A DNA stretch of 64,000 nucleotides from an uncultured virus (IMG/VR IMGVR_UViG_3300043473_000258) (taxonomy: Duplodnaviria; Heunggongvirae; Uroviricota; Caudoviricetes), in the IMG/VR virus record IMGVR_UViG_3300043473_000258, one strand, 5' to 3'. A model generated the notes under the pieces. The model ran no database searches, had not been told where the DNA came from, and was given only the letters and a program-made list of their open reading frames with translations. Numbering within the stretch: the first letter of the stretch is position 1; the number at the start of each line of letters is the position of its first letter. The position numbers were made by a program, and so were the translations under genes. Below, piece by piece: positions 1 through 64,000 of this stretch.

Positions 1-17
1 GGAGCCAAGGCCCCCAA

Positions 18-161
18 GTGAAACGCTTCCTGCCCCTCATCGTTGTCCTCCTCTGGAGCCTCGGCTGGTTTTTCATCGGCCGGGCCTCGGCCCTTTTCCA
101 GCGGCATTGCCCGCTGTGCGAGGCGCTCGAGCGGGAGAGCAAATGGGAGACGCCCAAGTGA
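18..161 (+). CDS. Small hypothetical membrane protein (47 aa, MKRFLPLIVVLLWSLGWFF...CPLC)
   Basis: Read manually. GTG start in a GTGA junction, hydrophobic N-terminus. Confidence 0.45.
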   Translation: MKRFLPLIVVLLWSLGWFFIGRASALFQRHCPLCEALERESKWETPK

Positions 162-255
162 GCTCCGATCCCAACCTCCCCGCCCAAGGCTGCGCCCGCA
201 TCGCCCTCTTCATCTTCGGCGTGCTCTTCCTAGTCGCCGTCATCATCTACGCAAC

Positions 256-450
256 ATGGCCGAGATAATCGAATGGCTCAAAACGATCGGGGGGCTCCTG
301 GTCGTCTTTATCGGCTTCGCGGCCGTGGGGGCCCTTGGCATCGAAATCTTCATTCTGTTTTCCGCAGGCCAGATGGGCTGGGGATTCCTTGCGCTGGCCG
401 GTTTCATTCTGGGCATCTTCTTCTGCTACCGCTACATTGCCCGCCCATGA
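256..450 (+). CDS. Small two-TM membrane protein
   Basis: MAEIIEWL... has two hydrophobic stretches; stop overlaps the next ATG (ATGA). Confidence 0.6.
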   Translation: MAEIIEWLKTIGGLLVVFIGFAAVGALGIEIFILFSAGQMGWGFLALAGFILGIFFCYRYIARP

Positions 451-794
451 ATCGCCGCAGCTTCCTCAAGCGCCTGCTTGGTGCCGCGGGCGCCGTCGTC
501 GCAGGCCCCGTCGCGCTCGAGCTGGCCAAGAAGGTCGCCCCCACTTTCGAGAGCGGCTTCATCATCCCCGCGGCCGAAGTCAAAGCCTACGTCGCCCCGC
601 CTGTCTACGACCTCTACTGCGGCTCCGAGATGGCCGAGGAGCTCATGCTGCGCACCCGCTGGTACTGGAACACTCTCGCTCTCAAGAACCTCACCCAAGC
701 CACAGCCAAACTAGCAGTCCAACCCTATGACAAGGTACGCAACAATCACTCGACTCCATGGCCCAAGCAGTTTCGGCTCGGCCGGTGGCGTTGA
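447..794 (+). CDS. Hypothetical protein with twin-arginine-like N-terminus
   Basis: MNRRSFLKRLLGAAGAVVAG matches the RRxFLK Tat consensus followed by a hydrophobic segment. Confidence 0.6.
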   Translation: MNRRSFLKRLLGAAGAVVAGPVALELAKKVAPTFESGFIIPAAEVKAYVAPPVYDLYCGSEMAEELMLRTRWYWNTLALKNLTQATAKLAVQPYDKVRNNHSTPWPKQFRLGRWR

Positions 795-1170
795 CATCAA
801 AGGCGATGACGGCAAAATCGCCTTTCTCGCTGGCTCCTCGTTTGTGCCCGGCACCGGCCGCGTGGCCGTGGGCGAGCGCGTGGAAATCCTCGACAACGGC
901 CGCCACTGGACCGTCATCGACGAGAGCCCGGCTGAAGTCTTCCACCCCGACTCCCATCCCGAGCCCCCACCCGTCTTCCAGCAAGGCCACATCGACGCCG
1001 CCCCACTCCGGCGCGTGCCGCGCATGAGCCAGCGTCACGAGCCCGAGCCCGTGCGCGTCGTCGGCGAGATGGAGATTCTGGGCGGGATCCTGGCGGCCCT
1101 CAACCGCTCCAACGAGCTGCAGGAAAAAATCCTGGCCGAGCTCAAGAATCAGGGCGTCAAAGCCCTCTAA
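727..1170 (+). CDS. Hypothetical protein
   Basis: 147-aa ORF with GC3-rich codons. Confidence 0.6.
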   Translation: MTRYATITRLHGPSSFGSAGGVDIKGDDGKIAFLAGSSFVPGTGRVAVGERVEILDNGRHWTVIDESPAEVFHPDSHPEPPPVFQQGHIDAAPLRRVPRMSQRHEPEPVRVVGEMEILGGILAALNRSNELQEKILAELKNQGVKAL

Positions 1171-1217
1171 TGTAGCTACCCCACGCTACAAACGTCAAAT
1201 GACGTTTTTACTCTGGT
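1168..1217. repeat. 50-bp inverted copy of the element at 10045-10094
   Basis: Reverse complement matches 10045-10094 at 46/50; contains the palindrome AAACGTCA-NN-TGACGTTT. Confidence 0.9.
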
Positions 1218-1238
1218 GATTTTCAAAAAAGCGGCCAA

Positions 1239-1394
1239 ATGATCGCCCTGAAACTGTTCGTTTGCATCGGTCTGACCGTCTCCATGGTGGGTGACTTTCA
1301 CTACGGCCAAAACACCAAGCTCAACGGCTTCGAAGTGGGGCTGCTTTTCCTCGATGCCGCGGTGAAAATCGCCGCCATCTGGCTCATCATGTGA
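1239..1394 (+). CDS. Small membrane protein (51 aa, MIALKLFVCIGL...)
   Basis: Read manually. Hydrophobic; stop overlaps the GTG of the next ORF. Confidence 0.5.
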   Translation: MIALKLFVCIGLTVSMVGDFHYGQNTKLNGFEVGLLFLDAAVKIAAIWLIM

Positions 1395-1636
1395 AGAAGT
1401 ACCCCTATCCCAAAGCCGTCGCCGGAGCCTGGGAGCCCATCGAGCGGCACTTAAAAATCGCGTGCTGCCACTGCGGGCTCTGCCACGACATCCGCTTCAA
1501 GGTGCTCAAGGGCAGACTCTGGTGGAAGGTCGAGCAGGATCCGCCCGCGACAAGGAAGAGCCGCAAGGCGAAGGTCTACGAGTGCCAGCCCGGCCGAAAG
1601 GGCCTAGACGCAAAAGCAAAGCGGGTGCGAAGTTAG
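1391..1636 (+). CDS. Small Cys/His (Zn-ribbon-like) protein
   Basis: IACCHCGLCH motif. Confidence 0.55.
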   Translation: MKKYPYPKAVAGAWEPIERHLKIACCHCGLCHDIRFKVLKGRLWWKVEQDPPATRKSRKAKVYECQPGRKGLDAKAKRVRS

Positions 1637-1639
1637 GGC

Positions 1640-1882
1640 ATGAACATCCTTGCCACGTCCTTACTCGCCGTCTGGACTCCCATGGGTCACGGCTTCCTCG
1701 GTGGAATCGTCGCCCTCATCGTTGCGGTCATCTGTCTGGCCCTCCTGCTGTACGTCATCAAGGCGTGCGCCGAGGCGCTGGGCTATCCCATCCCGCCTCC
1801 AATCTGGAAGCTACTGTGCCTGCTGGCGATCGTGATCGCCGTCATCTACGCGCTTGCCGCCTTCGGTGTCGGGGTTCCCTGA
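1640..1882 (+). CDS. Small two-TM membrane protein
   Basis: Highly hydrophobic; preceded by TAGACG-18-GAAGTT-5-ATG. Confidence 0.65.
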   Translation: MNILATSLLAVWTPMGHGFLGGIVALIVAVICLALLLYVIKACAEALGYPIPPPIWKLLCLLAIVIAVIYALAAFGVGVP

Positions 1883-2182
1883 GGCGCCCGGCTCGTAGGG
1901 CTGGATCGGATTGGGCTTTTCGCGCAGCACGATCGACCAGTTCGGCTCGATGAGGTTGCCCTCCTCATCGCGCATCTTCGGCATGATGAATGCCGAGATG
2001 AAAACTGCCCGCATGGATCCGGGCGGGTCATCGGGCATCGGGCTCCAGAGCACCTCGAGCACGCGCCGGACGAATTCCGGGGGAATGTTAATTTCGACGT
2101 CGCCCTTGTAGTGGCCCTCGGTCTCCGGGTGGGAGAAGACGAGCTTGCACGGCGCCTTGAAGTAGAAGTGTTCGAAGTTCAT
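1811..2182 (-). CDS. Hypothetical protein
   Basis: MNFEHFYF start coupled to the stop of 2179..2382. Confidence 0.55.
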   Translation of the reverse strand: MNFEHFYFKAPCKLVFSHPETEGHYKGDVEINIPPEFVRRVLEVLWSPMPDDPPGSMRAVFISAFIMPKMRDEEGNLIEPNWSIVLREKPNPIQPYEPGASGNPDTEGGKRVDDGDHDRQQAQ

Positions 2183-2382
2183 CCGTTGTAGGCGATGCGG
2201 GCTTTGAAGGTGGACAGGTCGATGCCTGGGGGAATTTTCGCCCGCCGCTTCCATCTTTCAAAGACTTCCGCGAACGTGCGCCCGCAGATGTACCACACTT
2301 TTCCGCCGCAATGGATCTCCCAACTGGGGACGCCGCGCAGGCTCTTGCGCAAGGATTCAAGCTCTTCGGCGGTCTTTATCAT
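2179..2382 (-). CDS. Hypothetical protein
   Basis: 67-aa ORF with 4-nt overlap onto the downstream gene. Confidence 0.5.
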   Translation of the reverse strand: MIKTAEELESLRKSLRGVPSWEIHCGGKVWYICGRTFAEVFERWKRRAKIPPGIDLSTFKARIAYNG

Positions 2383-2429
2383 GAAAAAGGAAAACCCGCC
2401 TTGACGTTTCCATCGCAGCGGGTTTTCAT

Positions 2430-2938
2430 AGGGTTTCGCAGGCCCAGATGCGGCAAAGCTGCACTACCCTGCGCTACCTTGCAATGAAATACTTCGGCAC
2501 ACTTCGGTACACGAGCTGACCCTTTCATGGGTCACCGGCCGACCCGACATACGGGGCCGAAAACTTCCCGAGGTCCACCCATCTCCGTTTCGCAGCCCCA
2601 GATGCCTCACCGGGGAGAGAAACCGTAGCCGGAATATCACCGGAGCGGGACGGACACGAAAACGCGGCAGGCGACCCACCCCTGCCGGACGACAGTCGTT
2701 ACGAAAAGGTTACGCGGAGCGGAAGCTCTTGGAGTTCCCTGTGTCCGGGCAAAGGCTCAAAACGACTGACTGAGGGCCACGGCGCCACCGCGAAAGCGCA
2801 CGCCGACCCTACGCTACGACTGGCTGACACCGGCAACGGGAAGGCGAGACTTTCCAGCGGACGTCCCTCTGGCCCCTCCGGGGGTCAGGGGGCGATCCCC
2901 GCCCGCCTGACTACGTTTCCGCCGGGTTGGCGGAGCCT
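2430..2938 (+). ncRNA. Candidate ~500-nt structured non-coding element (ncRNA or replication origin)
   Basis: No convincing ORF; many hairpins with GNRA loops, two crossing long-range helices and a 19-bp direct repeat. Confidence 0.4.
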
Positions 2939-2940
2939 TC

Positions 2941-3672
2941 CTAGATGGGCTCCGGGTACTTGTGGTCGAAGTGAGCCCGGAGCTGGACGAGCGTGAGGCC
3001 GGGTTTGGCGAAGAGGATGCCCTTGAGGGCCTCGCGAAAGACGCCGTAGTGCACGCCGCGCTTGCCCATGTCGCGCTCGAGCTGGTCGAGCTCGGCCTGG
3101 GTGGCCGGGTTGCCGGTCGAGAAACCCTTGGGCTCGAAAATCCCGGTGTAACCCGACTCGGTGGAGTGAACGAGGGCGGCGATGGCCCGCGCCTCGCCCA
3201 TCTTCTTGAGCTTGGCGAGCTGGAGCTTGCGGGCGGTCGGGGTGATGGGCGCCTTCTTTTCCTTGCGAGCCTGCTCCCACAAGAGCCAGGCATCCTCGAA
3301 ACGGGGGGAGGCAAAGGGCAGCTCGGCTTCGGCGACCGCGGCCCGGTAGGCGGCCATGCGGTTGCGATTCTCCTCCTGCTTGGCTGACCAGCGCATGGGG
3401 TTGAGAAACTGGTCGTGATCGAGGATGCGCCAGCCCACGCCGCGCCCGGCGCCCTGCAGGAAGGGCCGCTTCTGGTCCGCCAGCTTGAGGATGGCGTCAT
3501 TGACGGCCTCCCGTGACACCCCGGCCCGGACGGCGAGATTCTCCACGCTGCCAAAGCGCGAGACGCCGTCTTCGCCCATCCCAGCCAGCAGGGTTATCCA
3601 AACGAGCCGGGTCTCCATGTCCAGAAGCCAGGCGGGTGAATCGATAATGGTTCTAAGTACGTTTGTGTGCAT
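2941..3672 (-). CDS. Phage replication initiator / replisome-organiser-like protein
   Basis: N-terminal HTH-like segment (SVENLAVRAGVSREAVNDAILKL) and the C-terminal FEDAWLLWEQARKEKK...GYTGIF pattern seen in phage initiators. Confidence 0.55.
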   Translation of the reverse strand: MHTNVLRTIIDSPAWLLDMETRLVWITLLAGMGEDGVSRFGSVENLAVRAGVSREAVNDAILKLADQKRPFLQGAGRGVGWRILDHDQFLNPMRWSAKQEENRNRMAAYRAAVAEAELPFASPRFEDAWLLWEQARKEKKAPITPTARKLQLAKLKKMGEARAIAALVHSTESGYTGIFEPKGFSTGNPATQAELDQLERDMGKRGVHYGVFREALKGILFAKPGLTLVQLRAHFDHKYPEPI

Positions 3673-3760
3673 TTCCTGCTACTGTGCAAAAAATCTGCTA
3701 CAGGTCAACCTCGAAGACTTATAGCTTGCGTGTCATTTTAGTGGGTGGCACACTGACTGG

Positions 3761-4132
3761 ATGGATAATCAAGCCGCCAAGTCGCTTCACCCTCGCATCA
3801 GCATCAACCAGCTCCTCTGCGAGCTGCACACCCGCCTCAGTGAGCACGCCGACGAGCTGAACATGCTCGCCGACCACCTCCGCCCCATCCGAAACCTTCG
3901 CCGGGCCCAGGACCTCAACCACAAGGAGGAGCCCTTCGAAAACGCGAGCTACATCGAGGACATCATCGGAGAGGCCATCCGCCGAGTGAAGTCGGCCACC
4001 AACCGAGCCCGCGAGGTGCGCTGCGAGATTGCGCTCGAACCGTTGCCCGAGGAGTCGGTGCCCACGCCAGAGCGTGAGGTCACCTACGCCGTCCCACCTC
4101 CCACGGGCGTCTTCCGCCCAGGCCGCCCATGA
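3761..4132 (+). CDS. Hypothetical protein
   Basis: Preceded by TTGCGT-17-CACACT-6-ATG; divergent from the initiator gene. Confidence 0.65.
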   Translation: MDNQAAKSLHPRISINQLLCELHTRLSEHADELNMLADHLRPIRNLRRAQDLNHKEEPFENASYIEDIIGEAIRRVKSATNRAREVRCEIALEPLPEESVPTPEREVTYAVPPPTGVFRPGRP

Positions 4133-4322
4133 AGGAGGTCATCCCAGACAAAATCAACATCCACGGGGTCGAGATTTTTTCCCCGACTTCAACAAGAGCC
4201 CGAAGGACTGGATGAAGATTTACCTCGAGCGAATCTATCAGAAAAACTCGGCCATTGACCTCAAGTGGGCCGAGTTGGAAATAACCACCAAGCACAAGCA
4301 ATGGCTCAAGCAGCCGATATAA
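4129..4322 (+). pseudogene. Small gene split by a frameshift at a T6 run
   Basis: MKEVIPDKINIHGVEIF continues as FPDFNKSPKDW... only if one T is added at 4175-4180. Confidence 0.45.
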
Positions 4323-4522
4323 AGGACACGTACTCGTCCCTGGGCGAGGAGATTTCCCTCTCCAAACTCTGGGCCGCGAGCAAAGTCTCGCCCATGCTCG
4401 TCAACCAGCTCATTCAGGAATTCTACCAGCGCGTCGAAGCGCAGGGCGGATCCGCCCACCTCGCCGCGGTGGGACTGGATTTCGCGATGGTGGCGTGGCG
4501 CAAGGCGACCCGGCCGCAATGA
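4301..4522 (+). CDS. Hypothetical protein
   Basis: MAQAADIKD ORF; stop coupled to the next ATG. Confidence 0.5.
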   Translation: MAQAADIKDTYSSLGEEISLSKLWAASKVSPMLVNQLIQEFYQRVEAQGGSAHLAAVGLDFAMVAWRKATRPQ

Positions 4523-4959
4523 AAGAGCCCGTCTCCATTCCGCGCAATCCCAGCGAGGCTTTCAAAAAACTCAACCCCCAGCTCTACCATGGCCACGTTT
4601 CAAAAATGCCCCGCTCGTTCGAAGCCCTCCAAAAAGAAGGCAGTCCGCTCGAAGACCTCTTCGTATCACTTTGGCTGCGACTCGACGACGGGAATCACTA
4701 TCCGTTTTCTCGGGAATTCGAATTCAGCGGACATCGTCGTTTCAAATTCGACTTCGCGTGGCCATCTCGTCGTGTGGCAGTCGAAACCGATGGCGGCATC
4801 TTTCAAAAAGGACGGCACAATCGAGCTGCGGGCTTTGCTCGAGATTGCGAGAAAACAAATCTCGCGGTGCTTGAAGGGTGGGCAGTCTTTCGGCTATGCA
4901 CGGGCCAAGTTACCGAGCCCCGCGTCTGGCGAATCTTCGAATTCATAAAAGCGCGATGA
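4519..4959 (+). CDS. PD-(D/E)XK (DUF559/Vsr-like) endonuclease, possible resolvase
   Basis: REFEF..RRFKFDFAWP..VAVETDGG..GRH..DCEKTN..GWAVFR motif. Confidence 0.8.
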   Translation: MKEPVSIPRNPSEAFKKLNPQLYHGHVSKMPRSFEALQKEGSPLEDLFVSLWLRLDDGNHYPFSREFEFSGHRRFKFDFAWPSRRVAVETDGGIFQKGRHNRAAGFARDCEKTNLAVLEGWAVFRLCTGQVTEPRVWRIFEFIKAR

Positions 4960-5564
4960 TGAAATTCCTGAAGGAAATCATGGACTGGTGGTGGGACCGC
5001 CCGGCCACCGAGGAGAAGCACGATTACGTCGAGCCGCCCCGGCCGTTCAAGCAGGGCGACTGCGTGGCTCCCAGCCTTCAGAGCGAGCAGCTCGCCGTCA
5101 TCCAGCAGAAGTACGTGAGCGAAGAGGTCACGCGGCTGGACATCGTTCCCTACCGGCCGCCGACGCTCGACGAGGCGCTCGAAATCGTGAAGGAGCACTA
5201 CCACGTTCACGCCAAGGCCCGCGGGACTTTCGAGGGCGAGCATCGCGGCCGCGCATTCACGGCCGCGCCCAACGCATCCGACGCCGCGCACATGGCGCCA
5301 CCGGAGCTCAACGCCATCGTCGAGATGCTCAAAAAACGCTGGCAGCCCTTCATCCTCGTGGCCATTGACCGCAGCATGTACTCGGGCGCAGCCCACGGCT
5401 GGTGCAACGGCAGCAATTTCGGCCGCGACGTCATTCACGAAATCATGCGCTGCGCCGAGCTCAACTTCCGGCAGGAGCTGGCCAAGTGCGGCGAAGGCGG
5501 CAGCCGCTCCATGCCAATCTCGGGGGTCGACCGGCCCTTGCTGTATCCCCCGAATCGCCGATGA
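4956..5564 (+). CDS. Hypothetical protein
   Basis: ATGA-coupled at both ends; GC3-rich. Confidence 0.6.
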   Translation: MMKFLKEIMDWWWDRPATEEKHDYVEPPRPFKQGDCVAPSLQSEQLAVIQQKYVSEEVTRLDIVPYRPPTLDEALEIVKEHYHVHAKARGTFEGEHRGRAFTAAPNASDAAHMAPPELNAIVEMLKKRWQPFILVAIDRSMYSGAAHGWCNGSNFGRDVIHEIMRCAELNFRQELAKCGEGGSRSMPISGVDRPLLYPPNRR

Positions 5565-6337
5565 AAGCTCTCCCGAAACCTTCCATCCACGAAGACTTGG
5601 CCAGCGCCGACCGCGCTACTCAACTGGCTGCGACTCGGCGCCTGGCCGACCTCTCCGCCGAGTGGGGTCTTCCCATCATCCCCGAGCTGACCCAGGACGA
5701 CGTCAGCGCCGATGTGCTGCAGGAGGCCATCAGCGAGCAGGTCGACTACGTCGAGACCCGCGTGGCGACGATCGCCGCGGGCGGCAACATCAAGAAGTGG
5801 AAAAACCGGAACAAGATGGTGCTGCCGATTTTCTTCCACACGCCGATTGGCCGGGAGACCATCAAGCGGCTGGTCTTCGCCTCCCGCTTCCCGCGCCACG
5901 AGATTGCCCTCATCTGCGGGCTGCGCGAGGAGCAGCTCAACGCCTTCGTGCGGCTGCACGGCTGGGACAAGCAGGCCATCGCGCTCCAGCGGGCCCGCGA
6001 CCAGCACGAGTGGCGGCATCTGGTGAAGCACAAAATCACCGACGCAAAACTCAAGATGACCGAGGCCGTGCTCAAGGCGAGTACCACGATGAGCGAGCGC
6101 GAAGGGGAAATCATCCTGCGCGACCTGCCGCGGCTGCGGGCGCTGAACCTCATCGCCGACGAAATCATGCCGCCTGCGGTGGACGAGCTGGGCAACAAGG
6201 TCGTGCCCATTGAGGACGGCTGCACCGTGAACGTGGGCGTCGAAATCGTCAGCCACCAGAAGAAGAAATTTGATCCCGTGGAGGCGGCCAAGCTGGCCAA
6301 GGCTACGGAAATAGAGAACCCCGAACCTGAGGAATAA
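5561..6337 (+). CDS. Possible terminase small subunit / HTH protein
   Basis: EIALICGLREEQLNAFVRLHGWDK is HTH-like, followed by a helical region; lies upstream of the head genes. Confidence 0.4.
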   Translation: MKALPKPSIHEDLASADRATQLAATRRLADLSAEWGLPIIPELTQDDVSADVLQEAISEQVDYVETRVATIAAGGNIKKWKNRNKMVLPIFFHTPIGRETIKRLVFASRFPRHEIALICGLREEQLNAFVRLHGWDKQAIALQRARDQHEWRHLVKHKITDAKLKMTEAVLKASTTMSEREGEIILRDLPRLRALNLIADEIMPPAVDELGNKVVPIEDGCTVNVGVEIVSHQKKKFDPVEAAKLAKATEIENPEPEE

Positions 6338-6343
6338 ACCACC

Positions 6344-7654
6344 ATGGGAGTAGTCCATCCAAAAATGCCCAACAGCGGCGAGTACGTCGCGTTGGATCCA
6401 GCAGACCAGAGCAGCGCCGTTCGCGCTTTCCATCGTCCCCCCGGCACCGGAGGCCAGGCACGCGTCCTGGGCCAGCGCCCGGCTCACCAGATGCAAACGA
6501 CCCAGAGCCAACCCGCGCAGCGCGACTTCGCCCGGCGCCTTTGTCTTGCCCTATGGCACGGCGGGGGCTGGTGGCAGGAAACGATCGAGATGTTCGAGCA
6601 GTTTTACTCTTTCGACGGATTGCAGGATCGGAGCGCCTACATTCTGGCGACCGCCATGCACCCGATTCCCGAGCAGGTGTTGGCTGCCGCCCGCCGAGCG
6701 TTTGTAGACGTCAGGGTCATCGAGACCAACTACTTCAACGCGGCGGACGGCATCATTACACCCTTCGCACTCTACGAGTTTGCCGGTCTCATCCCGCAGA
6801 AGTTCGGCCACAAAAGCCGCATCCTTTTCACGATGCCCATTCGGGTTGTCGGGCCCAACGCGCTCATCCGCCTGGAGCAGGAAGCGCACACGGCGAATCC
6901 CGCCCGCGGCAAGGACAACAAGCAGCAGGGCAAGTGCATCCTCGGCGCCGTGCGCGGCGAGGGCCAGAACAAGATGCCCTTCTCGACGTTTGTCGCCCTG
7001 CCGACGTGGACCCGCGAGCCGGAATTCCCGCTCACCAAAGGACTGAGCAAACAGCCCATCCAGAACATCGACCAGGCGCCGATGCGCTTCATGCGCTTCG
7101 AGATGATGAAGCACATGCAAATCAGCCCGCTCATCAACCCGGACCCGGAGACGATGCCCAGCGACCCGCGCTGGGTCCTGCTCGAGGGGCGCCCGTTCGG
7201 CGACCGCTTCCCGCAGTACGAGGCCGAGGTTGAGCAGTACGAGCCGCCCCTGGGGATGCCGGTCGCGGAGCTGCCGGAGGTCGTGCCATTCCAGCCGGAC
7301 CCGAATGCCCCGCCGCCGCCGCACTTGCCGTCCGAGCTGGTCGTGACCGGCGTGTCGCACGTCGTCCCGCCGACGATGGAAATGGAGGTCGTGCCGCTCG
7401 AGCTGCCCGGCGATCTGGAGCTGGAGAGCCGCATCGCGCTCGAAGGCTTGGGCTGGTTGAAGGACTATCGTTGTCCGACCACGACCGCGCAGCTCAAGCT
7501 CATCCACAATTCGGAAACCGCCCGCATTCGGCGGATGGCCGAGGCGGAGAACGTGGGCGAGGTCGCGCCCGAGCCGCCGAAGGCCGCGGCACCAGTGAAA
7601 GCGAAGAAAGCGGCCAAGCCCAAGAAAGCACCCTTGTCGGTTCCAGCAGCGTAG
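6344..7654 (+). CDS. Hypothetical protein (436 aa, Pro-rich linker, basic tail)
   Basis: Long GC3-rich ORF; no family recognised. Confidence 0.7.
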   Translation: MGVVHPKMPNSGEYVALDPADQSSAVRAFHRPPGTGGQARVLGQRPAHQMQTTQSQPAQRDFARRLCLALWHGGGWWQETIEMFEQFYSFDGLQDRSAYILATAMHPIPEQVLAAARRAFVDVRVIETNYFNAADGIITPFALYEFAGLIPQKFGHKSRILFTMPIRVVGPNALIRLEQEAHTANPARGKDNKQQGKCILGAVRGEGQNKMPFSTFVALPTWTREPEFPLTKGLSKQPIQNIDQAPMRFMRFEMMKHMQISPLINPDPETMPSDPRWVLLEGRPFGDRFPQYEAEVEQYEPPLGMPVAELPEVVPFQPDPNAPPPPHLPSELVVTGVSHVVPPTMEMEVVPLELPGDLELESRIALEGLGWLKDYRCPTTTAQLKLIHNSETARIRRMAEAENVGEVAPEPPKAAAPVKAKKAAKPKKAPLSVPAA

Positions 7655-7669
7655 CGCAGACTGACAGGA

Positions 7670-10045
7670 ATGTCGGCGTTGCCTCGCCCGGATCCGAAGA
7701 AACCACTCACGCCTTCTCCGCGGATAAGAGACCCGGAGAAGTTGCGTGCGGTGTATTACGACCTGTTCGAGGCTGACCGATTCGCCAACCAGGATCGGGC
7801 GGCCATCACTGACGAATTCAGTGGCGGGCTGCCCTGGGAGTACAGCGAGCTCGAGGAGCGGGGCCAAGCGGACATCCCCAACGTCAACTGGGGCGTGGGC
7901 GAGCAGCAGCTCCGGGCCCACATCTCCACCTTCTGTAATTTGGTCCGCTCGGGTGAGCAGATCGCCAAGGTCTACCTCAAGCCCGAGCTGGACCTGACCT
8001 TCAGCCAGCGGGTGAATTATGCCTCCATCATGGGGCAGGAATTCCACAAGCTGAACACTAAGACGCCCGCGTGGCGCATGAAGTTCAAGAGCCGCATCGA
8101 GCAGGGCGCACGCGAGTACGTCTACTTCGGCGCGGCCTTCGCATTTTTTGAGGACGCGGCCGACTGGCGCTTCCAGATGGCGGGCCTCAACAAGGTGAAG
8201 CTGCAGCGGGCGGCCACCTACGACGGCCCGGACTCGACCGAGACGGTCTTCATGCGCCGGGAGTACACGGCCGCCGAGCTGGTCGAGCCCTTGCGCCACG
8301 GCGAGAAGGCAGCCAAGCGGGCGGGCTGGAATGTGGAGGCGCTCAAGGCGGCCACCGGCCGCATCATGGAGCGGTACGGCTTCCGGCAGGACCTCGAGAC
8401 CTTCGTGCACGAGGTCAAAAACAACGACCTCTACTACCGCAGCGGCCGGGCGGAGACCATTCCGATTCTCCACAGCTTCGTGCAGGAGTTCGACGGCAAG
8501 TATTCCTGGTACATTTTCACTGAGGAGGCGCTGGGCGGGCCCAAGGTGAAGATCAAAAACGAGGACGGCAGCACCTACGAGGTCGAGCCGTGGCTTTTCA
8601 AGAAGGAATTCGCCTTCAACGATGGGAGCGACGTGCTCATCCCCTTCCTCATGGAGGTGGGGACCGGCGAGCTGCACAGCGTCCGCGGCACCGGGCACCG
8701 GCTCTTCGAGATTGACGTCAATCGCAACCGGCTGACCAACATGATGCTCAACGGCTGCGTGCAGTCGGGCATCCCCCAGTACCAGAGCACGACCGAGGAC
8801 GCGCACGAGGGCTTCGCGATTTACCAGATTGGCGGCGGCCAGGTCATCCCGGCCGGGTTCACCTACATCGACAAGAAGACGCCGGACCTTTCGGCCAGCC
8901 TGGTGAGCGGCATGAAGCTGCTGCAGACGACCCAGGCGGGCGCGGCCGGAGTCTTCAACCAACGCCAGGCCGGAAACGAGGGCGGCACCAGCGCCGAGGC
9001 CAGCGAAACGCGGGCCATCACTGACGAAAACATCATTCTCAACCAGCAGGATAAGGTCAACTGGATGGAGCCCCTCGCCGTGCTCTACACCGCGCAGTGG
9101 AGGCGCATCACCAAGGCCAAGGCCACCGACAAGGGCGGGTTGCTCGCGACCGAGATGGTCAAACGCTGCTGCGCCCGCGGTGTGCCGCTCGAAGTGGTGC
9201 GAAACGGCGTGGATTATCTCGAGCCGATGCTCGGCGTCTTCGTTCCGGGCACGACAAAGAGCCAGGAGGAGCAAATCGAGATGCTCACCAAGATTTCAGG
9301 GATGCTGCCGGACGCCGGACGCGAGCAGGTGAACCGGGCGATGACCATTGCCATCGCCGGGCCCCAGAATGTCGACTCGCTCAACCCGGTCACGCCCTCC
9401 GGGCCCAACATCGAGGCCCAAATGGCCATGCTGGAGAACGGATTTCTCTCCAAAGGCGACGTCTGGCCGGTCTCGAAGGGTCAGGACCACCTCGCGCACG
9501 CCCTCCAGCACGCGAAAGTCATGGATCCGACCCTTGGCTACGCCATGCAGGGGCTCCAGAGCGGCAATGTGCAGGCTTCGGGCATGGCGCTCGCCGCGTA
9601 TGGCGCCCTGGTGCAGCATTACGGGGCGCATGTCTCCGCTTTGGCGAAAATGCCGAGCCCTCCGCCCCAGTTCAAGAGCCTGGACGAGATTTTGAAGGCC
9701 AATCAGCGCACTTTCAAGCAGCTCACGCGGGTTGCCAACGCCCAGGCCGAGCGCCAGAAGAAGGAACAGGCCAAGGCCATGCAAAAGGCCGCCCAAAATG
9801 GCGGAATGGGAGGCCCCGGCCAGCCCACCCTGGAGGAAGTCGTCGCCTTGAAGCGGGCGGAGACCCAAAGGCAGATCGCTTTGGAGGATGCCGCCACGGA
9901 TCGCGAGATTAAGAAGCAGAAAGCGCAGGATCAGCGCGATGCCAACCAGATCAAGACCGTTCAGAAGGTGCAGAACAGCGACATGATTACGGATCAAAAA
10001 TTGACCCACATGCAGCGTCAAAATGTGGTCGAAAGTGGAGATTGA
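7670..10045 (+). CDS. Putative portal protein
   Basis: 791 aa; first large head gene, with a Q/A-rich coiled-coil C-terminus as in podovirus portals. Positional inference. Confidence 0.65.
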   Translation: MSALPRPDPKKPLTPSPRIRDPEKLRAVYYDLFEADRFANQDRAAITDEFSGGLPWEYSELEERGQADIPNVNWGVGEQQLRAHISTFCNLVRSGEQIAKVYLKPELDLTFSQRVNYASIMGQEFHKLNTKTPAWRMKFKSRIEQGAREYVYFGAAFAFFEDAADWRFQMAGLNKVKLQRAATYDGPDSTETVFMRREYTAAELVEPLRHGEKAAKRAGWNVEALKAATGRIMERYGFRQDLETFVHEVKNNDLYYRSGRAETIPILHSFVQEFDGKYSWYIFTEEALGGPKVKIKNEDGSTYEVEPWLFKKEFAFNDGSDVLIPFLMEVGTGELHSVRGTGHRLFEIDVNRNRLTNMMLNGCVQSGIPQYQSTTEDAHEGFAIYQIGGGQVIPAGFTYIDKKTPDLSASLVSGMKLLQTTQAGAAGVFNQRQAGNEGGTSAEASETRAITDENIILNQQDKVNWMEPLAVLYTAQWRRITKAKATDKGGLLATEMVKRCCARGVPLEVVRNGVDYLEPMLGVFVPGTTKSQEEQIEMLTKISGMLPDAGREQVNRAMTIAIAGPQNVDSLNPVTPSGPNIEAQMAMLENGFLSKGDVWPVSKGQDHLAHALQHAKVMDPTLGYAMQGLQSGNVQASGMALAAYGALVQHYGAHVSALAKMPSPPPQFKSLDEILKANQRTFKQLTRVANAQAERQKKEQAKAMQKAAQNGGMGGPGQPTLEEVVALKRAETQRQIALEDAATDREIKKQKAQDQRDANQIKTVQKVQNSDMITDQKLTHMQRQNVVESGD

Positions 10046-10094
10046 CCAGAGAAAAAACGTCATTTGACGTTTGTAGCGTGGCATCGCTACATTA
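10045..10094 (+). promoter_or_regulatory. Promoter/operator of the PEP-CTERM gene
   Basis: TTGACG-18-TACATT, overlapped by palindromes AAACGTCATTTGACGTTT and TGTAGC..GCTACA. Confidence 0.65.
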
Positions 10095-10178
10095 TCGCGT
10101 ACTCGAAGAAATTCGTTGACGTTTTCGAGGGTCCCTGCGACACATGTTTGGCGCAATTCGCCCCAAGTCCATCAGCCC

Positions 10179-10877
10179 ATGAAAACTACAACCAAAATCA
10201 AAGCACTCGTGGCTGGCATTGCCCTTGGCATTGTCATCCTCATGTCAAACTCAGTAGTCGCGAAAGCGGACACCTTCGAGGTGCTCGCCCTTCCCGGCTT
10301 CAACGACGGCACGCACTTTGTCGGCCGCGAGCTGGTCCGCCTCAACGGCGGCACCCCGTTCCTTGCCCAGTGCATCGACATCTCGCACTTCATCAACGTG
10401 CCGACGCTGTTCAACGTCACGGTCTACAACCTGAACGGAAACCTCACGGGTCTGCGCTTCTTCGACGGCACCAACACGGATGCCTTCCTGAAAGCTGCGT
10501 TCTTGTTCACGCTGGCGGGCTCCAGTCCACAGGACACGGCCACGCAATCGAATTTCCAGCGAGCAATCTGGAGCCTGTTCCCGCATCCGGTCGGTGACGA
10601 CCCCTACCTGACCACGCCCGGTGCGCTTGCCGTCCTCGCGCTGGCCAACGCTGGCATCCTCGATGGCACCTTCCTTGCGAACGTGGCAGCCGGACAGTAT
10701 CAGTTCTACTCGCCGAGCACGGCGGGCGGTCTCTCGGTCGAGACTGGCCAGCTCTTCATCGGTCAGGTGCCCGAGCCGGGTACGTGGGCCATGATCGTCA
10801 TCGGCGCTGGCGTGCTGGGATTTGTCGTGTGGCGGCGTCGGTCGGCTCTCGTCGAAGATGCCACTGCAACGGCGTAG
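10179..10877 (+). CDS. PEP-CTERM sorting-domain surface protein (moron)
   Basis: Signal peptide ending AKA-D; C-terminal VPEPGTWAMIVIGAGVLGFVVWRRR. Confidence 0.9.
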   Translation: MKTTTKIKALVAGIALGIVILMSNSVVAKADTFEVLALPGFNDGTHFVGRELVRLNGGTPFLAQCIDISHFINVPTLFNVTVYNLNGNLTGLRFFDGTNTDAFLKAAFLFTLAGSSPQDTATQSNFQRAIWSLFPHPVGDDPYLTTPGALAVLALANAGILDGTFLANVAAGQYQFYSPSTAGGLSVETGQLFIGQVPEPGTWAMIVIGAGVLGFVVWRRRSALVEDATATA

Positions 10878-10887
10878 AAAATATCGG

Positions 10888-10940
10888 GCCCCAAGGGGAA
10901 GCTGGGTCAAGCCCACCCTCTTTACCCTTGGGGTCTTTTT
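10888..10940 (+). terminator. Intrinsic terminator after the PEP-CTERM gene
   Basis: CCCCAAGGG...CCCTTGGGG stem followed by TCTTTTT. Confidence 0.6.
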
Positions 10941-10979
10941 CGTTTGTCTCTTGGCGGGCTACATCATCGGCACTCGCGG

Positions 10980-11321
10980 ATGACACCCTTCTCCCCTCTC
11001 TCAGAATTCGAGGAAAGTGAGGTCCTCGCTGGCGAGCTGGAGACATTTTTGCTGACCACCACGGGCGGTCAGTTTATCAACGCGATACGCGAGTACGCGC
11101 TCTACCTCGACGGCAGGCAAACGGGGACGCCGCAGGATGGAGCGCGAGCGGTCGTGGACAAGATGCTTTCCCTCACGCTGAGTCGGCGCAATGCTCGCAT
11201 TGAGCGCATGAAGGCGCAGCGCAGTCCAAGCTCTGGCAACGCGAAGCATCTGCAACGCAAACCCCCGCCTCCTCCGGCGTCGAGGGTGCCAAAGCCGGAA
11301 GTCCTCCAACCGAACCCCTGA
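10980..11321 (+). CDS. Hypothetical head-region protein
   Basis: ORF between portal and scaffold. Confidence 0.6.
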   Translation: MTPFSPLSEFEESEVLAGELETFLLTTTGGQFINAIREYALYLDGRQTGTPQDGARAVVDKMLSLTLSRRNARIERMKAQRSPSSGNAKHLQRKPPPPPASRVPKPEVLQPNP

Positions 11322-11324
11322 GTT

Positions 11325-12812
11325 ATGCCTGATCCATCTGTATCCACGTCTTTTCTCGCCGCCGCCACGGCCGCGCCCGCCGCGCCGAGCGAAATGGCTC
11401 CAAACGCCACGCCTCCGCCCCCGGCCGCGCCCAGTACCCCGGCGCCGAGCACTCCCGCCCCAGTTTCCACACCCGAACCACCGAAACCCTCAGAAACCCC
11501 CAAGCCTTCTGAAACCAAACCAGAATCCACCACGCCGGAGCCATCCGCGCCCCCGGACTCCACGCCCCCGTCCGCTGACCCAGCAAAACCAGCAGGCGAC
11601 CCCGAAAAAGTAAAGTCGGCGCCAACGGCGGAGCAAATCGAGGAGGAGGACCTCTCAAAAGAGGAAATCGCCAAGATTGGCAAGATGACGCCCAAGGAAT
11701 TGCGGGCGGTCTTCAAAGCCCGCAACGCGGCCGAGGCCCAGGTCAGGAAATTGCAGCCGGAAAACGAAAAGCTGCAAAAGCAGGTCAAAGAGATGGCCAC
11801 CCTGCGGGCCACCATCGCCGAGCTGGAAAAGCGGCCGACAACCGAGCAGAACGACGCGAAAATCAAGGCCGCGGAGGACGAGCTGGCCACGCGCAAGGCC
11901 GAGCTCGAAAAGCAGGGCAATGAGCTCAAGGGGCGCGAGGAAAAGGTGAAATTGCGCGAGTACGCGACCGACGTGCTCAAGACTGACGATTACAAGAAAT
12001 ACGTGACGGTGCCTACCAATCGGCTCATGGCGGACCTCAAAACGCTCTGTGCGGGCGCGGCCGACAGCGAAGAGGAGGGAACCGACATGGCGAACCAGCT
12101 CGAGAAGGTGCTGGCCATTGAAGACCCGGCCACGCGCTGGCGCGAGATGAAGCGGGTCATCGCGGACGTGGATCCCGCGGACAAGGCGGCCTTCCGCAAG
12201 ATTCACGACGACTGGGCGCAGATCCTCCACAATTACGACCACCTGGCCAAGGACGCGGAGAAAGCCAGGGAGACCGTCGAGAGCGACCACAAGCGCCAGG
12301 CGGAGCTGCGGGCGAAGGATTTCAAGCAGCGGGTGCAGGCTTCGCGCAAGGCGGTGCGGCCCGAGCTGGAGAAGGAGGTGCCCTTCATGACGATGGACCT
12401 GACCGGCCATCCGACCTACGAAAAGCTGCGGGCCGAGGGCCTCAAGCAGATGGACGACTTCGACCCGGCCGCGGCCACCCCGGAAACCATCTCCGCCCTC
12501 AACGACATGGCGGTCACGTTCCAGCTCGCCGCCCGCGTGAGCAAGGATTACATCAAGGACCAGGGCGAGGCGCTCGAGAAGGCGAAGGCCGAGTCGGCCG
12601 AGTGGCAGAAGAAATTCGAGGAGCTGGAGGCCAAGGGCAAAAAGGACAAGGATGACGAGGAGGAAGAGGAGCGGGAAACCGCCGACGTCATGCCCACGGT
12701 CAGCGGCGGCCGCGAGTCGGCGCCATCGCTCCCGACCTTCGTGCCTGGTGGTGCGCTCAACGGCACCCCCGGCAAATTCAGCGAGGCGGTCTACACTGCA
12801 AAAGACCGGTGA
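11325..12812 (+). CDS. Putative capsid scaffolding protein
   Basis: Disordered P/E/T-rich N-terminus and long charged coiled coil, upstream of the capsid gene. Confidence 0.6.
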   Translation: MPDPSVSTSFLAAATAAPAAPSEMAPNATPPPPAAPSTPAPSTPAPVSTPEPPKPSETPKPSETKPESTTPEPSAPPDSTPPSADPAKPAGDPEKVKSAPTAEQIEEEDLSKEEIAKIGKMTPKELRAVFKARNAAEAQVRKLQPENEKLQKQVKEMATLRATIAELEKRPTTEQNDAKIKAAEDELATRKAELEKQGNELKGREEKVKLREYATDVLKTDDYKKYVTVPTNRLMADLKTLCAGAADSEEEGTDMANQLEKVLAIEDPATRWREMKRVIADVDPADKAAFRKIHDDWAQILHNYDHLAKDAEKARETVESDHKRQAELRAKDFKQRVQASRKAVRPELEKEVPFMTMDLTGHPTYEKLRAEGLKQMDDFDPAAATPETISALNDMAVTFQLAARVSKDYIKDQGEALEKAKAESAEWQKKFEELEAKGKKDKDDEEEEERETADVMPTVSGGRESAPSLPTFVPGGALNGTPGKFSEAVYTAKDR

Positions 12813-12818
12813 GCCGCC

Positions 12819-13184
12819 ATGAACGCCGCGACCGACCTCATGGATCGGGCAAAGGAGTTTGTGCGGATGCTCTGCGCCCGCAATCTGATTCCCGGCGCCG
12901 AGCTGGACAAGCTCACCGTCGCCATTCACGACGAGCTCTGCGGGGCCACGCTTTCCACCTTGGCTGAAATCGCGCTACGAAAAGACCATGTTTGCCGGGG
13001 CAACATTGAAATCTCCATTCGGTCGGTCGGCCACGACCTCATGGAACATCTCATCAGCCGGGAGAACGTGCGCGAGGTCGAAATGGAGGGCGACCCAGTC
13101 ATCCGCGGGCGGCCGGTGCCAGCGGGGAAAATCCTGCAACACTTCCTGCGCGAAGTCGATGTCGTGGAGGCACCCGTGACATGA
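12819..13184 (+). CDS. Hypothetical protein
   Basis: 121-aa ORF in operon context. Confidence 0.6.
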   Translation: MNAATDLMDRAKEFVRMLCARNLIPGAELDKLTVAIHDELCGATLSTLAEIALRKDHVCRGNIEISIRSVGHDLMEHLISRENVREVEMEGDPVIRGRPVPAGKILQHFLREVDVVEAPVT

Positions 13185-13399
13185 AGTGCCCCATGAAGAA
13201 GATGCGGGGCGGCTGGCGCCAGGTCGTCTTCGCCGCCGAGTGCGACCCGGAGGGCGACGGGCTCTGTCCCTGCGGCGTGGATTACGCGGATGAGTGCGTT
13301 TGTCCTGGGCCCACCGAGGACGGAATCGAGTACAAGGAAGTGAAGGGTGTGCTTTTCGGACGAAAAATGGCTATTGACGCTTCTGAGGCCGGGGCGTAG
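13181..13399 (+). CDS. Small Cys-rich protein
   Basis: 72 aa with CPC and CVCPGP motifs. Confidence 0.55.
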   Translation: MKCPMKKMRGGWRQVVFAAECDPEGDGLCPCGVDYADECVCPGPTEDGIEYKEVKGVLFGRKMAIDASEAGA

Positions 13400-13567
13400 A
13401 CAATATCCCAGCCAGACGAATGTGCCGTGTAAAAGCTACCGGCAGGCAGGTCTGGTCATATCAAAGCTCGGGCGAAAGCCCAAAGCAGACCGCGGGGAGC
13501 GAAGCGGGGAACCGGACAGGCAATCGCCTGCCCTCAACCCATTACTTCGGAAATCTAGGCTCCCTAT

Positions 13568-14908
13568 ATGCCGGAAAATCCCTTGGCGTGTTTGACGCAC
13601 GACGCAATCAATAACCGATTCGTCACTGCCACAGGCGTCATCACCGACCTTTATTACAAGCAGCAGGTCTGCTTGGATCCGTGGCGCAGTCGCTTCAAGC
13701 AGCGGGAATTCCCCCTCGGACAGGGCACGAATCCCAGCTACGTGAAGCTCTTCCGCACCATTCCTTACCAGGATTTGGAAATGCTTCCGCTCGGTCTCTC
13801 GGTTTGCGACTCGAGCTTCGACGGTCAGAACCCGTACAGCGGGTGCGATCCGGGCTACATCAACTTGCCGCTCATGGGCCAGTTGCTGAAGCAGATGACC
13901 ATTTACCGCAGTCCGCGCATTCGGACCCCGGAAATCTGCTTGCTCGACCTCCAGATGAGTCACGATCCGACGTCGATGATCGACGCGCAGATCGACAATC
14001 TGGCGTTCGCGACCTCGTGGTACTGGAGCGAGCTCACCCTCAAAAATCTCATCGATGGGATTTACAATCAATGGGTCATCCAGCCGTACAGCGACGGCTC
14101 GATCCCCGAGGGCAAGGGCACTCTGCCGCAGATCGAGGCCACCCAGCACATCACAGTCGGTGTGCTCGACCGCATCACCCAGCAGCTCATGTACAAGGGC
14201 GTCGGGTGCTCGGACGGCAACGGGTGCAACCAGCCGGTCTTCGACTTCTACATTGGCGGCGAGTCTGCCAACAACATGATCCGTCAGGATCCCGTGCTCC
14301 GTCAGGACATGCGATTCTCGGATGACGCCAACACCTTGCTGGGGGGCATGAATGCCTTCAAGTGCAAGGAGTACCACGGCTACAAGTTCAACTACGTGGC
14401 TTACCCGCCGCGCTTCAACTTCGTCGCTGGTGAGTACGTGCGCGTGCTTCCCTTTGGCCCTGGCATCCCGGTTACGATCGGGCCCGACCAGGAGGTCACA
14501 GCGGAGTACGAGGCCGCCCTCTACGAGAGCGCCTTTGTCATCCCGACACCGGACGTCATGCACTGGCTGGTGCCACCGCTCCAGCTCCGCTTCAACAAGG
14601 TCACCTTCGGCGGTCAAGGCACGCCGAATTACGCGGGTGACTTCGCCTGGCTCAACTACCAGACCGATTGCAACACCGACAAGAGCAAGGGCTTCTTCGA
14701 GGCGCAGTTCCTGGTGGGCTGGGACTTCCCATTCCCCGAGTACGGTTACCACATCGTATTCAAGCGTTGCTTCACTCCGATCGGGCCATTCAACTGCTCC
14801 CCGAACGGTGTGCCGAGCTGCACTCCGACCGTGTTCCCCGATCCGCCGTCGCCCGCTTCGCCGCCCGCGCCGTGGATCGATCCGTGCCTCCCGGTCACCT
14901 CGCCGTAG
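13568..14908 (+). CDS. Putative major capsid protein (13 Cys)
   Basis: 446 aa after the scaffold, with its own leader and a strong terminator. Positional inference. Confidence 0.7.
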   Translation: MPENPLACLTHDAINNRFVTATGVITDLYYKQQVCLDPWRSRFKQREFPLGQGTNPSYVKLFRTIPYQDLEMLPLGLSVCDSSFDGQNPYSGCDPGYINLPLMGQLLKQMTIYRSPRIRTPEICLLDLQMSHDPTSMIDAQIDNLAFATSWYWSELTLKNLIDGIYNQWVIQPYSDGSIPEGKGTLPQIEATQHITVGVLDRITQQLMYKGVGCSDGNGCNQPVFDFYIGGESANNMIRQDPVLRQDMRFSDDANTLLGGMNAFKCKEYHGYKFNYVAYPPRFNFVAGEYVRVLPFGPGIPVTIGPDQEVTAEYEAALYESAFVIPTPDVMHWLVPPLQLRFNKVTFGGQGTPNYAGDFAWLNYQTDCNTDKSKGFFEAQFLVGWDFPFPEYGYHIVFKRCFTPIGPFNCSPNGVPSCTPTVFPDPPSPASPPAPWIDPCLPVTSP

Positions 14909-14926
14909 TCAATCCCTTAACCAAAA

Positions 14927-14963
14927 GGCCGTCGCTCTCTTCCAGGGGGAGCGGCGGTTTTTT
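14927..14963 (+). terminator. Intrinsic terminator
   Basis: GCCGTCGCTCTCT-loop-GGGGAGCGGCGGT followed by a T-run. Confidence 0.85.
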
Positions 14964-14965
14964 GT

Positions 14966-15005
14966 TGTGCACGAGAAATATTACTTGTGCACATAATTAT
15001 AGGAT
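14966..15005 (+). promoter_or_regulatory. AT-rich promoter with dyad operator for the Y-RNA/Ro60 operon
   Basis: TGTGCACGAG-N8-CTTGTGCACA inverted repeat, then TAATTATAGGAT. Confidence 0.55.
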
Positions 15006-15007
15006 GC

Positions 15008-15104
15008 AGAATGCGTGCGGTCGGTGGCGATTGGAGACGGTTACTTCATTGCAACTGAAACGCCGAAAGGCTACCCGGATCCGCCTGTTCCCCGACCACG
15101 TTCT
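15008..15104 (+). ncRNA. Y-RNA-like unit 1 (no tRNA domain)
   Basis: Terminal stem, CGGTTACTTC (15038) and CGCCTGTTC (15082) shared with units 2-4; upstream of Ro60. Confidence 0.7.
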
Positions 15105-15112
15105 TTTACAAT

Positions 15113-15245
15113 TTGCCGTAGTGTTTGGGTCGGTTACTTCCATGTTAAGGAAGAGTTCCGGGTTCGAATCCCGGCCGCGCTCCATTTATGAGCGTGGTGG
15201 TGAAATGGTATCACGCTAAATGCCCGACTCGCTTGTTCTCGGCAA
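15113..15245 (+). ncRNA. YrlA-type Y RNA unit 2 with permuted tRNA-like domain
   Basis: TTGCCG/CGGCAA stem; T-arm CCGGG-TTCGAAT-CCCGG, looped 8-bp acceptor stem, then D-arm. Confidence 0.85.
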
Positions 15246-15250
15246 TTCAT

Positions 15251-15395
15251 TTGGGTGGCGTCAGGCGCGGTTACTTCTGGAAATGTTGGCCGCAGGTTCG
15301 AATCCTGCCCGGTGTCCATCAATGACACCGGTAGCTCAGTCTGGTAGAGCGACATTTTGGCGAAAGCCAAGCTACCGCACCGCTTGTTCCCCCAA
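15251..15395 (+). ncRNA. YrlA-type Y RNA unit 3 with permuted tRNA-like domain
   Basis: T-arm GCAGG-TTCGAAT-CCTGC, acceptor CCGGTGTC/GACACCGG closed by a loop, D-arm TAGCTCAGTCTGGTAGAGC. Confidence 0.85.
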
Positions 15396-15411
15396 TTCAC
15401 CCTCAACCAAT

Positions 15412-15486
15412 TTGCGTGGCGACGATCGCGGATACTTCATCTGGCTCCTAACCGGAAACGAAAAGCCGCATCACTTGTTCCCGCAA
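15412..15486 (+). ncRNA. Y-RNA-like unit 4 (short)
   Basis: TTGCG/CGCAA stem, CGGATACTTC and CACTTGTTC motifs. Confidence 0.7.
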
Positions 15487-15516
15487 TTCATCTCCGGCTC
15501 GAAGCCGGTAGCGATC

Positions 15517-16836
15517 ATGAAAACCAACACCAAGCCCAAAGTCTCCCCCGTCTACAACAACGAGGGAATCCGAGCCCACAACATCAGCCCCGAGAAGGCG
15601 CTCCGGCGCTCCGTCCTCTCCTGCCTGCTCTTCGAAAAAGAGTTCTACCAGGATGGCGAGAGCGTTGCCGACCGCATCGTCCAGCTCGTGCCCAAAGTGA
15701 AGCCGCAGGTCGTCGCTGACCTCGCCTTCGAAGCCCGCAGCAAGTTCCACCTGCGCCACGTTCCCCTCTTCCTCGTTCGCCAGATGGCGAAACACGAGAA
15801 GCACAAGGAGCTGGTCGCCCAGACCCTCGAGCGCGTCATCCAGCGTGCCGACGAGCTGGCGGAGTTTGTCGCCATTTACTGGAAGGACAAAAAGCAGCCG
15901 CTCTCCGCGCAGGTCAAAAAGGGCCTTGCTGCGGCGTTCGCCAAATTCGACGAATACTCGCTCTCGAAGTACAACCGCGATGGCGCGGTGAAGCTGCGCG
16001 ACGTGCTCTTCCTCTGCCACGCCAAGCCTGCCAACAAGGCGCAGGAAAAGCTCTGGAAAAAGCTCGTGGGCGGCAAGCTCGCCGAGGCCCGGACGTGGGA
16101 GAATGAGCTCTCCGAAAAGGGCGGCAAGGACAAGAAAGGCTCGTGGACCGCGCTCTTGAAAGAGGGTGCGCTCGGCGGCATGGCTTTGCTGCGTAACCTG
16201 CGAAACATCTCCGGCGCGAAGGTCGAGCGAAAGCACATCGAGAAGGCGATGGACGAGGCGGATTTCCACCGCGTCCTGCCCTTCCGCTTCATCGCGGCTG
16301 CGCGTGCGTGCCCCGGCATGGAGGACCTCATCGAGCCCGTGATGCTCAAGGCGCTCGAATTGCGCCGGAAGCTCAAGGGAACGACCCTCCTGCTCGTCGA
16401 CTGCTCGCCTTCGATGTTCGACAACAAGCTCTCGGACAAAAGCGATTTGGTTCGCGCTGACGCCGGGCTGGGTCTTGCCGTGCTCGTGCGCGAGGTGTGC
16501 GAGAAGGCTGCCATCGTGGCGTTCTCGAACACCGTGGCCGTCGTCCCGCCCCGCCGCGGCTTCGCCCTGGCGGACGCCATCAAGACCGCGGTCGCGTCCA
16601 ACGGGACGCTGCTGGGCCGTGCGGTGGCGTCTGTGAGCGGAAAGTACGATCGGCTCATCGTCATCACCGACGAGGAAAGTCAGGATCCCGTGGGCAACCC
16701 CGACAAGGGGCGCCATGCCTACATGGTGAATGTCGCGAGTGGGAAACACGGCGTCGGTTACGGCCCGTGGACCCACATCGACGGCTTCTCCGAGGCCATT
16801 TTGGACTTTATCTACGAGATCGAATCCGAAGGATAA
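15517..16836 (+). CDS. rsr: Ro60/TROVE-domain RNA-binding protein with VWA domain
   Basis: KYNRDGAVKLRDVLFLCHAKP, TWE..LS, MALLRNLRNI, VLPFRF, MIDAS DCSPSM, ITDE. Confidence 0.93.
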   Translation: MKTNTKPKVSPVYNNEGIRAHNISPEKALRRSVLSCLLFEKEFYQDGESVADRIVQLVPKVKPQVVADLAFEARSKFHLRHVPLFLVRQMAKHEKHKELVAQTLERVIQRADELAEFVAIYWKDKKQPLSAQVKKGLAAAFAKFDEYSLSKYNRDGAVKLRDVLFLCHAKPANKAQEKLWKKLVGGKLAEARTWENELSEKGGKDKKGSWTALLKEGALGGMALLRNLRNISGAKVERKHIEKAMDEADFHRVLPFRFIAAARACPGMEDLIEPVMLKALELRRKLKGTTLLLVDCSPSMFDNKLSDKSDLVRADAGLGLAVLVREVCEKAAIVAFSNTVAVVPPRRGFALADAIKTAVASNGTLLGRAVASVSGKYDRLIVITDEESQDPVGNPDKGRHAYMVNVASGKHGVGYGPWTHIDGFSEAILDFIYEIESEG

Positions 16837-16837
16837 A

Positions 16838-17218
16838 ATGTCACTCACCGATCCAATCCAGCGAAAAGCGTACATGCGGGCATGGGTCGAGAAAAACCGC
16901 GACAAGACCCGCGTGTACGCTGCTCGCTCCTACCAGAAGCACCGGGCCAAGTGGGCCCACCGCAACCGGCGATACACCCTGCAAAGGAATTATCGCATCA
17001 CGCTGGAGGAGTATCAGGCGCTGCTGCTCGCCCAAGGGGGCCTTTGCGCCGTGTGCGAGAAGCCCCAAAAAAGCGGCCGGAGGCTGGCCGTCGATCACGA
17101 CCATGAAACCGGTCTGGTCCGCGGGCTCCTATGCCAGTCCTGCAACGGGAAGCTGGAGAAGTTCAAGCGGTACTTGGACGCCCACTATGAAATCGAAAAC
17201 GAAGGCCCGCAGGGGTAG
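16838..17218 (+). CDS. Endonuclease VII-family nuclease
   Basis: YRITLEEY..QGGLCAVC..LAVDHDHETGLVRGLLCQSCN. Confidence 0.9.
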   Translation: MSLTDPIQRKAYMRAWVEKNRDKTRVYAARSYQKHRAKWAHRNRRYTLQRNYRITLEEYQALLLAQGGLCAVCEKPQKSGRRLAVDHDHETGLVRGLLCQSCNGKLEKFKRYLDAHYEIENEGPQG

Positions 17219-17363
17219 ACCAAAAACATTCCGGGTCAGGCTCGTCTGCTACGTGTTACCCGACACGGCAAAAGCAGTGCGAGACCTGACCCGGAGTGGA
17301 CTGGCGGACGTGTCGACCGTGGGCAAAGTGGTCGACAAGGCGATTCAAAGACCCTTGCCGTAA
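17187..17363 (+). CDS. Small basic DNA-binding protein (RGRP, RHH-like)
   Basis: MKSKTKARRGRPKT, then a beta-helix-helix-like pattern. Confidence 0.45.
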   Translation: MKSKTKARRGRPKTFRVRLVCYVLPDTAKAVRDLTRSGLADVSTVGKVVDKAIQRPLP

Positions 17364-17388
17364 TTTGGGTCCCGCGGGACACTGAGGG

Positions 17389-18723
17389 ATGCCCGGTGGG
17401 AACGACAATGAGGTCAACGCGCTTTACGCGATTGCGTGCTCGACGGGTGAAATGGCGACGGCGGCCGGGGGAGTGCCGGTGGCCAATTACGGCGACAACG
17501 AGGACTCACTGGCGATGGCGATCGCCTGCAACCTCTACGCGACCCTCGGCGGGCTCGGCAGCGACTGTCAGCCGACGTGGGTGGACGGGGCGACCGCGTG
17601 GCAGGCGATTTTGCAGATGTCGGCGGCACTCGTCGGCCTGACCGGCGCCGGGGATGCCGTGGGCTTTTACGAGCTGCCGCAGCAGGGCGTGTTTTGCAAC
17701 CTGCTGCAGGTCTCGACCAACACGGGGACAACCGCGGAAGGTGATTTCGGCGGCAACGAGGGCGACCTTGCCCTGCTCAACTCGATTGCGTGCGTGACCG
17801 CGCAGATTGCTGCCAACGGCTTCACGCCGCCCCCACCGGCCCCAACAGGGCTGAACGCCATCGCCAATTACTCGGCTGTGAATCTGTCGTGGTTTGGGAC
17901 TTTCGTGGACAACTACAAGGTCTACCGCGCCACCGTGAGTGGCGGCCCGTACACGCTTATCGGCAGCCCGGTGAGCTTCTCCTTCAACGACCTCACAGTC
18001 ACTGACTGGATTCCGTACTTTTACGTTGTCACCGCGGTCGTTGGTGGACAGGAGAGCGCGTACTCCATCGAGAAAAGCGCAACGCCCGAGCGCAGGCCGG
18101 AGGGGCTTTACGACGCGAGCGCATTGACGCCGGGAGCCATCACCGCATGGCCCGAGAAAAACCTCATCGTGGCGCGTAATCTCTCGGGTACGGCCACCGT
18201 GCTCGCCGCCGCCCAGAATGGGCTGAACGCGGTGGATTTTAACGGGTCTACACACCAGTTGGCGGCAACGCTGACCACGCCGACCCAGCGCACTGTCATC
18301 ATGGCACTGCGGACGGCGAATCTCAACAACGCCAACCCGGCCATCAATTTCGGTAGCGGCGTCACCTCGAATCTCAACGGCATCCTGCGCCGGACGACCG
18401 GCGACTGGGCCTTCGCCACGCCCGGTACGGGAGTGCCCGTCAATTATGGCGTCCTGACGGATCCTCCCGGCGTTCTAGCGTGGGTCTACGATGGGCCCGG
18501 CAACGTGGTGCGGCTGTATAAGAATGGCGTCTTCGTGACCGGGACCACCCACAATGCGAGCAACGCGGGCGTGAGCGCGACCCTGCGCCTCGGAAGCGCG
18601 ACCGGCGCGGCAAACTTCAAGGTCTGCACATGGTTCGAGTTGATCGTCTACGACGCCATCATCCCAGACTCGGCCATCGCTCTCAAATCCGCACAGCTCC
18701 AGGCAAAGTGGGCTTTGCCCTAG
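17389..18723 (+). CDS. Virion structural protein with FN3 and LamG-like domains
   Basis: PAPTGL..YKVYRATVSGGPYT..YFYVVTAV..ES (FN3); C-terminal LYKNG..LRLG..ELIVYD. Confidence 0.7.
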   Translation: MPGGNDNEVNALYAIACSTGEMATAAGGVPVANYGDNEDSLAMAIACNLYATLGGLGSDCQPTWVDGATAWQAILQMSAALVGLTGAGDAVGFYELPQQGVFCNLLQVSTNTGTTAEGDFGGNEGDLALLNSIACVTAQIAANGFTPPPPAPTGLNAIANYSAVNLSWFGTFVDNYKVYRATVSGGPYTLIGSPVSFSFNDLTVTDWIPYFYVVTAVVGGQESAYSIEKSATPERRPEGLYDASALTPGAITAWPEKNLIVARNLSGTATVLAAAQNGLNAVDFNGSTHQLAATLTTPTQRTVIMALRTANLNNANPAINFGSGVTSNLNGILRRTTGDWAFATPGTGVPVNYGVLTDPPGVLAWVYDGPGNVVRLYKNGVFVTGTTHNASNAGVSATLRLGSATGAANFKVCTWFELIVYDAIIPDSAIALKSAQLQAKWALP

Positions 18724-18754
18724 ACGGATTTTCAAACTCGCCTGAATCTTTCCT

Positions 18755-19906
18755 ATGCCCGGCTACTCATGGGACCCCTACAGCGGCGTGCTCCTGCCAA
18801 AGTGCTGCGACGATGCGTGCAGCTATGCCTACGATCCGGGCAGCGGTGAGCAGTTTGTCGCCGAGTGCGACCCGACCATCCTGCCGGGCTACGTGCCCAA
18901 TCCCGGCCAGTGCGTGTGCAGCGATGTCGTGCCGCCGCCGCTTCCGCCGCCGCCTACGGGCCTGTTTGCCGATCCGGGTGTGGACACCAACACTCTGCTC
19001 TGGTCGCCCAATGGCCTCGGCGATGCCTTCAACGTCTACCGCAGCACGACTCCTGGTGGCCCCTACACTTTTCTCGCCGACGCCGGGGGCGGCTTCACCG
19101 CGTTCTATGTGGACTCGACGGCCGTGGGAGGCACGACCTACTACTACGTCGTGACCAAGGTGGTCGATGGCGTGGAGAGCCTGCCAACCAATGAGGCCGA
19201 CGCGGCCACGCAGACCGAGTGGGACGGAGTCGTGCAGCAGCTCCTGCAGTGGAACCCCGACCTCATCATCTCGGCAGAGGGATTGCCGGGAGTGCTCGGC
19301 ACGCCGATCGTCTCCATCGTCAACCGCGGCATCGCGGGCGGCACCATGGGGCAGACCAACGCGGCGAGGCAGCCGACGCTGGTCCCGGCCGGGCTCAACG
19401 GTCATCCGACCATGCGCTTTGACGGCGTGGACGACTTACTCCAGATGCCCCTTGCGGGCCTGACCTCGATTGCCGCCATCACGGTCTTCAAGCGCAGTGG
19501 GGTGAACACCAACACGCGCATTGCCACCGTGCTCACGGGGCTCAATGGCTCGGACGCGACTGCCGTGAGTCCGATTCCGCACTTCTTCAACGCCGACACG
19601 CTGGGCTCGCATTACGCGGGCGCTGGGCCGGTGGGCTTTCCGATCGCGGACACGAATTTCCACTCGGCCATCTCGTATCTCGACGGCGCCGGGAACGGAT
19701 TCATCCGGCTGGACGCGAGCGCGTACAACTCGGCTCCGCTTTGCTTGCAGACAGCGGACCCCAACGTCTACGCGGCCCTCGGCGGGACCGGTGGCGGCCT
19801 TTCGCTCCTCGGCGAGATTGCCGCTCACGTTCGCTGGAAGACGGCCCCCACGCCGACCAACCTGAACAACGCCTGGATCCAGCTCCGCAACTACTACGGC
19901 CTGTAA
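18755..19906 (+). CDS. Virion structural protein: Cys-rich N-terminus, FN3, LamG-like
   Basis: FN3 paralogous to 17389; FDGVDDLL motif. Confidence 0.7.
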   Translation: MPGYSWDPYSGVLLPKCCDDACSYAYDPGSGEQFVAECDPTILPGYVPNPGQCVCSDVVPPPLPPPPTGLFADPGVDTNTLLWSPNGLGDAFNVYRSTTPGGPYTFLADAGGGFTAFYVDSTAVGGTTYYYVVTKVVDGVESLPTNEADAATQTEWDGVVQQLLQWNPDLIISAEGLPGVLGTPIVSIVNRGIAGGTMGQTNAARQPTLVPAGLNGHPTMRFDGVDDLLQMPLAGLTSIAAITVFKRSGVNTNTRIATVLTGLNGSDATAVSPIPHFFNADTLGSHYAGAGPVGFPIADTNFHSAISYLDGAGNGFIRLDASAYNSAPLCLQTADPNVYAALGGTGGGLSLLGEIAAHVRWKTAPTPTNLNNAWIQLRNYYGL

Positions 19907-19909
19907 GCC

Positions 19910-20323
19910 ATGCCCGGAGTCGACCAGTTTGCACTGCGGCAGATTCCAGTCTCGCTCTTCTATGCGACCGCTGTGAACCTGAAGGCGATCGGCGTGACCG
20001 ACATCTTCACGGTGCCTTCTGGCATGACCTTCATCCTGGTCAACGCCTACTATCTCATCACGCAAAACGTGGGCAGTCCGAAGGGGCCGGTCGCACACAT
20101 CCGCGAGAGCGGTGGCAACCTCGCTATGACCGACAACGCGCCGGACAACAACGTGAGCATGGCGGTCGGCTTCAAAGCGTGGCCGCCAGATCCCGACAAT
20201 AATCCATCTCGGGCCTTGTGCGCGGCGGGCAACAAGGTGCAGTTTGAGGTGACTGCTCTGGGCGCTGGCGCCGGGCCGCTCGTGGCCACCGTGGCAGTGA
20301 CCGGCTTTCTTGTCCCGATATAA
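19910..20323 (+). CDS. Small beta-rich structural protein
   Basis: 137 aa, in the structural operon. Confidence 0.6.
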   Translation: MPGVDQFALRQIPVSLFYATAVNLKAIGVTDIFTVPSGMTFILVNAYYLITQNVGSPKGPVAHIRESGGNLAMTDNAPDNNVSMAVGFKAWPPDPDNNPSRALCAAGNKVQFEVTALGAGAGPLVATVAVTGFLVPI

Positions 20324-20360
20324 CCCTAGACGGATTTTCAAACTCAACTGAGGTTTTGCC

Positions 20361-20807
20361 ATGCCACCGCCCGATCCCTACGCCGCCCCGCCACCCGGAA
20401 TGCCACCCGTGGCCGAGGCCGCGCCCCCAATGGGAGACGCTGGCATGGCCCCGGAGACCGAGATGGAAGAGCCCGAGGAGGAAGGTGCGGGCGAGGTGCT
20501 CAAGAATCACCTCTACCTGCCTGGGGATTTCCCCGGCGAGGCCGAGCCCAAGCCGGGCGACAAAAAGGCTTTCATGACCGACGCCACCTTCGTCGAAATA
20601 AAGAAGGGCGAGCAGTGCTGGAAGGTTGATTCCGTTGACGGAGTTCCTATAAGCTCGGACGGTGAAGAGAAGATGGCCCAGATGGGCGACGAAAACGAGT
20701 CCACCACGAGCGAAGCCAGCGCCCCTGCCCCCGATGAATCAGCCCCAGCCGAACCAGGAGGCGGAGACAACCCTTTTACTGCCATCATCCTCGGCAAGAA
20801 AAAGTGA
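20361..20807 (+). CDS. Acidic low-complexity protein
   Basis: Preceded by TAGACG-17-GAGGTT-5-ATG. Confidence 0.65.
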   Translation: MPPPDPYAAPPPGMPPVAEAAPPMGDAGMAPETEMEEPEEEGAGEVLKNHLYLPGDFPGEAEPKPGDKKAFMTDATFVEIKKGEQCWKVDSVDGVPISSDGEEKMAQMGDENESTTSEASAPAPDESAPAEPGGGDNPFTAIILGKKK

Positions 20808-21912
20808 GCCTCTGAGGCTGCATGTCGTGGGGATGCCCCACACCCAGGTCACACGGGATTACAACTGGTGCGCTTACACTTCGAAGCTCCGGCATTTTTG
20901 CACCTTCATGTACGACCTCGGGCACGAGGTCTTCCTTTACGCGGGCGATGAGAACGACGCCCACGTCACCGAGCTGGTGCCGGTGGTGACCAAGGCGCAG
21001 CAGAAAAAGTGGTTCGGGCATTACGACTGGGAGCGCGACGTCTTCGACGGCTGGAACAGCGAGGACGAGTGGTGGCGCCACATGAATATCGCGGCGACGG
21101 CCGGGATCCTGCAGCGGGCGAGGCCGGGCGATTTCGTCTGCATCATCTCCGGCTGGTGCCAGCAGGTGCTCTCCGATTTGGGGCTCACCACGGTCGAGTG
21201 GGGTGTGGGGTACAAGGGCGTTTTGCCCAACAGCTACCGCTGCTTTGAGAGCTACGCATGGATGCACCACATCGCGGCGAAACAGGAAAGTGACGACATT
21301 CGTTACTTCGACACAGTCATCCCGAACAGCTTCGACGTGGACGAGTTTCCGGCCGGGACCGGTGACGGCGACTTCGCCTTCCTCGGGCGGCTCATCCGGC
21401 GCAAGGGCCCGCATATCGCGGCCGAGGTGTGCAAGATTCTGGGCGAGCGCCTTATTCTCGCGGGCCAGGGCCTGGCGGAAAACTCTCCGCACACCAGCGC
21501 CATCATGGGCAAGGACGGCGTCGTCGTGGACGGCAACGTCACTCACATTGGCCGGGTGAACATCGAGCAGCGAGCGCGGCTCCTGGGCCAGGCGAAGGCG
21601 CTCTTCGTGCCCACCATCTACCTCGAGCCCTTCGGCGGCGTGGCGGTCGAAGCGATGCTCTGCGGCACGCCGGTCATCACCAGCGACTGGGGTGCTTTCA
21701 CCGAGTACGTGATTGACGGCTTCAACGGTTTCCGCTGCCGCACGCTGGCCGACTTCGTGCGGGCTGCGCGGACGGCTCCGCACCTGCCGCGGGCTGACAT
21801 TCGCAAGTGGGCGCAGAATCGTTTCTCCACCGACGTCGTGGCCCCGCGCTACGAGGCGTGGTTCCGCAAGCTCGAAACCCTTCACCGCGGAGGCTGGTAT
21901 GAATTGGCGTAG
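20734..21912 (+). CDS. GT-B (GT4-like) glycosyltransferase; start uncertain
   Basis: FLGRLIRRKG, EPFGGVAVEAMLCGTPVI, EYVIDGFNGF. Confidence 0.9.
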   Translation: MNQPQPNQEAETTLLLPSSSARKSEPLRLHVVGMPHTQVTRDYNWCAYTSKLRHFCTFMYDLGHEVFLYAGDENDAHVTELVPVVTKAQQKKWFGHYDWERDVFDGWNSEDEWWRHMNIAATAGILQRARPGDFVCIISGWCQQVLSDLGLTTVEWGVGYKGVLPNSYRCFESYAWMHHIAAKQESDDIRYFDTVIPNSFDVDEFPAGTGDGDFAFLGRLIRRKGPHIAAEVCKILGERLILAGQGLAENSPHTSAIMGKDGVVVDGNVTHIGRVNIEQRARLLGQAKALFVPTIYLEPFGGVAVEAMLCGTPVITSDWGAFTEYVIDGFNGFRCRTLADFVRAARTAPHLPRADIRKWAQNRFSTDVVAPRYEAWFRKLETLHRGGWYELA

Positions 21913-21951
21913 GTCATTGTCAAAAACGGGGAACGGCGGGAGCTTTCTTGC

Positions 21952-23619
21952 GTGGCCACCGGACCTTTCCCAGTTGATTTCCGCGGTGCGCCGGTTCAGT
22001 ACGCGCTCACTCCGAGCATGTGGGTCTGCGGTCTCGCGGGTGGTGGCGCGGTTCCGGTACGCATTGCGGCCAGCGCCTTCGCGAGGGCCGGAGCTGGCGG
22101 GAGCAGCGGCACCGGGCCAACTGGCCCAACTGGCGCCACAGGCCCGGTCGGAGCAACCGGGGCAACTGGAGTCACGGGCGCCACTGGCCCCGGAGGAGCG
22201 GGATCTGTTGGTGCGACTGGCCCAACTGGGCCGACAGGTGCCAGTGGGCCGGTGGGAGCCACGGGGTCAACAGGGCCCAGCGGCCCGGCTGGCGTCACGG
22301 GCCCAGCCGGACCAACCGGCGACACTGGACCCACTGGTCCTACGGGTGCCGTGGGGCCGACCGGTGTCACGGGCCCAACGGGAGCCACCGGACCACAGGG
22401 AATTCCGGGCTTCATCGGCGCAACCGGACCCACTGGGCCCGCGGGAGCGACCGGACCTACGGGTCTGACGGGAGCGACGGGGCCGACCGGCCCTACTGGG
22501 CCAACCGGAGTGACCGGACCTTCCGGCCCGACCGACGCCACGCGCCACAACGTCAACCAGACGGCGCATGGCTTCGTGGTGGGCGACATCGTGCGCTTCA
22601 ACGGCACGATTTACGTCAAGGCCCAGGCCGACAGCGCCACCAACTCGGAGGTGGCCGGGATCGTGGCCGTCATCATCGACGCCAACAACTTCACCCTCAT
22701 CACGAATGGCTACGTCACCGGGCTGACGGGACTGGTAGCCGGGACGACCTTCTTCCTGAGTCCGAGCGTGGCCGGGGCATTGACTGCCACGGAGCCCACG
22801 ACCGCTGGACAGGTCACCAAGCCGCTCGTCATCGCCGACACGACGACCTCCGGGTACTTCTTCAACTTCCGCGGCTTCGTGGTCGGCACCCCGTCTTCTG
22901 GTGGCTCGAGCATCGCGCAGGGTCTCTACGCCTCGCGGCCGGGCTCAGGCACCAACGTCGGCGACACCTACATCGCCACCGACAGTCCCTTGATGTCTGT
23001 GTGGACGGGTTCTGTCTGGAATACCTTCCACAAGGGCGGCGAGCTGGCGGCATCGCCCGGCCTTTCCTCCGGCTACACGCAGGTCAACTTCGGAGCCGGG
23101 AACGTCACGCTCTCGGATGTTGGCGGCGTGATTGGGATGAAGATTATCGACAACGGCCTGAACCTGCGCACGCTGGTCAAGGCCCAGCCGAGCACGCCCT
23201 ATCACATCGAGTTTTTCCTGAAGGGGCTAAACTTCAACCTGAACAGCACGGCCGCCGGGGTGTATTTCTACGACGGCACCAAGTTCATCGGCATCGAATG
23301 CCTTGGCCAGAACGCCGGAACGATTCTGCGTGTCCAGCGGTGGAACAGCATCACGTCGGTAGGCACCTCGGTCTACGCTCCCTCGGGTGGAATGCTCGTT
23401 GGGCTGGAATTTGGAGGGGTGTGGCTCCGGCTGGGGAACAACGGCACCAACCTGACCTTCGACTACTCATTCAACCGCGGCGACTGGTGGCAGATGTACA
23501 CGGAGACCCTCGCCACCTTCATCACGCCAACGCACTACGGCTTCGGAGGGGTGTGCGTAACCGGAGTCGCGCCGAATTTCATCCAACTGAGCATCCAGGG
23601 ACTGAACCTGACAGCATGA
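21952..23619 (+). CDS. Collagen-like (G-X-T) fibre protein
   Basis: Long GPT/GAT tract, [10 protein letters not shown] domain, C-terminal beta-rich head. Confidence 0.85.
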
Positions 23620-25040
23620 GCAGCTCGACTTACAACATCCCTCCGGGCCCACCGGGCGCGACTGGGCCGACAGGCGCCACGGGCCCAACAGGGCTCACGG
23701 GTGCGACCGGCCCCATTGGCGTGACTGGGCCTGCAGGCGTGACAGGACCGACTGGCCCGATCGGCGCAACAGGACCGCAAGGAGTGGCAGGAGTTGCCGG
23801 TCCAACAGGTCCAACCGGAGTTACGGGCCCGGCTGGAGTAGCGGGACCTACGGGTCCAACGGGCGTGACAGGTCCGGCAGGAGTTGCCGGGCCCACTGGA
23901 CCGACTGGCGTGATTGGACCGGCAGGGCCCACAGGACCAACAGGTCCCATCGGGGCGACCGGCGCCACGGGGCCAACTGGAATCACCGGGCCAACGGGTC
24001 CGACCGGCCCAGTGGACGCGACGAGGCACGCCGTCAATCAGACCGGCCACGGCTTTGTCGTCGGCAATCTGGTGCGGATTTCGAGTTTCGGCTTCTATGG
24101 GTTTGCGAGTGCGGCCAGCGCGGGTGCCGCTGAAGTAGCAGGCATGGTCGGTCAGGTGATCGACGCCAACAATTTCGTGTTGGTCACGAACGGCTGGGTG
24201 AGCGGGCTGACGGGCCTGACCAACGGCGTCTATTTCCTCGATGCCACCGGCTCCGGCACGATGTCGCACACCGAGCCGAGCACGGTGGGGCAGGTGAGCA
24301 AGCCCGTGTTTATCGCGGACAGCACGACCAGCGGCTACTTCTACAACTTCCGCGGTCAGGTCATCGCGGCGGCGGCGACGGCGGATCCTCGGCTCTCGCG
24401 CTGGCGCTATTACTCGGTGACGCCTGCCGTCCCAAACGCGCAGGACGACGAATTTGTGGGTACGCTCAACCCGCTCTGGACGCCGTGGGGCGACAACTCG
24501 AGCCTCGGCCAATGGGTGGTGGGCGGCCTCGAGACCAAGGAGGTGAACGTGATTTACACGGGCAGCGCGGCCGGAGCCTTCCGGTGCGGCGGCCTTCAGC
24601 AGGCGGCACCTCTGGCGCCCTGGCGGATCACCGTGCCCACAGTCTTCAACGGCGGGACCGGCTACGAGCAGGGCATCGGGCTCTTCGCCCGCGAAAGCTC
24701 GACCGGGAAGATGTGGATTGTTGGCCGCGGCTTCCTGAGTGGAGTAGGTGCGCTGGGGACTTACTACATCCAGTACACGGGCTCTGGCCCCTACACGAGC
24801 AGCGGCTCGGGCTGGATTGAGTATGGCTGCCACTATCCACTCTGGCTGCGCCTCGAGCGCACAGGCACGGTGATCAACACCTATACCAGCACCGATGGCA
24901 TCAACTGGACGACGCTGCAATTCTCCATCCAGCTCACGGGCGCCTTCACCGTGGAGCCCGACCAGTACGGAATCTTCGCCAACAGTTACACGACGAGCCT
25001 TCCGGGCGCTGGGACGTTCGGCCCATTCCGCGTAGGATAA
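23616..25040 (+). CDS. Collagen-like fibre protein, paralogue of 21952
   Basis: ATGA-coupled start MSSSTYN; same middle domain, different head. Confidence 0.85.
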
Positions 25041-25043
25041 TTT

Positions 25044-25949
25044 ATGGCCCAATCTGCACTCACACCTCCGCCAGCGGGAGCCTCCGGTCCAACAGGGCCG
25101 GGAGGTCCAGTGGGACCAACTGGGCCAACAGGGCCCACGGGACCCGGCAGCATCACGAGTACCAAGCTGCCGCTCAAGGGCAACAATACGGGTGGCGCAA
25201 TTCCCATCGGCATCCAGGCCATGGCCGATGCAGACTTGGTCGCTCCAGCCGGTACAAATCTCGTCTACATCAGCGCGTTTTTTACAGCCGCTCGCACTCT
25301 CGTCATTCCGCCGTCGACCGGCTATGCAGTAGGCGATTCCATCCTCGTGACTGACCCCAATGGATGCGTGGGCGGCACTACGGGGCTCGCGGTCGCGCCA
25401 ACTGGAGCCGACACGATCAACGGAGCGAACACCTGGCTGTGGCTTTTCAACGGCCCACGCCGCTCGTGCAGGCTTGTCGTGGGATACAGCGGCGGCTGGG
25501 GCACAGACGACAACCGCTACGGCATCACCAATGGCAGCAACGCGATAACCGGGGAAGTGGGGGAGGTTGTCCTAGCCTCGCGAGCGATTGGGGCGGGCGT
25601 GGCCATTGTCAACGCGGTGACAATCAATGTGACTAGCATCGCGCTCACGGCTGGAGATTGGGATGTGAGCGGGCAAAATGGGTATCAAGCCAATGGGACT
25701 GTCAACTTGAGTGCGCTCGCCGGGGGATGCACCTCGGTTTCAGCAGGCTTCCCGCCTGACGAGCAATCCACCTTGCTTCGCTACCCTGCCTCGAGTCTCG
25801 GCGGCGGCAACACCTTCTTCCTGCCCTTCCCGACGACCCGCTTCAATCTCACTGCGCCCGCGACAATCTACCTGACCGCGCTCGTCCTCTTTGCCGGGGG
25901 CGGGACGATGCTGGCTTCTGGTTTAATCCGAGCCCGGAGGATGAGATAA
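25044..25949 (+). CDS. Short-collagen fibre/decoration protein
   Basis: GPT tract; C-terminal [20 protein letters not shown] domain. Confidence 0.75.
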   Translation: MAQSALTPPPAGASGPTGPGGPVGPTGPTGPTGPGSITSTKLPLKGNNTGGAIPIGIQAMADADLVAPAGTNLVYISAFFTAARTLVIPPSTGYAVGDSILVTDPNGCVGGTTGLAVAPTGADTINGANTWLWLFNGPRRSCRLVVGYSGGWGTDDNRYGITNGSNAITGEVGEVVLASRAIGAGVAIVNAVTINVTSIALTAGDWDVSGQNGYQANGTVNLSALAGGCTSVSAGFPPDEQSTLLRYPASSLGGGNTFFLPFPTTRFNLTAPATIYLTALVLFAGGGTMLASGLIRARRMR

Positions 25950-26044
25950 TGCAAAACGTGCTCACATTCGCGGTCTTCATGGGACTGCTCTGCGTCATGA
26001 TGAAGGCGGTCATCGAAATCGCGAAGGGTCGCAAGAAGAAATAA
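25949..26044 (+). CDS. 31-aa membrane peptide
   Basis: TAATG coupling; MQNVLTFAVFMGLLCVMMKAVIEIAKGRKKK. Confidence 0.45.
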   Translation: MQNVLTFAVFMGLLCVMMKAVIEIAKGRKKK

Positions 26045-26083
26045 CCCCCTTGTCGGTTTTTCGGAGTGCCGCGAGGATTTGTC

Positions 26084-27106
26084 ATGGCGTGCGGACCAGA
26101 CCAAGACGAGCTCGTCGCGAGGAAGCGATTCATTGAGTCATCCGAAGGGGTGAACAACTGCCTGCCGGAAGAGAGCGGGGTCCAAAGTGTTTCGGCTGGT
26201 CTCATCGGCACCTGCACGAATTGGATGATGGCCGCGTCGGTCTTCGCGCTCCAGACGTGGCGGGCGATTTGCTGGCTCTGGGCACGCATCCAGGTCATCG
26301 AGGGCCAGATTGACGACCTCCTCGTGCCGTCCACCGGCCCGACCGGCCCGACCGGCCCAGCGGGCCCCACGGGTCCGACCGGTGCCGACTCGACTGTTCC
26401 CGGCCCCACCGGTCCGCCCGGCGAAACCGGTCCTTCAGGGGGTCCAACTGGACCGTCCGGCCCGTCCGGCCCTGTTGGTCCGATTGGCCCCACCGGTCCC
26501 ACTGGCCCGATGGGCTTGGTGGGTCCGACCGGCCCGACAGGGGCCACCGGCCCAATCGGTGCGACCGGCGCCACGGGTGCTCCTTCTGTTGTCGTCGGCC
26601 CCACTGGACTCATGGGTCCCGTTGGTCCGGCAGGCCCCAGCGGCCCGAGCGGCCCACCGGGCACCGGCATCTCAGGGGTCATCGACGGCAGCACCGGAGC
26701 CCCAGGCATGGTCGGTGAGGTTCTCCGCGCTGATTTGGCCCAGATTGGCGCGGTCGCCTACCTCGGCGGCTGGCAGACCGTGCTCTCGCTGGTCCTGACG
26801 CCTGGGGACTGGGACATCACGGGCGTCCTCTGGTACAACCCCGTGTCGCTCGAGCCCGTGGCGGTCGTGGGCGCATCGCTGAGTTTCGTCACGAACACGC
26901 AGGGCATCCCCAACGAGGCAAATACTGGCATCTGGCAGCAGCCGGAGCAGAACATCAACCCGTACTCCGCCACGCCGGTAGGCCCGGTTCAATCGACTTC
27001 TGCCGCGTCGAGGACGGTCTTTCTGACGGCCAAGATTCTCGATGAGCCCACCGTTGCCGGTTCGGGAGTCGTGTGGGGAGTCATTCGAGCCCGGAGGATG
27101 CGATGA
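26084..27106 (+). CDS. Collagen-like fibre with Cys-rich N-terminus
   Basis: MACG..; G-X-Y tract; same IRARRMR C-terminal domain. Confidence 0.8.
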
Positions 27107-28218
27107 GCTGCGCCCGTACCGTCATCAACCGCAAGCGCATCGTCGAGGCGCTCACGGCGCTCATTGCCTGTATGCCCGCGGGAGCGAATATCTCGTCCCT
27201 GCTCGGGCTCATCAATTCGTGCTGCACCATTGAGGACGCGCAGGCGATTTTCGACTTGGCCATCCAGCGGTCGGCTTGCTACCTGCAAACCGCAGGCTTG
27301 CTGCCATTCAGCCCCAGCGTGCAGCTATGGGACGGGCTGAGTGACGTGACTATCGACGACGGCATCAACCTGCTGAGATTGACTGGCCCTCCCGACGACG
27401 GCCGCACGATCTTCCTTCCACCGGTCGCCGGATACACGGGTGGAGCATACGTGGCCCTCGACCTGGGGATGGGCATTGACGTCCTGTTTGGCTACGCCGT
27501 TCTCCCCTCGGGCACAGACACCATCGACGGGAAGCCTGACATGGTGCCGCTCATGGGCGCGGCCTACCTCATCTTCACGCCCTCTGGCACCGGCAACTGG
27601 ACCTATCAGGTCGCCAATAACGACGATCCACGCTTCGTGCGGATTTTCAGCAGCACCGCCTTCTTCGGGGGCACCCCGGCCATCCCAGACATCAGGGTTG
27701 TCCCGGCTTCCTACAACGGCAACCCGACCTCATGGATTGGGCACGACGGGCTTTCGGGTGGGTACGGCGGGATCATGATCCCCATCAATCAGTTCGACCC
27801 GCTTCGGCTGGTGGACCGATTCAACTTCCCCATCGACGCGCTCATGCGCCATCCGCTCTCGAGCAACATCGCGCAGCCGGTGCCAACGCTTGGGACAGGG
27901 GCTGGGACCATCGGCGCCGGGGCTGAAATCGCCATCGTGGGCAACGACACCTGCGGCTGGGTGCGGGTGCTGACCGGCGCGGACGCAACGGGCGTGGGCG
28001 AAATCTTCGTGCTGCCATTTGACGGCCCATTTGCCGGAGCTCCCAGCGTGATCATGCAGTCGGGCGACGACACCACGCGCCTCGCGGACGCCGACTCTAT
28101 CTACGCTCCTCTGGACACCACTACCACCACCGAGTTCCGCGCCACGTTGCCCACCGGCAAAACCCTCGCGCCCTCTTCCGCCTATCGCTGGAGATACCAC
28201 ACCTTCGGAGGTCAATGA
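27103..28218 (+). CDS. Structural/tail protein with Cys-rich N-terminus
   Basis: MSCART..INSCCT; shares the PSGTDTIDG module with 25044. Confidence 0.7.
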
Positions 28219-28221
28219 CCC

Positions 28222-28371
28222 ATGCCTCTCCAATACTCATCCTCGAAGAAAGCGGTCAGCAACAACATCCGCAAGGAGATGAAGGCTGGCCGACCGCAGA
28301 AACAGGCCATCGCGATCGCGCTCTCGACCCAACGCCGCTGTAAGGCTGGCAAGTGTCGGGGCAAGAAATAG
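28222..28371 (+). CDS. Small basic phage protein (49 aa)
   Basis: MPL..SKKAVSNNIRKEMKAGRPQKQAIAIAL, a pattern recurrent in phage structural modules. Confidence 0.7.
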   Translation: MPLQYSSSKKAVSNNIRKEMKAGRPQKQAIAIALSTQRRCKAGKCRGKK

Positions 28372-28407
28372 CCTAGACGGAAAATTCACCCCGACCCACC
28401 TTAAAAC

Positions 28408-28575
28408 ATGTACGCCATCGACTACATCAACGGGACCATCATGTGTCCTTGCGAGGGCAGCGCGACGTCCTTCGTGAACCTCGACACCGGAGAAATCCAG
28501 TGCCTCGTCGACTGCGGGGACTGCAGTAAATCGTGGTCCTTCGTGGACAACCAGTTCAATCAGATTTGCGAATAA
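28408..28575 (+). CDS. 55-aa protein with 6 Cys
   Basis: Read manually; preceded by TAGACG-17-CACCTT-5-ATG. Confidence 0.65.
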   Translation: MYAIDYINGTIMCPCEGSATSFVNLDTGEIQCLVDCGDCSKSWSFVDNQFNQICE

Positions 28576-28578
28576 CCT

Positions 28579-29514
28579 ATGTCCTGCGGATGCGCCGGTC
28601 CCCAGCAACTAAACTCGTATGGCTGCTGCTGCAGATGCGGCCAGCTTCCGGCTATTCGTGAAGAGGGTCCGCCCGGCGAGCAGGGGCCAGCGGGGGTGAC
28701 GCCGAGCTTTATCATCGGCTCGGTCACGGCTGGGCCGGTGCCCGCGGTCGTGCTCACGCAAATCACGCCGACGCTCTGGCAGTTTGATTTCGTGCTGCCA
28801 GGGGCGCCGACCTCGACTGAGAACACCTGGAGCGAGACCCAGACCTTCCTCGCCGAGGCGATTTTCGACGACGGGCTGACCTCCGATGGGCCGGTGCTCA
28901 TTGACGACAACCTTAACGTCACTGGCAATGCGCAGTTCAACACGGTGCAGGTGCTCGGCGACCTGACCAGCAACGGAACGGCGGAGTTTCAGAGCCTCAC
29001 CGTCTTCAACAACACGAGCATCGGCGGTGACCTCTTCGTTGCGGGGGCCTTCACCACCATGCTCGCCGCCAACTTCAATGGCGGAGTCAACGGCATCACC
29101 AACGGAGCGGCGGCCGGGGTCGGCCAAGTGGGCGAAATCATCTTTTCAGAGGTGCTCTCCGGCTCGGCCGTGCCGCTGGTCACCGACACGCCAAAGACGG
29201 TCACCTCCATCGCGCTCACGGCGGGCCAGTGGAACGTCTTCGGCGTCGTCCATTACATCGGGCTCTTCGGCATCACCACGCTCGCCTACATCGGCGGCGG
29301 AATTTCCGTTGTGGACAACTCCTTCTGGGCTTTCGGCCAGGGCGTGCTGACGCCCGGTGGCGGAGCGCCCATCACGGTCGACGTGGGAGTGCCGATTCCC
29401 ACCGTGACGGTCAACCAGCCGGGCGGGCTGCTGCACTTCCTCATCGCGCAAGCTGGCTTTGGGGTGGGTAACCTCTCCGCCTACGGCAGAATTTGGGCAA
29501 TCCGAGTACGCTGA
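28579..29514 (+). CDS. Tail fibre/spike with Cys-rich N-terminus
   Basis: MSCGC..GCCCRC; beta-repeat shaft; LTAGQW..IWAIRVR domain. Confidence 0.75.
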   Translation: MSCGCAGPQQLNSYGCCCRCGQLPAIREEGPPGEQGPAGVTPSFIIGSVTAGPVPAVVLTQITPTLWQFDFVLPGAPTSTENTWSETQTFLAEAIFDDGLTSDGPVLIDDNLNVTGNAQFNTVQVLGDLTSNGTAEFQSLTVFNNTSIGGDLFVAGAFTTMLAANFNGGVNGITNGAAAGVGQVGEIIFSEVLSGSAVPLVTDTPKTVTSIALTAGQWNVFGVVHYIGLFGITTLAYIGGGISVVDNSFWAFGQGVLTPGGGAPITVDVGVPIPTVTVNQPGGLLHFLIAQAGFGVGNLSAYGRIWAIRVR

Positions 29515-29517
29515 CCT

Positions 29518-30483
29518 ATGAGCTCCTGCGGCAATACCGATCCCTGCGCACCGGTCAATCCATGCGATTGCGTGGAGCCCGCCGCTATTCGCGAGCAGGG
29601 TCCTCCGGGCCCCGGTGGAGCACCGGGCGGCATCCCCGTCTTCCAAATCGGCGTGGTCATTGCGGGCGCGGTGCCAGCGGTGACGATCGTGCAGGTCAAT
29701 CCGCTGCTCTACACGCTCAACTTCGTCATCCCGAGTGCCAACCTCACCACGCCCAATACGTGGACCGAGATTCAGACCTTCCAGGGCAAGGCCGTTTTCA
29801 ACAACGGCTTCACCGCGACGGGCGACTCGAACATTCAGACGCTGACTGTTGGGAATTTGACGGTCGCGGGCAACGGCACCTACGTCGGGCTGCAGACCTT
29901 CAATGGGGGCGCGGTCTTCAACGGCCCGGCTGAGTTCAACGGCGGAGCCGACATCGACCAGCTCCGTGTCTCGGGCACCATCCAGAACGCGGGCATCACG
30001 CAGCTCCCGGCCAACACGCCGATTCTGGGCACGGTGGCCGTCGACAACTGCGGCAACTTCTTTTATCAGGGCACTCTCGGGCCAAACAGCACGGCTGGGT
30101 CCTCGGCGCTCGCGATGAATGTGCCCTTCAATCAGGCGGAGACGGCCATCCCCTTCAGCCTGCCCTTCGTGGTGCCCAACCTCCCAGCCTGCGGCGTGGC
30201 CCAGCCCGCGGCGGTCATCATCCGCGGCGACGTTGTCACCAACGCTGGTGGCGCCATCCCGGTCGACATCTCGAGCTTCCGGGTCTTCGTGCGCTTGGAC
30301 AATGCGGTGACCGGCACAATCCTCGCCCAGCGCATCTTCACCAACTTCGAGGCGGGCGGGGCATGGATCACCAACGCGCTCATTCCGCCCGGCGCTCACA
30401 CGCTCTTCTTCACGATCGCCGGTCTGAGTGTCGGCAGCTCGACCATCACCCTCATCGCAATCGACTGCTCGATTGACTTCTAA
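29518..30483 (+). CDS. Tail fibre/spike, N-terminal paralogue of 28579
   Basis: Shared AIRE.GPPG..NTW.E.QTF. Confidence 0.75.
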   Translation: MSSCGNTDPCAPVNPCDCVEPAAIREQGPPGPGGAPGGIPVFQIGVVIAGAVPAVTIVQVNPLLYTLNFVIPSANLTTPNTWTEIQTFQGKAVFNNGFTATGDSNIQTLTVGNLTVAGNGTYVGLQTFNGGAVFNGPAEFNGGADIDQLRVSGTIQNAGITQLPANTPILGTVAVDNCGNFFYQGTLGPNSTAGSSALAMNVPFNQAETAIPFSLPFVVPNLPACGVAQPAAVIIRGDVVTNAGGAIPVDISSFRVFVRLDNAVTGTILAQRIFTNFEAGGAWITNALIPPGAHTLFFTIAGLSVGSSTITLIAIDCSIDF

Positions 30484-30485
30484 AT

Positions 30486-32597
30486 GTGGCTTCCCAAACA
30501 CAAGCAAAGCCAAGATACCGGGACGGCTGGGACGCCCTCGCCGGGGGCATGGACGCCGGGCGCGATCCGTCGCTCATCGGCAAGGACCAGGTTGCGTTCG
30601 CGCTGAACACGACCTTCCGCGGCGGCTTCCCGCGCACGCGGCCGTACTTCGTAAAGCATCCCATCACCTTCCTCTCGGAGGAGGAGCGGAGCTGGTTCGA
30701 GACGGAGATTTTCCAGGGAATGTTTTTCTACTCGATTCAGGCCACCCCGAACACGGTCGTCAGCAACACCAACGCCGGGTATCTCATCTTCTGCGTTGGC
30801 GGCAGGCTCTGGCGCATCAAACCGCGCAGCTTCGTGGCCGAGGAAATCACGCCCCCGGACGGCCGCAACAGCCGGGTGATTCCGATGGCCTACTTCGCGC
30901 AGGCGGAGCAGTGGATGATCGTGCAGGACGGGCAAAGCGCCCCGATTTTGTGGGACGGCGGCAACACGCGCCGGGCGGGACTCAACGAGGTGCCGGTCGG
31001 CACGCACATGGCCTACGGCCAAGGGCGGCTCTTCGTCATCGTCGGAAACGTGCTCATGGCGGGCGACATTGTCGGCGGCCCTGGCGGCCCCAATGCGGTC
31101 ATCAACTTCACCGAGCGGCTTGAGAAAATCCTCAACAGCGATTTGTCGCCGAGCTTCGTCATCGGTAACCCGGTTTTCCTCGAATTCATCCCGCAGCAGG
31201 ACACGGCGACCGGTGTGGGCACCCTTCTCGTCGGCGGCGAGCACGGGGTCACCAGCATCGCCGCGGAGAAGCCCCGCATCGAGTGGAGAAACGGCATCGC
31301 CCGCGTGGTGCTCTTCGGCATCGGCGGCACCGGCCACCGCAGCCCGGCGCAAATCAACGGCGACATCTACTGGCGTGCGGCCGAGGGCCTGCGCAGCTAC
31401 CGCCAGGCGCGTGCGCAAGTCACGGCACTCGCCCAGCTCCCGCTCTCAACCGAGCTCGACCCCTTCTTCATGGCCGACACTCCGCAGCTCCTCCAATTCG
31501 TGAGCAGCGAGTATTTCGACAACCGGTTGCTCATGACTGTGAGCCCGCGCTGGAGCAATGGCCGCTGCTGGTTCGGTGGTTTGATGTCGCTGGATTTCAA
31601 TGCGCTTTCCAGCTTCGGGAAGACCATCACCAAGCCCAGCTACGACGGAATCTGGACGGGGCTGAACATCTCGGAAATCCGCGGCGGCGGCGGCCGGTGC
31701 TGGATGGCGGGCATCGACGAGGTCGGCCGCAATTCGCTTTACGAGGTGACCCTCGACGAGCAGGTCCTGGTGGGCGACGTCAACGACGAGCTCGACGTGC
31801 GCCGGGTGCGCGGCCAAATCGTCAGCGGAGCCTACGTGACCAAGGAGCTCGGCAGTCACAGCCCGAAACGGCTTATCGGCGGGAAATTCACCGTCCGAAA
31901 CGTCCGCGAGCGAGTCGACCTGGGCATTGACTATAAGAAAGACGGCGAGCAGTGCTGGCAGCCGTGGGACGGATACAGCTTCTGCGCGGACACCGTGCTC
32001 TGCACGCTGCAGCCCAGCGACGAGGAGCCGTGCGAGCGGCCCTTCGTGGCCAACCCGCAGTACCGCGTGCCCATCGTGCTGCGCCAGCCGGATGCGCTCG
32101 AGGCGAAGAGCAACAACCCGCCCGATGGCGCCGGAGCGTTCGGCGCGTCGATGGTCAACGGCTACGAATTCCAGAGCCGCTTTCGTTTCGAGGGCAACGT
32201 GCAGCTCCGCTGGTTGGAGATGGAGTTCAATCCCGGCTACGAGAAGCCGGTGAGCGGCTGCGTGCCCACCGAGGACTGCAGCTATTCGAACGTGTGCTGC
32301 GAGGACATGTGGGAGTTCACCCCGGAGCTGCCCAACTATCTCATCCCGCTCAACCCGCCAGACCCGAAGGCCGTCACGCTCGATGCGATGCAGGCCATCA
32401 TCAATTATTTGGGCAACGGGCTGCTCACGCCAATCAACGACATCAACGATGCGCTGCCTTTCCCACCGGAGGTCATAAATGACGGTCTAGTCATCCTAAT
32501 CAACAACGGTACACTAGATCATCCCTCCAATCCTCCGGGCGGCGGAGGTGGTGGTGGCGGTTTCGTCAGATTCATTCCACTCGATCGGGCCCATTAA
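30486..32597 (+). CDS. Putative tail nozzle/stabiliser (tubular B / P22 gp10-like)
   Basis: 703-aa beta-rich protein with N-terminal GGMD..PSLI..FRGG..RP; podovirus gene order. Confidence 0.6.
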   Translation: MASQTQAKPRYRDGWDALAGGMDAGRDPSLIGKDQVAFALNTTFRGGFPRTRPYFVKHPITFLSEEERSWFETEIFQGMFFYSIQATPNTVVSNTNAGYLIFCVGGRLWRIKPRSFVAEEITPPDGRNSRVIPMAYFAQAEQWMIVQDGQSAPILWDGGNTRRAGLNEVPVGTHMAYGQGRLFVIVGNVLMAGDIVGGPGGPNAVINFTERLEKILNSDLSPSFVIGNPVFLEFIPQQDTATGVGTLLVGGEHGVTSIAAEKPRIEWRNGIARVVLFGIGGTGHRSPAQINGDIYWRAAEGLRSYRQARAQVTALAQLPLSTELDPFFMADTPQLLQFVSSEYFDNRLLMTVSPRWSNGRCWFGGLMSLDFNALSSFGKTITKPSYDGIWTGLNISEIRGGGGRCWMAGIDEVGRNSLYEVTLDEQVLVGDVNDELDVRRVRGQIVSGAYVTKELGSHSPKRLIGGKFTVRNVRERVDLGIDYKKDGEQCWQPWDGYSFCADTVLCTLQPSDEEPCERPFVANPQYRVPIVLRQPDALEAKSNNPPDGAGAFGASMVNGYEFQSRFRFEGNVQLRWLEMEFNPGYEKPVSGCVPTEDCSYSNVCCEDMWEFTPELPNYLIPLNPPDPKAVTLDAMQAIINYLGNGLLTPINDINDALPFPPEVINDGLVILINNGTLDHPSNPPGGGGGGGGFVRFIPLDRAH

Positions 32598-32599
32598 CC

Positions 32600-33310
32600 A
32601 TGAGCGTCGTCAATGTCACAGTCGCAAATCCGCCAGCCGGGCTGTGCATCCCGCCTGCGTGGGTGAAATGGCTGCAGGAGGCCATCATCCTCAATCAGTC
32701 GAACATTGAGGGCAGCCAGCGCATCCTCAAGCAGACGACAGCTCCTGGCCCGGACGATCGCGATGCCTTGTGGCACAAAATTTCCGGCACCGGCATCTCG
32801 CTGGGCCTCTTCACTTATTCGAATGGCGCGTGGAGGCGTTTCCCTACGACTCCCATCGGCGCCCGCGTCTTTTACACCGGGCCCATCACCGGAGTCTTCG
32901 ACCCGCAAAGCTACATCGGGATCCCCGGCACCGAATGGGACGGCTGGCAGCTCGACTTCACTTTCAAGAACCTGTTCCCCGTCATCGCGAGCGACTACGA
33001 CGCGCAGCTCGGGGCCTGGCAGACGATGGTGCCGGGCTCGCCGCAGCAGCAGGGCGGATTCCCCACGGTCACGCTCTCCCCGGCCAATGTGCCGCTGGCC
33101 AGCACGCCCGCGGTCACCACCTTCCTGCACGCCCGCGGAAATCCCGGCATCGGCGACTTCGTCCTGTGGGGCGACCAGTCGGCCTCGGGAGGGCTCAACG
33201 AAAAGACCCTCATCCCGGCCTTCGCGGGCAACCCGGACCCGCAAGCCTTCCAAATCCTGCCGCCATTCGTCGCGCAGGCCCAGATTGTCTACATCGGAAT
33301 TGCACCCTGA
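32600..33310 (+). CDS. Tail collar/needle-like structural protein
   Basis: GG..TVTL...NVP and ILPPFVA..I motifs resemble collar-domain proteins. Confidence 0.55.
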   Translation: MSVVNVTVANPPAGLCIPPAWVKWLQEAIILNQSNIEGSQRILKQTTAPGPDDRDALWHKISGTGISLGLFTYSNGAWRRFPTTPIGARVFYTGPITGVFDPQSYIGIPGTEWDGWQLDFTFKNLFPVIASDYDAQLGAWQTMVPGSPQQQGGFPTVTLSPANVPLASTPAVTTFLHARGNPGIGDFVLWGDQSASGGLNEKTLIPAFAGNPDPQAFQILPPFVAQAQIVYIGIAP

Positions 33311-33313
33311 CCC

Positions 33314-35263
33314 ATGCTTCTCTACGGCGATGTCAAAAGCACCCTGACTCAAGCGAGTGACGGTGGCTGTGATCCTGCGCAGGTCATTGAGCGGGTGAAC
33401 GAGGCCATTCCCCTGCTCATGGGGAAAATGTATTTCGTCGGCACGGTCGCCGAAATCAACATCCAGACTTTCGTGCCGGAATTCAGCCTGCCCTTCGGCT
33501 ACGAGCGGGCGCTCTCAGTCATTCAGTGCGCGGCCGGTGACTTCAACCAGGGCTGGTACTCGATTGAGAACAGCGCGGCCTACATCGACCCCGCGCAGTG
33601 GGGCGACTCGGTCGCGATCGACCTGGGACTCAAAGCCACCGAGCGGTCGCTCCTGGGCCCGGCGAAAATCATCGTGCAGAGCGATTACAACGAGGACTTC
33701 GGCCTCGAGCTGCGGCTTTACGGGTCGCTCGCGGGCAACACGAATTTCGTCTACTACGAGCAGGACGGCCGGATGCTCCCGCAGGGCTGGGAGACGCTAC
33801 CCATCGGGCCCGACAACACGAACAAGTCGACCACGGTCAATCTCTACGACTTCATCAGCGCCATCCGCAAGCCCATCACCAAGGGCCCCGTCCGCATCCT
33901 GGCGCAGGACGAAAACAGCGGGCGGCTCTACCGCCTCATCACCCTTCAGCCCAATGAAACCGATGCCCAACGCCGCTGGTACAAGTACCCGGAGATGCAG
34001 TTCACGAAAATCGTACCGCGCTGCGTCTACCCCACCGACGAGGGATTCCAGGTCGACACGAATTTCGAGCAAGTCCCGCTTTGTGCTGGCGACTCTATTG
34101 TCCTGTCTGGCTTCTGCCCCACTCAGTTCAACGGTCTCTGGACGGTTGCGTCGGTTGTTGGCTCGAGTTTCTACGTCGTGGCGCCCATCAAGGCGGGCTG
34201 GACAAATCCGGGCGAGGCCATCTCCGCCATCGGGTGCTGCACCAAGCTGGCGTGCATGACGGTGAGCGCCTCGAAGGAGTTTGTCCCAATCGTGGACGAC
34301 AACAGCGAGGTCATCATCCAGAACCGGCTCGCGCTGCGCATGGCCGTGCGGGCGATGTGGGCGTGGGACACGGGCGACGTCGATGGGCCGCAGGGTTTCA
34401 CGACGCTGGTCGGCGAGGCGGTGAAGATGCTCACCGACGACCTCACGCGCTACGGGCTCGACCCCACCAACACGCTCAACCGCAAGCAGGCTTACCGCTT
34501 CGAGCACGACAACTACGCGCCGTCGACCTTCGGCTACATCCGCGCCCGGCTCGCCCTCGACATGACCAACGGGCTGCGCTACGGCCGCAGCGACCTCGGC
34601 CGCCTGCTCAACGAGGCCCAGGAATTGTCCATCGTCTCGGGCAAGTACGGCAACACCGCGGTCGAGCGCGTCTTCGAGGTGACTGATTGCCGGAAGATCG
34701 TCCTCGACCCGGACTGCGAGAGCGTGCTCACAGCTTCATTCGCCAGCGTCAACGGCGCGAGCTTCAGCGGCGGCGGCGGGGAAATCATCATCGGCGACAA
34801 GTATTGGAGGAGCACGACGAGCATGAGCCCCGGCCGCGGCATGGGCTATGGCGGCCAGCCGTACTTCGCGCTCTCAACTCTCGGCGGAGCTGGCTTCCTC
34901 AAGGCGACCCTGGTGCCATGCGAGGAGGAGGAAAAGGACGAGCACGGGCGATGCTGTAAGGTTTTCCGGCTGGAGCCGTGCGGGGCCTTTCGAAACTGCT
35001 GCATCACCGCCGTCGTGAAGCTGCGCTACCTCGAGGCCATCTGCCTCAAGGACCACATGCTGATTACGAATTTCGCCGCGCTCAAATTCATCGTGGAGGG
35101 CCTCATCAAGCGGGAGGCCGGTGACTTCGAAGCGTACCAGAAACTCAAGAACGCGGGCTTCGCTTTGCTCGACGTCGAGATTCGGCACAAGAAGGGCGGA
35201 GCGCAGGGCAAGGTCCGGCGTCCCGGCTGGGCCCTCATCCGCCGCACCCAAGGAATGCGATAA
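33314..35263 (+). CDS. Putative head-tail adaptor-like protein (17 Cys, internal duplication)
   Basis: Two similar modules, ERVNEAIPLL and RLLNEAQELS; position in the tail block. Confidence 0.5.
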   Translation: MLLYGDVKSTLTQASDGGCDPAQVIERVNEAIPLLMGKMYFVGTVAEINIQTFVPEFSLPFGYERALSVIQCAAGDFNQGWYSIENSAAYIDPAQWGDSVAIDLGLKATERSLLGPAKIIVQSDYNEDFGLELRLYGSLAGNTNFVYYEQDGRMLPQGWETLPIGPDNTNKSTTVNLYDFISAIRKPITKGPVRILAQDENSGRLYRLITLQPNETDAQRRWYKYPEMQFTKIVPRCVYPTDEGFQVDTNFEQVPLCAGDSIVLSGFCPTQFNGLWTVASVVGSSFYVVAPIKAGWTNPGEAISAIGCCTKLACMTVSASKEFVPIVDDNSEVIIQNRLALRMAVRAMWAWDTGDVDGPQGFTTLVGEAVKMLTDDLTRYGLDPTNTLNRKQAYRFEHDNYAPSTFGYIRARLALDMTNGLRYGRSDLGRLLNEAQELSIVSGKYGNTAVERVFEVTDCRKIVLDPDCESVLTASFASVNGASFSGGGGEIIIGDKYWRSTTSMSPGRGMGYGGQPYFALSTLGGAGFLKATLVPCEEEEKDEHGRCCKVFRLEPCGAFRNCCITAVVKLRYLEAICLKDHMLITNFAALKFIVEGLIKREAGDFEAYQKLKNAGFALLDVEIRHKKGGAQGKVRRPGWALIRRTQGMR

Positions 35264-35958
35264 TGGATTACGGCGCCATCATTTCACTCGCGGGATCCGC
35301 TGCCAAGGGCATCGGCTCGGCGCAGTCTGCCGAGGCGCAGAAGGAGGGCCTCACCTGGGACCCGGTCCTTTTCAAGCCGGGGAAGATTGGCGATGCCCAG
35401 CAGGAATTTTTGCAGCAGGGCGAGCGACTGGGCGACGTGAGCGAGCTCGTGCGCAGGGCCAACACGGCCGACAACGAGGCACTCCAGAAGCGGTACATGG
35501 AGACCAACCCGGAGCTGGCCGCGGGCATCGGGGCGACCGACCAGGCGGCGGCCGACTATGCGGCGGGCAAAATCGCACCCGACGTGCAGCTCCAGCTCGA
35601 CCGGACGGCGGCGGAGAGGGCGTTGCAGGGCGGCTACGCGGGGTCGGACATGGCTGGTGCCCAGAACCTCGTGGACACGATGAAGTACCGGCTGAACCTG
35701 CAGACGACGCTGGCGCCGGAGATGCAGGCGAAGGCTTTCAACTACGCGAACGCGCTCAACCCGAACGAGACCAACGTGGCGAGCTTGCTCATGGATCCAG
35801 CTTCGATCAACAAGCGCAATAACCAGCGCCTCATGTATAACAACCAGATCCGCAACCAGCAGGAGCAGCTCAACGCGAAGGCCAAGGCCGAAAGCGGGAA
35901 TATTCTGTTCGGGACAAATACCGGAGGAGGCGGGGGGAGTGGGATGCCTAGCATTTAA
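35263..35958 (+). CDS. Putative ejection/pilot protein
   Basis: G/A-rich N-terminus, Q/N-rich helices, no Cys. Confidence 0.6.
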   Translation: MDYGAIISLAGSAAKGIGSAQSAEAQKEGLTWDPVLFKPGKIGDAQQEFLQQGERLGDVSELVRRANTADNEALQKRYMETNPELAAGIGATDQAAADYAAGKIAPDVQLQLDRTAAERALQGGYAGSDMAGAQNLVDTMKYRLNLQTTLAPEMQAKAFNYANALNPNETNVASLLMDPASINKRNNQRLMYNNQIRNQQEQLNAKAKAESGNILFGTNTGGGGGSGMPSI

Positions 35959-36391
35959 GACCATGGAACGCACGCTCCAGTCCCCAAACCCTGATTCGCT
36001 TGTCCAACGTGGGACGAGCGACTCCGCAGCGCCGAGCCCATCCGCTGATAGTGTCGGTGATGCCTCCTCGCGTAATCTTGTGAGCCGAGCGCGTGTTCAC
36101 GACCTGCTGCTGTTTCGTCGCCCAGCGGACATTGCCCGGAGCGTATGGGCCCTCGTTGTTGATTCGATCAAACGAAAGCGACTTGTGCGGCTTCTCCCCG
36201 ATCTCGCGCACCACGTCGATTTCGAAGAGGGCGAAATGCTTCCATGGCGGGTGGTAGGTTATTCCTCGGCCGCCGTACCAGCGAAAGTAGGCGTGCTTCG
36301 GGTTGTCGCAGCGAGCCTTCATCTGCTCCCAGACGTGATAGAGATAATCGCGACCGCCTCTCGGCGCTCGGCCGTGTTTGCATTTTCGCAT
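35948..36391 (-). mobile_element. Free-standing HNH-type homing endonuclease gene
   Basis: WEQMKARC.NP..YGGRGI..SFDRINNEGPYAPGNVRWAT..Q..N; antisense insertion with its own promoter. Confidence 0.85.
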
Positions 36392-36448
36392 CTGCTCATC
36401 GTGGGGCCCAGCGGCAACAAGTCAATCGGAATGAAGGAGGCCGCGTAA

Positions 36449-37303
36449 ATGGGACAAGGCATCGCATCCGGTGGAATCGTGGGAGGTGCCGCACAAGGCG
36501 CCCAGATGGGTATGCAATTCGGGCCCTACGGGGCGGCGATTGGAGCGGTGCTGGGCGGTGTGCTTGGCGGCATTTTGTACAAGCCCATCGAGCCGCCGAA
36601 GCTCGCGCAGGTGAAGCTCGACGCCATCACCAAGGGCCAGGACGATTTTCTCGAGCAGGGTGAGCACCTCGGGGAGGTGAGTGACCTCATCCAGAAGGCG
36701 AACAACCTCTCAACCGAGGGCTACCACGAGGACCTCGCGAAGTTCGCGCCCAACCTTGAGAAGACGGTCGGGAGCATCGGCAAGACGGGTGCGGCACTGG
36801 CCGGTGGCAACCTGCCCGAGGGCTTTCTTTCCGGTGGTCCGGGCGGCAGGAAGCTCACGGGACTGGACCTGGGGCTCAACAGCGATGCGCTCAAAAAGAC
36901 GGGCAGCGACGTCGTCGGCGCCGGGCTCACCGCCACCGGCAAGCTCAATCCCTTCAACGCCGGGGTCACCGGCACGCTCGTCAGCCCGACCTCCCTGCAG
37001 GAAACAGCCGATTCGGCCAATTATTACAACACGGGCCTCAAGAATCAGGCGACCCTGGGCAAGAGCGCGGCCGACGCCATCAACCCCTTCGCCGTGGGCG
37101 CGGGCGTGGGCGTGGGAAGCGTGGGCAACTCGCTGCGCGACCTCTACAGCAGCATCGGCCAGAGCCCGGCCTTGGGCTCGGACGCGGCCCGGATGCAGGC
37201 TTACCAGAACGAGCTGGATTCGGGCGTCTACAGCTCCGTCGACCCGACCGAGGGCGGGGGTCTTTCCAACTCCTTCGATTACGACGCTGCTGGATGGGGA
37301 TAA
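36449..37303 (+). CDS. Putative ejection protein, paralogue of 35263
   Basis: Gly-zipper N-terminus; FLEQGEHLGEVSDLIQKAN vs FLQQGERLGDVSELVRRAN. Confidence 0.65.
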   Translation: MGQGIASGGIVGGAAQGAQMGMQFGPYGAAIGAVLGGVLGGILYKPIEPPKLAQVKLDAITKGQDDFLEQGEHLGEVSDLIQKANNLSTEGYHEDLAKFAPNLEKTVGSIGKTGAALAGGNLPEGFLSGGPGGRKLTGLDLGLNSDALKKTGSDVVGAGLTATGKLNPFNAGVTGTLVSPTSLQETADSANYYNTGLKNQATLGKSAADAINPFAVGAGVGVGSVGNSLRDLYSSIGQSPALGSDAARMQAYQNELDSGVYSSVDPTEGGGLSNSFDYDAAGWG

Positions 37304-37343
37304 ACCCCTAGACCGTTTTTCGACCCACCCCTAGATTCATTTC

Positions 37344-37907
37344 ATGGCTGCTGGAGAGCTCTCAACCAACGTCTATACCGCCCCGCAGGCGCCGGATTAT
37401 CTGGCCCATTACGCGGAGCTCATGCGGAGCATTCCCGATGCTGGACTGAAGATGGCGCAGGCGCAGGCCCAGCAGGCGCAGATTGAGAAGGCGAATGCCG
37501 AGTACGAGTTCATGAAGCAGAAGGCGAAGCAATTCACCGAGACGTACCCTGCCTTCAAGGCGCACCAGGAAGAGATGTGGCGCCTCCAGGCCGACAAGCT
37601 GCGCCGGGAGGCGGGCCTCGACCCGTACAAGATTCAGAAACTGCAGGCCGAGACTGACCTCTTGCGCGGCCGGGCCGGGCAGTACAACGAAACCGGAGGC
37701 GGCGGGAAGAGCCCGTATGCGGGCGTCAAGCGCACGGCCCTCCCCGGTGCCAGCACTGCAGCGGCTCCGCTTTTCATCAACCCGCTCGCGCCAGCGCCAC
37801 CGAAGTTCAGCATGGTCGAGGGAATTCCCCAGACGCCACCGCCGCCGCCTCCACTCGAGAGTGACGTGAAGCCCAGGCCCGGCGTCATCGAAGAGAACCC
37901 TGAATAG
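37344..37907 (+). CDS. Putative internal virion protein
   Basis: Q/A-rich helical; preceded by TAGACC-17-TAGATT-6-ATG. Confidence 0.6.
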   Translation: MAAGELSTNVYTAPQAPDYLAHYAELMRSIPDAGLKMAQAQAQQAQIEKANAEYEFMKQKAKQFTETYPAFKAHQEEMWRLQADKLRREAGLDPYKIQKLQAETDLLRGRAGQYNETGGGGKSPYAGVKRTALPGASTAAAPLFINPLAPAPPKFSMVEGIPQTPPPPPPLESDVKPRPGVIEENPE

Positions 37908-37945
37908 GACTTGATCTGTCCTTGCGGTTTTCCTACTTTGTTTTT

Positions 37946-38037
37946 TCTTAGCGGGGGTTAAGTTAGACTGTTGTTGTTAGTGCCGGGCTTGATGAAATGA
38001 GGCGATCGGGTGGCTCCCGGTCGCCTCCTTCGTTTTT
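37946..38037 (+). ncRNA. Candidate ~90-nt small RNA
   Basis: TTGATC-17-TACTTT promoter, GU-rich body, 12-bp terminator stem (37999-38027) and T-run. Confidence 0.5.
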
Positions 38038-38077
38038 GGGGCGTTGACCGATTTCGCACTCACTGTGAATTTGAATC

Positions 38078-38695
38078 GTGCCGCTCTACGATCCGCAAAA
38101 TCCGCTGTACGCCAGCCCCCCGGACTTGCGCGACATCATCGACCGGTTTGCCGAGGGTGGAATGGGCGGCTTCGACGAGGACGCGGGTGAGTACGAGGAC
38201 CCCTACCAGGGCGTGACCGAGCAGTACGCCGAGCCCCGCCATTCCAGCCACGATACCCACGACCTCGAAGACCAGACGCCCGAGAATGTCTTCAACCCGG
38301 ACGGCACCATCAAGGGCCGGGCCGCCACCTTCGCCACCGCCCAGGACCTGCGACGTTTCCAGCAGACCCGCAGCCTGGCGCAGGGAGACAACGGCCGCGG
38401 ATACTGGGGGCACAACACCGCGGGCTCGACTCCCTATGCGGCCATCCCGCGTGACCTGTTGCGCAAGGTCTACGGCCACGAGAACAGAGCCAAGGGCAAA
38501 TTCGTTGAGGTGACTGCGCCCAACGGGAACGTGGCCGTCGTGGAGATTGGCGACGTCGGCCCCATGCTGCGCGGCCGCCGCGTCAGCCGGTATCCGCGCA
38601 ACAACGCCGTCATCGAGCTTAACACCCCGGCCACGCAGCTCCTCGGCAGCGGAGACGCTTCCGGGTACTCGTACCGCTTCCTCGACCAACAATGA
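38078..38695 (+). CDS. RlpA-like double-psi-barrel protein, putative peptidoglycan lytic enzyme
   Basis: AAIP..GKFVEVTAPNGNVAVVEIGDVGP..VIEL...A..LG. Confidence 0.55.
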   Translation: MPLYDPQNPLYASPPDLRDIIDRFAEGGMGGFDEDAGEYEDPYQGVTEQYAEPRHSSHDTHDLEDQTPENVFNPDGTIKGRAATFATAQDLRRFQQTRSLAQGDNGRGYWGHNTAGSTPYAAIPRDLLRKVYGHENRAKGKFVEVTAPNGNVAVVEIGDVGPMLRGRRVSRYPRNNAVIELNTPATQLLGSGDASGYSYRFLDQQ

Positions 38696-40326
38696 CACCC
38701 GAAGAAATCCAAGCAGAAATCGCACAATGGGAGCGGGCTCGTGACGACTTGCGTGAAGAGGCCGCCCAGATTCAGGCGGTCGTGCCCACGGGCTACTATC
38801 AGCACAACCCCAAAGGGGCACGGGAATTTCGCACCGAGAATCAGAAGCGCAGCCAGTCGATTCACGACGACTTCATCCTGGTAAAGCAGCGGCTGGAGAA
38901 GCTCTACGCTGCCCGCGAAAAGGCGGCTGTGGCCGCGAAGGCGAAGGAGCCGCGCCCGATGAGCGAGGCGGAGGCGGCGAGGGATGCGGCGTCCAAGGAA
39001 AAGCGGGCCGAGGACAAGGAGACGCAGACCCCGGAAAAGAAACTCGCCGAGAGCCAGCTCGAGCAGATGAAAGCGGCTGACGCGAGGAGCGCGGCCGGGC
39101 TCGGTGCCAATCTTCCCGGCAAGGATGGGACCGTGCGGCCCCAGAACATCCGCCAACTGCTCAATGAAATGACGATGAGGCGCGACCCGGAGACCGGGGA
39201 GTACATCTTCAGCCGGGAGAACACCGAGGGCGTGCTCAACCCCGAGCAGAAGCGCAAGGCGAAGGAGCTGGAGAATGCGTTCAAGACCAGCACCTACACG
39301 CCGGAGGAGATTTTCGGCGAGGGCGTGCCGGAGCCGTCATGGAACAAGACCGGCGATGCGGTGGTTGCGCCGGGTGCCGTTGGCAATCCATTCATCGGCA
39401 ACAAGGCGAAGTTCGAGTCACTCAGGCGGCTTTACCAAGGGGCGCAGCCGCGGCCGACGCAGGACATTCGCGTGCCTGGCACCGCGGTCGACCGGGTCTA
39501 TCAGGAGAACGTCGACTCCTACGGCGGGGCGCTGCCCGGCAACCCGCTCGCCGTGGACGCGGCGTTGCCCGAGGCCAAGGAATTCGTGCGTCGGCAGCAG
39601 TCGCCCGAGATGGAGGTGCCCCTCGCGCAGCAGCGCGGCCGCATGGACATTCAGGCGAATGAGATGGGCGCCCCGGTGCGCTTCGGCTTGGGCACTGCCC
39701 CGGCCAGAACGCCAGCTCCTGGGCCGCTGGGGGGTCCAGCCCCGCTGCTCGAAGGTTCGACGCCAATCAGGCTGGGGACCGGTGGCGCGGAAGGCATCCC
39801 CACCATTGAGGACAGTCCAGCGGGTCTGGGCGTGCCGGTGCCCGCTGGGATCCGGCCATCGGGTGAGGCAGCGCCTCCCGACCTCAACCAGATTTCCCAG
39901 ATCGAAGCCGAGCCGCCCATGACCAAGGCCCAGATTGGCGCGAGGAAGGTGGCGACGATGAAGCAGTCCTCCCCTAACGCGGCGGCCATCATTGCGGCAG
40001 CCGAACGCAGTGGGATTCCCCGGACCGACCCGGCCGTGGTGAAGGCCCTGGCTGACGACAGCTTTGATGCTGACAAGGCAAAGACGCCCAGCCAGCTCGC
40101 GGCGGTCGGCGAGACGCTGGGCAACATCTGGAGCGCCACTGGTGGCCAAGGCCAGTACCTCGGAGAGAGATTTGCCAAAGAGCTTATTGATTCGCCCTCG
40201 ACTGTCATGAATGCTTGGCGGACCTATCAGCAGCAGCAGGCGCGTGAGGAGGCCGAGCAGAAGAGGGCCGACGAGGCACGCCGCGCTGCCGGGCTCGAAG
40301 TTTTCGAAGCCCCGCCAACTGTCTAA
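38692..40326 (+). CDS. Putative internal virion/ejection protein
   Basis: 544 aa, charged and Pro-rich, no Cys seen. Confidence 0.6.
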   Translation: MTPEEIQAEIAQWERARDDLREEAAQIQAVVPTGYYQHNPKGAREFRTENQKRSQSIHDDFILVKQRLEKLYAAREKAAVAAKAKEPRPMSEAEAARDAASKEKRAEDKETQTPEKKLAESQLEQMKAADARSAAGLGANLPGKDGTVRPQNIRQLLNEMTMRRDPETGEYIFSRENTEGVLNPEQKRKAKELENAFKTSTYTPEEIFGEGVPEPSWNKTGDAVVAPGAVGNPFIGNKAKFESLRRLYQGAQPRPTQDIRVPGTAVDRVYQENVDSYGGALPGNPLAVDAALPEAKEFVRRQQSPEMEVPLAQQRGRMDIQANEMGAPVRFGLGTAPARTPAPGPLGGPAPLLEGSTPIRLGTGGAEGIPTIEDSPAGLGVPVPAGIRPSGEAAPPDLNQISQIEAEPPMTKAQIGARKVATMKQSSPNAAAIIAAAERSGIPRTDPAVVKALADDSFDADKAKTPSQLAAVGETLGNIWSATGGQGQYLGERFAKELIDSPSTVMNAWRTYQQQQAREEAEQKRADEARRAAGLEVFEAPPTV

Positions 40327-40329
40327 GCC

Positions 40330-43300
40330 ATGGACGAGACCCAGCTCACGCCGGAGCAACTCGAGTATGCGGCGGACATTCCGCTTCCCGAGACGCAGGT
40401 CGGTCGTGCCGCGAACATCCTTGGCACCGCCCAGCGCAGTCTGACGAGCAGTATCGTGAGCCCATTGGCGGGCATCGCCCGGTTCACCGGGATGAAGACG
40501 TCCCCGAAGCTGACTGAGATTTTGCGTGACCAGCAGCAGCCGGGTGGGCGAATGCCAATCAACCCGGAGATGGCCCAGGATTTCTCGACGGGTCTGGCGC
40601 GAGCGGCTGGTGCGGCCCCGGCTTCGATTGCGCTGGCGACCGGTGGCTTGGTCCCACTTATTGGCGCGGGTGCGCTCGGTGGCTACGAGACCCACGGCCA
40701 GCAGATTGAAGACTACGAGCGGCGTCGGCAGGCGGGCGAGCTGGAGCCTGGCGAAGAGCCACCCTCCGGCTGGGCTGAAGTGGCCAAGGGCGCAGCCAGC
40801 AACGCAGCTTTCCTTGCCGGTGGCATGGGCGCGGGCAGGCTCGCAGCCCCCATTCTTTCCCGGCTTTCGGGCACCCCGGCGAGGGTGCTGGCTGGCTATG
40901 GTGCCACCGTGGGCGGCAATCTGGCGGGCGCGGCGGCGGCCCGGAAAATCGAGACCGGCAAATTCGGCTACGAAAACCCGGCCGCGGCAGCCGAGGACCT
41001 CTTCACGGCGGGCGTCACCTTCGGGCCCATCCCGACCAAGCACCTGCTCGAGGCTCCGGCGTCAAAGTACAAGAGCCCGGAGGCGCGGGCGCTGGAAAGG
41101 CAGGCACGCGAGGCGGAGCGGGCGGCGGCCCAGGAGGAAGCGGACAGGGCAGCTCGGGCGGCGGAGGCGCGGGACCGTGCGGCGTCGACTAGTGTGACCA
41201 GCCAAAACCCGAACCTGACGCTCTCGACGATGGCGCAGAACACCTCGCAGGTGGAGCAGATGGTCTCGCACATCATCCCTGGCACGCTGGAGGGAACGAC
41301 CGTGCCGCAGGAATGGCCATACGTGGGCACCTCCACGCCGGGCGAGCGGCACATCGTCAACCTGGCCGGTCAGAACATCGCCAGCATGATGCTCGCCGAG
41401 GGCGACATCGCTTCCTTCTCCATGCCAACGGAGCTGGGCACGAGCAAAATGGATCAGCAGGCGGCCGCCCGGCAGCACGCGCTTTACCGGATCCGTCAGA
41501 CCCTCGACACCCTGCGCAACGGGGGCGACGAGGGCAACCAGATCGCGGAACAGGCGGGGCTCTCGCGCACGCACGCCATCGCGGCTTTCGCCGAGGCCGA
41601 GCGCATCTTCAACGCGAACGAGCCGGTCAATCCCAACATGACGGTCGAGCAGCAGATTGCCACCCGGAAGGGGGCGAGCGTGCTCGGCAACCTCAACACG
41701 CTGCGCAAGCAGGAGCCCACTCCCATCGTTGAGGCCGAGATTCGCGCCGAGCTCAACAAGCCGGAAGTGCAGGCCGAGCTGGCGAAGAGCGGAGCGCCCG
41801 TGCCGCCCACCGACTTCGAGCGGCTGCAGCCCAAGTACGCGCAGGAGTGGAAGGCCCTGCTCGAAGCGCGGGACAAGGAGATTGAGGACGCCCACTGGGA
41901 TGCGCAGTCGGCGCTGGCCGCACGCTTCATGGCGGAGAAGATGGCCGGACCTGGGCCCACCCCGGAACAGCAGCAGCAAATTTGGGCAGCCCGGCAGGAG
42001 GCTCTCCGCGCTGACGCGGCCGAGAAGCTCAAGGCCAAGCTCGCGCAGGAGGAAATCGACGCCAAGGCCGCCGCCGACAAGGAGGCAGCCGACCTCGCCG
42101 CCGCCCACGAGGAGGCCGTTCCGGCTCCCGCCGCGCCCGCCCTTGTGGACAAACTCACGGGAAAGCCCGTTGCCAGAATGTCCAGACTCACGCAGGCTAC
42201 AGAACCACCACCAACTACTCCTACCAATGAAACCGGGCAGAACATCCAACAAATCCCCAATCCCCAAGGGCAGCCACCCATCGGCAATGCAGACAACGCC
42301 CCAACCGGGGTTCGGGGGGTCAGTCTCCTCGGGACCGGGGCCGAAGAAAAGCCTCTACAGCAGCCGGGGGGCAACGCCCCAGTCGGTGAAGCAGACAACG
42401 CCGGAGCCGGGGTTCGGGGGCAAGGCCAGCTCGGGCAAGGCACCGCGCAACGGCCTGTACTAACCGCCGAGGAGCAGGGCTGGGTCAAGAATCTGCAGGA
42501 GCTGATTGACCGGCTGGGCCGCAAGCCCAAGGCCAAGCAGACCAAGAAGGACAAGGCGGACATCCGCAATGCGTTTGACCGGCTGAAGCAAATCGACGAG
42601 GAGGCTGCCGCCCGTCAGGGTGGTGGCGAGCCGCCTCCCACGCCGGAGTCCGATGCGACCCTGCGTGAGCAGCAGAAGCAACTGGTCGACGGCACCCGCG
42701 ACGTGATGCTCTTCACGCCGGGGGAAACGGAGCTGCCGGTGCCGCCCGGCAAGACGCGCGTGCCGGTGACTGGCGTCGGGGTCTTCCACTACGACATGGG
42801 GAAGGTCAGCCAGGGTCAGATTTTCGAGGCTGTGATGAGCGGCAAGGTGGGCGAGCTGCTCAACCTCGGCAAGGAGACCAAGGCCGAGGCCGTGGCCGCG
42901 CCGGGGAAGTCCGTGGTGCTCACCGAGCACACGCCCGAAGGGGTGGAGGTGCGGGCGAGTGTCACCAGCGAGGGCGAGCTGGAGGCCAAGCGGGCGGAGT
43001 TCGAGAAGACCAAAACGCCCGGCAACATCATCGGCACGCGCACCGCGGACGAGGTGATTGCCGCCCGCAAGGGTGCGACCGAGCTGGACACCACCTCACC
43101 GGTCACCGGAGAAGAGTACATCGGTGGCCTTGCCCGGCCGGGGCAGAGGGGCGTGGCCCTTGGCGCCGTGGGCAACAGGGTCCGAATCAAATGGGAGGAC
43201 GGCAAGGTCACTGACGAGGAATACTATAAGGTTATGGCCAAGAAACGGCCCGAGTCTGCGCACGACTTGATGGATAAAATCGTGAGGCCCGCGCTTAAAA

Positions 43301-46300
43301 AGGGGAAGCCCATCCTCTCCTCAGTGGTCGATGCGATCCAGCCGCGCCGGGTCAAAGGCGTGGTGGAAAACGTGCCTGCTGCGTGGGTGCGCCGACTCCT
43401 TGAGATTGAGGGCTACCGTGAGCAGGGCGGCCAGTGGGTGAAGGTGGGCGAGCGCGAGGGGCCGCCAGAAAAAGGCCCGAAGGTGAGCGAGAGGCAGGCC
43501 GTCGACTATCACAACCGCACCAATAAGATGAGTGCGGAGGAGCTCGAGAAGGAGCTGGCCAATCCGCCGACCGATCGCCAGCGGTGGATGACCCTGCAGA
43601 TCGCGAAACTCTACAGCGACCTTCGCGCCCATCACCGGGAGGTGCTGGAAATGGAAAAGTCGGTCGACTACCCCGCGAAGCTGGCCAAGATGACCGACGC
43701 GGAGCTTAAAACCGAGCAGAACCGGATGGACCGCACGGGGGAGCAACGGGCTCTCATTGCGCGTGAGAGCATGGGGCGCAGCCAGGCGAGGGCGCAACCC
43801 AAGCCTGCCGCTGCGGCCGCAGTTCCGACTGCCGAGGGGGCCCGCATCGTGAAGATGCCTGACGGCCGCGAGCTGGAGGTGAAGGGCAGCGGTCACACGC
43901 TGACGTGGCGGGACCCGAGCTTCACGACCGGCCCCTATGGCGACCGTTTCGTTCTCGCCTCGCCCGGTTACCGCGAACAGATTCTGGCGGCAGAAGGCAA
44001 GCCGACCGGGCCCGCCAAGGCCATGCCTGAGAGGATGAAGGCGAGCCACGCGCCTCCGCCCGAGCCGGGCGAGCCGGACGTGGTCATCATCGGCTGCGGG
44101 AAGACCAAGTGTACCTTGGCCAGGGGCGAGGCGACCGAGGCGGGCAACCTCTACACGGGCCCCCTCTTCACCGATCGCCGCGACTTCGCGCAGGCTGGCA
44201 AGCGGCCCTGGGCCATCCTCTCCGCCTTGCATGGGCTGCTGGCGCCGGGCAAGAAGATTGAAACCTACGACAAGACCATTGATTCCCTCACGCCGGGAGA
44301 GCGCAGGGAGTGGCACGAGCAGGTGCGCAGGTGGGTGGGCGACTATTTCAACGACAACACCCAGGGCAAGACGATGGAGGTGCACGCGGGGGCCGAATAC
44401 ATCAAGGAGATGAACAAGGCGCTCGAGGGAATGGGCGTCACGATCACCACCCCGATGAAGGGCAAGGGCCTTGGCGACCAAAGGGCATACTATAAGGCTC
44501 AAGCGCAGGCTGCGGAGGCCAAGCCCGCTGCCGGGGCTCCGGCCGCAACCGGGGATGTTAAGCAGCAGGTGCGGGCCGAGATGGAAACGGCACTGGGGCA
44601 CATCGAGAAGGGCGACCTGGAGGCAGCCAAGGAGTCCATCGATCGGCTGGAGGAAATGCGCGGTGCCATCGAGAAGGCCAAGATCAACCGGAAGGTTCTG
44701 GACGACGCCATCGACAAGGTCAACAAGGCGTACAACGAGGCAGCCATTCCGACTGAAGGAGTGGTCGGGCCGCAGGGGCTCAACAGCGTGGGCCTGCCGC
44801 CCATCGAGATGATTGGCCGCAACCTGCGCAAGCGGTACGACGCCGACGTCGCGAAGGGCAGCAAGCTCGCGTTCGATGAGTGGCTCAGTGACCGGCTCGA
44901 GGGCAACGACAAGATCCTCGACACGATGGATCCCCAGTCGCCGCTCTACAAGGCGATGGAGGCGGAGAATGACGCCATCGTCAACGAAATCAACAAGCCG
45001 CACAACAAGAGCGGAAAACTCGGATTCCCGCCGACCCCGGCCACCAGGCCCGCAGAGCGGGAGGAGCAACGCGCCCGCTCGGAACCACCCGAGGCGCCCG
45101 AAAAGATCGTCGATGCGAAGCTGCAGAAGGGCAACGTGACGCCGCTCATCGAGGTGCAGGTAGGAGAGATGCCGGATGGCGAATGGAAGAGCACCTTCCA
45201 GCTCAACACTCATGAGAGCGGCTACGGCGTCCCCTGGTCCGAGGGATTCGGCAGCCGCGAGGATGCGGTGCAGCACGCAGCCAGCGAAATGCTGGACTGG
45301 GTCAAGCACATGGAGGGCCGCAAGGACCTCACCAAGGCGGGGAAAAAGCAGCTCGCCGACATGCGTGCGCAGGTGGAGCGGATGCTGAAAAAGGAAGGCG
45401 TCGAGATGGCCGAGGTCGAGGAGGCTCCAGCCGCCAAGCCCGCCGCGGTCGCCGCGGCCAGCGTGCCGGTGGAAGATCGGATGACCCAAATTCAAATCAA
45501 CCGTCTTCAGGAGACTCTGGACACCGGCAAGCGGGCCAATGGGAAGAAGATCGATGCCAGGGATCGGGCGGACATTCAAAAGGAAATCGACGGGCTCAAG
45601 ACCCGGCTCGAAGAGAAGCGGGCGGAGCGCGAGCGCAACCCGGACACGCCGGTTGAGGCCATCGGGGAGATTAAGGAGGGAGTCGCGGACAAGCCCAAGG
45701 CGTTCACCGCCGAGGTGAAGAAAATCCTCACGGCCACGCTCGAGGAGGAGCTCAAGACCGCCCCGGAAAAAGAGCGGCCCCCTTCCCGCGCATCCTACCA
45801 GCCCGGATTCAAGCCGCCCGCAGAGCCGGTGACGCCCGCAGCCAAGCCGGAGGTGATTTCGATCCACATTCCCGGCGATGGCGAATTCCGCATCACCAAG
45901 ACGAAAGAGGCAATCGAGCAGGTGCTCAAGGGCATCCGTTCGATGCCCGGCGCAGAGAGCACGGCGCCGACCGGCCCGCGCCCCGTGCCCAAGGTGGAGC
46001 TAACCGGCGAGGAGAAGCCGCGCCTCATGACGGCCGAGGAGCTGGCCGCCGAGAAGGCTGCGCCACCCGCCGCGGCAGAGAAGCCAGCGGCTCCGACTGA
46101 AGGTGGTAATAAGTTTTATGAAACCGAGCGGGCTGCTGACATCGCGGAGCTGAACAAGATCAACGCCGAGCTGGAAGGGCATTTCGCCAAGCCGCCCGGA
46201 AGCCCGCCCGGCCCTCGGGAGGAGTGGGACCATGTTCAGGCGTTGCTGCGGCGGAAGCGGGACCTCGAACACAAGCACCAGTTGGGAGACGGATACGATC

Positions 46301-49300
46301 TCATCGACAACCTGTTCTCGAAGGCTCAACAGGACCTCGGCTTGCCGCCGCGTGCTCGTATGTCGCAGGTGAGCAAGGCGAATCAGGCCAAGATTACAGC
46401 CAAGGCGAGAGAGGCGGTGGCGGCTGACCCCCGACTGGCGCGTAGATTTGCCGAGGTCGACGGAGTGCTCTTCGACAAGGTGACCGGCCAGCCCCTGCTG
46501 GACCCTGCCGCCCGCAGGAAAATCGAGGATGCCACCGGAGAGGAATTGATTCTTCCCAACGCCCGGAAGAGGGCCGACGCCACAAACCCCAGGCAGGAGC
46601 CCACCCCGGAGGTGCATGAAGCGAAAGCCGAGGACCTCGAGACCCAAATCGGCCAGCTCGACCAGCAGATCAACGCCGACCAGCAGAAGGTGACGAGCCC
46701 CCGATTCAGCGCGGAGAAGCTCGCTGCGCAGGACCGGCTCATGAAAAACCGCGCCCTGCGCGAGGAGCTTTCCGACCAGCGGCTGAACATGAAGCCCGAG
46801 CCTCCGCCCAGCGAGCCGCTGACCCAGGCCGAGCAGCGTGCGGCCGGGGAGAAGGTGAGCAACGAGCAGAAGCTGGCCGAGGTGGTGACCGACCGCAAGG
46901 CGGCGGAGGCGGAGGTCGCAGGCTACGGCGACCCGAGCAAACTCAAGGGTCTGCAGAAGCAGCTCTACGACGATGCGAAGGACGACCTCAATAAGCTCAA
47001 GAGTCAGGAGGCTTGGCTGCGCAAGAGGGTTGAGGGCGGCCCGGAGGTGACGACCGAGGCCAGTGCGCCGGGAGGCAACGGGGTCGCCCGCTTCGCCCGG
47101 CTCTTCGGGGTCGATGAGGCCACCCTCCAGAAGGCGCATGACTTCGTGCACAACGAGCTGGTCAAGCCGTTGCAGGATGCGGCGACTCGGGTCTTTGGTT
47201 CCGAGGTCAAGGTCGAGGTGCGTGACACCAAGACCGGGGTGCCTTCGGTCGTCATCTTCGACGACAACACGATCGGTATTTTCGTGCCCCCGCAGTGGGC
47301 GGCCGAGCAGCGGGCAATGCTTGGCAGCGAAGCCAAGTTCCGGGCCTACGCGAAGAAGGCTTTCGGCGAGGAGCTGCAGCACGTTGCCACCCTCAAGGTG
47401 CTTCGTGACATGTGGAACAAGCTGCCCGAGGCGGGCAAGACAAACTTCGACGAGTTTGCTCACAGCAGGTTTCAGGACATGGCCTTCGAGATTCAGAACC
47501 ATGTCAACGAGCTGCGCACCAATGGCCGTCACGCCGAGGCCGAGGCCATTGAGAACGCCATCCGGGCGAGCCGCGAAGCCTACGACGCGCAGCAGGGCTC
47601 GATGTCTGGCGGCCAGCTCCTCGACGAAATGGTCAACGACCCGAGGAGCGCCTTCAAGTATGGCATCGAGCTCGCACGCCAGCTCAATCAGTTGCACAAC
47701 AAGAAGCAGATTTCCGAGAGCTTCTTCGAGCGGGTGGTGCAGCCGCTGAATGACTTTTACAAGCAGGTCGTGGCCCACCTCAAGGGACTCCTCGGCAAGG
47801 CCCAGAGCGGCGAGATTAGTCAGACTCTCAAGGAGCTTCTCGACGGGATGCAGTCAGCCCTGGAGGGCAAGTCCGCGGAGGCGCAGGTCGAGCGCGGTCC
47901 AGCGGTTCAAACGCAGCCCCACATCAATCGCCTTGAAGAGACTGCGATTCCTTGGCATGGTAATGATCGTGAAGATATTGACGCCCGCACAGCTCTCCGC
48001 TCGGCTTCGCCAGACGCGCCTCGCTCCGCAGCGGAAAATGTCCTCGCAGGAAAAGCTGCAGCAAACGCAAAACTCCCTCTCGGCAGTGAGGCCCGTAACA
48101 TCGCCGAGCTTCAGCAACTCGCAGGAGCCCAGCCCGAGCGTCTCATCGATCGAGACAAGCTCGTAGGCGACGGCGGATTCTCAGTCACGCAGGGCGAGCA
48201 CACCAGCGTCTTCGACCTCGACCCTGACCGGGTGGTCAAGCTGGTGAACGAGGGCAACTCGGGTGGCACACCCAGGATCCTCGAAGGTTTCCCGACGCCC
48301 ATCGTGGGTACAACGATCGCCTCGCACGCGGCGAGCCCGAGCGAGTACCTCGGGGAACGGATGCGGCTGAACAACGAGGCATTCGGCGACGACCAGCGGT
48401 ATCACGGCGTCTGGCTCAAGCCCAACGGCGAGGTCGGCGGGCTGGTTATCTCCCAGCCATTCATCGAGGGCAAGCCGCCCACCGCGGAGCAGGTCTCCGA
48501 CTTCATGCGGGCCAACCAGTTTGTGCAGGTGGACCTCGACATGTGGTTCCGGCCGACTGACAACCTGCTCGTCAGCGACACGCACACCGGCAACTTCCTC
48601 GAGAAGGATGGCAAGGTTGTGCCCGTCGACCTGCAGGTTAAGCGGGCCAACGCGGAAGAGCGGGCCGAGGCCATGCGTGCGCTGGGCACCATGCCGGGCC
48701 CGCAGGTGACGACCGAAGCCTCGGCGCCGAGCCTCCGGGGCGTGGTCGACGTGGCCAAGAAGTACGTGAAGGAAAGCAAGGCGCGGGAGTACGGCTACGG
48801 GCTGAGTAAAAGCTACAGCGAGTTCAGGGATCGGATGTCGACCGCGCTCAACGCCATCGAGAGCATCTCGAACAACAACGGCACCCGGCTGGCCAACTCG
48901 ATGTACGACTACTATTCCGACCTCACGGGGAAGGGTCGCGAGAAGACGCGGCTGGAGTGGAAAGACCTTCTGACTCGCGAGGGATGGAAGCACGCTCACC
49001 GCCTTGGCCTGGGCCTGCCCTCCAAGGAGCTCGTCGAGGCGAGCGAGCGGGCCTTCCCGTGGCGCGAGGCTGGCTTCGGCACGGTGACCGACGTCAACAG
49101 CCCGGCTGAGTACCAGGCCAAGGTGGCTGCAGCGCGGGCCGAGCTCGACGACTGGGTCCGGCGCATCGACTTGGGGCTCAAGAGCAGCAACCCCGACGTG
49201 GTCGATGCGGCCAAGGCGCTCGAGCCAACCTATAAGGCTGCCCAGGCTCTCATCCAGACCGATGCGGGACTCAAGCAGGCCATTGCGCAGACGGCCCGCA

Positions 49301-51516
49301 TCCAGCAGGAGACCGGCCGCCAGATTCAGATGGCCAAGCAGCGCGACATCGACCTCAACGAGGTGGAGAATTACATCCGCCGCCTCTACGAGGATCCCGC
49401 GGGCGAGAAGGCCCAGCGTTACGTGCCCAGCTCCAGCAGCCGCGGCGGGGCGGTCGTCAACGACAAGGGCTTCGCCAAGTCCCGAGCCTTCAAGAGTGCG
49501 GTCGAGGCCATGGAGCACGGGCTGAAGATTGCCTCGATGGACACGGCGAAGCTCGTCGGCCACGGCGAGGCCAGTCTCCAGAAAATGATCGGCTCGAAGA
49601 TGATGGAGCGCCAGCTCCACGCCGAGCCCGCTCCATTCACCGGCCGACCTGTCATGACCGAGAAGCCCGAATACTATAAGGCTGCCACCGGCAAGATGGA
49701 GAAGCGGGCCCCGGCCGGGTATGAGGTGGTCGACATGGGCGGCAAGCCTGTCTACGTCGAGGAGAACGTGGCCGGGCTCTTCCGCATGTTCAATGAGCCT
49801 AGCGACGTGCGCCGTGGGCTGACGGGTCGCACGCTGCTCTCCGCGGCCAACAACTTCAAAGCCTTCACGCTCATCATCGACACCTATCACTCGATGCGTC
49901 TGGCGGCCACGCTCGGCGGCGTGCTCCTGCAGGGCAAGGGCATCCACAAGATCCCCATCGGCGGCCAGCTCAACCGGATGAAGCGTTTCATTGCGCGTGG
50001 GCAGGCCGCCCTCGACTACGAGCCGGGCGAGCTGCTCGACATGGTCAAGCGCGGGCAGATCACCGCGGACGACGCGCAGTGGGCGAAGGAAGCGCAGAAG
50101 TATTACGAGATCGGCAGCAAGGCCGGGGTGGCCTGGGGGCGGCAGATCGATAATCTCTACGAGCAGATCGGGCGGCCGTTCCTGGTGAAGATTCTCGGCA
50201 AGAAGGTCGGGCACGGGCTGGAGACCTTCAACGAGTTTGTCTTCAAGAAGCAGACGCGGGCCGCGATGATGGTGGGCTTCCGCACGATTCTGGACCGCAA
50301 CATCGAGCGGCTGCAGGGCAGCAAGATGAGCATGTCCGACATCGAGCGCCTCAGTGCCAAGGAGACCAACGAAATCTTCGGCAACCTCGCGCACCAGAGC
50401 TGGATCAAGGGCAAGACCGGGCAGGACATCGCCCGTCTCTTCATGCTGGCCCCCAACTGGAACGAGGGACGCGCCCGCTTTCAGGGCCGGGGCCTCATTC
50501 AGGCTGGCAAATTCCTGGCCAAGCCCTTCCGGCGCGTGAGCTACGTGGACGAGAACGGCAACGTCACCAGCAAGCTCAAGTTTCAGCAGCCGGGCAATGC
50601 GGCGGGCACCATGCTGGCGCTGGCGGCGGGCATGTTCGCAGGCAACCAGGTCATCAACGGCCTCACCCGTGGCAAGCCGACGTGGGAGAACGAGGACGGC
50701 CACAAGATGGACGCATTCATTCCCAATCTGCCGGGGATTGGTGGAGGAGGGACGAACGGCTTCTTCTTCAGCCCGTTCAACCTGGGCAGTGAGGACCTGC
50801 ACACGATGCAGAAGTACGGCTCGCGCTCCTCGATACTGGAGACCGGCTCGCGCATTGCGATGAACAAGGCGAGCGGGCTGGTGCGCGGCACGGCCGCCCT
50901 CGCTGGCATCGACCCGATGGGCCGCCCGCTTTCCGGCGACACGAACCGGCTTGCACAGGCCGTTCGCGGCTACGCCCCCGTCCCCATTCCCGCTGGGATT
51001 ATCCCTGGTGCTCCTTGGGCGCTGGAAAAAATCGGGCTGCTCAATCCCGAGTTCCGGGGCAAGGGCGACGTGCAGCGCCAGCTCTTCGGAATGTTGGGCG
51101 TCAAGCTGGACAAGGCGGAGACTCCCGAGCAGCGCATCCGGGCGGTCGCAGCCAAGACTTTCCCGCAGCAGTTCCCCAAGTCCACCAGCCCCGGTGACTT
51201 CGCCCGGTTGCGCAATTTTGTGAGCAACGAGAGACTTGATAAAGCCGCCGATGAAATCATCCGCCTCATCTCCCAAGGGAAAACCGAACAAGACGTCCTA
51301 CGTTCCTTCTCTCCGACGCGCATCATCGGTCAGAGCCGGGCACAAGAGCAACTGCTCATGCAGACCCCAGCCGCCCGTATCCTCCGGCCGGAAGTGAACG
51401 CCGTTCGCACCACCGATTACAACAACCTGCAGCGGGCTATCGAGACCGCCCGGCGCAGCCCCAAATACCGTGAGGCCCTGGCCTCCGGCCAAGCCGCGCG
51501 TCTACCCGTCCAATGA
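40330..51516 (+). CDS. Giant (3728 aa) polyvalent internal virion protein
   Basis: Continuous ORF with a DUF6884-like domain (~44080-44495), degenerate zincin motif EELQH (47368-47382) and kinase-like domain (~48190-48640). Confidence 0.85.
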   Translation: MDETQLTPEQLEYAADIPLPETQVGRAANILGTAQRSLTSSIVSPLAGIARFTGMKTSPKLTEILRDQQQPGGRMPINPEMAQDFSTGLARAAGAAPASIALATGGLVPLIGAGALGGYETHGQQIEDYERRRQAGELEPGEEPPSGWAEVAKGAASNAAFLAGGMGAGRLAAPILSRLSGTPARVLAGYGATVGGNLAGAAAARKIETGKFGYENPAAAAEDLFTAGVTFGPIPTKHLLEAPASKYKSPEARALERQAREAERAAAQEEADRAARAAEARDRAASTSVTSQNPNLTLSTMAQNTSQVEQMVSHIIPGTLEGTTVPQEWPYVGTSTPGERHIVNLAGQNIASMMLAEGDIASFSMPTELGTSKMDQQAAARQHALYRIRQTLDTLRNGGDEGNQIAEQAGLSRTHAIAAFAEAERIFNANEPVNPNMTVEQQIATRKGASVLGNLNTLRKQEPTPIVEAEIRAELNKPEVQAELAKSGAPVPPTDFERLQPKYAQEWKALLEARDKEIEDAHWDAQSALAARFMAEKMAGPGPTPEQQQQIWAARQEALRADAAEKLKAKLAQEEIDAKAAADKEAADLAAAHEEAVPAPAAPALVDKLTGKPVARMSRLTQATEPPPTTPTNETGQNIQQIPNPQGQPPIGNADNAPTGVRGVSLLGTGAEEKPLQQPGGNAPVGEADNAGAGVRGQGQLGQGTAQRPVLTAEEQGWVKNLQELIDRLGRKPKAKQTKKDKADIRNAFDRLKQIDEEAAARQGGGEPPPTPESDATLREQQKQLVDGTRDVMLFTPGETELPVPPGKTRVPVTGVGVFHYDMGKVSQGQIFEAVMSGKVGELLNLGKETKAEAVAAPGKSVVLTEHTPEGVEVRASVTSEGELEAKRAEFEKTKTPGNIIGTRTADEVIAARKGATELDTTSPVTGEEYIGGLARPGQRGVALGAVGNRVRIKWEDGKVTDEEYYKVMAKKRPESAHDLMDKIVRPALKKGKPILSSVVDAIQPRRVKGVVENVPAAWVRRLLEIEGYREQGGQWVKVGEREGPPEKGPKVSERQAVDYHNRTNKMSAEELEKELANPPTDRQRWMTLQIAKLYSDLRAHHREVLEMEKSVDYPAKLAKMTDAELKTEQNRMDRTGEQRALIARESMGRSQARAQPKPAAAAAVPTAEGARIVKMPDGRELEVKGSGHTLTWRDPSFTTGPYGDRFVLASPGYREQILAAEGKPTGPAKAMPERMKASHAPPPEPGEPDVVIIGCGKTKCTLARGEATEAGNLYTGPLFTDRRDFAQAGKRPWAILSALHGLLAPGKKIETYDKTIDSLTPGERREWHEQVRRWVGDYFNDNTQGKTMEVHAGAEYIKEMNKALEGMGVTITTPMKGKGLGDQRAYYKAQAQAAEAKPAAGAPAATGDVKQQVRAEMETALGHIEKGDLEAAKESIDRLEEMRGAIEKAKINRKVLDDAIDKVNKAYNEAAIPTEGVVGPQGLNSVGLPPIEMIGRNLRKRYDADVAKGSKLAFDEWLSDRLEGNDKILDTMDPQSPLYKAMEAENDAIVNEINKPHNKSGKLGFPPTPATRPAEREEQRARSEPPEAPEKIVDAKLQKGNVTPLIEVQVGEMPDGEWKSTFQLNTHESGYGVPWSEGFGSREDAVQHAASEMLDWVKHMEGRKDLTKAGKKQLADMRAQVERMLKKEGVEMAEVEEAPAAKPAAVAAASVPVEDRMTQIQINRLQETLDTGKRANGKKIDARDRADIQKEIDGLKTRLEEKRAERERNPDTPVEAIGEIKEGVADKPKAFTAEVKKILTATLEEELKTAPEKERPPSRASYQPGFKPPAEPVTPAAKPEVISIHIPGDGEFRITKTKEAIEQVLKGIRSMPGAESTAPTGPRPVPKVELTGEEKPRLMTAEELAAEKAAPPAAAEKPAAPTEGGNKFYETERAADIAELNKINAELEGHFAKPPGSPPGPREEWDHVQALLRRKRDLEHKHQLGDGYDLIDNLFSKAQQDLGLPPRARMSQVSKANQAKITAKAREAVAADPRLARRFAEVDGVLFDKVTGQPLLDPAARRKIEDATGEELILPNARKRADATNPRQEPTPEVHEAKAEDLETQIGQLDQQINADQQKVTSPRFSAEKLAAQDRLMKNRALREELSDQRLNMKPEPPPSEPLTQAEQRAAGEKVSNEQKLAEVVTDRKAAEAEVAGYGDPSKLKGLQKQLYDDAKDDLNKLKSQEAWLRKRVEGGPEVTTEASAPGGNGVARFARLFGVDEATLQKAHDFVHNELVKPLQDAATRVFGSEVKVEVRDTKTGVPSVVIFDDNTIGIFVPPQWAAEQRAMLGSEAKFRAYAKKAFGEELQHVATLKVLRDMWNKLPEAGKTNFDEFAHSRFQDMAFEIQNHVNELRTNGRHAEAEAIENAIRASREAYDAQQGSMSGGQLLDEMVNDPRSAFKYGIELARQLNQLHNKKQISESFFERVVQPLNDFYKQVVAHLKGLLGKAQSGEISQTLKELLDGMQSALEGKSAEAQVERGPAVQTQPHINRLEETAIPWHGNDREDIDARTALRSASPDAPRSAAENVLAGKAAANAKLPLGSEARNIAELQQLAGAQPERLIDRDKLVGDGGFSVTQGEHTSVFDLDPDRVVKLVNEGNSGGTPRILEGFPTPIVGTTIASHAASPSEYLGERMRLNNEAFGDDQRYHGVWLKPNGEVGGLVISQPFIEGKPPTAEQVSDFMRANQFVQVDLDMWFRPTDNLLVSDTHTGNFLEKDGKVVPVDLQVKRANAEERAEAMRALGTMPGPQVTTEASAPSLRGVVDVAKKYVKESKAREYGYGLSKSYSEFRDRMSTALNAIESISNNNGTRLANSMYDYYSDLTGKGREKTRLEWKDLLTREGWKHAHRLGLGLPSKELVEASERAFPWREAGFGTVTDVNSPAEYQAKVAAARAELDDWVRRIDLGLKSSNPDVVDAAKALEPTYKAAQALIQTDAGLKQAIAQTARIQQETGRQIQMAKQRDIDLNEVENYIRRLYEDPAGEKAQRYVPSSSSRGGAVVNDKGFAKSRAFKSAVEAMEHGLKIASMDTAKLVGHGEASLQKMIGSKMMERQLHAEPAPFTGRPVMTEKPEYYKAATGKMEKRAPAGYEVVDMGGKPVYVEENVAGLFRMFNEPSDVRRGLTGRTLLSAANNFKAFTLIIDTYHSMRLAATLGGVLLQGKGIHKIPIGGQLNRMKRFIARGQAALDYEPGELLDMVKRGQITADDAQWAKEAQKYYEIGSKAGVAWGRQIDNLYEQIGRPFLVKILGKKVGHGLETFNEFVFKKQTRAAMMVGFRTILDRNIERLQGSKMSMSDIERLSAKETNEIFGNLAHQSWIKGKTGQDIARLFMLAPNWNEGRARFQGRGLIQAGKFLAKPFRRVSYVDENGNVTSKLKFQQPGNAAGTMLALAAGMFAGNQVINGLTRGKPTWENEDGHKMDAFIPNLPGIGGGGTNGFFFSPFNLGSEDLHTMQKYGSRSSILETGSRIAMNKASGLVRGTAALAGIDPMGRPLSGDTNRLAQAVRGYAPVPIPAGIIPGAPWALEKIGLLNPEFRGKGDVQRQLFGMLGVKLDKAETPEQRIRAVAAKTFPQQFPKSTSPGDFARLRNFVSNERLDKAADEIIRLISQGKTEQDVLRSFSPTRIIGQSRAQEQLLMQTPAARILRPEVNAVRTTDYNNLQRAIETARRSPKYREALASGQAARLPVQ
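42227..42463 (+). CDS. Nested out-of-frame gene (78 aa, basic, QTTPxPGFGG twice)
   Basis: TTGCCA-17-CAGGCT promoter, CA-rich leader, GC3-rich codons in this frame. Confidence 0.55.
   Translation: MKPGRTSNKSPIPKGSHPSAMQTTPQPGFGGSVSSGPGPKKSLYSSRGATPQSVKQTTPEPGFGGKASSGKAPRNGLY
47969..48166 (+). CDS. Nested out-of-frame gene (65 aa) just before the kinase domain
   Basis: TTGAAG-17-CATGGT-7-GTG; main-frame codon usage degrades across this interval. Confidence 0.45.
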   Translation: MKILTPAQLSARLRQTRLAPQRKMSSQEKLQQTQNSLSAVRPVTSPSFSNSQEPSPSVSSIETSS

Positions 51517-52109
51517 GTGACATCCCTCCCGTGGTAAAAGACAAGACAGCCCTGCCCTTCATCTACGGCTGGCCCGCGTACATCGAGGAGACCGGCGTGG
51601 AGATTCGCGGCCACAACTGGGGCACGCTCAAGCAGCTCGTGGGAAAATATCTCGATGCCAACAAGCTCGACGTCGGCGACCGGGAGCTCTACCTGAACAA
51701 GGCGGTGTGCATCGCGCTGACCCGCGCTGGCAAGGGGGCCATGTGCATCCGGCCCTACAAGCTGAGTGCCGCGGCGAGTAAGACCCACGCCTACGAGATG
51801 GACCCGCGGATGCCCAAGAACCTGCGGCGTGGACCCGGTGGCTACGACGCCCGCGCCTGGGGCGTGTGGCACATGGCTGCCTGGGACGGCAAGCTCAACG
51901 GCAATTACGCGAGGGAGCTGGTCGCCCGCATCGGTTGCGGGAGCTGCCGCAGCCACGTCGTCCGGGTGATGATGAAGACGCCCATCCCCAACGATCACTT
52001 CGACGCCTTCCGCTGGACTGTTGATTTCCACAACGAGGTCAACAAGCGGCTGCGAAAGAAGACGGTCACCTACGACGAGGCGAAAGCCTTCTGGCACCTT
52101 GAACCATGA
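51513..52109 (+). CDS. Erv1/Alr-family sulfhydryl oxidase with N-terminal extension
   Basis: WGVWHMAA, CGSCRSH, WTVDFHNEVNKRLRK, YDEAKAFW. Confidence 0.85.
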   Translation: MSDIPPVVKDKTALPFIYGWPAYIEETGVEIRGHNWGTLKQLVGKYLDANKLDVGDRELYLNKAVCIALTRAGKGAMCIRPYKLSAAASKTHAYEMDPRMPKNLRRGPGGYDARAWGVWHMAAWDGKLNGNYARELVARIGCGSCRSHVVRVMMKTPIPNDHFDAFRWTVDFHNEVNKRLRKKTVTYDEAKAFWHLEP

Positions 52110-52510
52110 GCGCGTGCGCCTGGACAACGGAGTACGACCGCGACCCACGGGGGCCGCGCATCAAGCGCACTGGCCCGAACAACGCGGACGCCAGCGGCTG
52201 GCGCTTCCTTCACCTCGCGGCACTCGACGGAAAGCTCTCGCAGGGTACGGCCCTGCAGTTTGCTTCCTGCATTGGGTGCCCGGACTGCAAACGGCACTTC
52301 CTTCAGCTCATCCGAACGCATCCTATAAGGTCGAGCGATCGTGAAGACGCTTTCGCGGCGACGGTGCGCTGGCACAACGCGGTGAACCGGCGCCTGAACG
52401 TGGCGGAGGTGGGGGTCGAGCAGGCCCGCAAGATGTGGGACAACCGCAAGCCCGCGGCGGCCGCGGCGGAGCCGGGCGTGCCCCAGTTCAGCAAGGTCGT
52501 CACCGGTTAG
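52106..52510 (+). CDS. Second Erv1/Alr-family sulfhydryl oxidase
   Basis: WRFLHLAA, CPDCKRHF, WHNAVNRRL, EQARKMW. Confidence 0.88.
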   Translation: MSACAWTTEYDRDPRGPRIKRTGPNNADASGWRFLHLAALDGKLSQGTALQFASCIGCPDCKRHFLQLIRTHPIRSSDREDAFAATVRWHNAVNRRLNVAEVGVEQARKMWDNRKPAAAAAEPGVPQFSKVVTG

Positions 52511-53187
52511 CGTTCCCAGCGGCTGGGCTGCGGGTACGTGCACTGCAGCCACTGCTTGAAGTCCTCCCGGCCCGCCCAGGAGTCGTCGCTCGAGAGGAAT
52601 TTCCACTTCATGTCGGGCTTCATGAAATTCATGAGCTTGCAATCGACGGTGCCGCAGTGGTCCTCGGGAAAGTAGTTGCAGTAGAGCGTGCGCAGCGCGG
52701 TGGGCACGATGAGGTCGAAGGAGTTGAGCACGGTGCGCAGTTGCGAGGGCTCGTAGATGATGGGGAAGTGCAGCTCGAAGTCGTGCAGCATGGCGTGGCC
52801 GTTTTTCTCGAGCAGAAACTTGGCCCGCTCCACGGTGATGTTGTGGAAGCGGCTGGCCACGCTGCGGTGCTGGTTGAAGTAGCGCGTCCCGGCCCAGTTT
52901 TTCAGGAAGAAGATGTCGTCGTTGGTGTAGCAGAATTCCCCGGCCGCGTAATTGTCGGCGAACATCTTCAGCTTGAAGAGCACGCCCGGAATCTGGCTGT
53001 AGTTGACCGGCTGGCCGACATTGACCCAGCTCCCCTTGAACCACTTCGGGCAGTGCTCGCCCAGGAGGTAGACCTCGCCGCTGCCCAGCAGCGTGAAGTG
53101 CCGTTCGATGGAGCGCAGCGCGTAGCGCAGCTCGAGATAGTCCTTCGGCGCCCCGGTCTTCAGCGGGATGACGACGTCGCAATTCAT
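52507..53187 (-). CDS. Stealth-like sugar-phosphotransferase
   Basis: ELRYALRSIE, P.WF and NDDIFF motifs of Stealth conserved region 2. Confidence 0.7.
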   Translation of the reverse strand: MNCDVVIPLKTGAPKDYLELRYALRSIERHFTLLGSGEVYLLGEHCPKWFKGSWVNVGQPVNYSQIPGVLFKLKMFADNYAAGEFCYTNDDIFFLKNWAGTRYFNQHRSVASRFHNITVERAKFLLEKNGHAMLHDFELHFPIIYEPSQLRTVLNSFDLIVPTALRTLYCNYFPEDHCGTVDCKLMNFMKPDMKWKFLSSDDSWAGREDFKQWLQCTYPQPSRWER

Positions 53188-53876
53188 AGGGGGAGCTTGC
53201 CGTCGTGGCAGTAGACGCAGTTGTCGCGCTCCAGGCGCGAGTCGTGCGCGGTCATGTGGGTCTCTTGGATGAGCGGCGTGCCCATGCCCATCGCAATCCA
53301 GCCAAAGCAGGACTGGTTGGCCACGAGCCGGTCAGCGCCAGCGATGAGCTCGGCCGCGTCCATGAAGTCGCGCATGGGATAGTGCTCCAGCCGCCACCGC
53401 TTGAAGGCGGCGTGCTCGTTGGCCAGCCCGAGGAAGAGCCCGCCCTCACCCCACTTGTCCATCACCTGCCGCCAGGGGAAGCGGGGATTCTGATAGCGCA
53501 TCGAGCGGGCGAAGACTGACCGCCCCGCAGAATGGGCGCTGGGACGCGCTGTGAGCCACGGAGAATGGTCAACCTCCGTCAGCCCTATCGCGGCAGCCTG
53601 GCTGAGTGTGAGGCTCTGGTCGCGCTTGTAGCAGCCCATCGTGCGGAAGTACGAGACGTTGTAATCGCTCTCCGGGTGGTGGGGGCTCCACTCCACGTCC
53701 TCGATATACGGCTGGGCCTTGATGAGGGGGATGAGCAGCCGCGCCCCGGCTTCCCACGGCCGTCCTTGCGGGTGGGGCGTGGGCACCATCGTCAGCTTGC
53801 CGCCGCCGAGCTGGCGCAGGATGGGCAGTGCCGCGATGCAGTCGCCTATGTCGCCTCCGACAACGAGGTGGGGCAT
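53184..53876 (-). CDS. GT9-like glycosyltransferase
   Basis: GDIGDCIAALP; AAELIAGADRLVANQS..WIA.GMGTP. Confidence 0.7.
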   Translation of the reverse strand: MPHLVVGGDIGDCIAALPILRQLGGGKLTMVPTPHPQGRPWEAGARLLIPLIKAQPYIEDVEWSPHHPESDYNVSYFRTMGCYKRDQSLTLSQAAAIGLTEVDHSPWLTARPSAHSAGRSVFARSMRYQNPRFPWRQVMDKWGEGGLFLGLANEHAAFKRWRLEHYPMRDFMDAAELIAGADRLVANQSCFGWIAMGMGTPLIQETHMTAHDSRLERDNCVYCHDGKLPL

Positions 53877-53880
53877 GGCT

Positions 53881-54531
53881 TCAAGGTGGTGTGATGACCA
53901 GCGCCTGACCAGTTTGGAGCGCCAGCGGGTAGACCTGTCGCGAGCTGAAGAAGTCGTCGACCGCGGCGAGCGCACCGGGGCAGGTGGGAAATCCGTAGTC
54001 GTCGAAGATGATGACGCCGGAGGGATTCATGCGCGGCCACAGCCACTCCAGCGAATTGTAGACCGAATCGTAGAGGTCGACGTCGACATGGGCGAAGGCG
54101 ATGCAGCCGCCCACCAAGTCCGAGGGCAGCACCTCAGGGATCCACCCGACGTGCCAGCGGGTCTTGTCCCGGTGGTAGCGCACCGCTCCCTGCGCCTGCG
54201 CGAGGCTGGTGTCCGCGAAGTCGCCGCGCTTGTGCGTGTCCTTGGCGCTGGGAGTGGGCAGCCCTTGGAAGGAGTCGACGAGATGGAGGACTTTCGTCGA
54301 ATGAATCTGCTCGAGCACGGCCGCGATGAGCGCAGCCGAGCCGCCCTTGTAGACGCCCAGCTCGATGACGTCGCCGGGGAGTTGCTCGGTCTGCCGGACC
54401 ATGCGGTCAAGGACCCAGAGCCGCTGGCGATCGATGAGCGTGCCGCCGATGGTCGCCAGCTTGTGCAGCGTGTCGAAGTTTTCGTGGACCCAGGGCGAGT
54501 AGAGCGGGGTGTAGAGTTTTCGCGGGCTCAT
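53881..54531 (-). CDS. TylF/MycF-family sugar O-methyltransferase
   Basis: GDVIELGVYKGGS, DSFQGLP, HVDVDLY, GVIIFDDY. Confidence 0.9.
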   Translation of the reverse strand: MSPRKLYTPLYSPWVHENFDTLHKLATIGGTLIDRQRLWVLDRMVRQTEQLPGDVIELGVYKGGSAALIAAVLEQIHSTKVLHLVDSFQGLPTPSAKDTHKRGDFADTSLAQAQGAVRYHRDKTRWHVGWIPEVLPSDLVGGCIAFAHVDVDLYDSVYNSLEWLWPRMNPSGVIIFDDYGFPTCPGALAAVDDFFSSRQVYPLALQTGQALVITPP

Positions 54532-55112
54532 TTTTGTAGGAGAATTTCAATCCAGCATTCAATTCCGTCAGCGTAATTGTACGACTGGTCGATGGCGGGG
54601 TCGGCGAGGTAGTCGTAATTCGTGTCAATCAAAGTGGCGAATCGTTGGGCCACCTTGAATTGAGTAATCCAGTGCGGCACGTAAATGTGCAGGTGCTTGA
54701 CCCGCGCAGGCATCGGCGTCCAGTGCCGACGCCACAGGCTCCACGTCGTCTTGTGGTCGCTGTTAAAGCGCGAGGGGAATGTGCAGTGCTCGTAGAGGTC
54801 GAGGTCCGGCACGGTCATTACAATCCAGCCGCCCGGCCGCAGCAGGCGCAGGCAACGGGCGATGAAGTCGGCCGGGTTGTGCAGGTGCTCCATGACCTGG
54901 CTGCCGTGCACGGTGTCGAATGAGCCGGGGTCGAAATGCTCGTCAATCTTGTTGGCGTCACCCTGCTCCTTGTCGAAGAGCGTCGTGGCTGAACAGGGCC
55001 AGATGAGCGGGTCGTCGCCCGGCCCCACGTCGAGGACGCTCTTGCCGAAGACGTCGTCCCACGGCCACTCCTGCGCCTCGCGGCGGGCGGTTGCCTTGCT
55101 GGTCTCTTTCAT
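54528..55112 (-). CDS. Class I SAM-dependent methyltransferase
   Basis: VLDVGPG, FDTVHGSQVMEHL, LLRPGGWIVMTVP. Confidence 0.85.
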   Translation of the reverse strand: MKETSKATARREAQEWPWDDVFGKSVLDVGPGDDPLIWPCSATTLFDKEQGDANKIDEHFDPGSFDTVHGSQVMEHLHNPADFIARCLRLLRPGGWIVMTVPDLDLYEHCTFPSRFNSDHKTTWSLWRRHWTPMPARVKHLHIYVPHWITQFKVAQRFATLIDTNYDYLADPAIDQSYNYADGIECWIEILLQK

Positions 55113-55741
55113 CGGGTGACTTTTTCCAGGTAGCGGGTGACCAGCTCGAGCCGCTGTTCGAGGTTGCGGCCGGGGAAATGGCAGAGCAGGTGGCCGGGCT
55201 TCCACTGGCCCTCGCGCTCGTGGAATTCGCGGGAATTGTACTCGGGATATTCGTGCAGCGGGATGGAGTTGAAGCAGGGCTGCGCCACGTAGTCGGTGAA
55301 TTCATCGTAGGCCGGGGCGAGAGCGCACATGGCGGTCTGGTCCGGGTTTGGCTGGTTGGCGAAGTGCCCGGCCAGCGCGACGAGGGTTTCCTGATAGAGG
55401 TAGGGCACCAGCTTGGGGCCGGAGAGCGCGTAGACCCCGGCGTTGCGGCCGTTGATGTCGTAGGTGATCGTGATGGGCGACTTGGGCTGCGGCAGCGCCT
55501 GCGTCATGTTGGTGAAGATGATGTCGAGGTCGAGCACCCACAGCGTTTCAATCTTGCGCGTCCACCAGTAGCAGGAAACGGTGTGAGCCTTGGCGAAGAG
55601 GGTGGGGAGGGTCGGGCGGAAGTAGGTCTCCACATGCAGGTGATAGCCGTGGCGCTCGGCGTACTCGCGCATGTTGGGCAGCACCATGTCCGCCAGCGGC
55701 TGCCAGTCCGGCGTGTAGCAGGTCCACAGGTGGGTCGTCAT
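55109..55741 (-). CDS. GT34-like glycosyltransferase
   Basis: YAERHGY, DLD (DxD), NAGV, DQ, WKPGHLLCHFPG. Confidence 0.75.
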   Translation of the reverse strand: MTTHLWTCYTPDWQPLADMVLPNMREYAERHGYHLHVETYFRPTLPTLFAKAHTVSCYWWTRKIETLWVLDLDIIFTNMTQALPQPKSPITITYDINGRNAGVYALSGPKLVPYLYQETLVALAGHFANQPNPDQTAMCALAPAYDEFTDYVAQPCFNSIPLHEYPEYNSREFHEREGQWKPGHLLCHFPGRNLEQRLELVTRYLEKVTR

Positions 55742-56397
55742 TTCGGGAAGCCCGCCGACTGGCGGCGGCAGAAGGTGAGGTAGTCCTGGCGCATGAATTC
55801 CTTGTTGCGGTGGTCGAGCTCGTCGGGCTTGCGCGTCCGGTAGTTAGGGTGGCGGTGGTCCCACTCGACCGAGGTGCTTTGGAAGAGCTTGCCCCGCTTC
55901 TGCGCGACCATCGTCAGCTCGTCGTCGCAGTAGAAGGCCCGGTAACTGGGATGGAAAACGTAGCCGTCACGCTCGTAATACTTCCGGCCGATGACCGGGT
56001 GGCAGCAGATGCGGCTGTTCTTGTCGGGATACCAGAGCACGCCGTCGAAGTCGGGCACGTCGTTGGCGAAGTCGGTGCGAACAGCCTGGTCGAATTCCAG
56101 CTCCATCGGGTAGAGGTCATCGCTCGCGCAGACCAGCACGTCCCAGGGGAAGAGGTCGAGGTCCGCGTTGATTGCGCTCACCTTGTCCTTGTGCGGCCCG
56201 ATGATGGCCTCGAGCGGGTACTCGGGCGGGTAGACCTTCATCGCCTGCACCAGCTCGGCGCCCGGCGTGTCGTCGTCGTCGAGGGTGAGCAGGAGCCGGG
56301 TGTTTTCGAGGTCCTTGATGGCGGCGAGCCACCGGACGACGGCCAGGGAAAGCGCCTTGTGTCGCCCCCGGCTGGGAATGTGGACGAGGACTTTCAT
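55738..56397 (-). CDS. GT-A (GT2-like) glycosyltransferase
   Basis: IPSRGR, DDDD, ASDD, YCDDEL, HRHP. Confidence 0.75.
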   Translation of the reverse strand: MKVLVHIPSRGRHKALSLAVVRWLAAIKDLENTRLLLTLDDDDTPGAELVQAMKVYPPEYPLEAIIGPHKDKVSAINADLDLFPWDVLVCASDDLYPMELEFDQAVRTDFANDVPDFDGVLWYPDKNSRICCHPVIGRKYYERDGYVFHPSYRAFYCDDELTMVAQKRGKLFQSTSVEWDHRHPNYRTRKPDELDHRNKEFMRQDYLTFCRRQSAGFPK

Positions 56398-56642
56398 TTG
56401 TAGAGGATGTAGCCCAGCTCACGGGCCCAGCGTTTGTTGGCTTCAATCTTGTCGTGGCAGGTCCGGCACACCGCCATCCACCACGCGGTCACCAGCAGGT
56501 AGATTCCCCGACCCATCTTGTGATGCACGTCGCGGGACTTCGCTCCGCACACTTCGCAGCGCGGGTGCTCGCGCAGGAAGCGAAGTCGGAGCGCGACATA
56601 GACCTTCATCCGCTCGGTCAGTGCCGCGCTCCTACGCTTCAT
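56394..56642 (-). CDS. Small HNH-type nuclease
   Basis: CEVC..DVHH..GRG..AVCRTCH. Confidence 0.75.
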   Translation of the reverse strand: MKRRSAALTERMKVYVALRLRFLREHPRCEVCGAKSRDVHHKMGRGIYLLVTAWWMAVCRTCHDKIEANKRWARELGYILYK

Positions 56643-57013
56643 CAGATCGGCTCGTCCTCAGGCTCCTCTTCCCCGGCGTCGTCGTCGCGCTGGGGCTTGG
56701 GCGGGGCGCCGAAGAAGACTTCCTCCGCACGCAGCGAGATTTGATCGAAGGTTCCCTTCTGGCGGTCACCCTTTCGGATGCCAACCTTGGCTTGCACGGT
56801 GAGGGGAGCGCCCTTGTCCACCCGGTCGCACACGATGGGGGCGAGCTTGCCGCCACAGAGTAGGGAGATGAAGTTGACGGTCTCCTTCTTGGATTTGAAA
56901 TCGTAGTCTTTGACTGCGATTTTGAGGAAGCAATAGTCCGATTGACCGGACTGCTTGAGGGTGGGCGTTTCGACGGCCCGCCCGGTGAGATAAACGGCGT
57001 TAATGTCAGGCAT
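56642..57013 (-). CDS. ssb: Single-stranded DNA-binding protein
   Basis: INAVYLTGR..P, KG..LTV, acidic C-terminal tail. Confidence 0.85.
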   Translation of the reverse strand: MPDINAVYLTGRAVETPTLKQSGQSDYCFLKIAVKDYDFKSKKETVNFISLLCGGKLAPIVCDRVDKGAPLTVQAKVGIRKGDRQKGTFDQISLRAEEVFFGAPPKPQRDDDAGEEEPEDEPI

Positions 57014-57047
57014 GTCGCCAGAATGCCATGCTATAAGGACGGGTCAA

Positions 57048-59015
57048 TCATAGAAACCGCTGGCCGGGCTTCAAAGTGAAAGTTTTCTTCGGCGCCTTGA
57101 AGAGCGCGTCGACTTCCATGTCCGGCGTGCGCTTCGGCGGCGGAGCAAACAGCTCCCCCAGGCGGCCCACTCCGCCACGCTGGCCCAGGTGGCGCGGCGT
57201 GATGTGGCCCTTGCGTAGTGCCTCCTCGCGCTTCTTGGCGGCGTCGGCGGCGTCGTAGGGTTTGCCGCCCACCCGCAGCCGGAGGTAGGAGATGACCGTG
57301 TCCAGGCCAATGAAGGCGGCGTCGGCGGAGTCCGGCGACTTGCGGCCGCGGATGCGCTTCTTCATTTCCTTCTTGCTCTCCACACTCTTGAGCCTGCGCC
57401 CCCGATTGATTGAGTCCTGCAGCTTCCATCGCCGGATGGTGGCCTCGGTTTTGATGGCGCCCCGGATCCCGCGGAGCTGCTTCTTGCGCATGAAGTCCAC
57501 GCCCACGCCCCAGATTTCGCTGACCCGGTTGCCGTAGATGTCGGAGTTTTTCAGCGGCTTCTCGTGGGGCCGGTACTCGGCCACGACCCGGTCAGTCGAC
57601 GCCCCGTGAAACGGGCAGGGGAAAAAGCCCTTGCCGCCGTTGCTCTGCACCAGGGTCTTGAAGGACGGGTTGGTCGAATCATATCCTATAAGGCGCTCGT
57701 CCACCTTCCACTCGTCGCGCCAGTCCTTCATGAATTGGAGGATCTGATACTCGACCGCGTCGTTGCCCTCGCCTGCCTTAATCGGGATGGGGATTTCCTT
57801 GAGGAATTCGATGACGAAAGTGCCGTCAACGTGGAAGCCGAAGCGGCCGGGCACGAACATGGCCTTGTCGCCGCCCTCGCTAAACGACGGGTCACACCCG
57901 GCGAAGGGGACCGGCGTCGTCGCCCACTCGGCCTCGAGCATGGGCCGGTCGGCGCCGTACATCGTGAGCTCGGCCGGGTCGTAGCAGCCCACGTCACCCG
58001 TCCCGACCGGTGGTTTGAAGGCGCGAATCTGCTCCCACCAGCCGGGCGAATCGTCCTCGCCCCGGTCGATGAAGCCCTGCACATGCTTCCAGTCCTGCAG
58101 GAAGGGGTAGAGATTCTCCTGCACCAGGGGAAAGCGCAGGTGATGCAGCCAGTTGGGCGACTGGAGCCCGTCGAGGTGCACGCAGGCTCCGCGGGCGGTG
58201 CGCCAAAACTGGTCGTCCGGTGAGATGGTGGCCCAGCCTTCCTCCGGCTCAACCAGGTCGGCGAAGGCGTTGTTGTCCTTGTAATTCGCCAGCGCGATGA
58301 GCTGCGCCTTCGGATTGCTCATCATGTTCTCGTAGAAAGTCGTGTAGATACCCGCGGCGACATCCGTTCCCTCGTCGATGATGAGGATGATGGTGCCGGG
58401 GTGCAGCCCGCCAATCTTGTAGCCCTTGATTTTGCCCGCGGCCTCGCGCTCCTTGTTGGCATTGCCGCTCACCAGCTTGATGCCAGCGGAGGGGGAGAAT
58501 TTGAAGAGCCGGTTCGGGTCGTAGGGGGCCAGGGAGTGGCTCGCCTTGTTCAGGCGGAAGCTCATCCGGCCCTCGATGGCGAAGAAGAAGTCCTGAATCT
58601 GGGCGTAGATGCGGCCCTGGGCAGCGCCCTCCACGTCGGTCGAGACCACGATGCACATGACCTCCCGCGGCCGGGCGAAGACATTGATGAGCGCCCAGAT
58701 GGCGGAGAGCGCGGTCTTCGAGCTGGAGCCGTGGCCGGTCACACCCAGCACACGCTCCTTGCAATACTTCTTGAGCAACCGCTTCGCCTGCGGCGTCCAC
58801 ACGAACGGCTTGAGCGTGGAGTCCTCCGGCCAGAGAATCTTGGCCGCGTTGATGAAGTGCGCGGCGTCCCCGAGCAGGCCCTCGGGAAACTCTATCCCAT
58901 CCAGCCGGGACTCCCGGCAGAGGCTGTACGCCGCCAGCTCATAGTCGAGCTGGGTGAGCCGGACATTGGAGCGCAGCTCGATCCCGTAGGTATCGAGGAC
59001 GCCCGTGACGCTCAT
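57048..59015 (-). CDS. terL: Terminase large subunit
   Basis: Walker A-like GHGSSSKT, Walker B ILIIDEG, nuclease GCDPSF..GGD and KSPDSADA. Confidence 0.85.
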   Translation of the reverse strand: MSVTGVLDTYGIELRSNVRLTQLDYELAAYSLCRESRLDGIEFPEGLLGDAAHFINAAKILWPEDSTLKPFVWTPQAKRLLKKYCKERVLGVTGHGSSSKTALSAIWALINVFARPREVMCIVVSTDVEGAAQGRIYAQIQDFFFAIEGRMSFRLNKASHSLAPYDPNRLFKFSPSAGIKLVSGNANKEREAAGKIKGYKIGGLHPGTIILIIDEGTDVAAGIYTTFYENMMSNPKAQLIALANYKDNNAFADLVEPEEGWATISPDDQFWRTARGACVHLDGLQSPNWLHHLRFPLVQENLYPFLQDWKHVQGFIDRGEDDSPGWWEQIRAFKPPVGTGDVGCYDPAELTMYGADRPMLEAEWATTPVPFAGCDPSFSEGGDKAMFVPGRFGFHVDGTFVIEFLKEIPIPIKAGEGNDAVEYQILQFMKDWRDEWKVDERLIGYDSTNPSFKTLVQSNGGKGFFPCPFHGASTDRVVAEYRPHEKPLKNSDIYGNRVSEIWGVGVDFMRKKQLRGIRGAIKTEATIRRWKLQDSINRGRRLKSVESKKEMKKRIRGRKSPDSADAAFIGLDTVISYLRLRVGGKPYDAADAAKKREEALRKGHITPRHLGQRGGVGRLGELFAPPPKRTPDMEVDALFKAPKKTFTLKPGQRFL

Positions 59016-59209
59016 CGCCGCACCTTAACAGGCTTGGTCTTGTACTTCGAGCGGACAATTCCGTTCTGGCACGTCCGGCAGTAGTAATAAATCCCGGCCG
59101 GGCTCCGCGTGTAACGGTGATACTCGATCTTCAACTTCCATTTCCCGCAGTGGGGACACAGCCAGACCTCGTTCCCGTCGATGATCCGCGGCTCTCGTTT
59201 GATAGGCAC
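59012..59209 (-). CDS. Small Zn-finger protein
   Basis: CPHC..CRTC; preceded by TTGCCA-17-TAGCCT-6-GTG. Confidence 0.65.
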   Translation of the reverse strand: MPIKREPRIIDGNEVWLCPHCGKWKLKIEYHRYTRSPAGIYYYCRTCQNGIVRSKYKTKPVKVRR

Positions 59210-59246
59210 CCTCGAAGGCTATCTTCGAGGATGCACTCTGGCAAGA

Positions 59247-60563
59247 CTACTTATGTTTGATGTCCATGCTTCGCGAGATGTTGCGGAATTCCATGGTCTC
59301 GCGCCAGAAGATGACGTCGGGCTCAATCTCCGGGCCGTTGCGGTTCTTGCCCACCTTGAAGCGCATGATCCAATCGTCGTAGTCGCGCAGCTTGGCCGGA
59401 TCCTGCACGCTATCGAGCAGGATGAGCCCGTCCACGTCGCCGAGCATGTCGTCAAACTCCTTCACCTGATTGACGTTGGCCCCCTTGGCAGCCTCCCGAT
59501 TGAGGTGGGCCAGGGTGACAAAGCTCACGCGCTCGCTGGTCGTGAACGCCCGGATGAGCTTGCTCGCCTCGCCGAAAGCGATGCGCGGCTCCTTGCCCTT
59601 GGGCACGGCGAGGGTCTGAATGTGGTCGAGCCAGAAACTTTTGCAGCCGAAGCGCCGGGCGTCACGCCGGGCGATGGCGACGAGCTGCTCGCCGGACAGG
59701 CGGGGCAGGGAATGCAGGCGCAGCTTGCTTTTGCGCAGGGCTTCGAGCGCCTCTTTGACCTCCTCGGTCTCCTGCTTGTCGACGTTGCCCTGGTCGAGCT
59801 TGAATTTGCTGACGCCAGCGATGCGGCAGGCCATTCGCATGAGCACCTGATTGGGCGCCATGTCCTGGCTGAAGATGCACACCGGCAGGTCATCGCGCAG
59901 GAGCTTCGTGGCCACCTGCTCCATCATGGCGCTCTTGCCCTTGCCTGGCCGGGCGGCCAGCCCGATGTACATGCCGGGAACGATGCCGCCGAGCGTGTAA
60001 TCCCAGCAGTCGAGGCCGGTCGGCACGCCGGGGCGCTTCACGCCGCTCTCGATCTGCTTGATGCGGAACATGGCCTCCTCGAAACTCTTCTCAAGCTGGT
60101 CCTCGACCACGGCCGAGGGGTCCAGCTCGGCGATGCGGGCGCTCATCGTGGTGATGAGCTCCTCCACCTCCGCGCCTTCCATCATGGCAACCTCGGCGTC
60201 CTGAATGAGCAGGCGCAGCTTCCGCTTGGCGTGGGCCCTTTTCAGGATGCCCATGAAATGGGACGGCGTGCCCGGCTCGTTGAATTGCAGGCCGCTGATA
60301 GCGGCGGGGCCGCCGACGCCCGCGAGCTGGTCCTTGTCCTCCAGCAACTGGGTCAGCGCCCGGAATTCTACCTTCACGCCCTTGTCGAAAAGCGTCTTGC
60401 AGGCCCAGAAGATCGTGAGGTGCGGCGGCGTAAAGAACAGGTCGGCGCAAATCTCGGGGTCGGTCAGCGCCTCGCCCGCCGAGGATACTATAAGACAAAG
60501 GACGGCCTTCTCGGCCTCGGGCTCCGCCAGCCCCTTGTCGATGGCTCCGGCCATGCGCTTCAT
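59247..60563 (-). CDS. dnaB: DnaB-like replicative helicase
   Basis: GVPTG, AARPGKGKS, DHIQ, LAHLNR, KNRNGP. Confidence 0.92.
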   Translation of the reverse strand: MKRMAGAIDKGLAEPEAEKAVLCLIVSSAGEALTDPEICADLFFTPPHLTIFWACKTLFDKGVKVEFRALTQLLEDKDQLAGVGGPAAISGLQFNEPGTPSHFMGILKRAHAKRKLRLLIQDAEVAMMEGAEVEELITTMSARIAELDPSAVVEDQLEKSFEEAMFRIKQIESGVKRPGVPTGLDCWDYTLGGIVPGMYIGLAARPGKGKSAMMEQVATKLLRDDLPVCIFSQDMAPNQVLMRMACRIAGVSKFKLDQGNVDKQETEEVKEALEALRKSKLRLHSLPRLSGEQLVAIARRDARRFGCKSFWLDHIQTLAVPKGKEPRIAFGEASKLIRAFTTSERVSFVTLAHLNREAAKGANVNQVKEFDDMLGDVDGLILLDSVQDPAKLRDYDDWIMRFKVGKNRNGPEIEPDVIFWRETMEFRNISRSMDIKHK

Positions 60564-60826
60564 TGCCACCCCTTCAGCTCGATTTCGTGGAGGATGTCGC
60601 ACTGACGGCAGAAGTCCCTCCACCGGTCGAGATAGTGCTCCTCAAAGAAGGCGACGGCCGCACGGTAGTCGGCGGCGTTCTTTTTCTTCGGGTCCTTGCA
60701 GGTCTGGCGCTGGTTGCAGGTCTGCTCGAGGTCCACGTTGAAGCGGGTCGCCCGGTCGTGGGCCGCGGCCATGAGCTTTTCGCGGGCCTTCTTCAGGTTC
60801 TCGCGCTGCATGTCGAGGAGCGTCAT
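60560..60826 (-). CDS. Hypothetical protein
   Basis: ATGA-coupled at both ends. Confidence 0.6.
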   Translation of the reverse strand: MTLLDMQRENLKKAREKLMAAAHDRATRFNVDLEQTCNQRQTCKDPKKKNAADYRAAVAFFEEHYLDRWRDFCRQCDILHEIELKGWQ

Positions 60827-61251
60827 TCGGCCCTCCGTTTCTCTATCTTCGCCTCCGAGGTGAAAATGCGGGCGGTCGGCTGCCAGTTGATGCCGTAGAA
60901 GGCGAGCATCTTGACCAGGGTGCCATCGGTGGCGACCGAGGAGCCACGCTCAATGCGCACCATGCTCACGCGATGGCGGCCGATGGCGGCGGAGAGCACC
61001 TCGATGGAGATGTTCCCAGCCAGGCGCCGGGCTTTGAGGTGCTGGACAATCTTGTGCCGCAGCTTGGTCCCGGTCTCCGCCTGAATCTGGGCCTGCAGCT
61101 CGGCCTTCTTCATCTGGTCGAGGAGCATGGCAAGCTCGCCCTCCGGCCGCTTGAGCGGCAGCGGCGGCTTGTAGCGAACGGCCTCACCGAGGCGGGCTTT
61201 GCCTGCGCGTTCGCGCTTCTTGGCGCGGCGTTGGGTCTTGATCTTTTGCAT
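60823..61251 (-). CDS. XRE-type HTH protein
   Basis: LKARRLAGNISIEVLSAAIG..SMVRIERG. Confidence 0.7.
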   Translation of the reverse strand: MQKIKTQRRAKKRERAGKARLGEAVRYKPPLPLKRPEGELAMLLDQMKKAELQAQIQAETGTKLRHKIVQHLKARRLAGNISIEVLSAAIGRHRVSMVRIERGSSVATDGTLVKMLAFYGINWQPTARIFTSEAKIEKRRAE

Positions 61252-61453
61252 GGGATTTAATGTAGGTGATGGCTTTTCGAATGTGACGGCAGTGGGCGCC
61301 GACTCCCGGCGCTCGCGTCTCGCCGTGGCGGCACGAGCACCGGGGTTGCTTGAGGTTGGCGAGGTCCACCAGGTAGAAGCAGCCGGGCACCCGGCAGCTC
61401 TGCACTAGGAACGTCGCCGCCCCCTGCGGGATGACTTCAGCGTCGGTTTCCAT
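61184..61453 (-). CDS. SWIM-type Zn-finger protein
   Basis: YLVDL..CSC..CRHI. Confidence 0.65.
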   Translation of the reverse strand: METDAEVIPQGAATFLVQSCRVPGCFYLVDLANLKQPRCSCRHGETRAPGVGAHCRHIRKAITYIKSHAKDQDPTPRQEARTRRQSPPR

Positions 61454-63020
61454 ACAGGTCGGAGAGCATCCGGCTGGCCTCGTCGATGCGAAGCTCATTC
61501 GGATCCACATGGTAGCCCGCCCGCTGGAGGGCCCGCACCTGCTTGAAGGTCGCCAGCTTCCGCTTGATGCGGTCGAAGCAATACTGAAGCACCTTGCTGG
61601 CGTGGCCCTTGTCGCGGATGAGGCGGACGTCGAAGCCAAACTTGAAGAGGGTATCAATCTGCACCTTGCTGGGCTTCGCCTCCTCCCACTGGAACGTGGG
61701 CTCGTAGTCGATGGCCTCCTCCCAGAGGTGGTTCTTTTCCAGACCCAGGGCGAGCAGCGCCCGGAAGTCCATGAGGTTTGCCTTCTTCGACTCATTGGCG
61801 CGGAGCGCGTCGGCCAGCTTCTTGTGCCGGTCGGCGACGACCATCGCGTGAACGTCGGCGAGGTCCAGCTCGTCGCCCGAGCGCAGGCGCTTGGACAACT
61901 CGGCCGCGTCTTCATCCTTCGCGGCGAAGAGCATGGCCGGGGTCATGAGCTCCTCGATGTCCGGCGTCTGCCAGAGCGGGTCGAGGACCAGCAAGTCGTC
62001 GTGCGGCGAGCCTTCGGGTTTCAGCCGGGTGCCCCGGCCGAGGATTTGCGTAATCATGATGCGGCTCTTCGTCGGCCGGAGGTTCACGATGCCGGTGATG
62101 CTGGGCTCGTCGTAACCGGTGGTGACCAAGAGCGAGTTGCACATGGCGGCGACCTTGCCGTCCTTGAACCGGCGCAGGATGTCGGCCCGGTCTTCGCTCT
62201 TGCCATCGACGTGCTCGGCGTGGATGCCGTGGGCGTTGAGGATGGAGGTGAATTTCTTCGAGGTGTGAATGAGCGGCAGGAAGCACAGCCAGCGGCGGCC
62301 GGGGTGCGCCTTCATGGCCTCGGCGACGGCGACAAAGTAGGGCTCAATGGCGACCTCAATATCCTCGTCGATGAAGTCGCCCGCGGCGGAGCGAACGGCG
62401 GAGATGTCGATCTTAATGGGCACCGTCTGCACCTTGATATTGCAGAGGTAACCGTCCTCGATGAGGGACGCGATGGTCTTCTCGTAGGCGATGGTCTCGT
62501 AGACTTTCGAGAGCGCCCGCTTGCCCTTGGTGTGGGGCGTGGCCGTGAAGCCCAGCAGCATTGCGCCCTCCGGCCCGCAGAAGTAATCGAGCACCTCGAT
62601 AATCTTCGGGGTGGCGAAGAGGTGGGCTTCGTCCACGATGACGAGGCTCGGCCAGTCGGCCGGGTACTTGGCCAGCCGCTTTTGCAGCGTCTGAATCGTG
62701 GCGATGATGATGGGCGAGTCCAGGTCGGCGTGCTCATGGGCCCGCTCGATGCCCGAGAAGATGCCGGTGACGGCGAGAATCTTGTCGCGGGCCTGCTGCA
62801 GCAGCTCCTCCCGGTTGACGAGGATGAGGACCTTGCCCTGGGCCCGGCCGAAGGCGCCCCGGCGTTTGAGGCAGTCTTCGGAGAGCTTGGCGAATAGGAT
62901 GGTCTTGCCGCTTCCCGTGGCCATGACGGTCAGGGCCCGGTTAAACTCGGCAAGGGTGGTGTGAATGGCTTCGGCCGCATCGGACTGATACGGGCGCATT
63001 TTGTACGGATGATTATTCAT
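61437..63020 (-). CDS. SF2 (DEAH, ResIII/Irc3-like) helicase
   Basis: RPYQ, ATGSGKT, DEAH, TAT, TGYDEP, QILGRGTR. Confidence 0.92.
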   Translation of the reverse strand: MNNHPYKMRPYQSDAAEAIHTTLAEFNRALTVMATGSGKTILFAKLSEDCLKRRGAFGRAQGKVLILVNREELLQQARDKILAVTGIFSGIERAHEHADLDSPIIIATIQTLQKRLAKYPADWPSLVIVDEAHLFATPKIIEVLDYFCGPEGAMLLGFTATPHTKGKRALSKVYETIAYEKTIASLIEDGYLCNIKVQTVPIKIDISAVRSAAGDFIDEDIEVAIEPYFVAVAEAMKAHPGRRWLCFLPLIHTSKKFTSILNAHGIHAEHVDGKSEDRADILRRFKDGKVAAMCNSLLVTTGYDEPSITGIVNLRPTKSRIMITQILGRGTRLKPEGSPHDDLLVLDPLWQTPDIEELMTPAMLFAAKDEDAAELSKRLRSGDELDLADVHAMVVADRHKKLADALRANESKKANLMDFRALLALGLEKNHLWEEAIDYEPTFQWEEAKPSKVQIDTLFKFGFDVRLIRDKGHASKVLQYCFDRIKRKLATFKQVRALQRAGYHVDPNELRIDEASRMLSDLYGNRR

Positions 63021-63078
63021 AGGACTGAGGTGGTTGCTTGGAGACTCCGAGGTCGGAGCGGTTGGTTGACTGAAAAGC

Positions 63079-63546
63079 TCAAGCTGGTTCGGCCGCGGGC
63101 GGCGGGACGTCCGGCAGGTTCTGCGGGAGGGCTTCATTGTTGGCGGTCATCTCTGCGTTGAAGGTCTTCAGCCAGAGCATGGGCGTGAGCATCTGCGATG
63201 CCTGGAGGGCGACGGGGTCGCGTCCGGCCGAGCAGATGGCGGGGTTGATTCCGCTGCCGGTCATCATGAAGTCGTCGGTTTTCGTCCCGTCCGGCAGCAC
63301 GATGTCCTTGCGCCACTCGACGCAGGGAATGATGAACTGGAGGAAGAAACCTTGGATGCCCATGACGGCGAGGACCTGCTTGACGCCGGAGATGACGGCC
63401 TCGGCGTGTTTGCTCGCGTCGGCCGGGGTGAACGCCGTGCCGGTGGGCGCGACGTTGGGGTCTTTTCTCGACTGAGGGACCCGGACGGCTTTGCTGTTGC
63501 TGCCGGGAATGTGGATGCGCTTTCTGCGGTTGTGTTTGTTCGACAT
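63079..63546 (-). CDS. Hypothetical protein
   Basis: 155-aa ORF in the operon. Confidence 0.6.
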   Translation of the reverse strand: MSNKHNRRKRIHIPGSNSKAVRVPQSRKDPNVAPTGTAFTPADASKHAEAVISGVKQVLAVMGIQGFFLQFIIPCVEWRKDIVLPDGTKTDDFMMTGSGINPAICSAGRDPVALQASQMLTPMLWLKTFNAEMTANNEALPQNLPDVPPPAAEPA

Positions 63547-63549
63547 AAA

Positions 63550-64000
63550 TCAGATGACGTCCTCCTCGGGCTCTTCGACTCCGTTGGATGGGCCCGCGGT
63601 GACGAGCTCGTTGGGCTGCGTCTCGCGCAGCAGGGTGATGTCCACGCGGATCGTGTCGTCGTAGAACATCCACTCCTGGGAGATGCCGACCATCATGGCG
63701 TAGTGCAGGAATTCCTTCATGCGGGCCTGGGGATCGCTCGGCCGCTTGGCCAAGTGATTGAGCGCCTCGCGAAGGGTGAAGTCGGTGCTCAAAAAGAACG
63801 GGGCCAAGCGGAGCTGCTGCTCGCAGGGGAATTCCGAAAAGCGAATCAGCTCGTCCTCCGGCTTCTTGATGGAGCCCTGGAGGATGCCCTCCTTGGCTCG
63901 GATGTTACACTCGCCGATGCGCTCGATGGCTTCGAGCAGCTCGGGGGAAAATTCCGGCTTCGTCTTCTTGTCCGCCTTGGCCTTCGCCTTCTCGATCTTC
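63550..64000 (-). CDS. Hypothetical protein, 5' end outside the window
   Basis: The frame of 63550..63807 appears to stay open to the window edge. Confidence 0.5.
   Translation of the reverse strand, partial: KIEKAKAKADKKTKPEFSPELLEAIERIGECNIRAKEGILQGSIKKPEDELIRFSEFPCEQQLRLAPFFLSTDFTLREALNHLAKRPSDPQARMKEFLHYAMMVGISQEWMFYDDTIRVDITLLRETQPNELVTAGPSNGVEEPEEDVI

Follow-up and report, generated by a model that had tools for sequence, protein, structure and literature searches.

Predicted Erv-type oxidases, a recurring N-terminal domain and a cysteine-rich capsid in an uncultured podophage

The phage studied here is known from a window of 64,000 nucleotides of DNA (from record IMGVR_UViG_3300043473_000258, an uncultured phage from soil; the record is 67% complete by CheckV). 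What is new is that the N-terminal domain of one of its two Erv-type proteins (Erv1), as judged by profile comparison, recurs on other Cys-bearing modules in relatives that have no Erv. The cysteine content of the capsid appears to be tracked better by this N-domain, whichever Cys module is fused to it, than by Erv. We regard it as an even chance that the phage makes disulfides in its capsid, adaptor-like and fibre proteins during assembly by means of the Erv pair, with the N-domain docking or shuttling. The virion-type proteins discussed are:

7670..10045, plus strand: portal-like protein, 791 aa with 4 Cys, its role taken from size, position and family-wide conservation
13568..14908, plus strand: major capsid protein of HK97 type, 446 aa with 13 Cys, assigned from ESM Atlas structure matches
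17389..18723, plus strand: predicted fibre or decoration protein with repeated IAC motifs
18755..19906, plus strand: predicted fibre with the motif KCCDDAC..CVC, 6/7 Cys lying among residues 1–55; it matches PHROG 10356 (virion structural protein, E=7e-7)
22018..25949, plus strand: three collagen-like/tail-fibre ORFs (22018, 23616, 25044; start of the first uncertain)
26084..28218, plus strand: two predicted fibres (26084, 27103) with a common N-terminal domain
28408..28575, plus strand: putative virion protein, 55 aa with 6 Cys
28579..30483, plus strand: predicted fibres 28579 and 29518, each with Cys clustered at the N-terminus; 28579 matches PHROG 11393 tail fibre
30480..32597, plus strand: nozzle-like protein with 11 Cys, its role taken only from size and synteny
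33314..35263, plus strand: adaptor-like protein, 649 aa with 17 Cys, from an SU10_adaptor-like lead

The counts for the capsid, adaptor-like, nozzle-like and 55-aa proteins agree with those from which the earlier note on this DNA had called the outer virion Cys-rich. We made the comparison in two ways, against five podophages unrelated with respect to Erv and against the phage's own non-virion proteins, and the description held only in the first. Relative to the reference podophages there was an excess of Cys in the capsid (13/446 against 5/1,797, P=2e-6), the adaptor (P=0.007), the nozzle (P=0.017) and the fibres (P=7.5e-5), whereas the pooled outer proteins, with 93 Cys in 5,706 residues (1.63%), did not differ from the 1.5–1.8% of the non-virion proteins (P=0.52), the capsid alone giving P=0.03–0.10. 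The Cys-rich shell is therefore unusual among the phages compared but not within its own genome. Some virion-type proteins are also Cys-poor: the portal-like protein, a scaffold-like protein (1/495), the collagen-like fibres (3, 2 and 3 Cys) and the 32600 ORF (1/236). Pfam and PHROG searches with the portal-like protein gave no match. Searches for Rfam families and tRNA genes also came back empty.

The capsid cysteines lie at positions 8, 35, 80, 93, 124, 214, 220, 266, 368, 401, 410, 418 and 440. The ESM Atlas model of the protein (pLDDT 0.58) matched Phage_capsid_3/4 clusters with TM values of 0.57–0.59; a sequence search of the PDB and a tblastn search of a cultured phage collection gave no match, and an AF2 model built from eight sequences (pLDDT 32.5) was too poor for S–S distances. 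Across 49 capsid sequences, C93 and C124 showed one mismatch and C401 and C410 none; out of 3,796 column-residue features, each of these cysteines had only its partner as a match at one mismatch or fewer. This specificity favours disulfides, and C93–C124 and C401–C410 are likely to form them. The clade-limited sets 35–214, 220–266 and 8/80/418/440 could not be separated from ancestry in the same 49 sequences and were rejected as evidence of bonds.

The fibres bear the four Cys motifs quoted in the earlier note, MSCGC..GCCCRC, MSSC..PC..PCDC, KCCDDAC..CVC and INSCC (ORFs 28579, 29518, 18755 and 27103, respectively). N-terminal clustering, also claimed there, was found in the six ORFs tested among 12 fibre and other ORFs (hypergeometric P 3e-8 to 0.013), these ORFs having been picked by eye and the window sizes set after looking. 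Six Cys fall within the first 20 residues of 28579 and four within the first 18 of 29518. Fibre Cys are kept between homologues at 29–46% identity: four of the five N-terminal Cys of the 17389 ORF persist in a 33%-identical homologue, and C26, C44 and C63 are invariant in the domain common to 26084 and 27103, which also occurs in two genes of one relative (L009). The nozzle-like protein (705 aa from the ATG at 30480, 682 aa from that at 30549) has homologues with 6–14 Cys in relatives with or without Erv, and its Cys content does not follow the presence of the N-domain gene. The adaptor-like protein is about twice as long as the adaptors of most relatives.

An alternative that we consider improbable is that the virion cysteines mainly bind metal or are single buried thiols, with few disulfides. 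It can draw on the 28408 ORF, which has CxC and CxxCxxC motifs and faint matches, below threshold, to TerY_C and zinc-finger profiles, on the three-Cys fibre domains and IAC repeats, which could make Cys3 sites on a trimer axis, on the occurrence of C8, C80, C418 and C440 as a set of four, and on C368, which has no Cys partner. However, the two best-resolved capsid sets are gained and lost as pairs rather than as threes or fours, and the solved Cys-rich phage virions cited in the available text of PMC13576161 and PMC10491603 are disulfide-linked.

Downstream of the adaptor-like gene, the proteins that the earlier note took to be ejected are almost free of cysteine.

35263..51516, plus strand: six predicted ejection or internal proteins (231, 284, 187, 205, 544 and 3,728 aa), from synteny and one weak PHROG match

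The six ORFs hold two Cys in 5,179 residues, against an expectation of 77–92 (P<1e-22), both within the DUF6884 domain of the 3,728-aa protein (residues 1256 and 1261), as had been noted. This giant also carries Kinase-PolyVal and showed no RNA polymerase family match. An antisense HNH ORF with four Cys (35948–36391) sits inside the same region. That the six proteins are ejected is a prediction from synteny and from the sole match to an ejection-type family, that of the 36449 ORF to phrog_6056 (weak, E=0.0011 over 29 aa). The depletion is Cys-specific, with a ratio of 0.03 compared with 0.42 for Trp; GC content and composition were rejected as its cause on this ground and because Bcep22 and phiKMV, both high-GC phages, also have no Cys there. 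Cysteine avoidance is thus real, but its proposed tie to Erv is not upheld: the five reference podophages are depleted as well (1/17,017; P=0.14 against the window), relatives without Erv are nearly Cys-free here, and Erv did not cause it. A lack of Cys in ejection proteins is an ordinary feature of podophages, already published for Schitoviridae in the available text of PMC11445570, and this half of the finding carries no novelty.

The Erv pair follows the giant gene, the start of Erv1 overlapping its stop.

51513..52109, plus strand: Erv1, an N-terminal domain (aa 1–82, with C66-x11-C78) and an Erv/ALR domain (C142xxC145); Pfam PF04777, E=1e-9
52106..52510, plus strand: Erv2, a stand-alone Erv/ALR paralogue (C58xxC61, with extra C4 and C55); Pfam PF04777, E=4e-10

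Both genes are genuine by Pfam (38.8 and 40.4 bits against a cut-off of 27.6), Erv1 also by fold, since its AF2 model (pLDDT 92.9) matched 3gwl in Foldseek (E=4e-4, probability 1.0, TM 0.69 by target), and Erv2, 38% identical to Erv1, by sequence. W116, C142, C145, F166 and H173 are invariant in 20 Erv homologues including Erv2; we take these to be the FAD-proximal CxxC and the FAD-contact W/H/HN positions. The two proteins are likely to be sulfhydryl oxidases. No thioredoxin-like gene was found in the 56 ORFs scanned, mostly larger ones lying before 63.5 kb in a record that runs to 77.6 kb, and no description of a phage Erv or of DUF6171 was found in a mostly open-access literature. IMG/VR, searched with capsid or Erv patterns, yielded no close relative, nor did GTDB, nor the cultured phages when Erv2, the capsid, the nozzle and the terminase were used as tblastn queries; a terminase scan gave six loci, all unrelated. 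The JGI loci L007–L014 end short of the Erv slot.

A census of 31 near-complete relatives showed Erv in none and a homologue of the Erv1 N-domain in 19, fused to an 8-Cys, DUF6171-like domain (CxxC, CxxC, CxxCxC, CW) or to a short CxxC tail. The N-domain aligned with the 8-Cys family by hhalign at P=97% and E=1e-10 (score 33.9, shuffled controls at most 18.5) and with the short form at P=93%; in 24 N-domain rows C66 never varies and C78 is kept in at least 90%, and no solved structure matched this domain of the Erv1 model in Foldseek. Where the surroundings of the N-domain gene were read in relatives, its neighbours were late virion genes, and it either followed the giant gene or stood next to TerL/portal. 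Capsids had 1–3 Cys where there was no N-domain gene (n=12), 3–7 with the 8-Cys form (n=12), 9–14 with the short form (n=5 of 7 counted) and 11–14 in the genomes with N-domain and Erv (n=4), and C93 and C124 were both present in 0/12, 12/12, 3/5 and 4/4, respectively. Because the five short-form relatives with 9–14 capsid Cys lack Erv, we rejected the view that a Cys-rich shell requires Erv. Co-inheritance of the two holds only in the window's own clade, where three capsids (about 81%, 63% and 46% identical) each share their source with a length-matched Erv1 homologue; a contig of 72,332 bases, whose capsid is 91% identical, had no such Erv1 partner in the clusters looked up. The match with the N-domain gene has its own exceptions, a short N-domain gene accompanying a capsid with no Cys in G069 and one lacking C93/C124 in G094 and G095, and it is suggestive rather than significant, resting on two or three independent contrasts (3/3 concordant, P=0.25; with the short-form clade added, two for any N-domain gene and one for Erv).

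These relatives bear on two other explanations. It is somewhat unlikely, in our estimate, that the virion is disulfide-linked but that its bonds arise unaided once lysis exposes it to air, or by the action of host Dsb enzymes, Erv being an accessory that serves different or fewer substrates, for instance small Cys-rich proteins or the tips of fibres. The lack of Erv in all 31 relatives would fit, as would genome G052, whose Erv is flanked by two small Cys-rich ORFs and whose capsid has a single Cys; phage Milano is DTT-sensitive and cross-linked (PMC10491603, available text) yet has no PF04777 gene, and the available text of PMC13576161 allows for spontaneous or host-driven formation. Left unexplained would be the N-domain/CxxC gene in 16 of the 16 counted near-complete relatives with at least four capsid Cys and its absence from 12 of the 13 with 1–3, and why Erv is fused to the same N-domain. 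More doubtful still is that the N-domain protein serves in head assembly or virion structure and has Zn-binding Cys, matching capsid Cys through ancestry or direct cross-linking rather than catalysis, with the Erv domain gained for an unrelated task. The 8-Cys domain does resemble a metal site, with weak scores to phrog_13558 and DZR. The gene is often found between TerL and portal, and six other capsid features track it as well as C93/C124 do (8/2,911), with only one to three independent contrasts available. Against this, all three complete C-terminal modules have a CxxC, the sole one of known function being a thiol oxidase, and in G050, nested among carriers, a truncated N-domain-only ORF coincides with loss of C93.

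The Erv-less Cys-rich relatives, Milano and the G052 capsid weaken the earlier claim that the Erv pair accounts for the contrast between shell and cargo; for the proposed stapling, the pairing of cysteines has indirect support (co-variation and conserved fibre Cys), and the Erv pair itself is real. In the assembly reading that we favour, the capsid, with its two paired sets bonded, the adaptor-like protein and several fibre N-termini would offer many Cys, and the Erv pair would form bonds during assembly, the N-domain being a predicted docking or shuttle module. Electrons would pass from virion-protein thiols to C66–C78, to the FAD-proximal CxxC and to O2, by analogy with R596. Since the N-domain is common to three module types, the 8-Cys domain or short CxxC tail standing in relatives in place of Erv, Erv would count among exchangeable plug-ins as one that recharges itself; cysteine avoidance in ejection proteins, probably an older podophage trait, would keep the cargo beyond the oxidase's reach. 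More tentatively, this may be a large podophage family, all uncultured, with a modular disulfide factor dedicated to the shell: an undescribed docking or shuttle N-domain (Cys-x7-11-Cys) joined to a CxxC module of one of three kinds, namely a short helix-CxxC, the DUF6171-like 8-Cys domain or the Erv oxidase with its FAD. The factor would be lost together with the capsid Cys. If so, it would be the first phage-encoded virion disulfide machinery, with two non-Erv thiol-oxidation modules; and should the forms without Erv serve the same function, the DUF6171-like domain and the short CxxC phage protein would gain a redox role. The phage offers a testable enzyme and named candidate bonds, C93–C124 and C401–C410, and relatives that carry or lack the proposed disulfide factor serve as natural comparisons.

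Among known systems, the poxvirus E10–A2.5–G4 pathway is a viral Erv-type route to cytoplasmic disulfides, with G4 as a thioredoxin-like relay. Other viral Erv oxidases are ASFV pB119L (PDB 3gwl) and mimivirus R596 (PMC3509050, available text). The present pair shares with them the Erv fold, the FAD-proximal CxxC and a virus-encoded, here predicted, route to cytoplasmic disulfides, and its second, wide-spaced Cys pair recalls the CX9C shuttle of R596 described there. It differs in belonging to a tailed bacteriophage, in its two tandem paralogues and in a fused N-domain common to Erv-less genes, and from the poxvirus pathway also in lacking a thioredoxin-like partner among the ORFs scanned and in an oxidase not co-inherited with Cys-rich virion proteins across relatives. 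Agrobacterium phage Milano has a disulfide-cross-linked virion, with bonds seen by cryo-EM and MS (PMC10491603 and PMC10811340, available text), and resembles our phage in its Cys-enriched capsid (10/465, 2.15%, compared with 2.9% here, where the enrichment holds against the reference podophages) and neck/tail alongside a tape measure protein free of Cys (0/778); it is, however, a myophage whose genome lacks PF04777 and phrog_13558, and the bonds proposed here come from sequence. In N4 gp50–52 and DEV gp71–73, the proposed cause of Cys suppression is passage through the oxidising periplasm (PMC11445570); the near absence of Cys from an operon that follows the tail genes and closes with a giant protein is similar, although the giant here is of another domain make-up and its ejection is predicted. 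Finally, the siphovirus gp39 tail tube and Bacteroides phage PD491P1 are further cases of disulfide stabilisation (PMC13576161, the second as cited there), and, as there, particle disulfides in the present family would be limited to some phage lineages.

The cysteine counts recorded in the earlier note were borne out for the capsid (13 Cys in 446 residues), the adaptor-like protein (17 in 649), the nozzle-like protein (11) and the 55-residue ORF at 28408 (6). Its finding of only two Cys in about 5,000 residues beyond position 35263, both inside the DUF6884 domain, was likewise confirmed, with two in 5,179 residues against 77–92 expected; the depletion is Cys-specific, and an antisense HNH gene also lies in that range. 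The claim that the outer virion proteins are Cys-rich held against five reference podophages, but not against the phage's own non-virion proteins. With T7, SU10, Bcep22, N4 and phiKMV pooled, protein roles being assigned in the present analysis and the N4 vRNAP covered for 3,008 of its ~3,500 residues, Cys content was 2.91% versus 0.28% for the capsid, 2.62% versus 0.85% for the adaptor, 1.56% versus 0.64% for the nozzle and 1.33% versus 0.61% for the fibres. However, the outer virion total of 1.63% did not differ from the 1.78% of the phage's 59 non-virion ORFs (P = 0.52), and enrichment depends on the yardstick chosen. The portal, scaffold-like protein and collagen fibres of the window are Cys-poor.

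The window comprises bases 1–64,000 of a linear virus record of 77,615 bases, rated by CheckV as 67% complete, even though the contigs that carry related capsids measure 72–77 kb; the top sequencing-run matches are soil metagenomes, one of which may be its source. Portal-like, scaffold-like, capsid, fibre, nozzle-like and adaptor-like genes are followed by five small or medium ORFs, a giant gene and two Erv genes, beyond which helicases, a terminase-like gene and genes for glycan modification form a minus-strand block. Size and synteny are the basis for naming proteins as nozzle, portal or 'ejected'. Because the capsid is HK97-type and the adaptor resembles that of SU10 (a lead), the phage is likely a podophage. 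Other features are as follows.

10179–10877 (+): PEP-CTERM protein, between the portal-like and scaffold-like genes, with a 27% counterpart in the JGI relative locus L009
13181–13399 (+): 72-residue ORF with six Cys, closely preceding the capsid gene and matching no family
15517–16836 (+): TROVE/Ro60-like RNA-binding gene, immediately 3' of the capsid gene
16874–17218 (+): Endonuclease VII-like gene, within the virion module
20734–21912 (+): GT4 glycosyltransferase, amid the fibre genes
35948–36391 (−): HNH gene with four Cys, within the virion module
38078–38695 (+): ORF with a C-terminal half resembling, by eye, a DPBB/RlpA-type lytic domain
40330–51516 (+): giant polyvalent-type protein of 3,728 residues, with DUF6884 and Kinase-PolyVal domains
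52507–56397 (−): cluster of Stealth-like, TylF, methyltransferase and GT34-like genes

The PEP-CTERM protein suggests a Gram-negative host with an exosortase, and the GT4 gene and the 52507–56397 cluster make virion or DNA glycosylation possible. A Y-RNA-like partner for the TROVE/Ro60-like protein is only conceivable, as the non-coding gap upstream of it (14908–15517) gave no Rfam or tRNA match. The product of 38078–38695 had no Pfam match even at E ≤ 5.

Cys-free ejection proteins are already known, and are an ordinary trait not created by Erv, since both the references and Erv-less relatives share it: the ejection proteins of the five podophages contain one Cys in 17,017 residues, and the longest ORF in the ejection slot has 0–1 Cys in 11 Erv-less near-complete relatives. 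The slot of the giant is occupied in relatives by Cys-free ORFs of 1,700–6,100 residues; one relative, G049, lacks a giant, and long ORFs there carry 1–4 Cys. PMC11445570 describes the same suppression in 191 Schitoviridae, ascribed to passage through the periplasm.

Capsid pattern scans of IMG/VR, over 26 and 17 of its 64 parts, gave at least 114 and at least 56 capsid loci (of 120 each), and 82/114 and 40/56 of these records, long ones preferred, were searched for PF04777. With the window as positive control, the domain was found in one of 122 records and in none of 31 near-complete relatives; the window clade's own Erv profile matched none of 24. The sole carrier, G052 (L141:1271-2336), has an Erv without the N-domain and a capsid with one Cys; its Erv is flanked by a 75-residue DUF6171-like ORF (six Cys) and a 132-residue ORF with many Cys. 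Five near-complete Erv-less relatives have 9–14 capsid Cys, and the three of these read whole have 10–14 in the nozzle, 6–8 in the adaptor and no Erv. Phage Milano also lacks PF04777. From these cases, a virion can be Cys-rich or disulfide-linked without Erv. That the virion bonds are spontaneous or host-made, with Erv an accessory, seems rather unlikely to us. Both Erv genes score above the Pfam cut-off, the Erv1 model has a confident fold matching ASFV pB119L, and no catalytic residue varies among 20 homologues, drawn from the best of 150 matches listed and a further search. With common source and size as a proxy for one contig, an Erv1 homologue pairs with three clade capsids (74,623, 77,305 and 63,303 bases), but not, in the clusters looked up, with a fourth long capsid contig (72,332 bases).

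Seven capsid Cys positions are invariant across eight capsids, with identity down to 47%. Across 49 homologues, C93–C124 shows one mismatch and C401–C410 none, and of 3,796 features none but its partner comes within one mismatch of each of these residues; C368 has no co-varying Cys partner. Pairs 35–214 and 220–266 and the set 8/80/418/440 were rejected as bond evidence, their patterns being common to 22–37 other features and reflecting ancestry. Fibre N-terminal Cys are kept in L009. Co-variation and conservation favour disulfides, which the virion probably contains; that its Cys bind metal instead is quite improbable.

A late gene in relatives, after the giant or beside TerL/portal, has a first 80 residues homologous to the Erv1 N-domain, followed by an 8-Cys (DUF6171/phrog_13558-like) domain, a short helix ending in CxxC, or Erv. 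The 31 near-complete records divide into 12 with the 8-Cys form, seven with the short form and 12 with none of the three, although the profiles miss the window's own N-domain in a genome search, so divergent copies could go undetected. Capsids have 1–3 Cys where the gene is absent (C93 + C124 in 0/12), 3–7 with the 8-Cys form (12/12), 9–14 with the short form (3/5; five of seven counted) and 11–14 with Erv (4/4). Independent contrasts were concordant in 3/3 cases (P = 0.25); with the short-form clade added, there were two for any N-domain gene and one for Erv. Six other capsid features match the gene's presence as well as C93/C124, nozzle Cys number 6–9 with or without it, and G069 (L197:2179-2520) carries the short form although its capsid has no Cys; in G050 (L198:1953-2195) a truncated N-domain stands alone and capsid C93 is lost. 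That the gene encodes a zinc-binding assembly factor, correlated with capsid Cys by descent, appears improbable.

The most likely reading, at about even odds, is that disulfides link the shell and the fibre anchors, with the Erv pair helping bond formation before lysis; we are equally divided over whether virion disulfides depend on Erv. Virion thiols would give up electrons to C66–C78 of the N-domain, which would hand them to the FAD-proximal CxxC and then O2; Erv-less forms would use some other sink.

Disulfide-stapled virions are known from Milano (PMC10491603, PMC10811340) and further phages cited in PMC13576161, which states that no thiol-oxidoreductase machinery is described in phages. 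Our literature searches found no description of a phage Erv and no match for DUF6171. What is new here is a common N-domain with interchangeable CxxC modules. By analogy, C66–C78 may be the phage counterpart of the CX9C pair of mimivirus R596, for which PMC3509050 proposes a like role.

Follow-up and report, generated by a model that had tools for sequence, protein, structure and literature searches.

The window analysed here is the whole stretch of DNA, 64,000 nucleotides long, and corresponds to bases 1–64,000 of a 77,615-base virus record. It carries a gene for a polyvalent-type protein (hereafter the polyprotein), with a kinase domain inside it and a short open reading frame (ORF) nested in the +1 frame. 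The features considered below are the following.

40330..51516, plus strand: polyvalent-type host gene, 3,728 aa, with DUF6884 at aa 1251–1389 and Kinase-PolyVal at about aa 2565–2770 (Pfam)
47038..47070, plus strand: 33-nt direct repeat (family D19), copy 1, in the main frame, about 860 nt 5' of the nested promoter
47933..47938, plus strand: –35-like hexamer TTGAAG, read as L-E in the polyprotein frame
47956..47961, plus strand: weak –10-like hexamer CATGGT, 17 nt past the –35 hexamer and 7 nt before the nested GTG
47969..48166, plus strand: nested +1-frame ORF, candidate antitoxin, 65 codons from GTG 47969 to the TAG at 48164–48166
48022..48129, plus strand: N-terminal helices of the kinase in the main frame, predicted by the model, dual-coding with the nested ORF
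48196..48640, plus strand: Kinase-PolyVal core, motifs intact
48697..48729, plus strand: 33-nt direct repeat (family D19), copy 2, 85% identical, right after the kinase

The kinase domain inside the polyprotein

The original prediction recognized a kinase-like domain, and this was borne out: the motifs are present, and the domain passes the Pfam cut-off for PF18762 (27 bits) with 34.9 bits when scored alone and 28.8 bits in the full protein. The window domain is a member of Kinase-PolyVal. Its motif sites are the E-H at 48196, K at 48238, Q at 48454, D-T-H-T-G-N at 48577–48594 and D at 48628. The structural model shows a kinase fold (pLDDT 86) and ends after the strands carrying the catalytic D-x-H-x-x-N and D. 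The best matches of the model are the minimal kinases NleH1, YihE and OspG, with middling Z scores of 6.8–7.1 and an rmsd of about 3.9 over 124–133 residues. The window kinase has no C-terminal subdomain, while the active-site E, K, D and N are conserved; across 105 kinase sequences the glutamate E69, ahead of strand 2, is invariant, and the glutamine Q155, in the final strand of the N-lobe, is present in at least 90%. The part of Iyer et al. 2017 (PMC5512222) on this family likewise describes these kinases as truncated, lacking the C-terminal subdomain. PADLOC matched none of its families among the 105 kinases, and NCBIfam gave no match among 8 proteins. When the window kinase was queried alone, no homologue of near length was found, and none in phage or plasmid records or viral contigs; the search recovered one longer protein.

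About 960 aa of the 3,728-aa protein lie C-terminal to the kinase, which is therefore internal. Among 18 proteins, PHROGs named a helicase, a family of unknown function and a weak exonuclease match only, and no structural gene. From the kind of protein it is, we infer that the polyprotein is carried in the virion; the argument has to be made from protein kind because PHROGs named nothing beyond these three. The taxa of the nearest kinase clusters, together with the Verrucomicrobial occurrences described by Iyer et al. 2017 (PMC5512222), point to a Verrucomicrobial host.

Several other features of the window were recorded. The two 33-nt repeats flank an unnamed segment of about 290 aa plus the kinase, and possibly mark a cassette boundary or a recombination cassette. 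An Erv1/Alr-family gene (51513–52510, Pfam) lies directly 3' of the polyprotein gene. The motif CCTAGAC is found about 35 nt 5' of the starts at 1640, 18755, 28408 and 37344 and looks like a second –35-like motif of the phage. By eye, Shine-Dalgarno sequences seem rare in the window.

A nested ORF behind a promoter-like sequence

The motif and ORF coordinates of the original prediction were exact: TTGAAG at 47933, a spacer of 17 nt, CATGGT, 7 nt, GTG at 47969 and a stop ending at 48166. It had further claimed that this arrangement matches a leaderless geometry used elsewhere in the phage, and this was confirmed. The geometry TTG-16..18-xAxxxT-4..9-start precedes the first start in 8 of the 73 genes judged real, as against about 1% of all ATG and GTG codons (P 1.5e-6). 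The spacing suggests a leaderless transcription start at the nested GTG. Only 3 of 6 positions of the –10 hexamer match the consensus, which makes it weak, and a consensus scanner omitted the TTGAAG/CATGGT site, giving instead the overlapping TTGGCA-16-GATATT at 47952–47979. The in-frame ATG codons at 47957 and 47963 are alternative starts of the ORF. One claim did not hold: the ORF was said to end before the kinase domain, whereas it runs over the kinase's predicted N-terminal helices, at about 48022–48054 and 48088–48129 (H11–21 and H33–46 of the model, which starts at 47992).

The length of the nested ORF is not informative, as 19 of the 74 stop-free +1 stretches in the gene reach at least 65 codons. 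Codon usage is more telling. Positions 47950–48069 form the most anomalous 40-codon stretch of the polyvalent gene (z –6.3), and the limits of the anomaly coincide with the promoter and the +1 stop. Main-frame GC3, from a level of 0.83, drops at the promoter (4/14) and at the nested ORF (35/66); it is normal in the stretch directly upstream (47/59) and in the kinase core (139/158).

Elsewhere in the polyprotein there is a second nested +1 ORF, which begins with ATG (42227–42463, plus strand), encodes 78 aa and contains the tandem motif QTTP.PGFGG. It lies behind TTGCCA-17-CAGGCT and an A/C-rich leader, with codon anomaly z of –6.0 and –5.0 over 42170–42463. The main-frame stretch at 42227–42463 is similar in P0004 and P0007; no PHROG match came up, nor any partner domain. 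Further codon-anomalous windows are 51232–51351, 44479–44598, 46063–46182 and 43180–43299 (z –4.5 to –3.2); none of these four contains a convincing nested ORF by eye. The stretch 51232–51351 may hold a promoter for the downstream genes.

Conservation of the +1 frame at kinase loci

Viral, genome and metagenome collections scanned by pattern yielded 251 loci; including the window, 92 of 252 hold the kinase. The 59 loci tested had the anchor and at least 400 nt upstream, and the other 33 of the 92 were left out (28 with short flanks, 5 without the anchor). Under the null, the main-frame amino acids were kept fixed and codons were resampled, and the tested span was codons –70..–31 before the conserved E-H. 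Over this span 56 of 58 kinase loci have an open +1 frame, against 31.7 expected; with loci clustered at 60% identity, the count is 18 of 20 clusters against 10.1 expected (P 4e-5). One of the two misses (L182) is a broken gene, and the other (L003) has a 60-aa ORF that stops on the last codon of the span. Three windows in the kinase core gave no comparable +1 excess, the largest being 23 against 17.0 expected (P 0.04). The null under-predicts open frames in places: in the +2 frame of core codons 0–39, 32 were observed against 13.9 expected (7 against 2.8 by clusters).

We also drew Bacteroidota and Verrucomicrobiota samples by Pfam family, independently of the pattern scan. The kinase was present in 13 of 301 Bacteroidota genomes, at 15 distinct loci. 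The +1 frame is open in 15 of 15 of these loci (4.3 expected) and 5 of 5 clusters, a count obtained after the tested span had been shortened by one codon once the data were seen, the longer span taking in the stop codon of one locus (L263). In Verrucomicrobiota (10 of 301 genomes with the kinase), the frame is open in 9 of 10 tested loci (4.4 expected), and two further loci have the ORF by eye. Given the main-frame amino acids, the excess of open frames is strongest in AT-rich genomes.

The kinase with its nested ORF is found as stand-alone genes at scattered chromosomal places, as LigA-type inserts and in polyproteins. The overlapping small ORF that the original prediction proposed looking for at stand-alone Kinase-PolyVal loci is thus conserved there, and also in the LigA-type inserts and polyproteins. 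Nearly half of the tested loci (29 of 59) belong to one LigA-type cluster in which the kinase lies in frame within a ligase, which we call LigA because of P0003's Pfam domains and the flanking sequence that the loci share. In L018, L020, L024 and 26 related loci, as in P0003, the kinase, the nested ORF and the promoter lie inside an NAD-dependent DNA ligase of Akkermansiaceae-like bacteria; the insert in P0003 is bordered by the duplicated peptide KEGL.PAAQQ. At another locus (L277) the partner seems to be fused to the preceding gene: the +1 frame there, about 230 nt ahead of the kinase E-H, forms the C-terminus of a long upstream ORF, open for about 250 codons. Taken together, the comparison of loci indicates with high confidence that the hidden +1 gene is real and family-wide.

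Start sites and promoter geometry at homologous loci

In 29 of 59 loci and 7 of 21 clusters the promoter geometry is directed at the nested ORF's start, several starts having been tried per locus; in one stand-alone family it does so in 19 of 29 loci. In the fusions the promoter is encoded within the fusion protein, as I-D-x-E-x-I-L-P-Y in the ligase and L-E-E-x-x-I-P-W in the window. Six relatives of the window available as protein only also have L/I-E...IPW, and five of the six would allow a start 7 nt past the –10 hexamer (background 0.12).

Of the stand-alone loci, 18 of 21 have a main-frame start close to the nested one, at a distance of –8..+2 codons; among fusions the figure is 1 of 33. 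In LigA-type and polyprotein fusions the main start is about 280 or more codons upstream of the nested ORF. In all stand-alone clusters (13 of 13; 3.2 expected, P 3e-10) the main frame runs through the overlap without a stop. No conserved slippery heptamer was found at the stand-alone loci, and the window has none. Because both frames have separate, adjacent starts at stand-alone loci and a conserved slippery site is lacking, the two products appear to be independently started proteins and not the result of frameshifting.

In the family L281–L310, the –10 hexamer of the peptide promoter (TAATGT) contains the kinase ATG. The kinase would therefore need a weaker upstream transcript. Five loci (L209, L283, L300, L304 and L305) adjoin genes that by eye resemble restriction-modification or DNA-modification genes. 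Five Bacteroidota loci (L253, L256, L257, L262 and L264) have TAnnTTTG shortly 5' of both starts, which may be the –7 promoter box of this phylum.

Selection on the nested peptide and its predicted properties

We compared changes by codon position in 15 disjoint pairs of loci. In the first 18 codons of the overlap, the frequency of changes is 0.32 at main-frame position 1, the wobble position of the +1 frame, and 0.12 at position 3, while in the kinase core of the same pairs it is 0.15 at position 1 and 0.45 at position 3. Codons –60..–31 are strongly conserved in both frames. Amino-acid conservation in the 15-pair analysis is 0.76 in the +1 frame versus 0.61 in the main frame. The reversal was repeated in 4 Bacteroidota pairs (0.41 and 0.19 in the overlap against 0.28 and 0.54), and in all 4 the +1 frame has the higher amino-acid identity of the two. 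In 6 stand-alone pairs the reversal is weaker and is seen in the first 15 codons only (0.31 vs 0.20). These patterns show protein-level selection on the nested ORF across the kinase family.

The peptides are small and basic, with a median net charge of +5 over the first 45 aa, and share two short helices joined by a linker; one arginine and one proline are conserved in at least 90% of 54 peptides. The model of the window peptide (pTM 0.35) has two predicted helices, at residues 6–18 and 26–38, and a low-confidence tail. No Pfam family was above cut-off in the 54 peptides; as to a DNA-binding, autorepressing domain of the antitoxin kind, the prediction gave two basic helices only. ESM Atlas gave no usable match for the nested peptide. 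Independently called proteins of 51–83 aa, 46 in number, match the peptide profile, and all 19 that were inspected are of one stand-alone type. The window peptide scores 6.6 bits against the profile of 33 others, a value that is reached by 34 of 2,000 shuffles. A match to this profile near position 1,700 on the minus strand scores above the window peptide; it is a partial, antisense stretch of 31 aa and was dismissed as chance. The Bacteroidota and Verrucomicrobial profiles align poorly (hhalign probability 7.5%). Since the window peptide is a weak match and the profiles of the two phyla align poorly, homology of the peptides between groups rests mainly on their position.

Loss of the kinase and of its partner

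For the loss count with the kinase as query, 84 distinct loci were scored by hand. The nested ORF is damaged beside none of 75 intact kinases and beside 3 of 9 broken ones (Fisher P 9e-4; 7e-3 with clusters collapsed). This asymmetry is modest, because the ORF has a quarter of the length of the kinase, so that even a dispensable ORF would be expected to show only about 2 losses. With the peptide as query, 29 of 251 genomes gave 30 loci, and 29 remained after one false match (L309) was left out; L267, L278, L008 and L197 are duplicate loci. All 14 intact kinases of this set have the nested ORF. The other 15 of the 29 kinases are broken or cut short, and 13 of these 15 retain the peptide. Broken kinases are frequent in the Pfam-drawn samples as well (5 of 15). 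In all, the kinase is broken and the peptide ORF intact in at least 19 loci, 6 of them from the Pfam-drawn samples and 13 from the peptide query; a peptide query favours intact peptides, and errors of metagenome assembly may inflate the number of kinase breaks.

Since none of the 75 intact kinases lacks the ORF and many dead kinases keep it, the peptide does not appear to be the toxin. Read in this way, the loss pattern rules out that the peptide is a toxin left unguarded and agrees with a kinase that is costly to keep, while falling short of proof that the peptide is essential.

Discussion

We consider it probable that the nested ORF encodes an antitoxin of two helices, which is probably expressed from an internal promoter of its own and would restrain a kinase that is itself probably toxic. 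The phage kinase would be made solely within the late polyprotein and probably carried in the virion. In the cell that produces the phage or carries its genome, the leaderless nested transcript would supply the antidote, and the peptide would bind and inhibit the kinase. In a newly infected cell there would be no antidote, and the kinase would strike. The original prediction went further than the ORF itself, supposing that the kinase and its partner were captured whole into the polyprotein with the partner still expressed separately. By comparison between loci this is well supported, because the ORF is conserved and under selection, the promoter geometry is kept inside the fusions, and the ORF is never missing beside an intact kinase.

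Conservation and selection would be the same for any obligatory partner, and the kinase lacks its C-terminal subdomain both in our model and in the family description of PMC5512222. The peptide might thus be a real partner of another kind, namely an activator, a substrate adaptor or a folding subunit that replaces part of the missing C-lobe. We find this unlikely. The promoter is aimed at the peptide and not at the kinase, whose ATG in one family lies inside the –10 box, so the peptide would be made without dependence on the kinase and in excess of it, as an antidote should be. It also outlasts the kinase in 13 of the 15 loci with kinase loss, and a virion kinase would be injected without its activator. 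Small basic peptides beside a plausible modifying enzyme would also agree with reversed roles, the peptide being the toxin and the kinase its enzymatic antitoxin, as in the TakA/TglT type VII pair. This arrangement is very improbable here, as the loci with an intact peptide beside a broken kinase number at least 19 and the converse was never seen.

The +1 ORF could also act through translation or its promoter only, start competition or promoter occlusion damping kinase synthesis while the peptide is inert. The two starts lying a few codons apart at 18 of 21 stand-alone loci and the kinase ATG within the –10 box agree with this, but the +1 amino acids are the better conserved ones (both in the 15 pairs and in all 4 Bacteroidota pairs), and the ORF is retained in fusions whose main start is some 280 codons away or more, so that we regard it as improbable. 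Programmed –1 frameshifting from the internal promoter would make the +1 ORF the N-terminus of the kinase, and three stand-alone loci (L035, L038 and L080) do lack a main-frame start near the nested start. It is highly improbable in view of the main frame that stays open in every stand-alone cluster, the separate starts in most of these loci and the lack of a conserved slippery heptamer, in the window as elsewhere. It is hardly credible that the ORF merely shadows the main-frame protein and has no function. The gene is GC-rich and has many long +1 frames, and the match of the window peptide to the family profile is weak, but open frames exceed the expectation given the main-frame amino acids, most strongly in AT-rich genomes, the codon-position pattern is reversed, and the spacing between promoter and start is conserved.

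The antitoxin reading can be compared with known systems. In its part on Kinase-PolyVal (PF18762), Iyer et al. 2017 (PMC5512222) describes the same truncated kinase fold in phage polyvalent proteins and a Verrucomicrobial clade, with stand-alone versions in Bacteroidetes, and proposes host modification like that of the T7 kinase. The part of PMC5512222 on the family describes no partner of the kinase; the main text does not use the word 'overlap' and uses 'nested' of a hairpin. In a search of the openly accessible literature we found no nested out-of-frame partner described for Kinase-PolyVal; 'Kinase-PolyVal' was found in a family list only, and 'PF18762' was not found. Nor did a search of open papers on nested, overlapping or out-of-frame antitoxins turn up this arrangement.

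Closest in layout are RpnL and RpnS, in which, according to a commentary (PMC10400984), the antitoxin is encoded inside the toxin gene and translated separately, as we propose for the candidate here. RpnS, however, is in frame, being the toxin's own C-terminal part made from an internal translation start (PMC10400984). The ORF of the window is instead in the +1 frame, unrelated in sequence to the toxin, placed over the 5' end of the domain and equipped with its own promoter geometry, and we did not class the pair as an Rpn-type system. If the antitoxin reading holds, the pair shares with HipBA and HipBST, as presented in the part of PMC9758233 concerned with their organization, the combination of a protein kinase and a small protein. 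It differs from them in kinase family, and the Hip antitoxins, with a DNA-binding HipB, are encoded by neighbouring genes; Pfam, NCBIfam and PADLOC scans gave no HipA or HipB match. A phage effector domain with a small putative immunity ORF is also found in the MuF polymorphic toxins of temperate phages, whose immunity ORFs lie downstream of a C-terminal toxin in the account given by Jamet et al. 2017 (PMC5576092, relevant part). We did not assign the pair to these, as the kinase is internal, the small ORF is nested, and Pfam gave no MuF match. With the effector internal to a 3,728-aa protein, a downstream partner gene is impossible, and the partner is nested, unlike in MuF. As in type II toxin-antitoxin systems, there are two linked protein genes, and the small one is kept with every intact large one (no damage in 75, and 14 of 14). 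In this respect the kinase–peptide pair looks like a putative type II toxin-antitoxin system, whose defining features would be toxicity of the kinase and its neutralisation by the peptide.

Because the antidote and its promoter lie inside the toxin's own coding sequence, such a module could be inserted in frame without loss of the antidote. The toxin domain, with the out-of-frame antitoxin and promoter inside it, may thus form a self-immunising toxin-antitoxin cassette at the level of a domain, insertable into polyvalent proteins and the Verrucomicrobial NAD-dependent DNA ligase; on this proposal our belief and our doubt are evenly balanced. Other internal domains of polyvalent proteins may have the same nested-antidote arrangement, the ORF at 42227–42463 being a second nested one in this polyprotein.

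With these results, a Pfam kinase family that was uncharacterised becomes a two-gene system open to testing, and the odd, low-complexity N-termini of its kinases are explained as the shadow of a second protein. They suggest a way in which a toxic domain could be lodged within a giant phage protein, or within a housekeeping enzyme, and yet carry its antidote. An out-of-frame, promoter-bearing antitoxin conserved over two phyla would differ from the in-frame Rpn antitoxins and would be largely invisible to annotation. The codon-level signature described here offers a way of finding hidden partners of other effector domains.
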